From Lepidodermella squamata (lineage: Eukaryota > Animalia > Gastrotricha): DNA of 64,000 nt. Positions 1-64,000 of the stretch are shown here, piece after piece; the first letter of the stretch is position 1; every line of letters begins with the position of its first letter. The translations under genes and the position numbers were made by a program. The notes below the pieces were generated by a model. It was not told the origin of the DNA, did no database searches, and worked only from the letters and a program-made list of their open reading frames with translations. The stretch covers positions 4,340,001 through 4,404,000 of the forward strand of contig JBLDXI010000024.1 of assembly GCA_047495785.1 (NCBI GenBank). The letters are read 5' to 3'.

Positions 1-3000
1 AGACAGACGCCAGCGATGTTGTAGTAGCATTTGGAATATTCTTAAGGTTAGCTATTATATTGGTAAAACAATAATTGTAAAAATGGCGCCATAATAGATT
101 CAGTCTCACGAAGTTTTCTCCGTTGAATCAGCATTTTGATGGATTTAATAGACAGTGTTCCCCATTTTAAGGTCGCATTTGCGGGATTAGAGGACATTTT
201 GTTATTCAAGTTCGAGTCGAAGGCACAGTCGCTCGGGAACCACCAACCTCCGGTAAATGCGTATTGGGTGAAGCACCAATAAGCGGGGCCTTGATCAGAA
301 GTGGAAAACTGCTGATAATTGTGTTTACTTGACAGCATATCCCCAGCGTTGCCTGAGTAAGGGCCGACATATAGTCCATAACCATCGCCTTCGCTACTGA
401 CTTGAAAATCTCGGTAATATGCCCGCAGCTCTGTATTGTTCTGTAATACAACTCTGATTGCCAACTGATAGTCGCTATCTTTGGTCAGTTTGTACAAATT
501 CTCGTTACCTGCCATTTCATTTGATGGGAATGGAAATAGGTAAAGGAAAGTTCATACCAATCCAATAGTCTTTATTCAAGCCGAAAGGCGCAACGTTGAA
601 TCCATTTTTGTAATCTTGCCAGGTTCTGGCGAAAGATGTCGTATTGTAAATCTGTTGTTGGATCACCTATTGAACAAAAGCTTCAAACGTCCGCAAACCA
701 GTATAATAAAGCTCACCGTCCATCCAACATCTGCTGTCACGTAACTCAGCGGATCACATATCACCTGTAACGGTCCAACTTTTGGGTGGTAGATCCAATA
801 AACTGTATCTACGCTGTAAACTTTTGTGGCGTATATATCCATGCAATCTTGGGGTTTGGAGACAACTAAGGTACAGTTCGGTTAAACATCCAGAATTAGT
901 AATGTTCGCAAAATTACCAGGCTTTATCATCATAACACTAGAAGCTAGAGATATGTTTCTGCCTTTCCAAGAGTTCCAAAACAGCCCCATTTCCCACGAG
1001 TTGGCGCCGACCATTCCATTCATGTTAGCATCAGAACAGTCTGGATTAACTGGGTCTCCGTTGGTCGGATTTTTGAACCACCAACCCCCGGGTCGCTTTT
1101 GAGCGCAGGTGCGTCCTTTCGGCTGGTCGTAAGTCTGGAATGGTTGCTGGTTTGAGCTTACCAAGGATTCACCAGGGTGATCTGACATGGTTGCATTCAA
1201 AGTAGATATCGCCAATGTGTAGTTCACGTTGTCCAATATAGAAATTGACATATATGCCGCGGTTCGCCTGTCCCCAATCGTATCCTCCAAAACTACGGCA
1301 AGCATGTATTGAACACCCGTGACAGCTTTGTTCGTTAGCTGAAATATGATCGAATTGCCGATATAATGTGAGCCGTTCAGGCTTCCGAATCCAGTTTCGT
1401 AGGCTGCCCACGTTTTATTAAAGTCCAACCCATCGTTCTTGTTGCGCTGAATCACCGTCCAGCCGCCACCGAGGGCTACCATTTCGCAGAAAACAGAAAT
1501 TGCAGCTGCAGATCCAACCGGAGTTATTTGATATACACCGCTTGGGGCGTGAGGATTGCTCGCAAGAATGTCATTGCAATCCACCGGCTTTGGATAAACT
1601 TGCACTGTAATTGTAGCACATAATAAATCCATCTTTAAACTTCCGAAATTCGGAAACTGACTTGGCAACACATCGTGCGGTTTGTTCCTGCGAATCATCA
1701 TCTTGGTCGATCTCATGCCGAGATTAAACCCTTTGAACGTGTTGTAAATTGGCATTTCATTTGGAACTTCTGACCCGAATAAGCTAAGAGGAGGAGAATT
1801 TTACGAAATTCCGATAGAGATTTGTGGCTTACCCATTCAAGTTCGCCAAACTGGAATACCTGAAAAATGAAATCAATGAAATTGTAGAGCTCAACTTTTT
1901 TTATTGGTGAAAAGCCATGAGAAATGAGAACTGTCAAAGTACCAGTACAGTTGTTTAGTGCGAATAGTAATAATTGGAAATAATACGACTGTAAATTCTT
2001 ACCACCAGGCACCTTTAGAATTCTGTGCCGTTGCGATACTATTCCGATCATATGTGCTGAACTCAGCGTTCAGATTACTCAAAGAGTCACCTGAATAGGA
2101 AAATCAAATATAAAACCATGATCACTGATTAGAACAAAACCAACCTGCATTGCCCCCGTAAAAGGTGTTATAATTGATCTGATAGTTGTCAGTCTCGGTG
2201 CCGATGTAGAAATCCTTGTAGTAAGCTACGCCGCGACTATTGTCAGGTGCGGTCACATAGATACCAAGAATGTTCAAGCTGCTGTAGCTTCTTGTAGTCA
2301 TTTGCCAAATTTTGTCATTCCCAATCCAGAAATTCGAAAAGAAACTGCCGAATCCAATTTTATAATCATTCCAATTGCGGTAGAAATCTGTCGTGTTATC
2401 AATGCGCCTCTGGAACACTGTCCATCCCAAACTTTTCATGTCGCAATAAACGTTCATCGCAGGCATCGTTGGCGGATATATCTGGTAAAGTCCATCAGGT
2501 GAAGTCGGATCTCTCATTAGTATATCCTCGCAATCAGTCGGTGGCATTTTCCAGATATCTGTATTTTAACGCAGCATTTTAATTCAGCTTACATAGCTCG
2601 AAAACTAAAACCCGGGATCTAGGTACCCACCGCAATTCGAGCCGTAGCTGCTATTGTAGCCGATTGGGCACATGCAGGTTGACGCGCATAGACCCGTACC
2701 CGATGTGACGCAACCGGCGTGAGCTTGGCATCCCCTCACTTTGATTGTCATAGTGAAAGATGCGCTGGTATAATTTCTAGGTATAATTCGAAGTCCTGAT
2801 GTTCGAATATTGGGACACAACTTCGAAACGCCAGCTGCAGTACCGTTGTAGCCCGGAAATAACTAAGAAAAGATCACATTCACGTTATTCAGAGTATTCA
2901 GGCGATAAGTAACCTTCAATGGTGAAGATGAATTATCTTGATTAGTCAAAACCGGGTAGTAAAAGCTGCCGAGCCTTTGCTGCTTCACGTAGAATGAAAC

Positions 3001-3977
3001 AGCGTATGAAGTGACGTAAGCCGATGATAAAGTGCCTTTTCCAACTTCGATTGTCGATATAGTGACTTCAAAGGGTAGCGTAATTGACCAAAAGATTATA
3101 TCATCAACCGTCCATGGCCCCCAACCAGAAGTTGTAGTAGCTGCAGATGCGGTGCCCACCGAGGCATCTAACTTTCCACCGAGGGTAGAATAGATTGAAG
3201 TCAAGTCATCAGTGTCACATCCTATTTCAAGGCTGTAATTATCCAATCCGAAATTACGACGAATATAACCACTTACTGGGCGAAGCTATTCGAAGGCAAT
3301 TAAATGTATGTAATTTCAGAATAATTCAAACGGTTCGTACTTGTTTCGCAGTATCTTCCACCGAAACCCGCTAGACAGTTGCATTGGGTTGCTGAAATGC
3401 AAGTGCCGCCGTTGAAACACCACGGATAATCGAGACCGTTCGAAGAGCATATGCTTCCACCTTTAAATAAACGCTGAATATAACATTTCCCATCTTAGCA
3501 AGATACCTGTTGTTGAACAAGATGGCCCGGTATACGGAGAGACACAGTAACACAAGCCATTGGTACAAGTGCCACCATTTGAGCACTGTGTATTATCAGT
3601 GCAAACTGTATTTAAACGCGCATATTGAAATCCGTGCGATTATGTGAGCTTCCTCATTTACTTCTCGGAGTAGGCGTGTCGCAGATGGCTCCCATCCAAG
3701 TGGGCGCGCATGAGCACACGCTCGGGCTGCTACATGTCCCGCCATTTTGGCAAGGATTCGAGCAGACGGCTAATAACAAAAGCATTTACTATCAAATATC
3801 GATATATTTACTCGGCTTTGGATTACGAGTTGTGCAGTTAGACCCCGTCCATTGCCCAGTGCAAGAGCATGTGCTGCCTACGCAGGTCCCCCCGTTAGCG
3901 CAGCCACCAGAGCATTGGCTTGTGACACAAGGAATCCCTGCGACCAGTAATATCAAGTATTTGACAAGCAAGCCCAT
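1..3977 (-). CDS. Polycystin-1-like receptor, copy A (5' part only: signal peptide, 4 EGF, F5/8C, FReD1-3, start of Sushi-like linker); multi-exon, continues beyond window start
   Basis: ATG at 3977 (MGLLVKYLILLVAGIPCVTSQC). Phase-1 EGF exons, discoidin exon (2863-3246 ORF) and FReD motifs (DCEDI..VYCDM..GWTVFQRR, GGWWF, NLN) are collinear exon by exon with copies B and D. GT-AG introns are about 50 nt and I found no lesion in the visible part. Polycystin identity is inferred from paralogy, since the channel part lies outside the window. Confidence 0.8.
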
Positions 3978-4101
3978 ATGTAAAATTGAAATTTGGAATG
4001 TGGAGAATCAACTTGAAACCGTCTAACAAGCAACCAAGCTTCAAATTAGGTTTTACCTCAAATAAAAGAGTATAATATGTTTCGATCTTTTGTCTTGTGA
4101 A

Positions 4102-4324
4102 TTTATAGTTCAAGTCTTTGTTGCTTAGCAGCAATTTCTTGACTTTCTCGACGCGAACTATTTGATACAAGAAAGAAGCCACACACAACGTTCAGGCCGC
4201 AAACACACAACGTTTCGCCTTCATTTCAATTTATAGGTTAAGTCACTGTTGCTTAGCAGAACTTGCGAGTAGGGTGCGTGACGTTCTCTCGATTGCAACG
4301 GCATCTTTCTCATTAATTTTACAT
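4102..4324 (-). promoter_or_regulatory. Putative core promoter of copy A: duplicated X-box + TATA block and POU4-like site
   Basis: GTTGCTTAGCAGC (4120-4132) and GTTGCTTAGCAGA (4248-4260) each lie about 12 nt upstream of a minus-strand CTATAAA. ATGTAAAATTAATGAG is on the minus strand at 4309-4324. The same arrangement occurs upstream of copy B. Confidence 0.5.
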
Positions 4325-5059
4325 ATATAGCAGCTCCCCAAAAACCGGACAGTTATTTTTTTATCGAAGACCTCGCACCTTTTCAAAAGGTCTTCGTGTG
4401 TTTCTAGTCACATTGTAAATGGAATTTCATTATAATGCTATAGAAATACTCGTAAATAAAAGCTTGATGTATTTATGAACCGTTGCATATTGATTGGTTG
4501 ATTCGATATGAAAAATGTATACGACTGAAGCGTTAGTTGCACAAGTTCAAGGTCGTAAAGCCCCAAGTATCAGAGGAGATGTCGCTTTTTCTTTGTTTGA
4601 AGTGATCTATGTAGGTGCGCAGCAAGAATGCATAATACATTGCAGCTCTGAAAGTTACACGCAATTTTTGGCTCTTCATTTTAAGCATTACAATTTGCGG
4701 CCAAGATGGTATGAAGACAATGTTGCGAAAGTTAAACCAGCTGAATGTATAAATTTGATGTGCAGTTGCTTTAATAATTTACCATTGTTTCCTCTCATTC
4801 TTCATCGAAGCGCCACAACTTTGTAGCCCGTGGCCATTCGATTGGGAGCATTATAGGGAGCTATTCTATAGCACATCAAAACTCTAAGAAAAGCTTTCTT
4901 TAGAGTTTCAACAAATTGTATTGAATTCATTACGAAATTATGGCAATAAGTTCCAGCCTCCAGGGCCGGGCCGGGTTGCCCCTGGGCACTTTCTGGTTGG
5001 CGGCCTTACTCTTCATATTTTTTTCAACTTTTTCATACTTGACACCATTATCAAAGATG

Positions 5060-5209
5060 AGAGCGAAGTACCGCTAGGGATGGTAGAGATCATCCCTACC
5101 AGTTGCATTGGTCCGTACGGTGGGCTCATTCACGGACCAAAGTGAAATAAAAAGGACCCTTTTGTCGATTTTTCTAGTCCCTACCAGCTCCGCGGTCCTA
5201 CTTCGCTCT
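5060..5209. mobile_element. 150-bp MITE, PIF/Harbinger-like
   Basis: 11-bp perfect TIR AGAGCGAAGTA...TACTTCGCTCT flanked by a 3-bp direct repeat ATG (5057-5059, 5210-5212). Confidence 0.65.
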
Positions 5210-5824
5210 ATGGATCAAATTCAATTTCCAGATTGTTATCTGGAATAGAGGGTGCTTGAAGCATAAATTATTTTTTAATTGAATTTTGCCAGGCCTACTT
5301 TATTTATCCTTTCACCGTTGTTGTCAAATAAAGCCTGGCCGGAAAAAGCAAGCCTGGAAGCCTGTTGAAGCTCCTTCTCGGCCATGCTTCAGAGACAAGA
5401 AGAAAATCACGGCACTACGCATGAGTACATAAAAATTCTTCTTATCCTCGCGTCATTCCGTCAGTGAAGTATCATATGAAATAATAATGATATCATCATC
5501 CCCCGTATTGAAGAAAAAGCTTTACTAACGTCTTTACTAACGTCTTTACAAATCCTCATCTTCAGCTCCTGTTGCATTCAGAGCAGTACGTTACCCGCCG
5601 TGGGACCGTTCGACGATGAGTACGTTAGACCGAGCAGTGCTCATGTAGTTTGCCTGCTTCTGTCTTCTCACAGTCATATTTTTACTCTAGCGCGATCAAA
5701 AAACCAGATTATCGATTTTTTCATTTTCCGACATAAAACTGTAATATACTATAATATTATTATTGCGGCCATGAAAACTGCAGTCTGTAGATCAGTGCGT
5801 GAAGTAGGATCCCTCATCTGAGGT

Positions 5825-6861
5825 CAGTGTGGTATACGGTTATAACCACGGTTTTAACTAGCCGGTTATAACCGAGTTTAAACCGGTCATTTCAAAATTC
5901 GTTTTAACCAACTGTCGTTTAAACTCCTTAAATCCCAGCTGATTTTGATTTGAAAATTTGAATTTGAATTTTGAAATTCGATCGCCATGTTGATCGGCTT
6001 ATAAATCCAGCATATTACATGGCTGATTTCAACCCCAGCTGTGGACCCCACCTTGGGGACGAAAATATTAATGAGGAAGAAGTGTCAGTTTGCTCGCGAT
6101 GGTCTTCTCGCAGCTGATCTCGCACCACGTTCCGTTGACTTACTGAGAGCCAAATGCCCCAGTATGTAAGGTGGTCTCGCAGCTGGTGTTGACATAGGAG
6201 CCTTGTTTCTAGCTCAATCACACATCATACATGACTGGTCAATTCTCAAGGTATTAACACAATAACCTCTTAGTCTGTAGGTATTTACTCGAAAATCAAA
6301 AGTCGAAAATTTGCCTAGCCTTCTGGGGCTTAGTGACAGTAAATAACGGGTGTGACCTGCAACCTGCAACTCCTGCTTCACCTCGCAGCAAATAATCCCA
6401 TCTAATCCTATTTAATTCCAATGCGCCATTAAATCACTGAGCTAAAGAATTATCTCGACTTTAGACCTCATCTGGGCGGCCTTGAAGAACAGGCTGTCGC
6501 TAGCAACTGTCAATAAAATTGTTTGTTTAACAAGGATTTATGCGAGGCGAGCAGCTGTTGACGCGTAAAAAGCAAATAAACAGCTCTTTTCAAAATTTAG
6601 GTGGAAGAAACACCTATCATATTAATTTTCGAAGGGGACCTTGAACTGAAAACATTGCCATCGAGGAAATTGAGGTATTGTTGGCCCTAGAATTTCAGTA
6701 AACTAATGAGTGAGTCTCCTAGTGTAAATTATGAATAAAAACAACTCTTTTCGATAACTTTTGATCAGGTTTAGTAAAAACTGGTTGAAACCGCGGTTTT
6801 AACTGAGTTAAAACCAAAAGTTGGTTAATTCCGAATTAACCTAAGTCAATATACCACACTG
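5825..6861. mobile_element. Non-autonomous hAT-like DNA transposon (about 1.04 kb)
   Basis: 12-bp TIR CAGTGTGGTATA...TATACCACACTG, 8-bp TSD TCTGAGGT (5817-5824, 6862-6869), subterminal GGTT(T/A)TAAC repeats at both ends, no transposase ORF. Confidence 0.85.
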
Positions 6862-9800
6862 TCTGAGGTGGTTGAAACGTGTTCGTATTTTCAGACCGGA
6901 ATTTATTCGACCAACTCATTTGTGATTTTTAGGGGTTTTCTTTCCAGACCTCTCGAGGTGAGAGTGAGGTACCCCCGGTACTTCGGACATATATCTCTAC
7001 CTTCCATGAGTCTATGGGCGGTCAATGCTTTCAAATTCATCTTTCAAACAATCGAAAGCCGGGAAAGTAATTTTGACACTGACACAAAACTGCGCGAACT
7101 GAACGAACTGCGGCGCAACTACGTCAGCAATCGGCAATTTTCAGGGTAACAGCTGCAAAATTATGATTCAAATTAGACGACCGCAAGCTTTAATCAAGTT
7201 CGTCCGATGACAATTCAAATCATAAGGCATTCGTTTTTTGTTTCAAACAAGCCGTTATCGCCAACACAATACAAAAAAACGCAAGTCTCCTCATTCATAA
7301 TTGGGAGGGGAACGGATGTAATTGGGTGCAGCCGCCCTGCTTCTTCAGGTCGTACATCCCTCGAACAGATCTGACTGGTAGGCTGTCAGCCTGTTTTTTA
7401 CTTGGGAAAAGGATATCCAATTGCGAGGCAATTTTTCCCCCGTCTGGGAACAGCTTGGGGTCTTTGGTCTTCCTTGCAATGATGTAGGCTGCAGGGACCT
7501 GGCGCTGAGCAGGGTTCATCAATTTTCGCAGCCGTAATGCATGCAATTTCATGTCCATCCAGTGCATTAGCCAACGTTCGCGTTTAGCCGTCCGCTCGTA
7601 AGAGTTGTCTTCGATTCGTGACTCAACGAAATGCAAAAGACGATGGATTGAAAGTTCCACTAGGGTACAATTTAATAAAATGAGCAACACAAATTGGGCA
7701 GGAACCTACGTTTGGCTAGATTGCGTTCCCCAATTGGTTTGAAAACGGACGCAACAGTTCCCTTTTTCTCAAGAGCTTTTGTTACTATGGATGTCAGCTC
7801 TTCAGCCATGTAGCCCGCCAGTTCGTGATCCCAGTCGGTGTTTTCCTCAGCGTTCTCTGCAACTTGGCTGTACGTGACTGATATAATTGTCATGAAGACC
7901 TGAACAGCCAAAAACATGACGATCGTTGAGTAAGCCATGCAGAACAACATAATGAATCTCGAGTTGAAGCTCAACAACATCAAGGAACCAGTTACTCCGA
8001 TGATATTCTGAACCAGGGTCATAATCGAAGCAGTAAATGACTGAAACTCGTCGCAAGTCGTATTTAGGCTTAGGTAACCCAGTTGGGCGAACAAGACGGT
8101 TATAAGAGTGAATGCGAAGAGAAACGATGACAGATCGGCCTTGCCCTTGGATAGCGTTCCTAAGAAGATACACCAGTACTTGTTGAAGGTAAGATGGCGG
8201 AAAAATAGGAGCATGGTCATGAAGAATGTGATACCATAAAGATTCGCCATCAGAGCTTCCCAGTTGACTAGAAGATCAAAATTTACAAATGAAGTCTTGT
8301 CGGTCTGAAGCCGAGTAACAGCTTTCATCACAACGAGAATTCGAGCAATAAACAATCCAACGATGGCCAAGGCTATCAGTATCTGACACAGCTCTAACAA
8401 GTTCCAGCCATCTTTACGGAATCTTGTGAATCCTTCTTTCTTCATCTTGATTAAGATCTTGACCAGATGCGAGAAAACAAGCAGAATCCAAATTCCTTGA
8501 ATGGCGAAGATGAAGATTGAACTGGCGCCGATGTATTGATAGAGCTGAAGTGGATACATTCTTGCGTGATACGTCATTCCTCCAGCACTCAAGGCTTCGA
8601 AAACCACTTTCACTGCGATGAACAAGTTGACCTGAGCATTAAACAGGACCATGTCGACGAACAAGACTGAAGTGGCATTATCAAGCCATCTCCTTGACTG
8701 AAGCCCAGCGACGAAAGCTTGAGCTTTCGCGAGATTCACGGGCAGGTCGACGTAATATCCACCGCTGGTGTAGGTTGCCTGCCAGCCGGAGTAAGGAATT
8801 CCGCTGTCTTCTCGATGAATCCATGGAGCCTGATCAGTCGTTACGTTCTCTGGCACCCAAGCAGTGGTATCCACGTTGAAAGTCCAATTGAAATTAGAAA
8901 ACTGTCTGGTCTCGGTGTCCGCTCCGATTCCAAGTTGGCCAACGTATTGATTCTGGCACCTAATAGTATTGGCAACAAGAAGATCTCTGACTTTCATGAC
9001 AAACTGAGGAACCGGGGAAGTCTCTAAAAGGCAAGGGGCTGAAATTATACAACCCTTTCACATGAGTTTTCTAATGAAATGAAGCCGACTTACTAGAGCG
9101 GACTCGTTGTTGTCTCAAGCGAATAGGTCCGAGAACCACTACATCGTGATTAAGAACTTGATAGATATTTTTCGAATTGAATTTCAAGCCCTTGCTCAAC
9201 TGGTTGGCAGTGAAAAACTGCGGCAGAAGATTGCTATTCAGCCACGAATAAATTTGACTGTAGTCATTGATCACGCCCATCTGGGGTACATCACGCATCT
9301 CTACCAATGGCTTCAAGTCCCCGATTTGTTGATAGGCCAGTTTATTTCGCGTTCCGGAAATCACAATAGCAAAAGCCACGACGTAAAAGATGTGGTGGAA
9401 AATTCCGCCGAAGATGTTCCGCATCCGCTTGAAGAGCTCCGTCTTCTTGTTGGAGCTATTTTTCGAAAATTCCATCTTGCCAATGTCAAGGCCGTCATCA
9501 GGCAGAGACAGCAAAGTTGAACTGCAGACAGACAACAATGCGACTTTGACTGTTTGGATGAGAATGATGTCCTGGACAACACTCATGACCATTCCACTGA
9601 GCCACTGCAGCGATTTCTCCTTGCCCCACATCAAGCTGTACATGACAATGAAAAAGGAAGAGGCTCCAACACAGCCAGCGACAACTAGAATAAACTGCAT
9701 TTGACAATGGGCTGATATATGGAGATTTACTTACGAATCCATGCAATGATAGCGCAGTAGTATGGAAGCTGGAATGGCTTCTTATCTTTGCTGTCGACAT

Positions 9801-12319
9801 CTCTTCGCTTAAATCCCAGAGCCACGTTGAAAATGGTTGTGTATTGGCTATTCTCAGCCGATCGACGTCGAATTCGCTTGAAAATGAAGGCCATTATTGC
9901 AGTTGGAGGGATGACGATGACACATCCGATGAAGCTTGTGTAGACTGTAAACCACGACAGACGGAAGAATCCTCCAATATTGACGCCGACTCGGGGTGAT
10001 TTACTCTCTTTACCATAGAACATTGCGTTCACCAGCATGGCCATGAATAAGGCACTAACAACACAAGCCAGTCGTTCGCATCTGGTCCAGTTACTCGGAA
10101 GAGGACGTCTCGTGATGGACAACCACGGGTGAGAGCTGAACAAGCCAACTCGAGAATGAGCGCTGACCAAGTACTTGAAGCCTTTGATCTCATCTTCCGT
10201 CGCAAGCTCTTTGCACTTCATCTCTCCACTTTTCATGAGTGCCTTGATCAAGAAAACAAACTTCTGTCCCTTTTCGATATCGACCATCACAACTTTATCG
10301 ATCTGCATCTGAAGAGGCTTGCTGCCATGTGGCGCCCTGAATCGACTGTGAAGTCTAATTTCGATTGCCTCGATGTGACCAATCGGCAGAGTTGTAGTCA
10401 TCATGAAATTAGCTGGCCTTCTCCCGTCGAAACTCGATTCTCTCTCGCAATCGTCAAGGACTCGCCAGTTCGTATCACTGATATCACCATAAGCTCGTAG
10501 TAGAACCACAGGCTTCAGATGATAGTTTTTGACGCCGAAGTGATCGACGGAAACGAGGTATTTGCGCGTCTCGTACGGCTTGTTGCTCATGAGAGGCATG
10601 AATGCCCATTCTTTGATGTCCAGCTTGTCAAATCGCCAAACAACAATCACTCCGACGATGAAGAAAACAACTGCGGCAACTTGGAACGCAAGAACGAAAG
10701 CGTTATCTGATACAAGCGTGGCGAAATTGGCGAAAATATCGGAGAATTCAATAGTGCTGGGCGAGATCAAAAGATCTGCTCCGAAATCACCGAAATATGA
10801 CGATTTGAAAGTAACTGCGGATTCAGTCGAACTTGGATCGAGTTCGAAATCCTCATCAGTGCTTGTTTGTGAGTCGTCGTTTGCATCGCGCCTTCCCCTT
10901 GAATTTGTGTTTCGTACCTTGGCGAATCCTACCTTGAGATGGTATCCGTAGCATCGTTGTAGCTCGCAGGCATCTGATGGTAAGTCGTCCAGCGTCGAAA
11001 AGCTTGACAAATCTCTCTTTGTAAAGACTTGCAATTCGAAAGACCAATCTCCGCTTGATGAAAGATCCTGCATCTCAACGAAATTCTGCAATGCTGACTG
11101 CGGAATCATTATTCGCAGTTCGACATCTGTATTGTAGCTTGATTTGAGTTCTCCGAGGCTGGCATTCAAACTAGTGCTAACACTGGTTTGAGTAACAAAA
11201 ACAGACCAGGAATAGCTTTTGACTGTTGGGGTGCTGTTGAGAGATAGATACGCTGTGTAGCTGTACTTGATGACCGGGAATATCAGCACAAAATCTCCAT
11301 AGCCCGATGAAACAGGGAAGAGAGCCAACGATCCCAGAGTATCCGCGTTTGTACTGAGATCGCATGTAATCTTGCTCACATCACACTGGGAGTCATATTT
11401 CACAGCGCTAAGCATAGCTGCCTTGGAGACAACAGGCTTCCCAGTAATTTTTGCCGGATAGCCATTCTTGAGAACCAGATCTTTCTGTTGATAGAGAACT
11501 TTAACCGAAATGGTTGGCATGTTGAATGGCTGTTTTGGGTCGAGGACGTTAACGACGTAAGCTGTTAACACTACGGTGAGAGTGTCGGTTTCTTTTATCG
11601 TTGTTCCCGAGGCCTTGGAATCGATCAATTCCGCCGCTGATGTCGCATTGGGAAACAACACAGCTGCGTGAATTGTCTCTAGCTTCAAATTTGGCAGCAT
11701 CTTTGCATCTATTTCACTCAGAAGTATTGAAAAGAATTTCCCACTAAATGTGAAGTTTTTGCCCGTTTTCCCATTGTCCTCGACCATTTTTAGCATGCTC
11801 TCAATGATTTGATTGAAATTTTGGTAAAGCTTGGATGACTGCAAAATAAAATTTGTAGGCTTTTCTAGTTGAAGCTTACAAAGTTCGATAACCTCATCAG
11901 TTGATAGTGCAGCTTCAGAGTTTGTCCCGGCTGAATCCAGATTGCATTTGGTGTTTTTATCATCATAATTAAGTGATAGCGGTTTTGTTTCCTCCGTGGT
12001 AGTGATCGTTTCAGACACTGCGAACAGGACTGAGCTAGCCGCCGTAGCGTAAGCAACTGAAATATTTGCTAGAACCTCCGGCGACATCTGACTCGCTAGC
12101 TCAGCATATTTCGCCATTACTGGGGCCAAGTCTGCGATGAAAGCTGCTGACGACACAGCTACAGCAGTTGTACTGTCAGTCGAGCTGATGCGTATATTGA
12201 AGCTTCAACAGCAGCGGCACTGATTGGAATGGCTGCTTCTATTAACGTCTGGTCAGGCATTGACATGATAAAAGAGATCGAAATGATGGATGCCGGAACT
12301 TTTTCGCTCCTCTTTTGCG

Positions 12320-14470
12320 AGCAATCTTTGCCGGTCCAACTTCCGGTACAGGTGCAAATGTTTGGCTGCGCACAAATTCCGCCATTTTTACAATCACCAA
12401 TTGCGGAGCAGGATGCTTAATTGCATTATATAGGTTCTGAAGCATATTTCAAGACTCTTGAGCTTACGATATGCGCAGTTTGTATGACTCCAACCCGATG
12501 CACAGCTGCACACATTGGTGCCAACGCAGGTTCCCCCATTATAGCAAGATCCCAAGCCCGAACAGTCAACATTATTCCACAACTGGCATCTACTCCCACT
12601 CCATTTGCTTGGGCAAGAGCAGATGTCAGGCGCGAAGCAAGTTCCGCCGTTTAGACAGCCGCCGATTGATGAACAATCAGCTATATTTAATTATGTTCGT
12701 TCTGAACAGCTTGGAAAAAGTGCCCACTCACGTTGTGTACAGTTCGCGCCCACCCAGCCTGCTGTACACGCGCAGGAATTTGGACCCACACAAGTTCCTC
12801 CGTTCAAGCATCCTCCTAAAGGGGCGCAATCGGCTGTGAACACTTCAATTATCATGCATTCTCTCCAGGATAGCAATTCTACCTATCTCGCAAATAGAAC
12901 CTCCCCAGCCTAAGTTACACGCGCAGGTATCCGGCGCCACACACGAGCCACCATTTTGACAGACTGGCGAGCAAACAGCTACATGAACTTATGTAAATAA
13001 TGTTCCGTTTGGAAATTCGTGCATTATTACCTGTGCTGCAATCAGTCCCAGTCCAACCTGCTGGGCAAGAGCAAATGTCTGGAGCTGAGCAAGATGCGCC
13101 ATTTGTACAAGCAGGAGAACAGATAGCTTCGAAAATAATTGGGAAATTTAATGCAAAGGGGTAAATCTAGGCTTTAGCTTTATCTATACCGGTTGAACAG
13201 TTGGAACCAATCCAGCCCACCGTGCAGGTGCAAATGTCAGGGCTGGAGCACGTGCCGCCATTTAAACAGTTGCCAACAGAAGTGCAGCTCGCTGAAAAAG
13301 GAGGAAATTCTGGTCAGAAGGGGTACAGAGGCGATACAACGCCTACGCATGTCACATGTGGGGCCTTCCCAGCCTTGATCGCAGCTGCATTCATCCGGAG
13401 CTGAACAAACCCCGTTGGCACAGGCCTGATTGCAGATAGCTGAAAACAGCGGTTAAAATGGCTACACCTATCGGATTTGACCTACGAGTGTCACACGTCG
13501 CATCAGTCCAACCAGCAGCGCAAATGCATGTGGTGGAAGGCGTCATGCAAGTCCCTCCATTCAAGCAAGGCAAGCATGTGACTGGTGAAAGACATGAGAT
13601 ATAACTTATCTTTCAATTAATTCAATTAATTATTATTTTTCAACCGGAAGTGCAATTTGATCCCGCCCATCCTGGAGCACATGTACAGGTGTTTAGGGCA
13701 GTGCAAGTTCCTCCATTAGCGCAGTTGCCCAGTGCTGAGCAGTCAGCTGGAATTACACTACCTAGAAAAAAGCAGTCATTGAATTAGTTTTCTTGCTGCT
13801 CGTCTTGTCTGGATTAATTTTCAATATTGAATTGGTACGGGATGCATAAATACCTATGTCGCACGCAGAACCTTCCCAGCCCGGTGCGCATGTACAGGTG
13901 TTTGGCGCAGTGCACGTTCCTCCATTAGCGCAACCGCCCAGTGTCGAGCAGTCAACTAAAAATGCAATTGAAAGGAGTCAGAAAACGTCGTGAGTCGTGA
14001 GATGAATTATTCATGATGAATATTGCAATATCGGATCGTTACTAAATAAACAATAACGCACCTGTGTCGCACGTGGAACCTTTCCAGCCGGGTGCACATG
14101 TACAGTTGTTCGGGGCGATGCATGTTCCACCATTTGAACAAAGCCCATTTGCAGCGGAGCAACTTGCTGGAACAACAAGCAGTAATTACAGAAACTTAAA
14201 TTCACGATTTATCTCACGAGTGCTGCAATCTGCTCCTCGCCATCCAGCTGCGCACGTGCAGGAGTTAGGACCGATACATGTCGCTCCATTCTTGCAATCA
14301 CCAATACCCGTACATGAGGCTAAATAGTATTTAAACGTATAGCTGTTTTGGTTGAAATTAAAAACGCACGAGTAGAACAATCAAGCCCCGACCAACCAGC
14401 ATTGCACGAGCAGTTGTTGGTTCGAATGCAAGCTCCATTTGAGTTACAGTTGGATAACGATGAACAATCT
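12320..14470 (-). repeat. Array of about 14 EGF-like modules of copy B, mostly one phase-1 exon each
   Basis: Recurrent C-x-x-IGGC-x-NGGTC-x-x-PN-x-C-x-C-x-x-GW-x-G-x-x-C units about 150-160 nt apart, separated by short introns. Confidence 0.8.
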
Positions 14471-16142
14471 GCTGTTGCAGCTGTTAACCAAAAAATAGAA
14501 TAGGAATATAATCGACCTATCTCCTCATTCTATGTCTCGATCTTAAAACCCTCTGACCTCTCGGATTGTCGGCTTTACCCGTTTTGGCCAATATTCAACT
14601 AAGGAAATTCTCGTACCCAGGGGGCGATCCAGAGTCCAAAGAACATCATGCTGTTTTCCCCTACAATTTTCCCCAAAATTGCTGTTTTCTCCATATTCAA
14701 TGAAAAAACGAGCGAAGCGAGGAATTTTTTTAACTTAAACACGTTTAAAACCTGTCGATAGGTTAGTAGTTAATAACTCACGAATGCATGTGCCCATAAT
14801 TCCAACCCACTGTTTAGACACAGCACACGTCAAAGTTGCGTAGGGAAGTCCGGTATCATTGAAAACATAACCAGGAGGGCTGCATCGATATTCCCAGACA
14901 ATTCCTCTGGTATTTCGCAACTCGGGCGCGACTGCTATTGGAATAGTGAAATTGTTGGTGGTGTTCGCGACTAATGGCGGATCAACACATCGCGTTGAGA
15001 CGCAGCTGTGCGTTGCGCCAGTCGGAGAGCTATACGGAGGTGCGCACGTCTTTGTTAGATCTCCAGATGCCAACTCGAAGTTCTGATCACATTCGTAAAC
15101 TATGGTATAGGTGCCAGCATTGTTTGTAACCGAAGCGATATGCGAGTTTGACCCATTGGTATCAGGCAAGGAGCCGCATAGCTCGCGACAGTCAATGGGG
15201 GTGCCTGTCCAGCGTCCTGCGGTCTGATTGCAAGTCAGCACAGACCAGTCTTGGGCACTCAGCATATTTCGGTAGTCATTTATGCACGTGTAATTCACAG
15301 ACATGATCGTCGGCATCCCAACTATTTCCATTTGGGTGTTTGGCATCCCAGGGGGAGGCCCGCAGACTGACACATGGCTTAGAAGCTCGTTACGGTAGTA
15401 TGTATCCGTCGCTGTACTGACAGCTCCATCGCCGGGTTTGCAAATCAGGCTTCGCAAACTGCAAGAATTGGCAGTTTGGCTGTAAACAAATAGAACGCAC
15501 ACAAAGGTCGTATAGCTCGTACATGTAGCCATGCATTGCTCAGGGGTAGATATGTCTCCCAAAGTATATGATGTTCCTGAATTGCTGCATTGGTATTTTG
15601 GGGCCTTGATAAATGTGCCCTTCGGAACAACGCGGCGAATCTTCATCTCAGTGCGTGCTAGAGGATCTGTGGGTGATACTGAAGAGAACGTGCTCCAGTA
15701 AGTATGCATAGAACTAGAAGCCTGAGGTCCATACAGGTTGTTCAAATTGCTTCGAGTCGAAAGTGCGCTACAAGTGGGCAGAAACAACCACCAACCACCG
15801 GAAGTACACGCATCCAATACAAACGGCCGACCGTTATGGTAATTGAGAGAATCTCCAATTTTCGAATTGTTGTTATATCCGGAGATAGTCAAGACGTTTG
15901 ACGTCCCAGTGAGGTAAAAGGTACTGTATAACGCGTATCCCCAAGTGTTCGCCATGCCGATTTGAATTAGTAGCTCGTAGTCTCCAGCCTGTGTCAGGGC
16001 TCTGATTTTTGCGCTACCAAGCCAATAGCTGGCTGATGGATCACCAAATCCAGCTTCATAAGCACTCAAGTTTTGTGCAAAACTTTGATTTCCATCAAGC
16101 CGACGTTGGATAACTGTCCAGCCACCGCCCATTGTATCCTGA

Positions 16143-19100
16143 CCCAGTCGGAAATCAGTAGACCGAGAAATAGCGGAATGATCGAATTGAGATCGAATAA
16201 AGATCTATCAACTATGATCGTAGAAATTTGGTCACAGCTAGACCGAGGCGACCATTCAAGCAGCCCGAATCGTTTAAATTGCGACTATACCAATAGATCG
16301 AGGCTCCTCGATCGCCGCTGGGTCAGATTTCGTTCAGATCCAGACAAGTCACCCGCATTATTCAACACATTTAATTACTCACCGCCGGTTTAGCCACTTG
16401 GAGCAGGCCAGGGTTATTTTAATAGGATCCTACCAAATCGATCTAGCTAGGGTCGATCCAAAGGCAACGATACTTTAATTTAACCAAAAACTAAGCTACG
16501 CTATGGGTTATCACATTCACGGGCTTAGATCTAAGGCGATAGATCTACAAATGATCTGCGGCAATATTTAGGTTATAAATTGTCTTCCTCGATTCGTAAT
16601 GGGTTTGAGCCCAACACGTGTCGTTATGACGCAACATTGTTACAGCAGCGGCTTTTTGAACTACTGTGAGAATGAAATAAATCGGTCATTTTGCCATTCT
16701 TCAACCTACTGTAACGTTGTCTTATTTCGGACAAAAACCTGTTTTTCAGGCTTAATTTTGTGAGATGAACGAATTTTTTTACGTACTTTGCGCCAAAAGA
16801 TGCACCTTGAAAAACTGCATATCGTAGTGTTAATCACGGTAGAAATATACCTTCTGCAAATTATACCTGCACAGGTATTCACGGAAAACTGACTCGGCTA
16901 ATTTCGGACACAACTGGGGTAATTTCGGACAGCTCAGTGTGAATATTTAGATTAGGGCCAAAGTTCGCATTAAAGCGAGATAAAATTTGTGAGCAGATTT
17001 AAAAATAAAAAAATGAATTGCATGCTGAGGGATTTGAACCCCCGCTAGCGAATTGGCGCTCTCAACGCAGCTCAGTCCTATTCTCACTAAAATAGTAAAG
17101 TTTAAAAACGGTCAAGGTTGATTGAATTCTCTGTAGTTAGGGGCTGTCCGAAATTAGCCGGGGGGTATCGGTTTTTCCGACGGAATTTCAGGCAAAATGT
17201 CTCGTATAAATTTGTTCCAAACATGCCAGCCTAACTGAAGTCGATGCGCTCTTTCTTTTGCGCTTCTATCCGGCAAAAAATATTGTCATTTGAAAAAGTT
17301 TGCAATTTTTTACCTCGGCGCTCACCTGCCAAGAATTACAGCCATTCTTCGTGAACAAATCCGTTTGTCATGTTTCAGGTGTCATTTGAAAGACAAGACT
17401 CCGGGCTATCTCCTGCATTTTGAACGGTATTTCTATTTACCGGGGTTTTGGAGAAACTCGCGCTCAAAGCCAAAAGTGTCCGAAATTACCCTGTCCGAAA
17501 AAGGACTGCGTTACAGTAATTCGCACTTGAGATTTTTCATCATAATTTTAGTTTATTTTTGTTGAGGCTGAATTGCTTTTTGTACTGCTATGCTAAGGGC
17601 TAAGGCTATGCTGCTACCTTAACACTCTTAGTTGATAGCCTTAGTAAATTTGTTATGATTATTTAGCCTTTTATTTAGTTTTTTTATTTTAGCGCAACCA
17701 CATAGATTCTAGTTTTCGAACCCCAATTTAAACGACTGGGCTAAATGGACATCTGCCATACATTTTTCAAAATTTTTAGAATTTTATAAATTTCCATGCC
17801 GATCTCGCGGGCGAGAAATTCGAAATTGCAATTATCGCGGCCTTCCTGCGTGGAAATTCGGCCGTAGTACAGGCTTGAAATGTCCGTCTATTTTTTCTGA
17901 TTTTTGTTATTAATTATTTTAACTTAAATCGTTAAAATCGTTAAACGTCAACCATTCTCGCCCGTCACCTTAATTTTTTGCTTCAGGTTGAACATCGCGT
18001 ACTATGGCAGTCGTGATTTATTATGACTTCGATTGTTATTTGTTTCGAAAATTCCACCTTAATTATTGACCACTTATAGATAGATTCCTGTCGAACCTGT
18101 CTCACAGAGCTGACTGGTCATCCAGTTAAACAAGATTGTGTGAAAATCAACAACTCCTGCGGTAAGAAATTTTCCTGCCTGTAAAATGTAGGTGAAAAAT
18201 TGGTGAAATTGCAACAAAATTATTAGAAATAATTTGTCAAGTCAACCTGTAATGCTCTCGTAGAATTTTCTGAGGCCTAGGATTGTTTACTATTGATACG
18301 AAAATGTTGGCTATTCAATTTAGATGAATAACGCATTTTCGAAGCAAAAATCGAATTTTAATCAATAATTATTTTTAATTTCCTAATTTTTTGTTTTCAG
18401 AGATGCTATGTGATCAGGACGAAAATTTGGAAACCAAAACAATTATCGAGCGATTGTGGCTACAAACTGCGGCTATCGGCTGGTAAGCAAAACACATTTT
18501 CTGAAATTATCATGTAATTATTTCGCCTGAAGCTTTGGCAATTTTCCCCGAATTCTCAATGAATCGTTCGTCGAATTCAACCACCGTGAAATCGTTTGGG
18601 TAAGAAAAATGAATTTCAAACTAATTTCGTTTTCTGGTCTCAGCAATAATAAACAAATTCAAGTTGTATTGAATTTTCTAGATGCAAAAGCTATGGTTCG
18701 AAATTTGGGACGAATTTCAACCCGAATCTCGATCGAAGTGAAAATGGCAAGTCAATTTTGCGGCTATTTTTTATTTATTTTTGAGAAAAATGTTTAGGTT
18801 CACCGTGCCAAGATAACGTGCTCGATTTCCTTGTCGCCGAGTCATTCGAGCTCCAATTTCAGGTAAGACCCAGTGATTATTGCGAAAAATGTTATTCTCA
18901 CCTTAAATTTATTTTCGCAGATATAAAAGTTTCAATATTTTCGCTGGACTGAAGTGGCGAGTAACGAGTGACGACGACAAGGCGAACTCGAGGCGGCTAC
19001 GACTTCATTTCTGGAAAATTGAATCGACGTTCAAGCCGAGAGACATTTATTTATATTCATGTGATTTGTGTCCAATTGCTTCATCGTGCTAGTACGACGA

Positions 19101-19434
19101 ATAGAATGTGGCAAAACTTATTTTTAAATAAATAAATGGAAAAAATTGGAATAATTGCTTTTAATGAGAGTAAATGAACCAAGTGAAGGAACAGCTGGAG
19201 CAAGCCGTGATTCATGCGGGCAGTTCAAGCCCGTATTATGAACTAGATCTACGCACGATCTAATCGCGAAAATTTAGATCTACCGCCGGTCTATCCATCA
19301 GGACCTATCCGCCGTCTAGGTAGTCGCTAGCTAGATCTACCCCAGTGTCATTTTTCGCATCCCACACGATCTATCCAGATAGATCCAATATTAGCGGTTT
19401 GGGTCTAGCTAGGATCTATTTTTTTACGACTGGG
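16143..19434. mobile_element. Non-autonomous CACTA/EnSpm (CMC)-like DNA transposon inserted in the FReD4 exon of copy B
   Basis: Termini CCCAGTCG...CGACTGGG, 2-bp TSD GA (16141-16142, 19435-19436), dense (A/G)GATCTA/TAGATC subterminal repeats at both ends. Removing the element and one TSD restores GCG TAT TGC GAT CAG GAT ACA ATG (AYCDQDTM), matching copy D AYCDQETM. Confidence 0.85.
16709..17516. mobile_element. Nested MITE with TA target duplication (Tc1/mariner-pogo type), about 0.8 kb
   Basis: Imperfect about 25-bp TIRs (left CTGTAACGTTGTCTTATTTCGGACA, right TGTCCGAAAAAGGACTGCGTTACAG), TA at 16707-16708 and 17517-17518, internal AATTTCGGACA repeats in both orientations. Confidence 0.75.
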
Positions 19435-22251
19435 GATCGCAATACGCTGAAAAGCTGCCGACTGTAGTCTCATTCAGCGTGAACACGCCGGATTCACTTG
19501 ACGCCCCCATCGCCATGTTATAGCTCTGAATAGCATTGCAATCATAGGGCAACGGCCGAACTGGGGGACACAGTCATGTGAGTGGTGAAGTCATATGAAC
19601 AGAGTCTGGGTATTTCAACTTACGATAGCAAGCTAGAGATTTCCCGGAATAAACACCGAAAACAGGTGATGGGATTCTCTCTTTGCTGCCGACTGGGTAA
19701 TACTTTCTGTTGCAGTCATACCTTGCGATTCCAACAAGGGAAGCCAAAGCAGTTGTAGTGGCATTGGGGACATTCTTGAGGTTAGCTTTTCCGAATTATG
19801 GACAAATTAAAAGCTGTTTCAATCATATCTGATATGGCACTTACATGTTGCTTTCCGTTGAATCAGCATTTTTGTGCCTTTTACTTTCAGAGCCCCCCAC
19901 TTTAACGAAGAATTAACAGCGCTGGATCCCATTTTGTTGTTCAAGTTGGAGTCGAAGCCACAATTACTTGGGAACCACCAACCCCCGGTAAATTGATACG
20001 GAGTGAAGCACCCGGAAGAAGGACCGCGATCTGATGTCGAAAACTCCTGATAATTGTGCTTGGTGGACAGCATATCACCAGCAGTGCCCTGGTAATTGCT
20101 GACGAATAGCCGATAACCATCCTGCTCACTGCTGACTTGAAAATCGCCGTAAAAAACCCGCAGTTCTGTATTGTTTTGCAGAAAAATTCTAATCGCCAGC
20201 TGATAGGCACTATCTTTGGTCAATTTGTAGAGATTCTCGTTACCTGTGATTGCATTGACGAGGATGTTAAACTGTTCCCGCAAGACTTACCAATCCATAA
20301 ATCTATACTTTTCGTGAGAGGCGAAAGAGTGAATCCATTTCTATAATCCTGCCAGGTTCTGTTGAACAATGTCGTGTTAAAAAATTGCTGCTGGATAACC
20401 TATCAAACAATCAATGGGCTAGATATAGGCAAGGGATTTCGCATTTTTATACTCACCGTCCATCCTTTATTTGATGTTATGTAGCTGATTGGGTCACATA
20501 TCACCTCCAGCGGTCCAACCTTCGGATGGTAGATCCAATATACAGTGTCACTAGTATAACCTGTGGTAGTATATAAATCCATGCAGTCCTGAGGTTTGGA
20601 GCCAGCTAAGGTACAGTTCCTTTAAGAATTCATTATTAGACAACTCCACACAATTACCAGGCTTTATCCTTGCTTTATCATCATAACACTAGAGGCTAGA
20701 GAAACATTTCTGCCCTTCCAAGAGTTCCAGAACAGTCCCATTTCCCAAGAGTTGGCGCCAACGACTCCATTCATGTTAGCATCTGAGCAGTCTGGATTGT
20801 TTTGGTTGCCGTTTGTCGGTAGTTTGAACCACCAAGCCCCTGGTCGCTTTGGGGCACAAGTGCGGCCTTTTGGTTGGTCATACGTTTGGAAAGGCTGATT
20901 GTTAGAGCTATTCAAGGCATCGCCAGGATGATCTTTCATGGCTGTGTTCATTGCACTTATCGACAAAGTGTAGTTAACGGTATCCAATAACGAAAACGTC
21001 GGGTAATTGGCTGTTCGCCTGTCGCCTGTCGTATCTTCCAGAACTACGGCAAGATTGTATGTAACACCTTGAAGAAATTTGTATGTTAGTTGATAGATGA
21101 TCGAGTTGCCGAGGTAATGCGAGCCGTTTAAATTTCCAAATCCTGTTTCATAGATTGCCCATGTTCTATTGAAGTTCAACCCGTCATTCTTGTTGCGCTG
21201 AATCACCGTCCAGCCGCCACCGAGGGCTACCATTTCGCAGTAAACAGAAACCGGCGCCGCAAAGCCGATTGGATATATCTGGTATACACCGCTTGGTGCG
21301 TGAGGATTGCACGCGAGAATGTCATCGCAATCCATAGGTTTCGGGAAAACTTGCACTAAAGTTATATCAATATCACTATCAAGAAGCTATTGAGAACCTT
21401 CAAAACTGACTAGGTAAAACAGTATATGAGTTCCTTCGGAACATCATTTCCGTTGAACTCATGCTAGTATTTGGCCCTTTGAAAGTGTTGTAAGTTGACA
21501 TTTGAGCTGGAACTTCTGAACCGAAAACACTATAAATATAGAAGTTAAGACCTTTCGAAAAGAGGTAAAAGATTTGACGCTCACCCATTCAAGTTTGCGG
21601 AGCTGGGATACCTGAAAAATAAGATGTGGGTGAGAGATTTAGATTGAAAATTATCGAACTAGCGATTCTTACCACCAGCCACTTCTGGAATTTACTGCAG
21701 CGGTCATATTATTGCGATCTTTTGTGCTGAAATTAGTGCCATTGCTACTTGGAAAACAATCGCCTGCGTTAGAATAATAAAATAGTTCCGAGAAAATGTA
21801 GAGATGGATAAAAAGACCTGCGTTGCCCGCAATGAAAATGCCATATTGGAGCCGGTAGTTATTGGTCTCATCTTTGACGTAGAAGTCAGTGTAGAAAGCT
21901 ATGCCACGGGTATTGTCAGGTGCCGCTACATAAATAGCAAGGAAGTTTAGGTCGCTGTAGTTGTTTGCCGATATTCGACGAATGTTATCATGTCCAAGCC
22001 AGAAACTTGAAGACAAATCGCCGAAACCATATTTATAGTCGGTCCAGTTCCGGTAGAAATTTGTCGAGTTGTCAATCCGCCGCTGAAACACTGTCCATCC
22101 ATTAACTGCCTGCTCTGTCATGTCACAATACACTTGTATTGCCGGGAATGTCGGCGGATAAATCGTATAAACTCCATCAGCTGAAGACGGATCTCTCATG
22201 AGAATATCCTCGCAATCGATGGGCGGCATTTTCCATATATCTACAAGTCAT

Positions 22252-23254
22252 AACGCAACGTGGCGATAGACGGGCGGGTCGTGGCGGGACGTGGCGGGTC
22301 GTGGCGGGACGTGGCGGGTCGTTCCACGCGTTGCGGACAGACAAAAATGACAAAATCGAAAATTTCAATTGAATCTCTAAAGTTTCAAAACAGTCTCAAC
22401 ACGGGAGACTTAGGGGAATTTTAAAGCTCTAGCTTCAGTCTTTCAAAATAATATTTTTTCAGATTTTAGAGACTGTTTTTCCGGGTAAAAAAATTGGTCT
22501 AAACGTCATGTTGCGGACAGACATTTTCAACATGTAAATTTTGGGTATTACATTTTATTACTGTTTCTCCTTTTATAAAATGGTATGGTGATAGGAATCA
22601 TTGTGTTTCTAAGACCGTAGACTGACTGAATCACTGAATTTTGGGGAAAATTTGGTGCACTTCGTTCAACATGGTCTACATTCGATAAAAACCATGTTGC
22701 GGACAGACGTTGCGGACAGACATTACCCTTTTGAGAAAGGGTGGCGGCATGAAATTTTCGTCTATCCCACTCAAAAAATATGCATTCGATAGAGCTAGGT
22801 TCACTTAATAAGTCAAACACTATGGAGCGGACCTGTTAGTCTTTTGTAAATTTTGCGGAATTTAAAAAGAAAACTAAATGAAAAAAACGAATTTTCAGCA
22901 CTTTGCAACAATATTTTTTACTTACTGAAACGTTTCAAATCTTGTTTTTGATGGGTTTTGCCAGCTATGGGTTGACTTTAAATAAAAAAATAGCCTCCAT
23001 GACCATCCCAACGCGCGATGGTAGTTTTTTTGCGAAAATGTGGTTTGACGTGTCTGTCCGCAACATTTGACATGTCTGTCCGCAACACCGTCAAATCAGG
23101 TGGGTAGGTAAATTTTTGGGCGTTTTGGTGTAGTTCAAAAAATTCCTCGGTTCAAATAAGGGCGATGTTGGGTGTTTCCAAACAACTTTAAGCATTAATG
23201 TATTTTTGGGGAATTAAATAGAGGCTTTTTTGTTGCGGACAGACATTTGCAACA
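22252..23254. mobile_element. About 1-kb insertion in an intron of copy B, family unassigned
   Basis: Flanked by AAGTCAT (22245-22251, 23255-23261). Removal leaves an intron of about 47 nt, close to the short equivalent introns in copies A and D. Contains about 7 copies of GTTGCGGACAGAC in both orientations. Confidence 0.6.
22274..22322. repeat. 10-bp GC-rich tandem repeat (GTGGCGGG[A/T]C), about 5 copies
   Basis: Read directly from the sequence. Confidence 0.9.
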
Positions 23255-24793
23255 AAGTCATGGAATCACCCAGATAGATCGAGTTACTGTTACCCACCAC
23301 AGTTTGAGCCGTAGCTGCTTTTGTAGCCGATTGGGCAAATGCAAGCAGCCGCACAAAGACCGGTGCCTGATGTGACGCAACCAGCGTGAGATTGACAGCC
23401 CATAACTTTGATTGTCATGGCAAACGGCGAGGCTGTGTAAGCCACTGGCCAAAGTCGAAGTTTTGATGTGCGAATGTTTGGACACAATTTCGAAACGCCG
23501 GCTGCAGTTCCATTGTATCCGGGAAATATCTGTGGGCAATTTTTTCAGGTTGTTCAGCGAACACTCAATAGTAACCTTCAATGGTGACGAGGCATCCTCT
23601 TGATTAGTCAAGACCGGATAGTAAAAACTGCCGAGCCTAGCCTGCTTAACATTAAATGCAACGGCGTAGGAAATGACGTATGCTGAATATTGGGTTCCCT
23701 TTCCAACTTCGATTGTTGATATTGTGACTTCATACCCCAGCATAATATACCAATACGTCCTTTCATCAACCTTCGATGGCGCCCATCCACTAGTCGTAGC
23801 AGCTGCTGATCCGGTACCTGACGAGGCACCTACAAACCCCATAAGTTTAGTAAAGTTTGCCGTCAGATCATCGCTGTCACACCCTATTTCAAGGCTGGTA
23901 TATCGTACTGCGATATCACTAGAAAATGAAGCACTTACGGGGCGAGGCTTCAGTTGGAAAAAACAAAATGCATCCAAGTTTCGAAATATATAAAAATTTG
24001 CCTACACGTTGTTTCGCAGTATCTTCCGCTGATACCAGCTGGACAGCTGCATAAGGTTTTGCCGGATCCACCAGTAACGCAAGTACCACCGTTGAAACAC
24101 CACGGGTAATCGGTACCGTTCGAAGAGCATATGTTTCCACCTTCATAAGAAACGCTGGATAGTAATATTTCTTATCTAATAATGATACCTGTGGTTGAAC
24201 AAGATGGTCCTGTATACGGCGATACACAGTAGCACAACCCATTGGCACATGTGGCACCATTTGCGCACTGTGTACTATCAGTACATACTGTATTCAATAA
24301 GCATAATATTCAAAACGTGACATTTTATACTTCAACTCTTACTTTTGGGAGTTGGCGTGTCGCAGATGGCTCCCGTCCACGTGGGCGCGCATGCGCAAAC
24401 ACCTGGGGCGCTACATTTTCCACCATTTTGGCATGGATTTGGACAGACGGCTGAAAATTGAAACATGTGCTATCAAATAATATCAAGTCTTGGCTTCGGA
24501 TTACGAGTTGTGCAGTCAGAACCTGCCCATTGCCCAGTGCAGGAGCATACGCTGCCCACACATGTTCCACCATTTGCACAGCCGTCCTGACATTGCCCAG
24601 TGGTACTCGGAACACGTGCGACCAGTAATATCAGGCATTTGAAAAGCAAGCCCATATGTAATTGGTTCATAAATCTGAAAATTGTGGTCGGAAATGATGA
24701 AAATTAACTTGAACCTTCTAAAAAGCCACAAGAAGCTATAAATGAGGTTTTGCTACAAACAACTGTGTATAGGTTTCGATTTTAGTCTTGTCA

Positions 24794-24888
24794 TTTTATA
24801 GGTCAGATCACTGTTGCTTAGCATAATTTTCTCGACGTGTTATCTGTAGTCTTTCCCACGCAAATATATATTTTCATGAATTTTACAT
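24794..24888 (-). promoter_or_regulatory. Putative core promoter of copy B (TATA, X-box-like, POU4-like)
   Basis: Minus-strand CTATAAAA at about 24794-24801, GTTGCTTAGCATA at 24813-24825, minus-strand ATGTAAAATTCATG at 24875-24888; homologous to the copy A promoter. Confidence 0.5.
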
Positions 24889-26671
24889 AAGTAGCTACCT
24901 AAATACCCGAAAATTTTTCTCACCGAAACAGCTGCCTCTTTATCTGCGCAAGATATTCTTGCATTTTGAATTAAATTCAGTTGCGCGTTTTTTCCTTTGT
25001 TTAACAGCATTTATTTTCATTTTCCAGCCAAATAACCATCTGAGTGGAGTCGAACACTGTTTCTGAGTTTGAAATACCACTGCGAGATACAAAACGCCCA
25101 CGCGTTACTTAAAAAGGCTTGGGGTTTGTAAGTACCTTTGCAAAAGCTATGTTAATATTACATGATAATTGTGCGCGAATTTATCAATACCTACGAATGT
25201 TTTCGTCTCTAGAATCAAGGGATCACAAAAATCGAACTCTCTTTGTTTGAAACCATTTCACGAAGGTGCGCAGCAGCAATGCATTATAAATTGACAGTTT
25301 GCAGCCCGGACCGGCCACAACCGGACAGGTTTGGTGTTCAAGGGTGAACTGTGAAATGGTGAATGTTTTACGACATGCGCTTCAACTTGGTCGACATGCA
25401 ACATGGCATCAATACAACGGTACTAATGAGAGCAAGCTGAATGCAGAATTACAAATGTAAATTAATTTTTTGCGGCTACCGTTCGCGTCTCATTGTTCCT
25501 CGAAACACCTCGAAACTTGCAGCCAGTCGAAGGTATTTGCTATCTATACATTATGGCACGCGGGACGTGCCAAGGGCCTTGGGATAACAGATGAGATCAC
25601 TGGTGTAGATTATAAGTAAGTACTTGCGACTTGACAACCTTTCCCCAATCGTAGATAATGAGGGTATTGCGTATTGGGTATTGGCAGGAAGATCCATAGT
25701 GAGTACTCGCTCTTTTTAACCCTCCATGGACTTGCATCGACAGAGCCAACAGTTAAAAGCACTGCTTCTGATGTAGCCTCAAAAAAACATTTTTCAAACA
25801 GAAGAATTTAGAAAGCCTAAAAACCGTTGGTTATTCTCATTGTAATTCGACCCAAAAACCGTGCTTTTCCTTCCTTCCGCCTCATCTCATTTAAATTCAT
25901 AATGTTAATCACTGTTATTTACGTTGGTTTTTTTCCCGTTGATATAACTACTAAACTGTCACGCACTGGTAAAAGTGTTATACCTAAGTGTGATTCATCA
26001 ATCCCGGAAGTAAACTTTTAATTTGCTAAATAAATTACCTAAATGCATATGATGATAGTTTTTATCACGAACTTCCGTGCAATTTGTTTGCCCTTGTGAA
26101 ATTTACTGTTTAATGATTGAATGATTCTGTCGAACGCGTCTCATGGCATCAGCTATAATAACGTTTTCATGCTTTTCGAGTCATATTAAAATGGCTGAAA
26201 ACGCGAAATTTCTAAATCCGGAACTTCAATGTAAAAAAAAACAGATATTTTGGCACCCCAGACCTGATTCGTAGCAATCTGGGCGACGAGTTTCGGTTGC
26301 TGTGATAGACCGGATGTTTTTGCCAAGCTTGAATCATACCATCAACGGCACTCCACGTAATTGGAAAAGCGCCGTAATTAGATATACACATACGTGGGGG
26401 CCGTTCAATATAAAATTCCAAGCGCTGATAGCCTCTGGCTAAACCGCAGCTACCCTGTGCACTACTGGCACGTAATCTTATGGCGAAGAAAACCTACCTG
26501 ACATCAGAGTTATAAAAAGCACGTTAAAAGTTAAAAGTAAGACGCGGGAAAAATTTGGAAGGCTGAGAATGAAATTGTACAAAAACAGGATGCTATTGAC
26601 AGCAATAAAAGACCAGCGGGTTTTCGGTTTCTTCATCATATTTTCTCAAATAGTAGAGCTCATATTCGGTC

Positions 26672-29497
26672 ATGCTGGTATTGAAATTGGCCGGAATTTT
26701 GGTGCTATACTCGGCGGTCGTAGCCCAAACGACTAGGAAGACGACGACAAAGACCACCGCAAGTCGAACCACAACCAGAGCCGCGTTAAATTGTCCAACT
26801 CCACCGCGTGTTTCCTGCGCTCGTTATTCGAATAAACCATGGCCAGTGGACACTGAAAACGCATTAAGGAAACTGCCGTTCAAGCGGACTACAACTAAGC
26901 CTGGAGCGACATCGACTGCAACCCGTTTTAGAACTACTACTATCAGGACAACCACAGCTAAGCGGACGACTAGAATCGACGACAGTTTGTCCCGAGCCTC
27001 GTCGAGTTACCCGGTCGGAAGCTACATTTACTACCAAGTATTGGACGAAGCCACGAGTATGCTCGTCGGAAATAGCACTATTCAGTGCCTGGCGACGAAG
27101 AAGTGGAGCAAACCGCCGACCTGCGACTTTTGGTGTAACATGCCAGAGATCGAAAACGGCAACTGTGATGAAAGTGCGATTAGAGACAATGTGCATGAAT
27201 TCGACATCTCCGAGTCTACGCTGTGCCGCTGCGATGACGGCTATACAAAGTCTTCGGGCAGCGTCAACCCTGTTTGTCAAAGCGCTGGCGAGTGGGACGA
27301 TGTGCTTGTATGCGTTAAACGCCGGCAAATCGGCGAAACATGCGCAAACCCAGTGGTTGATGGCGGCGAATGCGTCGGATCTAGTTTCAACATTGGTGGC
27401 ACAACCACATGCACTTGCAGTGGGACGACAGCTAAAGTAACTGTTAAGTGCGGACGAAATGCTACGTAGGTTGAATTAAACCTCTGGAGCTTGGTTTTAC
27501 TTAGAAATATACAGGTGGACTGGCTTGCCGACTTGTAGGAAATCATCCGGGTCCACCCAAGAACCGACAACTACTACAACAGTTCCTACGACTACAACCA
27601 CCACAGGGTGTCCACCAGCTAGTGCTACAACAAATTCTTCAGCCTCCTGCCCGCGATCTCTTTTTGTTCGACCACGCAACCGTACTGCCGTCACAACACC
27701 TAGGCCGCGAGGCGCTTCTTCGTCCCGAGGTGGTCAATCCAGAGCTCTGAGTAAGCCAAGGAAACCATATAAGTAATTTGATAATAAATCCATCTTCTCA
27801 CAGCTTCTTCTGCCCTGCCGAATATCCAGTATCTGGGGCTTGGCTATGACATTCTAACAGCCAATCCCAGGCCTATGAGAGCCGTGAACAGCGATCTCCT
27901 TGGTTATCGACTTCCCGTCGTTCGTCTGTCAAATACTGAAGTGCCGGCTTTTGACGGATACACGGCTCCTGATAACGTTGAAGCCTTGAGGCAGCCGACA
28001 TGCGCCGCTACGTATTCCGGCGAAATGATCAATGATTTCAAGTCGTACAAGCAGTCTCGGTCCTGGCAATCCAGCTCATCAGGAGGCCTCAGCTTTGGAT
28101 CAGCATTCAAATTCAGTGCCGACTATAGCGAGATGCGCCAATCATTGATGCAGGGCAGTTCAGCTAGCTCAAAGAAAACGATTGACGCCTGGTCATCATG
28201 CACATCCTACCAAGGCCGTATCAAGGCGCTACTGCTCAACAAAGACCAGCTCGACGCCGAGTTCAAGATGGCCGTCGCAAAACTGCCAGCTGCAAATTGC
28301 GGAAATGCCTACCGCGAATTTATTGGCAGCTACGGCAGTCACTTCGTAATTCAAATACAAATGGGCTGGCTCGCATGGAAGAGGTACACGTTCAATAGCG
28401 CGAGCTGGGCCACTTTCTCCAGCTATCTTCAGTCCCAATCGTCATCGACCGCCGTTGAAGCCGCTTACAAGGGCTTTTCGTTAGAAATGGGCGACACTGA
28501 CTCGAAAACTTCGTCCGACGAAACGGCACAGAAGTTTTCATCACTGACCGAAAAATCGAACACGCTAACAATCGGAACGCGCAATAACATGTCTAATCCA
28601 ATGCCGGTCGTCGTCAAATTGAAGGCGATCGCTGATCTGCTAACGTCAGAATTCTTCCCAACAGACTGCTCGATCGATGCGAAGAGGCAACTTTTCTTAT
28701 CTGCGCTGACGTCCTACTGCACATCGTTGCAGGTGAATGACGGCTACGGCGCCGATGCCGCGTCTTGCTTTGAATCGCCAACTGACGATAGCTACTCCAA
28801 GCTTTACTTGACGTCTGGCTATGGTGGTATGAGTGTCAGTGGGTCTTATGCCCAAAGTGGCATGAACGCCCTGACCGGCGGATTCAACTGCCCTGGCAAC
28901 TTTACCGCCACAACAATTGCAACGGTTAATGCGAATGCGCCTAATAAAGGCATCTTCACCATGTGCAGCTTGCCTTCTGGGGACCCAGCTGATGTCTTTG
29001 GCGGAATGTACCAGACGACACCTACCGGCCCAGATGGGTGCAACAATGCCGGATTTGCAGGCTACTGCCCCGCTCCGACTATTGATGGAAACACGGCTAA
29101 TGTTGTGACTGGCGCACCGTCTTGCCCAGCCAACTACACGACGATCCAACTGCTACGCTCTTGTGTCTCCTTCACCAACGCTTGCAATAAGCCCATGCCA
29201 GGAACGTGCGGCTCGAACTGTTGCAAGAAAATTCTAGGAATATGCACGAAGAGATGCGATAACCACTGCCCACCAGCTTTGTGCACGCCCAACTACAACA
29301 GCAATGTGTACGCTTGTTACAAAGACCCTGGGCCTAGCAAAATGCCTTGGCTCGGTGGCTTTTTTGCCACTGGTCTGGGCACAAACCCACGCACAGGTTC
29401 ATACGGCTGCCCGGTTGGTTACATCGCCGTTCTTCTTTTCGAATACACGGATTGCGGTGCCACGCCAACGCGAGCCTACGCATGCCTGCTAGCTTGA
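26672..29497 (+). CDS. Secreted Sushi x3 - mucin-like - MACPF - P2-like protein (perforin-2/MPEG1-like), 3 exons, about 907 aa
   Basis: Exons 26672-27465, 27515-27750 and 27804-29497 splice in frame (2724 nt). Signal peptide MLVLKLAGILVLYSAVVA; CCP motifs (C...W....P.C); Thr-rich tracts; MACPF start LPNIQYLGLGYDIL; signature YREFIGSYGSHFVIQIQMG; P2-type repeats NALTGGFNCP, NVVTGAPSCP, NPRTGSYGCP, with FGGMY and LGGFF; no C-terminal TM. Confidence 0.85.
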
Positions 29498-29914
29498 TTT
29501 GCGGCCTGACAAAATGCAACAACTTAACATTTCTGCTTCATTGCTTATTTTCAAAAAAATTATAAATGCTACACAATAATTTCAAAAATGGAGTTTTCTA
29601 TGCTGGAGTAACTGAAAGGGACTATTGCCGTCCAGGAGCTACATGATAACTACAACTGACAGAGGGCACCATCTATAGCGTTGTGATACAGCCAACATCG
29701 TCCCAGCCGTAACCGTAGGGCAATGGAATGCAATTAATTCCGCCCAGGCACATCACAAATTCACTTGAGCCAGAATTAGCTGTTGAAATTCTGCTTGTAA
29801 GAATAAAACCTAGCTGTTCAGGTGGAAAATACAATGCATTTTAAAAAGGAAGCCCTCAAGGTTGACGCAGAAGTCGAGCCTTCAGGAACCGTTTAGAGAT
29901 GCTCATAAAGTTGA

Positions 29915-29970
29915 CAACTCCGGCGGGACTCGAACCCGCAATCTTTGAATTAGAAGTCCAACGCCTTGTC
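29915..29970 (-). pseudogene. 5'-truncated tRNA-Arg(UCU) fragment
   Basis: Minus strand reads GACAAGGCGTTGGACTTCTAATTCAAAGATTGCGGGTTCGAGTCCCGCCGGAGTTG: anticodon loop CT-TCT-AA, T-arm GGTTCGAGTCC, 3' acceptor strand CGGAGTT. The 5' acceptor strand and A-box are missing. Confidence 0.75.
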
Positions 29971-29974
29971 TTGG

Positions 29975-30226
29975 TTGCTGTTGAACCCAATCTTGAGGAT
30001 TCAAAATAGAAACTGGGAGATGGTTCGGCATTCTTAACGATATCGCCCCGTTGCGTGAAGATTTCGTCCCCATGTAGGTAGTAGGTGTAGTAGTAGTAGG
30101 TAGGTAGTACAGCTTGGGTTCTTTGACGTTTGTTATGGTGCTGTGTGCTGTTGGATGCTTGGACCTGGCGCTGAGCAGGGTTCATCAATCTTCGAGGCCG
30201 TAAGGCATGCAGTTTCATGTCCATCC
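29975..30226 (-). pseudogene. Remnant of the last exon of another polycystin copy
   Basis: MDMKLHALRPRRLMNPAQRQV and LHGDEIFTQRGDIVKNAE match the tails of copies B and E (WMDMKLHALRLR..MNP.QRQV, HGDKFITQRGHFVKNVE). Interrupted by a (GTA/GTAG)n microsatellite at about 30074-30108. Confidence 0.75.
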
Positions 30227-30349
30227 GATAAAAATGTAGCCTGCAGGGCAAAAACGTTTTATTTATTTCAAAAGTCTATTCGATTTCGTCGTAATATTAA
30301 TATCAGGGTCGAAGCAAATTCATCGTATAACGTCAGACGTATGGGTAAA

Positions 30350-33300
30350 TCACAGGTTGTTCGTTGGGTAAAGAGGGAATGTCTTTGTGTTTGTCTCAGT
30401 GTACATTTGGCGAATCGCATCTGCTGGGTAACTAACTCCTTTCGCGTTTGCCACTGTTTCCTTTTTCGGCATAGGGTAATCCAGCATTGAGAAATTCTTA
30501 GGCTTGTTGTTCCCAAATTGCGCGAGCTTTACAGGCTTGGGGTTTGTGAAGTTGTTAGCTTCAACAACGGGAGTAGAAAGTTGCTGAGGAATAGGTGGGA
30601 AATACCAAATTGGCGGAGGTGGCTCGATCGTCTCGTCAATATGGCCTCTCTGCGAGACTGTTTTATCTCCATGTAAAGATTTCCAGTCCGCTTTCGGCTC
30701 CTTTGCTAATAGAACTCGCGCCATGATAATTCGCTTTGGATTCGATCTCGTCTTCGGAGGCTCATCTTTCATCTTGCAGTCGAGCCAATGCATCAAACAT
30801 CGATCCTTTTTCTCGTCAACTTCTGTCGTTTCATCAGCCATTGAAGTGTCCAAAAATTTGAGCAGCCGATGGACCGTATTTTCAACTGAAATGCAACGCC
30901 GTGAAAGCGGGGTTCAAAGTTAATCAAAAACTCACGTTTTGCGCAATTTTTCTCTCCAACTGGTTTGAAGCATTGGCTATGTTTTGCTTTTTCAGCCTTG
31001 CGAATGAACTTGCGAAACTCGTCATTCATGTATTCTGAAACTTCTTTATCCCAATCCGTGCTGCCTTCGACATTCTGCGCAACTTGACCATAAGTTACCG
31101 AGATTATAGTCATGAAAATCTGAACAGCAAGGAATATCACAATTGCGGAGTAAGCCATGCAATACAACATGACAAATCGGGACGAAAAACTGAGGGAAAT
31201 CAGCGTCCCAGAGACTCCAACTATGTTCTGGACTAGCGTCATGACACTTGCTGTGAACGTTCTGAACTCATCTCTAGTATCTCCCATCGTAAGATAGCCG
31301 AGTCCGGAGAACATGATTGTGATGAGCGCGAAAATGAAGACGAAAGAGTAAAGATCTTGTTTACCCTTTGACAATGTGCCTAAAAACATGCACCAGTACT
31401 TGTTGAACTTCAAATGGCGAAAAAACAGCAGCATTGTCATGAAAAAGGCGATGCCATAAAGGTTAGCCATCAATTCTTCCCAATTTATCAGCAGATCGAG
31501 ATTCGCGAAGGATGAGCGGTCGGTTTGCATTCTTGTAACAGCCTTTATGATGTTGTAGATCCTAGCCGCAAATAGGCCGACTATTGAAAGGGCAAGCAGA
31601 ATTGATACAGCTTCTAAAATGTTCCAGCCGTCTTTGAAAAATTGCTTCGCGCCTAGTTTCCTCATTTGATGAACAAATTTCACTGCCTGGGACAATAAGA
31701 GAAGAATCCAAACACCCTGAACAGCGAATGTCAGAATAGACTCAGCTCCTGCGTATTGGTAGAGCTGGAGTGGGTACAATCTAGCATGGTAGCTCATGCC
31801 ACCCGCTGCCAGAGCTTCAAAAACAACTTTAACAGCCATGAAAACGTTGACCTGGGCGTTGTAGAGCACGAAATCGACGAACAAAACAGCAGTTGCGTTG
31901 TCGAGCCACTTTCCTAGTCGCAATTGCCGGGTCAAAGCCTGAGCTTTCCACATTTTGGTGGGGAGATCAACGTAGTAGCCTCCAGTTTTGTAATTGGCTA
32001 GCCATCCTGAATATACAAAGCCATTGTCGTTCTCGCGATGAAGCCAAGGAGCATCTTCAGCCGAAATGTTGGCCGAAAGAGAGCGATTATTGGGATAGGG
32101 AGCCCATCCGTACAAGAAATTCCGGTTTTCCGAGGTCGATCCAACCCCAAAAGCAGTTGTATAGCCATCTTGACACGTAACGTTTTCACCTGCAAGGCGG
32201 TCGAAGAACTTCCCGATTAGAGCTTTAATGACGGTTTGCCTTATTGGACACGTTTTAGTTGCGACACGTTGCTGACGCAATCGAATCGGGCCGGTTATTA
32301 CGACATCATGATTCGGAACCAGGTAGATGTTCTTTTCGGTAAACACCCCGCCATAGCTCAGCTGATTACCGTTGAGAAAATTAGGAATGACCTTGGACTC
32401 GAGCCAATCGAAAATCACATCATAGTCTTTGACAGCGTCCAAAACCTGCGCATATCCATCGAGTGTGACCAGTGGTTTCAAGTCGTGAACTTGCTGATAT
32501 CGATAGGAATTCTGAGTGTAGGATATGACTAAAGCGAATGTGATGACGTAGATGATGTGATGGCTAACGCCAAGTAAAATGTTGCGGAGTCTCTTGAAAA
32601 GCTCAGTCTTTTGTGTCTGATTGTCTGCACAGATGTATTTTCGGAGAAAATTCAACTCGGCGATCAAAATGTTACCTTTAGAGTAGACCATCTTTCCAAC
32701 ATTCAAGCCGTCATCGGGTAGTCGTAGAAGAGACGAAGTGAAGATGGAAAGGACAAATACTTTCACAGTTTGGACGATGATTACGTCCTGAATGAGGTGC
32801 AGGGTCATTCCTGAGAGCCATTGTAGGGATTTTTCACGCCCCCAAACAAGGCTATACATAACTACCATGAACGCTGAAACTCCGACACAAGCAGCAACAA
32901 CTTCAAAAGAAAAATGTGTGTGTTCTCAGCGATGGAGTTCAAAGTTTAACTTACGCAACCACGCGATTCCGATCGTCCAAAACGGCATTTGGAAAGGCGT
33001 TTTGTTTTCCTTGCCTGATTTCGTCCTTTCATAGCGTTTGACAGGGGCGTTGAAAATCGTCAACCATTTGCTTTTTTCAGCAGTTCGCCTCTTAACACTT
33101 TTGAAAATGAAGCCGATAACTGCTGTCGGAGGTATGATGACAATGCAGCCGAACAGGCTTGTGTAAAGTGTGAACCAGGAGAGACGAAAGAAGCTTCCAA
33201 TTTTAATCCCGACCCGAGGGGCAGTCGTTTCCTTACCGTAAAACATGCAATTCACAAGCATAGCCATGAAAAGAGCTGCTACAACACAAGACAATCTTTC

Positions 33301-36300
33301 AGCCCTGGTCCAATTGCTAGGGAGAGGGCGTTTTATTGTCGATAGCCAGGGATGATTGTCGGTGATTCCAGTTCTGGAGTGGCCGCTAACAAGGTATCTG
33401 AATCCCTTGATTTGGTCCTCAGTTGCTAGCGGTGCAAGCGACTTGTCTCCCGATTTCATAGTTGATCGAACGGGAAACACGAACTTTTTGCCCGAAGCAA
33501 CATCGACCAGAATTAGTTTATCAATATAGAGTTCGAAAGGATTCTTCCCATAAGCAGCCCTGTATCGGCTGAAAACTTTCACCTCAACTGCATTTGCAAA
33601 ACCAATTGGCAGATAGGTTGTCATGTTAAAGTTTTCAGGGTGCTTGCCATCAAAGTTCTATGAAGCATACCAATAAGATTAGAATAAATGTATGAAACTT
33701 CGTCTTACATTTCTCTCCCCATCCATTAACAGCCTCCACTCAGTATCACAGGTGTCGCCATAAAATCGAACGTAAATTCGAGGTTGAAGGTCGTAGTGCT
33801 TCACCTTGAAATAGTCAATTGACAAGAGGTAGTTGTTCTTTTGAAACGATTTATTGCCGACCAATGGCAGAAACGCCCAAGCTTTCAAATCACTCCGATC
33901 CAAGGCTATCATGAAACCAAGGAATAGCAAATAGAGAGCAACAGCAGCAACCATTAAAGCAAGGACGAAAGCGTTATCAGAGACCAAGGAGGAGAAGTTC
34001 CCAAAAACATCCGAAAACTGAATAGTATTCGGCGAGATCAATAATTCAGCCCCGAAATCCCCGAAATATGACGACTTGAATGCTACCTCGCTCTCGGAAG
34101 TTCCGGGTTCGATTTGAAATCCGTCACTTGTGTCATTTTGAACATAATCCGCTGATCTCCTCCGTCTTGAGTTCAAGGCCTTTTCCTTAGAGGCGAATCC
34201 AACCCTGAGGTGGTAACCGTAACATTTGACCATATCGCAGGCTGATGGAGGTAAATCATCCAAAGAGGTGAAAGAGGAGAAATTCTTTCGATTATAGACG
34301 AAAAGCGTAAAAGGTGCATTTTCATCAGCTTTCAGCTGTTCTTTGGCAAAGGCCACCAAAGCTGCTGATGGAATGAGTATCCTAAGCTCTTTGGCCGAGT
34401 TCATGTTGTAGCTCAGACCCCCATAACGACTGTGGCCTCTTATAGCCACCGAATTCTTCGATACATTCGCAACCCAAGTGAATGAGTTTACAGATGGGGT
34501 GGAATTCAGAGATATGAAAGATGAATAGTTGTAGTCGATAGCAGGGTATATGATGAAAAAGTCGCCGGCTTTCGAGTTGAAGGGGAAGCTAGCCAGCGTT
34601 CCAATGCTGTCTGCATTTGTAGTTACGTCGCATTTGATCCTGTTAACATTGCACTGGGCATCGACTTTTTGAGTGCTCAGCTGGACGACTTTGTTCACGA
34701 CGGGTCGAGCAGCGACTCTTACAGAGTACTTCTTGTTGAGAACTAACTCAGCTTTATCGAAGTAGATTTTCACTGAAACTGTCGGCATGTTAAAGGGCTG
34801 ATTCGCATCGTAAACATTTGCTATGTAAGCAGACAGCACAGCTGATAACTTGCTGTTAGTTTTCAATGTTGCTGGGGGATTGTCAAACATATCTAGCGCA
34901 TTCGTGACATTTCTGAACTGAACCGAGGCTAGATCAGTCCTTAAAATCAACTCGGAGACATTGCAGGTCTCGAAATTGTAAACCAAGACTGAGAAAAATT
35001 TGCCGTTGAAGAGAAAATCCTTGCCAGTGAATAGACTTTTCTTGACCACAGCAACCATGCTTTCAATCATTTGTTTGAAGCCTTTGAATATGTTCTCTGT
35101 TTTTTCCTCGCTTAACTCAACTTTTGTTTGAATGACCTCGTTTTCCGTCTCAAACTTGAGGGCAACGCACTTGACTGATCTATCGTCCAGGTCGAGTTGG
35201 ACATCATCTCCCGGTGGGAGGATAGTTGAGGCGACCAAAGTGGCCATAACTTCACTGGAGGCCCTAGCGTAGGCTGTTGTGATGGAGGATACCGTTTCAG
35301 GTGATAAGCTTGCAGCCATATCAGCGTAACGCGAGAGAAGAGGCGCTAAACTGGACAGAAACTCTTCCTGAATTCGAAAATTGTGTCATATATTGGCAAG
35401 CAGGATAAATTGTAGCCTTACAGATGTTTGTGCAACTTTGGATGAGCTTGCAATCTGCGTGATGTAGCTTGAACTATCTAAAGCCATGTCGCTCAAAACA
35501 TTCGCCTTTTGAACCAGTGTTTCGTTTGATAATGTACTAAGATACTGAAGTCCAGAGGTTGGGTCATTTTGGGTAACCGCTGAAACTGAACAATCCACGC
35601 CTACAAAACCAGGTACGCAAGCGCATTCAGTCGGCGCGATACATGATCCATCGTTCTTGCAGTCGCCAATTCCAGAGCAGTTTGCTGAAAATGAAAAAAT
35701 ATAATTTTGTCATATCCAGCTGTCAAGCAGAACCGTTTGAGCACGCTGATCCATACCACATTGAGTCGCAACTGCAATTGGATGGCGAAACACAGGAACC
35801 ATGACCGCTACAGTTGCTGAGAGATGAGCAATCGGCTAAAATATCAATGATTTCAGAATAATCGTCAATCTCAGGAAAGTCCTAACGAGTGGAGCAGTTC
35901 GCGCCAATCCATCCAGTTGTACAGGAGCAGGTGTGGGCGCTCACACAAGTTCCACCATTAAGGCAGCCTCCAACACTGGAGCAGTTGGCTGAATAAGGTT
36001 CAACTAAACAGGATCAACCGATTTTGATAACGATACTAACGCACGGAGCAGTTGGCCCCTTGCCATCCCGAGTAGCAGCCACAAGTCGACGGGGCTGTGC
36101 AATTCCCGTTACCACTGCAATTGTTACGACTGGTGATACAATCGGCTGATTTGAGACAATTTAAAGGGCAAAATTATTGAAATTTAAATAACAATTACGT
36201 TGCATGCATGTAATTCCGAGCCATGAGCCAGCGACGCAAGAGCAAGTCACAGCTGAAACGCAACTCCCACCGTTTTGGCAGTTCCCAATTGTTGAACAGT

Positions 36301-39300
36301 CGGCTTTAATTCGAAGTTTTAGATTCAGAGAGTCAGTCTTAGCTTTTGTTGAAGGGAACATACGTATGGAACAGTTGTTTCCCAGCCAATATTGGGCACA
36401 GCTGCAGTTGTTGGCCGATATGCAAGTACCGTGGTTAGAGCAGTTCGCGCGAAGGGAACAATCAGCTGATTGGCAAACGAGAAGGTTCAGAAAACACTTT
36501 TAGTATCTTTTCAGATCTCACCAATGCTACAATTCAATCCGACCCATCCGACTAGGCAAGTACAGGTTCCAGGTGAAGAGCAGGTTCCGCCGTTCTGACA
36601 GCCTCCAATCCCAGCGCAATTGGCTAGATTAGGCATAGGGGAACAAAAAATTGAAAACAACATGATTGTTCTCTTTTCATACGTTGGGCACAATCCAATC
36701 CGACCCAACTAGCAGAACAGGAGCAAGTGTTGAGGCCCGTACAAGTTCCATGGCCGTTGCAATCATTCATCCCTCTGCAGTCACCTAATTTATAGATCAT
36801 CATTATTTTAACCCAGGTCAAAATACGTCATTTTATACGTTTCGTGCAGTTTTGCGCTATCCAACCAGATTGGCATGTGCACTGATTAGGTGCGGAGCAA
36901 ACTCCGCCGTTCATGCAGCCACCAAGGGAGGAGCAATCCGGAACGCATTTGTCCACATTGCCACTCCACTCCCTGTTCACAGCGCAGGTCAAAAGAGCGA
37001 AACTTGATCTCGAATCGTTGAATACAAAACCAGCCTGACAGCCGTAGCGCCAAACTGAGCCACGAATGTCTCTCTGGTCAACAGGGATTACTACAGGAGT
37101 GGTGAAGTTATTAGTAGTGTTAGCAAAAATGGGCGGCTGAGTGAAGCATCGCGTCGAATTGCAGACTGGAGGAGTGCCCGCCCAGCTACCATAGGGGGAG
37201 GCGCACACCTGCGTCAAATCGCCAGATATCAATTCAAAATTCGCTTCGCAGACGTAATTGTAGGTCGTGGTGTTGCCATTGATTACAGGATCGAGTAAGA
37301 GCGTTGCACGTTGGGAAGAAAAGTCCGGCAGAGGTCCGCACAGAGTTGCGCAATCGAGTCGAGTGCCCTCCCAACGTTTACTCACCGTATTGCAAGTAAA
37401 CAAAGAAAAACCAGCCGAAATGTTAGTCGGGAAATAACCCGGTAGGCAAGTGTAGTTTACAGACATCTGAGTCGGCATATTCACGATAGCCATACTCGTC
37501 CCGTAAATACCGGGTGGTGGTCCGCATGTTGTTGAAACATGCGTGCATTTATCCATTCTGAAGTACGTATCGTAAGAAGAGTTCGACAGGCCTACCCCTG
37601 GGGCACACGTCGCTGATCTCAACTCACAAGTTGAAACTCGATCCCAAACAGCGACAACGCATTCGAAAGAAATGACGCTAGTGCAAAGATTTTGGCACGC
37701 CTCGGCTGTTGTCGGCGTGGACGAGGTCGTTGAAGTACCGGCTGCGTTGCATCGAAAATTCTTTGCTACAACATAACGGCCGTGTTTTTCTGAGTTCTGC
37801 CTGATTTTCATCTCAACGAATTGTAAATTTACTGCCGTGCCAGTGTATGTCTTCCAATAGATCCCAGTCAGCCCGGAATTCGAGTAAGGAGCGTTGAGAT
37901 TCGAATTCAGAGTAGCAGTTGTGCAAGGCGCGTCGAACCACCAACCGCCTTTTCCGCAGTCATCGATAATGAACTTGTAGCCATTCAACATGCTGAGAGA
38001 ATCGCCAGCGGTCGAGCAAGTTTGATACCCACTAACAGTCAATTTGTAAGCTCCAGTCGTAACATAGAAAACGTTGTACAGGGCAAAGGCGTAGCCATTC
38101 GGTCCGTACATTTCGACGAGTAACTCGTAAGTGTCTTTCTGTGCAATGGCTAACAAATTGTCAAGGCCAAGCCAAAAGTTGCGGTTGAATGAGCCGAAGT
38201 TCGATGAATATCCCGCCATGTCCTGCAGGAAGGTTTGCTTATTGTCGACACGGCGTAATACTGTCATCCATCCACCACCCATAGCTTCCTGATCACACCA
38301 AACTGATATCGGACCGTACTCCCCATCTCGAGAAATGTCCTTCGTCGTAGAGATGAATTTCAATGCAGAAGAGGCCTGCTGCTGATGGTATGAGCAATCA
38401 TTGTTAGGAGTAAGGATAGCTGGGAAAAAGATGTTTGCAGAATTAACATTCAATTTATTGATAATCTTACACGAAAATCTAGGTTCAGATCCTGAATACT
38501 TGAAGCCAGAATCAGGGCCCAGTCTTATTCGAACATCGTCTCCTTCAACGTACTTGTTGGGGTAACTCGGGGTCTTCCTAAGGACCTCTGCTGGGCCCGT
38601 CAGAATGTTTTGAGTCCCCGAGTACGGCAGAGAAGCGGAACTTGCTGTAAATTCATCTATCAGAGACTAATTTTTCTCGGGGGGAGATAGTTACTTTTTC
38701 TTCGTATCGCCATTATCGACCCGGCCATTGGAACAGTATTAGGGGCTACAGTAGTCCAGGCAATAAGCTTTGCTGGTGTAACAGACCCCAACTCGCCGTT
38801 AAGATTTGACTGATAAGTGCAATCTTTCCGCATCCACCATCCGCCAGTAAAATTACAGTTTCCAGCTGGGCCTTGAGAGGGAATAGACCAATTTTGGAAG
38901 CTATGCGAGCTGAGTCCGTCGCCGCCGGTCGAAGCTGCATTGAAGAACATAGCGTAAAGCATGAAACCGCTCGGCTCGTCTAGAATTTTGAAATCCAACC
39001 AGTGGGAATAATAAAACGACACGTTCCTTGAGTCATCAACCCTTATTAGAAGCTCGTAGGCGTTATTATACGTAATATCGTAGATATAATCCAACCCTAA
39101 AAATAATATTCATCGGATTTAGCTTTGGGATTGAATTATCTCACCGATCCAATACTCATCATCTGGATCTAAAGTTGATGTCCTCCTGAATCCATATTTG
39201 TAGCTATTCCAGCTTTTAGTGAAGTTAACAGTTTCAACAGGCCCTCTTTTTTGAATAACTGTCCACCCTCGAGTTGCAACAACCGGTAAAGCGGAATTCA

Positions 39301-41724
39301 AGCACAGCACGGGTACTGGCATTTGATTCATCGGGAATATGTAGTAGACACCGTCAGGGCTAGCATTATTTTGGTCGTAAATATCAGCGCACTCGTATGG
39401 CTTTCTGTACAACGGCCTGATCATCATCATCACACTTTTCAGTGAATTAGTTCGCCCAGTCCAACTAGCCCATGTAATACCCTGCTCGTAGGTGTTATTC
39501 AGAGCTTTCCCGTTAAGATTCGAGTCTAGGCATGAGCCAGCCGAACAAGTTTTGAACCACCAGCCTCCAGTTCGATTTGACCAGACTTGAAAAGTTTGAT
39601 TGTTGTGGGAAGACAAGGAATCGCCTGGATCTTCCGGATCATTCAGCCAATTGTAACCAGTGACATACAGACTAAAACCACTGGCCTCATTTGAAATAGT
39701 AAACGTTTTATACCGAGCAGTTCGACGAGATCCGTAAATATCTTCCATCACAACAGCCAACTCGTAAGGATGGATTCTAGTCAGGGAGCTGAGCGGCTGG
39801 TTTCCCAAATAGAATGCCTTGCCCGTGCTGACGCCGAACCCGTTTCGGAAAGCAATAAAGCTCTTGCTAAAATTATTACCGGCGAGGTCGTAGTTACGCT
39901 GAATAATAATCCAACCGCCGCCATTCGCCGCCATTTCGCAATAGACAGGAAATAAAGAAAAACTCGGAGGGTTGATATCGTAACGTCCAGTTGGAGCAGC
40001 AGGGTTATTATATAGGACATCAGTGCAATCGGTTGGCTTTGACTTAATCGGAGATTTAGCTGAAAGGGAAGTCAAGGTCTATTTGAATTAGCTAGGTCAA
40101 TGCCAAACCTGGTATCGCGCTCGAAAGGCCTGATCTTCGCAACATGATTGCGGTTGATTTGAACGACTCACAGCATCCCTTCCATGAAAACCAGTTGATA
40201 CCACTCAACGGATCGGTTGAGCCATAGATTCTAGAGTTGAATGCAGGTCAATTATGTTTCATGATACATAAGCTATGCTTACCCGTTCAGGTTCCCAACA
40301 CATGCAGTTCCATACCACCAAGCAGCGTAATTTGTAACTGCACAATTAACTGTTACATTCGCATCATTGTCACGATTCTTCGCAGTAAATTTTTGATTGT
40401 TACTGCTACTGAACTGATCCTGCATGTTTCCGCCGAAAAACGAGCCAACTCTCGCAGTGTAATCAGTTGCTGTCGGGCCGACACTGAAGCTGTTATAGAC
40501 AGCTATTCCGTAAATTTCGTCAAACGTAAAAGCCGAAAACATCAACACGTAAACGTTGTGGGGCGAACCAGTGATGGCATTCAAAGCTTGAAGACCGAGC
40601 CAAAAGTTGTTAGTCAAATTACCGAAACCGGACTCAAAAGCTGCGAAAGTCTGATAGAAATCAAGGGCTTTGCTGATTCGACGCTGGAATACAGTCCATC
40701 CGCCACCGTACCCCTCCATATCACAGTATACTTGAAGAGGTAGCTTAGCAGGGGGGTAGATTGTGTACACGCCGCTAGTTAGTGGGGTTTGAGATTGCAA
40801 CGCCAAATCTTCGCAGTCTATCGGCGGCATATCCCATTTATCTAATAAACTATATTTTCAGGGAGAGTTTATCTGATTTAAAGAGCTTTACCACAGTGAA
40901 GCCAAGGATCGGGCGTTGAATATGTTGTAGCATCGTTTGTGTAGCCTATGGGACATATGCATCCTGTAGCGTCACAGCTCGTGCAACCAACATGGCTAGG
41001 GCATCCATAGATGAGAAACCGCATGCGAACATTACTCATCGAGATGCTACTCGATATGGGATGTATTCTCAACTTTTGGGAACGGATGACTGGACAAAGA
41101 GACGTTTTAGCGAATGTTATCTCACTAACACCTCCAGCATTTGAAAAGGTCTTAACAGCACTTTTTGAATCACTCTGGTTTACCAGGATTGGGTAGAACA
41201 ACGGATCGAGCGAAGCTCTGGCGAGAAAGCTAATCTGGAATGTAGTCAAGTAACCACCCGACCCTCCACCAGCTATACTAATCGCAGCGATCGAGATTTC
41301 GCGGCCGAAATTGAACTCAATGAAAGGTGCAGGGTCGGAACCTGAAGGCATCCAATTTTTGTTTGAAGCCAGATTGCCGTTGCCATCAGATCCCACTCCA
41401 GATGACGCGGTTATAGAACCTCCCCAAGCGCCTAAAAGTGTTAGTAGCTCTGAATCACAACCGGCGACTAAATTTAAAATCATTAAAATATATATTTACA
41501 ATTGAATTATTGCGCCTACAAGTTGTGCACGAAGATCCAGTCCACTCTGGCGTGCAACTGCAAGTATTTAAAGCAACGCACGTTCCCCCATTTGAACATG
41601 ACGGCGTGCACTCTGTCAAAATACGCGAAGAAGTTTATTTTATCGTAATTTCCAATTATTTACGTGAATTTGCTGAGTCAATGCTGTTCAGACTGAGAAG
41701 CAAGGCAAAAATAAGGTATTGCAT
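30350..41724 (-). CDS. Polycystin-1-like receptor, copy C (most divergent, apparently intact, roughly 3,400 aa): SP-EGF-F5/8C-FReD x4-PAN-Sushi x3-EGF x9-GAIN-like-TM1-PLAT-TM2-5-PKD channel
   Basis: ATG 41724 (MQYLIFALLLSLNSIDSANS). ORFs 40878-41483, 40279-40830, 39119-40075, 38660-39094, 36828-38453, 33679-35319, 32926-33624, 30793-32868, 30350-30853. Polycystin motifs HPWLS..RP..S.WTR.ERL.C, GPIRLRQQRV, Y..GGYYVDL, WLDNAT.VLFVD..L(Y/F)NAQVN. Length is estimated. Confidence 0.88.
35590..36940 (-). repeat. Array of about 9 EGF-like modules of copy C
   Basis: Same repeating phase-1 EGF exons as in copies B and D. Confidence 0.8.
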
Positions 41725-43982
41725 CACGCCTTATACGTATAGATTTCACCATCTAGTGTAACGCGACATTTTTCTTGTCTCTCGTTGATGGTCTGATGGG
41801 GGTTGACGGATAGTTCAATACGTGCGTCTTTATTGCTTGCCAAGTGCTAATAATAGCTTAACCTAAAAAACAAGTGATAGAGAGTTGGTAATTATTCCTT
41901 TGTCGCCGCGGTTTATTTTCCTTTTTTTGCTATCTCAGCATAGCACGTTCTAGCCGTTAAATAATTTATAAGCAAGCTATTAATTAGAAATGCGATGCGC
42001 CATACGCACCTTAGATGAGAGGCGTACGTCTCTTTACAAAAAAAACAAAGCCTATAATAGCCATTGCTATCGAAAATATCTCTTTCTTCCTCGAGCAAAA
42101 GACTTATGAATTGTCTCTTCTGTCTGCTGGCTCCTCTTCTTATTTAGACGCAATCAATATTACGAACAATGTGCTGCCTGGTTACCAAACTCCATCATAA
42201 CGCAGGAAACCTTCCTTCAAAAATAGGATGTGGTTGCTAAGATTGAGTGAAGGAATCGTAATTAGCCAAATCCAACATATGCACATTTCAGCTATTTGTT
42301 ACCATCGCAGACCATACAGAAATATGTAACATGCCGTTATGGCGACATCAAGCCCGCACGGTCCCATCGCTTGTAGCAGCGTGAATTAAATTTATATTCC
42401 TAAACTCAAACATAACTGTATACATCATAAGTATTCTTAAAATTATAAGAAGCTTTTATGCAGATTTATGGCACCCTCGAGCGACTTTAAATTTGTGCAT
42501 TTTTTACTTTCAGCAACGGTGAGGAATTGGCTCATGACATTTTGGGTGCTTACTGGAATGGGTTTTGACTGTTTATGGTCGAAATATGAGCGCGGAGAAC
42601 CTCATGGTTTGAAAGAGTGGACATTTTTATGCAGGTAGAAATCTGGATATAATGCCCAAACACGAATACTCATGTTGCTTGAATAAATTAATTTTGTTCG
42701 AAAAAATTAACCTCAAATAATCGTTTAACAGATATTTTGTTTCATTCCTGTTTCAAATCGAACGATTTTTGCACTGAATTCTTTTCTGGTGGAAATCACG
42801 CCCTGCATCGACGATTAAATCCTCGGAAAAGCAGTCGATACTAACAAATAGAGTCTGCTGGCACCAACCATAATCAGCTCGCGAAAACCGCAATGTTCAA
42901 GGTTTTGAACTAATACAAAAGCCCGAATTGGCCATTCCGATTCCGGCGATCAATCCTACGACCTACGACGATGACGGCGATTACTTTGAAGGCGTTGCTG
43001 AACAACTGCAGCGAAACATCGAAAAATTTGCGTTCGAGACAATTGGCGATTGGCACGGTGCAAATTTCCAGGAAACGATTCGGTTGAAACTATTTTCGGA
43101 GGAATATCTCGGTGCATGTCAAATGTCAAGAACCATTTTGATTGTTTATATAAGCTCATCTCTCGCAGTTGAACTTTTCGATCATATCCAGGGGTTTTTG
43201 CCGCTCGGAAAATCGTAAAACTGTAGCTATCACGTCCGCTCGAATGAATGGGATTATTCTTCGCTTCACGAATGAAACCGTGAAAACTGTTAGTACATAC
43301 CAGAGCTTCTGAGCGGCTAAACCCCCCAGAATACTATCGGACGAGTCGCCAGCAAGCTCCTACCGAGTTATTTCGCGGTGAATTTCCCAAAATTCGCTAT
43401 TCAGAGCGGTTCGCGATGTGAGCAGCGATTTGAGTGAGATTCCTGAGCAGCTGGCAGTGCGTCTCGACTTTTTTGTGGTAAATTTAGCTACCACACCCCG
43501 AGCTGAGCAGCAAATAGTTCTAAAGCTTCCTGTATCCAGATTTTTGAAAATTGGTGGAAATACACGACTTCTATGTTACTTTAATGCTATTTTTCTTGCT
43601 CCTTCCAAGTTTCTTGTAAACAGGATACAAGATCCAGGGTCCAGGATAGTTTCCCCTGGTGCTGCTACAGCCGCTTCGCTGTTGCTGTTGAGTGAGTCAA
43701 TGTTTGGCTAGTCCAAAACAGACGTAAGTATTTTCGTCGTCATTCGATCGTTCGATGTGCAAACGTTTTCGTTTTGGACACACAGTAGCTGCCAAGTCTC
43801 GATTGTAGTTCACACAACGCTTATGATAACGACGGCGGTTTTGTTCGCTTTGGGCTGATAATTCATTTATTATCAGAAGTATCCAACATTCACATGCTGA
43901 ACAAAGGAATTCTAAAAAGCGGCAACCAGAGCCCCTTATGATACTTGAGAATGTATACCTATCAATTCGATAATAACATACT

Positions 43983-43995
43983 GTTGTTAGGCAAC
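43983..43995 (+). promoter_or_regulatory. RFX X-box-like motif upstream of copy D
   Basis: GTTGTTAGGCAAC about 350 nt upstream of ATG 44348; matches the palindromic X-box pattern GTTGCYNRGCAAC with one mismatch. Confidence 0.5.
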
Positions 43996-44347
43996 AAGCC
44001 ATCTGAATTCAATCGCTCGATTGTCAAAATGGGCGGTGCGTATCGATGGCGTTTGGGCAGGAAAATGCATCATGAAAAATGCATATACCAATGTTATAAA
44101 TTGTCTTGCTTCTATTTTGCTCCTTAAGATGGTTTTTTCAGGCGAATGCAAGCGGAAAAAACGAGCTGAATATTTATGATATATATCATGAATATGTATT
44201 ACTTCATTAATAAACACAATGAATTGCTATATGAATAGCAGAAGCTAGAAAGTTCGAGACGTCGAGGAAAATCGAGAAAATACAATCCCTGAACTTCTAT
44301 CAAATTTCGGCCGAATTTTTATAATATAGGTGAATTTCACACTGTTC

Positions 44348-57276
<12,929 letters not shown>

Positions 57277-58683
57277 CATTCAATTTTATTTACGAACGAA
57301 GGCTAATGTGCTGATTCTTCATCCGACAAAATAAACGACTAAAATTGGCTTGTTTGAAATTCTTGTGAAACTTATTAGAAACCCAATTGAGCCTGTAAGC
57401 CTCTTAAAGAAGGTATACCCCGTAAATCGACCATGTCAACGCGACGCACTGAAATTGGAAATGACGGCCAGAGATCGGAATAAGTGGCAACTAGTGTATA
57501 ATAACATCGAAAATTATGAATTTATGGGTAAAAGCAGGTTGTTCGCGACCAATCTGTCGGCCACAGAAGCCGATTGCTGTCAGCCGTTCCCTAAAGCCTA
57601 AACCCTCAGGAGGAACCTTAAACCTTAAGGATCCCAACGTAATGATGAATTACGTTCGGCGTTTTGAAAATGGAAATGGATTGAACATGCGTGATCCCTG
57701 AAGTGACCTGCTCATAATATAACCTTTTTGGTATTTGGCAGCTCGAGTTTCAAAGGTTTCATTCATTATGCATTACCTGGCCGTTCGAAAGAAGCGTTAA
57801 ACAAAGAAATGAGAAGATGATCATTCGATCGAAAAGACAATATTGCATTTATCATTTATCATTCATAGTTTTCAGTTCATGTAAGAACTCAGCCAGCATG
57901 GTTAGTAGGCCAGAATAGTCAAATGAACCCATGAGTACTGCGAAAGGTGATTAAGTATTAAGTAGGCATCGATTCTCACGCTCACCCGAGTTTTCTTGAA
58001 GCGTTGATACTGATTGATCCCTCACGGACACATGAATAATAAACGCAAACTTGACGAAACCAGAGACAAAAAAGCTCATAGTCGAGTTATTGAATGACGT
58101 CAACAATAGGTAGAAGATCGTCATACTAGCTAAACTTGCTCCAACGGTAACGGCCGAAATATTAATAATTTAGCTCACGTTTCTTTGACACCGAATAGCA
58201 CTGTTTAAAATGATGAAACCGGACAAGATAATATCGATTTTTACGGTATTTTCATTGAAGCCATATTGAATGCAACACTTGAATACAAAATTGTGCACAA
58301 TTCCGTGCGGTATAATTAAATGAGTGCAAACAATTTGTTCTTTGTTTAAAAAAGAGAAGAAAAAATGCGGTGAACGGTGAAAAAGGGCAGCGCCTACAGC
58401 AGCAACTGAACAATGTGAACGCCAACTTGTAAAAATATATAACGAAGCTGCTTTCCGATGATGAGGCACGCCCTGGATAATCCGTTATTCTAAGATTAAA
58501 ATGTTGCCTATTTTTCTAAGAGATATGATGAAACAGCGATTGAACAGCGTTTCTGATGTTCAATAATAAATGCAGCCAGACAATGGCATAAGTTAACGTG
58601 AACGAAAGAGAATTTTTTACACTTTTGAGAGAGGCAGTAATGCAAAATTCATGGCAGGTAGGGAAGTTGAGGTGAATAAAAAA

Positions 58684-58696
58684 TTTGCTAGGCAAC
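58684..58696 (+). promoter_or_regulatory. RFX X-box-like motif upstream of pseudogene E
   Basis: TTTGCTAGGCAAC, preceded by ATGCAAAATTCATG at 58640-58653, which is also present upstream of copy F (62547-62560). Confidence 0.45.
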
Positions 58697-58858
58697 AAGA
58701 TCTTGATTAACCTGGATATGACAATATATAACGAGTAAAAGAATCCAGCTTTGCGTGGCTTCGCGTGGCCAGTTTCGAAATTGCGAAACACACTCGATTA
58801 TAATGTTCATGTTTTTCACTATGAATAATTTTACTTTGATTTCGACACTTTTCTGCAG

Positions 58859-60350
58859 GAGTGCGATCCAGCTGTTCTACTGATAGCAATTGCCCCAACG
58901 GAGGCAAATGCTTGAATGGGCTATGCCATTGCGCCGAGCCATGGGGTGGGATATTCTGCGCAAGCAGTGGTTTGTAATACAACAAAATTTCGTCTCAATC
59001 CCAACCAAATATATGTCACAGGTGGGACATTTTGCAAACCCGCGGGTGCCCAATATCCCCGATGCCTAAACGGAGGAACGTGTCCGGCGGCTAGTAGTTC
59101 GGCAACTGTATGCACTTGTGCTAATTCTTACACAGGGCGTTTCTGCGAGTTTTGTTAGCTCAGCGCTTTACCGCGCCCAAATTATATTTCTCATAATATG
59201 ACTCAAAACTATACATGACTATTGCAAAAACTATCAAACTATACATGACTGTCAGTTACATGACTATTGCAGAATAGCTATTCTGCAATATACCATAGCT
59301 TACCTAAAAAATGTTGCTAATGCTACAACTGTTGTTTACTCGGTTGACCTCGGCTTGGCAAGGTACGAATGTGAAAAAAGTGTTACTCGGTCGGTAGCGA
59401 AGAAAGAGTGCTATCTTCTGCCTTCGGAGTATACTCTGGGGATTCATTTTCGTGCAGTCGTAAGTTGAACAGCTATGTGAGCCTTACGTAAGCCTTTGTA
59501 ATCATACAGCTCGGCCATTGCCATACGACTGCAGTACAATCCGGGAGTACAACTCAGCGATGGGATTTCCTAGTGAATCTGGCGTATTCACAAAAGCGTT
59601 TCTAAAGCTCTTGAGAAGAATGACCCAGCTGAAACAATTTTCAAACCTGTTGGAGAACGAAATCTAGCAAAATGTAAGCTCTGCTTACTGGTTTTTTTTA
59701 TCTATAACGTTTTATTTCCTCTAGTGGAGTTTTCAATTCATCGCTTCTCGCGCCTCGTTGAGTCGCGAATCGAGGACGATGCTTACGAGCGAGTTGCGAA
59801 ACGCGAGCGTTGCCTGATGCATTGGATGGACATGAAATTGCATGCTTTACGGCTACGTAGACGGATGAACCCTGTTCAGCGTCAGGTGCCTGCAGCCATC
59901 AACACGTCAACGAAGGTCAAGCTGTTCCAGCATGGGGACAAGTTTATCACACAACGAGGTCATTTCGTTAAGAATGTCGAACATCCGCGACTATCTGAAC
60001 CAGTGCCTCATTCGATCCCTCAGGATTGCCAAATGCAGCCTGCGTTCAATGCCTATGCGCCAGTATTGCCGAAGCAAATGATTTTGCCTCAAATCGTCAA
60101 ACAAAACGCCTCAATTCCTGATTTCATGTTCAAGGACAAGGCCACGAAAAACGAAACCCCAGTCGGAAAACAACCACAAAAAGGACCGTCAGTTCAACCA
60201 CAGGTCTCTCCGAGCCAGAAATCGCTGTGGGGTATGCTTTTCCCGAAAAAATAGCAGCCCGGTAGCCTGCCAGTCGGATCCGTTCGTGGAATGTACGATT
60301 CGAAGAAACACGGCGGAAGTAGTCATTTGCATCCCTATCCGACACATTAA
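58859..60350 (+). pseudogene. Copy E: internally deleted polycystin pseudogene
   Basis: Two EGF exons similar to copy F, then the Sushi-like linker exon (59299-59459, 1-nt frameshift), then the FReD4 start RPLPYDCSTIREYNSAMGFPSESGVF fused out of frame to post-S6 VSKALEK...FKPVGERNLAK. The last exon has an in-frame TAG (60252-60254) followed by the conserved tail to 60350. Confidence 0.85.
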
Positions 60351-60949
60351 ATAAAAGAAATCTGAAATTCAGAGAATTTCGGTGATTACATGACCATTTT
60401 TCAGTGACTACTATGAACCCATCAATAACAAGCAACATGTTTTCTGACGATTTGATAGAATACAAGCGTGTCAAGCATTTCCAGTTGTTTGTAACTAACA
60501 AAATAGAGCGGCAGCTGCATTGTGCTTGAGCTAAATAGTAGAATTTCTGCGCGCGCGCTGATTGGTCAATCGATTGTTGCTATGACTCCCTGATGAAACA
60601 TGTTCGTTCGATCCATAAGATTATCGCATCAATGAAAACCGTGCAGAGGGTGTGGCCTGGTCATTTATTGCATAAATGCTTTTTCGTAATAAATGTACGG
60701 CGACGTTGATAAAAGCAGCCCGTGTTAAAAGAACGGGTCACAGGTCTGACGCCGGGCCTAGTGCCGTTATCGAGGGAGTACTGCATTTCTATTACTATTG
60801 ATCAAAAATTGCCATCTCATCAGCTGAAATAATCTTTAAAGACGCATGTCTTCTTGGTAACGTCTTCTTGGTCTTCTTGGTAAACCGCGCCAAAACACTA
60901 CTTTTTGCGATCTTTACAACTTGAACGTATTAATTTTTCATGTTGAAAT

Positions 60950-61538
60950 TGGTTGGTTTAGGTTTAGGTTAAGTTAAGCAATGATATACTTGAGCTGAAG
61001 TCATTTCAGCATACGACATTTGCTCAGTGTGAATTTGAGCAAAACATAATTTAAGCGGACGACAGTTCAGCAGAATTATAGAATTTGCATTTTAGTAACT
61101 TTTCTGCAAATGCATAATGCATTTTAGCAGATGTATATTTCAGCAGAAGACATTTTGTCAGAACGACACTTCAGAAGATGAAGACAATCTAAAGGATAAA
61201 CAGCCTCTTCACTCAATGCAGGATTTAAAAGAAGGTTAACCGTCGTCCGCTTAACACAGTTTCAGCTGAATAGTACAATTGCTTATAAGTCATCTGCTAA
61301 AGAGTCGTTTGCTGAATTGTACAGCTGCTAAAGTGGAAGTTGCTGAAGTATCGATTGCTAAAAAGCCGTTTGCTGAAATAGCGATTGCTAAACTAAGTTC
61401 TGCTTAACTGTCGCCTGCCAAAGTGCTGTCTGCTGAAATAGCGCCTGCTGAAGTAGCGACTGCTAAAGTGTCTCCTGCTCAAATATCAATGCTGAAGTGA
61501 CGTTGTTGAACTACGTTCTGCTGAACTGTCTTACAACC
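60950..61538. repeat. Degenerate inverted-repeat element with 15-bp periodic TGCT(G/A)AA arrays
   Basis: Right arm 61260-61530 has TGCTGAA/TGCTAAA about every 15 nt; left arm 61000-61180 has the complementary TTCAGCA/TTTAGCA; GGTTTAGGTTTAGGTTAAG at the left edge; no clear TSD. Confidence 0.6.
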
Positions 61539-62710
61539 TTTTAAGTTATAACTAGGCAAACAGTGAAACACGTTGAGAAAATTCTGCCTATGTCGGCGGA
61601 ATCACCCATAAATAGATATGTATTGCGTTCGGGCAAACAACAAGACTGATACGTAGGCGAATGATAATGATAAAAGATTCTTGTACGCTCGCAGCAATGG
61701 AAAGCCATTAATGAAGACATGCCGCCAGTTAATCATATTATACTGATGCTCTCTATAGGTGAACGAAGGCTTTTCTTATATCTACTGTATTATTATGCAC
61801 GCTTTTCTAAAGATTACATTTATTATGCATTATAGCTGCGCACCTGTTCGTTCGAAAAAAATGTCTCAGACAAAGACAGCAGAGTTTGATCATTCGATCA
61901 CACGGACAAAATCGATCACTTTATTATAGCGTAGTTCATGTAAAATTGGCTCAGTATTCGGTCGGGCTATCGAAATTCGGTCAAGCGGACTGAAGTATTA
62001 TACATAAAATGCGATATAGCTGTTCTTACTTCTATCGGAACAGTTATACTTCACTCGATTCTAACTGCTGAACTATCAATAATTTAGTTAACACTTCCTT
62101 GCGCATCAAGGCGTCGAATAACGCTGTTTAGTAGCGATGAATATGCTAGAAAACCGGACACTAGTATGTCGATTTGCAAAACCTTGTGATCAGTTGCCTT
62201 TTTGAAACAAAAACGATTTGGGCTTTACCATTGTGTAATGTTCACAGAAAAGAAAACACTTTGAATAGTGTCGAACGAACGAAAATTACGCTACCAGCAA
62301 CAGACAATGCGAACGCCAACGCTCGACAGCATTAAATGTAACGGGCATATCAAATGAAGCCCTGTACGAAAGCAGCCAAGTAATGCGCGCTTCGATGCCG
62401 CCAATGAATTGATAATATGTTGTTTAAGATTATGAGGGATTTGGAAATTACACAACTTTCAGGTGATCAATTATGCATGCGGTTAAACAATGGCAACTAA
62501 AAAGCTGCTACCGGATCGGGAGAGTTACATTTAGAGAGACGCAGTAATGCAAAATTCATGATAGAACAATTGATGGCCAGGATAAGGGGATGATTCGAGA
62601 CGTTTGTGTGAAGGGGCGTAGGCTGGGAATTTCTAATAAATTGGTGAGAGAAATTGTTTCTAGTTTTAACTCTGCCGGTTTTTTTTCAAAACAACGAAAC
62701 ATATTCGAGA

Positions 62711-63265
62711 ATGTATATCCTATGTGTAATTTTAATACTACTCACCGTTGTAATTCAAGGTTTTTTTGGTAAAAATAAGCCGACTTTGATAAATTTTTTG
62801 TTTGCAGGAGCCTGGTGTATTACTTATTGTAATTCTATTGGGGATTGCGAAAATGGGGGAACCTGTTCGAAGGGGCTATGCTATTGCCCCGTGCCGTGGG
62901 GAGGCCATCGCTGCGAAAATAATAGTTGGTGACCGCTCTAGTCTCACAAGCAATTTGATAAGTGATAAATATACATCGTACAGACGGGAGATATTGTAAG
63001 GAGTCCGGCACCAACTATCCCGCGTGTAAAAACGGTGGATCCTGCATAAACGATGACCTTGGAGCATCATGCCTTTGCCCTCCTTTATTTACTGGGCGTT
63101 TTTGCGAGTTATGTAAGCTCAGCACGCTTACGCAAGTTGCTCATTATTACTTACTACTCATTATCACAGATAATTGTTCAACACCCTGCCAGAACAATGG
63201 TACTTGCACTGCTCAGTTAACTTGCAACTGCACAGCAGGATGGACTGGGTCAACATGCGCATCAG
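62711..63265 (+). CDS. Copy F, first exons (signal peptide + 3 EGF); remainder beyond the window or interrupted
   Basis: MYILCVILILLTVVIQ|GAWCITYCNSIGDCENGGTC..., NYPACKNGGSC...GRFCE (homologous to the DYPWC.NGGTC...GRYC exon of A, B, D), then DNCSTPCQNNGTC. Shares upstream motifs with the other copies. Confidence 0.65.
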
Positions 63266-64000
63266 GTATAAGTGAAAGCTAAAATTATAACTTTTGATTC
63301 TTAACAAATTGAAAAATATTCATAAAAGATTATTCCCTTTAAGTCAGTCTCCAGCAAACTACAAGTGCAAATGTAGTCAGCATTGCAGGACGCTAAAAAA
63401 TCCAAAAACAATTTGCTTGTTCCTCGCACAGTGCGCGAAGTAGTATCCTCGAACTATTATCGGGGTTATTTTCGGGCCCTAATTTGTTGTCCAAAGGGTC
63501 CATTCTGTGGGTTTTTCCGGGGTTTTTTCTACTTTGGTATGCCGAACTGGGGGGGTACGATACCCCTCATTCCCCTTGTACGTCGCGCCCTCGCAGACGT
63601 TTCTCAGTTAGTGTTCGCGCGTTCGACAATTTCATCCAATTCCAGCGGGCGAATTACCTTGATAGCTTTGAGGTGTACACTTGAGTTGGTGGTGGGTATT
63701 GTGCTATTAACAGCTGCTACCGTAAATTGGTGCAAAATGGCCACGGAAAAAATGACCCCCTGGGGTTTTCGCATTTTGACTCGTTTCAGAGGGGCCTGAT
63801 TCCAATCTTAAAGAAAGCTCAATTTACCCCAGTTTGGGAAAAATTGGCAACGCGTACACTTATATTGGGTTTTTATTATAACGCGATTGTGAGGGTTGAA
63901 TGGTCGAGTGGCTTTAACGCGCCATCAGAATGACTATTGATTGAATTGATTGCGATTTCATATAATGGCATTCTGAAAATGATTGAACAGCTGTTTCGTC

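What the first reader, a model, noticed from the sequence alone, without database searches (positions are those of the whole stretch)
1..63265. Tandem family of giant polycystin-1-like channels with a four-FReD, discoidin, PAN, Sushi, EGF ectodomain
Seen: at least seven copies or remnants of one gene in 64 kb, with C and D apparently intact. B, C and D show the whole architecture, joining EGF-F5/8C-FReDx4-PAN-Sushix3-EGFn to an 11-TM PKD1-type membrane region with no room for a REJ domain. Known: PKD1-family ectodomains use LRR, WSC, C-type lectin, PKD, SUEL and REJ modules. FReDs are the ligand-binding modules of ficolins, tachylectin-5 and FREPs. PKD1-type subunits form channels with a PKD2-type partner. 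I do not know of a polycystin built from tandem FReDs. Inference: this is a lineage-specific repertoire of lectin-like receptors coupled directly to a cation channel and evolving by birth and death, possibly for glycan, microbe, substrate or gamete sensing.
Basis: partly seen in the sequence, partly recalled or inferred. Interest (0 to 1): 0.92.

Follow-up and report, generated by a model that had tools for sequence, protein, structure and literature searches.

The report
Polycystin-like receptors carrying four fibrinogen domains
This small-intron animal genome holds a tandem cluster of very large genes that join a lectin-like outer part (four fibrinogen-related domains, a discoidin domain, Sushi and EGF modules) to a polycystin-1-type 11-helix membrane channel subunit, a combination I found in no database sample or paper, although the polycystin-1 family is known to swap its outer modules.

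Summary
The window carries four large copies of one gene: A (cut by the window start), B, C and D. It also carries a collapsed relic (E) and an EGF fragment (F).

A hand-curated model of D is one open frame of 3763 aa. It has 30 exons and 29 GT-AG introns of 45-108 nt. C is also open from ATG to TGA. B is colinear, but about 3.3 kb of non-coding DNA breaks its FReD4 exon.

The architecture is: signal peptide, EGFs, discoidin, four FReDs, a PAN-like module (weak), three Sushi, about 13 EGFs, GAIN, TM1, PLAT, TM2-6, TOP domain, TM7-11. Pfam misses GAIN and PLAT; a predicted structure shows both. There is no REJ domain, and the GPS cleavage motif is lost.

One exon joins FReD4 to the Sushi and EGF modules, and one exon joins EGFs to GAIN, so this is one gene. 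No RNA run was available to confirm it.

The paralogs are old (synonymous sites saturated) and under purifying selection. The channel clade is known otherwise only from metagenome contigs. None of 181 database relatives carries a FReD, and no paper describes one.

The scan had already found this family at another locus of the same genome (s1-374167).

Verdict: a new variant of a known kind; function is inferred.

The parts
1..3977 (-). Copy A, 5' part only: signal peptide (MGLLVKYLILLVAGIPCVTSQ), EGFs, discoidin, FReD1-3. It runs off the window start.
   Evidence: Pfam Fibrinogen_C; tblastn with D; FReD HMM gives 3 domains; gene model
7298..24645 (-). Copy B: full module order, colinear with D (54% identity over 3648 columns), but its FReD4 exon is interrupted.
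16142..19426 (.). About 3.3 kb of non-coding insert inside B's FReD4 coding exon. The coding reads ...SAYCDPQS then stop on one side and resumes [10 protein letters not shown] on the other. TIR-like arms lie at 16224-16244 and 19402-19422. I found no in-frame GT-AG way round it.
30350..41724 (-). Copy C, apparently intact: ATG (MQYLIFALLLSLNSIDSA), 1 EGF, discoidin, FReD x4, PAN-like, Sushi x3, EGFs, GAIN, 11 TM, TGA stop. About 20 exons, introns 48-70 nt.
44348..57276 (+). Copy D, intact curated gene: 30 exons, 29 GT-AG introns of 45-108 nt, 3763-aa open frame.
   Evidence: DNA confirmed by unitigs
44348..45208 (+). D: signal peptide ([19 protein letters not shown], split by a 47-nt intron at 44403-44449) and five EGF-like modules.
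45317..45901 (+). D: discoidin (F5/8 type C) domain plus a short Cys-rich piece.
   Evidence: Pfam weak; paralogue profile against PDB discoidin domains, E 2.6e-5
45955..48354 (+). D: FReD1 (aa 384-592), FReD2 (610-828), FReD3 (836-1030).
   Evidence: Pfam; FReD HMM; PDB best hits ANGPTL6, tachylectin-5A, ficolins at 1e-22 to 3e-27
48634..50130 (+). D exon 18: FReD4 (aa 1125-1315), PAN-like module, three Sushi and the first EGF, all in one exon.
50191..52403 (+). D: EGF stalk (about 13 EGFs, mostly 102-nt phase-1 exons). Exon 26 (51448-52403) carries the last EGFs and the helical start of GAIN in one exon.
52458..53522 (+). D: GAIN-like beta domain. It includes a degenerate GPS ([12 protein letters not shown] at about 53478-53513) and a basic loop (KRKRRD).
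   Evidence: AF2 model pLDDT 76; VIA-align Z 9.4-10.7 to CD97, Gpr126, CELSR1 and BAI3 GAIN domains; alignment
53589..54552 (+). D: TM1, PLAT domain (about 53676-54086), TM2, TM3.
   Evidence: BLASTP to lamprey PKD1L2, E 2e-25; PLAT fold Z 14.6, rmsd 1.7 A; Foldseek 2e-7
54601..56573 (+). D: TM4-6, TOP/polycystin domain, TM7-11 with pore helix. The filter position reads I-G-V where PKD2 has L-G-D.
   Evidence: Pfam; PDB polycystin-2 3e-43, PKD1L3 6e-29, PC1 2e-11; hydropathy
56627..57276 (+). D: cytoplasmic tail. The first ~45 aa are conserved in B, C and E.
58835..60347 (+). Relic E: only an EGF piece, the post-FReD3 linker, the last bases of the channel exon with its intron, and the tail. 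The order is right but everything between is deleted.
62962..63279 (+). Fragment F: one EGF-like ORF of the type that precedes the discoidin domain. It is either a remnant or the start of the next copy.

Best explanation
Each full copy is one gene for a type-I, 11-helix polycystin-1-like (PKD1L-type, TRPP-related) receptor and channel subunit. Its usual outer modules (LRR, WSC, C-type lectin, PKD repeats, REJ) have been replaced by a lectin-like head on a stalk. The head is discoidin plus four distinct FReDs plus PAN-like plus three Sushi. The stalk is about 13 EGFs. It joins a non-cleaving GAIN domain, then TM1-PLAT-TM2-5, then a PKD2-like six-helix channel module with a TOP domain.

Shown here: the architecture, the single open frame, the folds, the age of the copies and purifying selection on them.

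Inferred: (a) the protein pairs with a PKD2-like subunit, as PKD1-family proteins do; (b) the head binds an extracellular, probably glycan-bearing, ligand or surface; (c) binding or the resulting pull is passed through the EGF stalk, GAIN and TOP to the channel complex, most likely in ciliated sensory cells, as for the nearest named relatives (planarian pkd1L-2 with pkd2L-1).

The cluster grew by old tandem duplications and loses copies: B is broken by an insertion and E is collapsed.

My odds: one gene per copy about 0.85-0.9; PKD1-family membership about 0.95; a ligand- or contact-sensing role about 0.45.
For: One gene: D is a 3763-aa open frame through 29 GT-AG introns of 45-108 nt, and a constrained gene finder recovers it independently. 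C is open from ATG to TGA. Exon 18 holds FReD4+PAN+Sushi+EGF and exon 26 holds EGFs+GAIN-A. Between them lie only 102-nt EGF exons with 51-63-nt introns, which leaves no room for a terminator or promoter. Only the N-terminus has a signal peptide. Order and the four FReD types are conserved in A-D although pS is 0.68-0.85.

PKD1 type: Pfam Polycystin_dom and PKD_channel. Stalk-TM1-PLAT-TM2-3 aligns to lamprey PKD1L2 at 2e-25. PLAT fold Z 14.6 and GAIN fold Z about 10; PC1 chain 8z6b_A Z 9.2 at 24% identity.

Selection: pN 0.12-0.16 in the channel and 0.29-0.34 in the ectodomain for D/B; FReD dN/dS 0.17-0.24 for A/B.

FReDs are genuine: PDB hits to ANGPTL6, tachylectin-5A, ficolins and FIBCD1 at 1e-22 to 3e-27.

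Functional analogy: pkd1L-2, pkd2L-1 and pkd2-4 RNAi reduce vibration and flow sensing in planarians (PMC11448475). Schmidtea PKD1L-2, Owenia and Lingula are the nearest named relatives.
Against: There is no transcript evidence: the only run found holds the unspliced DNA. No ligand is known. The canonical FReD Ca2+ loop (D-x-D-x-D) is degenerate in all four FReD types and shortened in FReD4, so acetyl-sugar binding of the ficolin kind cannot be assumed. The filter Asp of PKD2 (L-G-D) is Val here (I-G-V, conserved in the clade), so the contribution to ion selectivity is unclear. The GPS cleavage motif is lost, so the tethered-agonist route proposed for PC1 may not apply. No PKD2-like gene lies in the window. 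The nearest named relatives are only about 25% identical, so transfer of function is weak.
Confidence: 0.6

Rival explanations
1. Two adjacent genes per unit: a secreted FReD-PAN-Sushi-EGF lectin (a type common in molluscs and cnidarians) sits just upstream of a short-ectodomain PKD1-like gene, and the long frame is an artefact of modelling.
For: FReD+PAN+Sushi proteins of 300-450 aa exist as free-standing clusters. There is no RNA evidence. My gene finder will always try to bridge stops with introns.
Against: The EGF-to-GAIN and FReD4-to-EGF joins each lie inside single exons. The seven exons between them are in-phase 102-nt EGF exons with 51-63-nt introns. There is no stop, no second signal peptide and no intergenic space. 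The arrangement is kept in B, C and D despite saturated synonymous divergence. The metagenome relative L005 also has EGF repeats running straight into GAIN, and L001 has a Sushi-bearing exon 47 nt upstream of its GAIN-channel ORF.
Confidence: 0.07
2. One gene, but mainly a mechanosensory or adhesion tether rather than a ligand-gated sensor. The FReD, discoidin and EGF part anchors the cilium or cell surface to matrix or cuticle, and force on the stalk is what the PKD1L/PKD2L complex senses.
For: The nearest named relative with a phenotype, planarian pkd1L-2, acts in flow and vibration sensing. Long EGF stalks, discoidin and FReD (tenascin, angiopoietin-like) modules are typical matrix binders. 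GAIN domains are mechanical modules in adhesion GPCRs. The Ca2+/sugar site of the FReDs is degenerate.
Against: Several old, diverged paralogues with faster-evolving heads (pN about twice that of the channel) fit diversified recognition better than one structural tether. GPS cleavage, which is used in force sensing by adhesion GPCRs, is lost.
Confidence: 0.25
3. Gamete-recognition receptors of the REJ/PKDREJ kind: sperm-surface PKD1-like proteins whose lectin-like head binds egg-coat glycans and triggers ion fluxes.
For: Sea-urchin REJ proteins and PKDREJ are PKD1-family members with lectin modules (established knowledge). Hemichordate and abalone 'receptor for egg jelly-like' proteins are among the channel-domain hits. 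The heads evolve faster than the channel.
Against: There is no REJ domain. The window clade is separate from the REJ-like clades in the tree. FReD dN/dS of 0.17-0.24 shows no sign of the positive selection usual for gamete recognition.
Confidence: 0.08

Closest known systems
Polycystin-1-like proteins of the PKD1L2 / invertebrate PKD1L type (e.g. Schmidtea mediterranea PKD1L-2, Lingula anatina and Owenia fusiformis PKD1L2-like)
   Same: GAIN-like domain, then TM1, PLAT, TM2-5, then TM6-TOP-TM7-11 with PKD_channel. The stalk sequence (PPNTIxF) after the GPS position is shared. Several of these relatives, like the window genes, lack the C-x-C-HL/T cleavage motif. Lingula paralogues show the same habit of swapping outer modules: C-type lectin, Sushi, CUB, NIDO/VWD, EGF.
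   Different: Only about 25% identity in the channel part. The window genes, with a few metagenome ORFs, form a separate, fully supported clade. None of the 181 relatives retrieved has a FReD or discoidin domain. PLAT is too diverged for Pfam. Size is 3500-3800 aa.
Polycystin-1 (PKD1) and PKDREJ / sea-urchin REJ proteins
   Same: 11-TM PKD1-family topology with PLAT and a GAIN/GPS region; lectin-type modules in the ectodomain; expected pairing with a PKD2-type subunit.
   Different: No REJ domain, PKD repeats, LRR or WSC. The GPS autoproteolysis motif is lost. The channel module is far closer in sequence to PKD2 (3e-43) than to PC1 (2e-11).
Ficolins, tachylectin-5A, FIBCD1, angiopoietin-like proteins and mollusc FREPs (FReD recognition proteins)
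   Same: Complete FReD fold signatures (GGWTV, GGWW, NLNG, P-domain cysteines), with E 1e-22 to 3e-27 against solved FReDs. The FReD+PAN+Sushi module combination also exists in mollusc secreted proteins.
   Different: Those proteins are secreted or single-pass and oligomerise through collagen or coiled coils. Here four different FReDs sit in tandem in one chain that is covalently part of an 11-TM channel subunit. The Ca2+-site motif is degenerate.
Adhesion GPCRs (GAIN-domain receptors)
   Same: A long adhesive, module-rich ectodomain ending in a GAIN domain directly before the first TM helix.
   Different: 11-TM PKD1-type membrane part with PLAT and a TRP-like channel module, not a 7-TM; no GPS cleavage motif.

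Membership tests
Polycystin-1-like (PKD1 / 11-TM TRPP-related) family | Eleven TM helices: TM1-5 followed by a six-helix TRP-like channel module | tested here: met
   Hydropathy on curated D shows peaks at aa 2588, 2796, 2831-2859, 2903, 2940, 2999, 3230, 3280, 3325, 3367, (pore 3408) and 3468. Same pattern in B and C ORFs.
Polycystin-1-like (PKD1 / 11-TM TRPP-related) family | PLAT domain in the loop after TM1 | tested here: met
   Pfam finds none even at E<=1. BLASTP aligns the loop to the PLAT of lamprey PKD1L2. The AF2 model matches lipoxygenase and lipase PLAT domains at Z 14.6, rmsd 1.7 A and Foldseek 2e-7.
Polycystin-1-like (PKD1 / 11-TM TRPP-related) family | TOP/polycystin domain between TM6 and TM7, and PKD_channel | tested here: met
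   Pfam PF20519 (to 5e-29) and PF08016 (to 4e-25) in B, C and D.
Polycystin-1-like (PKD1 / 11-TM TRPP-related) family | GAIN domain immediately before TM1 | tested here: met
   Model residues 2-355 match GAIN domains of CD97, Gpr126, CELSR1, BAI3, GPR110 and GPR56 at Z 7.3-10.7. This rests on a predicted structure of pLDDT 76.
Polycystin-1-like (PKD1 / 11-TM TRPP-related) family | GPS autoproteolysis motif (C-x-C-x-HL/T) | tested here: not met
   B, C and D read [11 protein letters not shown]: both cysteines and H-L-T are replaced. The same loss is seen in the metagenome relatives and in Owenia, Lingula and Schmidtea PKD1L2-type proteins. No Pfam GPS hit.
Polycystin-1-like (PKD1 / 11-TM TRPP-related) family | REJ domain | tested here: not met
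   No Pfam REJ hit at E<=1. The ~525 aa between the last EGF and TM1 are taken up by the GAIN-like domain. REJ is also absent from several annotated PKD1L2-type relatives, so it does not define the wider family.
Polycystin-1-like (PKD1 / 11-TM TRPP-related) family | Assembly with a PKD2-type subunit | not testable with these tools
   No PKD2-like gene in the window; needs co-expression.
Fibrinogen-related domain (FReD) proteins | Complete Fibrinogen_C domain | tested here: met
   Pfam hits cover profile positions 2-221. Four domains per gene by HMM. PDB hits at 1e-22 to 3e-27.
Fibrinogen-related domain (FReD) proteins | Ca2+ site (D-x-D-x-D loop) next to the ligand pocket, as in ficolins and tachylectin-5A | tested here: not met
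   The alignment of 15 FReDs shows only the first Asp is usually kept, and the loop is shortened in FReD4 (also the alignment). The motif definition comes from my knowledge of the family.
Sushi/CCP, discoidin (F5/8C), PAN/apple modules | Recognisable domain signatures | tested here: inconclusive
   Sushi x3 is met. Discoidin is met by the profile search although Pfam scores are below the cut-off. PAN has only sub-threshold Pfam hits (17.8 and 11.4 bits against 21.4) and a six-Cys pattern. The AF2 model of this part failed (pLDDT 38).

The most novel reading that the evidence does not exclude
A polycystin-type channel complex that is gated or tuned directly by an extracellular lectin array. The four non-equivalent FReDs plus discoidin would read glycan patterns on microbes, food, substrate or conspecifics and turn recognition straight into a cation signal. 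The paralogue array would then be a family of pattern-recognition ion-channel receptors (possibly working with the MACPF gene embedded in the array), for which no ligand-to-polycystin coupling of this kind has been described.
Probability: 0.18. Interest if true: 0.8.

Novelty: new variant of a known kind. Interest (0 to 1): 0.55.

Why it matters
What activates polycystin-1-family proteins is a long-standing open question. Here the outer part is built from modules whose relatives are tractable lectins or matrix binders (FReD, discoidin), and it is attached by a simple EGF stalk and a non-cleaving GAIN domain to a channel module that is unusually PKD2-like. That gives a natural construct for testing whether ectodomain binding controls a polycystin complex. 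It also shows how far ectodomain shuffling has gone in this family, and it documents a divergent PKD1-like clade known otherwise only from unannotated metagenome contigs. If it is merely another shuffled PKD1L paralogue used in sensory cilia, it is a modest addition to a known pattern.

Tried and rejected
It is therefore DNA. Laying it only confirmed the assembly.

2. Pfam on the 700-800-aa middle ORFs gave nothing. Homology and the predicted fold resolved them.

3. My first two gene-finder runs mis-modelled several places: a read-through at D's EGF4, a missed FReD3 exon, a false 284-nt intron in C's discoidin and a false 233-nt last intron. I corrected these by eye and with a constrained rerun.

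4. I first thought D had a frameshifted signal peptide. A 47-nt GT-AG intron restores the frame, and the DNA run confirms the A5 run there.

5. Looking for FReDs upstream in relatives: the contigs of P0001, P0153, P0002 and P0003 end too soon or show other modules. A search with L001's upstream exon found nothing.

6. L001's 230-aa module looked ConA/LamG-like by eye, but neither Pfam nor PDB search supports that.

7. AF2 of the PAN-Sushi part with 3 sequences failed (pLDDT 38).

8. In-frame splicing around B's insert: none found.

9. In the tree, the long branch of win_B comes from a frame error of mine in one B piece, not from biology.

10. Papers: five searches for a polycystin+FReD architecture found nothing relevant (one search was read).

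Full report
WHAT IS THERE

The window is animal DNA with very short introns. ORFs of 150-825 aa lie in same-strand chains. Pfam finds Fibrinogen_C, Polycystin_dom and PKD_channel in these chains with strong E-values, and EGF, Sushi, F5/8C and PAN more weakly.

Self-comparison at DNA and protein level defines the following units:
- A (minus strand, about 3977 down to the window start; 5' part only)
- B (minus, about 24645..7298)
- C (minus, 41724..30350)
- D (plus, 44348..57276)
- relic E (plus, 58835-60347)
- EGF fragment F (plus, 62962-63279)

A Sushi+MACPF gene (plus, 26657-29494) lies between B and C.

GENE MODELS

ORF breaks coincide with GTAAGT...YAG introns of about 50 nt. A home-made Viterbi gene finder gave full-length chains but made local errors. 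I corrected those by eye against the paralogues.

The curated D gene has 30 exons and 29 GT-AG introns of 45-108 nt. It is one open frame of 3763 aa from ATG 44348 to the stop at 57274-57276. A rerun of the finder, with introns limited to 40-130 nt and splice matrices trained on D, recovers the same D model apart from one optional in-frame 54-nt intron. It also gives C as 20 exons and 3474 aa ending at TGA.

D's signal peptide ([19 protein letters not shown]) is joined to EGF1 across a 47-nt intron.

Unitigs of a public DNA run match 44200-50100 with no differences, so the sequence, including the A5 run near the start, is not an assembly slip.

B is colinear with D (54% identity over 3648 columns), but its FReD4 coding exon is split. 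The coding reads ...FSAYCDPQS followed by a stop at about 19427 and resumes [10 protein letters not shown] at 16141. Between lie about 3.3 kb without ORFs, flanked by imperfect inverted repeats, and I found no in-frame splice around them. A further ~1 kb sits in the intron before B's FReD1 exon. B is therefore probably disabled, and recently so, since all its other exons are open.

E keeps only an EGF piece, the post-FReD3 linker, the last bases of the channel exon with its intron, and the tail.

ARCHITECTURE (D numbering)

| Module | Residues (aa) | Evidence |
|---|---|---|
| Signal peptide | 1-19 | |
| Five EGFs | up to ~195 | |
| Discoidin | ~196-375 | paralogue profile hits CASPR2, neuropilin and factor VIII discoidin domains, best E 2.6e-5 |
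| FReD1 | 384-592 | |
| FReD2 | 610-828 |; hits ANGPTL6, tachylectin-5A, tenascin, ficolins and FIBCD1 at 1e-22 to 3e-27 |
| FReD3 | 836-1030 | |
| FReD4 | 1125-1315 | |
| PAN-like six-Cys module | ~1330-1400 | sub-threshold only |
| Three Sushi | ~1417-1600 | |
| About 13 EGFs | to 2063 | |
| GAIN-like domain | ~2064-2565 | |
| TM1 | 2588 | |
| PLAT | ~2617-2753 | |
| TM2-6 | | |
| TOP domain | ~3020-3230 | |
| TM7-11 with pore helix | | |
| Tail | ~280 aa | |

Pfam sees no PLAT, GPS or REJ. However, residues 349-655 of the 698-aa exon align to stalk-TM1-PLAT-TM2-3 of lamprey PKD1L2 (E 2e-25).

An AlphaFold2 model built on a 24-sequence alignment (pLDDT 76) matches:
- PLAT domains, at Foldseek 2e-7 and VIA-align Z 14.6 with rmsd 1.7 A
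- adhesion-GPCR GAIN domains, at Z 7.3-10.7
- polycystin-1 chain 8z6b_A, at Z 9.2 with 24% identity

The GPS motif C-x-C-x-HL/T reads [11 protein letters not shown] in B, C and D. A basic loop (KRKRRD, SRGRRD, SRRRRS) lies just upstream.

The channel module is closer to polycystin-2 (3e-43) and PKD1L3 (6e-29) than to polycystin-1 (2e-11). Its filter position is I-G-V where PKD2 has L-G-D.

ONE GENE OR TWO

No RNA run was offered, so the argument is structural.
- FReD4, PAN-like, Sushi x3 and the first EGF share exon 18.
- The last EGFs and the helical start of GAIN share exon 26.
- The seven exons between them are in-phase EGF exons separated by 51-63-nt introns.
- There is one signal peptide, at the N-terminus.
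- The same order, with four orthologous FReD types, is kept in paralogues whose synonymous sites are saturated.

I put 'one gene' at about 0.85-0.9.

EVOLUTION

For D/B and D/C, pS is 0.68-0.85, so the duplications are old. pN is 0.12-0.16 in the membrane part and 0.29-0.34 in the head. For the younger pair A/B, FReD dN/dS is 0.17-0.24. Both parts are therefore under purifying selection, and the head changes about twice as fast.

RELATIVES

An exhaustive HMMER search of 1.84 billion cluster representatives with C's channel ORF found 2816 relatives. Only three are above 40% identity, and all three are unnamed ORFs from ENA metagenome assemblies. The next best is 32%.

In a tree of 92 sequences, the window copies and the metagenome ORFs form a clade with 100% support, apart from all other PKD1-like representatives. 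The nearest named proteins are spiralian: Owenia, Schmidtea PKD1L-2 and Lingula PKD1L2.

None of the 155 proteins fetched by that point has a FReD by a local HMM. None of the 26 Lingula-type relatives carries PF00147. Instead they show C-type lectin, Sushi, CUB, MAM, NIDO/VWD, LDLa and SUEL modules.

The metagenome contigs give the following:
- L005 has EGF repeats running into GAIN.
- L001 has a Sushi, an EGF, an unidentified ~230-aa module, a Ser/Thr-rich stalk and another Sushi, 47 nt upstream of its GAIN-channel ORF.
- L003 has neither EGF nor FReD in 2.3 kb upstream.
- All these contigs are too short to exclude FReDs further out.

Two scans of JGI metagenome contigs were blank. Five paper searches found no polycystin with FReDs (one search was read).

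HOW IT PROBABLY WORKS

By family rules, this is a PKD1-like subunit that joins PKD2-like subunits. The head is a chain of modules whose relatives bind glycans, matrix or cell surfaces. Its signal, or a pull on it, would reach the channel through the EGF stalk, an uncleaved GAIN domain and the TOP domain.

The only functional data near this clade are from planarians. There, pkd1L-2, pkd2L-1 and pkd2-4 are needed for vibration and flow sensing in ciliated neurons, and other pkd genes mark chemosensory cells (PMC11448475).

Ligand identity, gating and tissue are all inference. The degenerate FReD Ca2+ loop and the Val at the filter position are cautions.

COMPARISON AND NOVELTY

The genes pass the tests for the PKD1-like family that I could run: 11 TM, PLAT, TOP, PKD_channel and GAIN. 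They lack REJ and the GPS cleavage motif, as some annotated PKD1L2-type proteins also do.

The FReD-discoidin head on this chassis is new to me, to the database samples I could search and to the searchable literature. Swapping of outer modules is, however, a known habit of the family. I therefore rate it a new variant of a known kind.

An earlier follow-up in this scan reached the same reading for another copy 125 kb beyond this window (s1-374167). The array thus extends well beyond these 64 kb, as the notes also indicate.

LIMITS

- There is no transcript evidence.
- A full domain-architecture query of public databases was not possible.
- The PAN assignment is weak.
- The C, B and A models are machine-made apart from spot checks.
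- The organism is coded, and I did not identify it.

Noticed in passing
window 26657-29494 (+): A separate two-exon-like gene between copies B and C. It has a signal peptide, a Thr-rich stretch and a Sushi (26657-27466), then a MACPF/perforin domain (27788-29494; Pfam 5e-11).
   Followed up: partly
window 53390-53540 (D); same place in B and C: The GPS autoproteolysis motif is replaced ([12 protein letters not shown]: no Cys pair, no HL/T). A conserved basic loop (KRKRRD, SRGRRD, SRRRRS; furin-like) lies about 30 residues upstream in a low-confidence loop of the GAIN model. The same loss is seen in the metagenome relatives and in Owenia, Lingula and Schmidtea PKD1L2-type proteins.
   Followed up: partly
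window 16142-19426 and 22241-23297: Two insertions specific to copy B. One is ~3.3 kb inside the FReD4 exon, with TIR-like arms (16224-16244 / 19402-19422) and an inner 27-nt inverted-repeat pair (16707-16733 / 17492-17518) that looks like a nested MITE. The other is ~1 kb in the intron before FReD1. Neither has an ORF of note.
   Followed up: partly
window 44403-44449: A 47-nt intron splits the signal-peptide coding region of D. Without it the signal peptide looks frameshifted. A, B and C have the signal peptide and first EGF in one exon.
   Followed up: yes
window 50191-51549: The EGF stalk is encoded one EGF per 102-nt phase-1 exon with 51-63-nt introns. This layout makes gain and loss of EGFs easy: D has about 13 and C fewer. 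C also has 1 N-terminal EGF where D has 5.
   Followed up: partly
L001 1-1398 and L003 1-2300 (ENA metagenome contigs): The closest relatives of the GAIN-channel part (42-47% identity) carry other upstream modules. L001 has Sushi, EGF, an unidentified ~230-aa module, a long Ser/Thr-rich (mucin-like) stalk and Sushi. L003 has neither EGF nor FReD within 2.3 kb. In L001 the 1632-aa GAIN-channel ORF has no intron at all.
   Followed up: partly
window 56250-56330 (pore loop of D); alignment A6: The selectivity-filter position aligned to L-G-D of polycystin-2 reads I-G-V, and this is conserved across the window copies and the metagenome relatives.
   Followed up: partly
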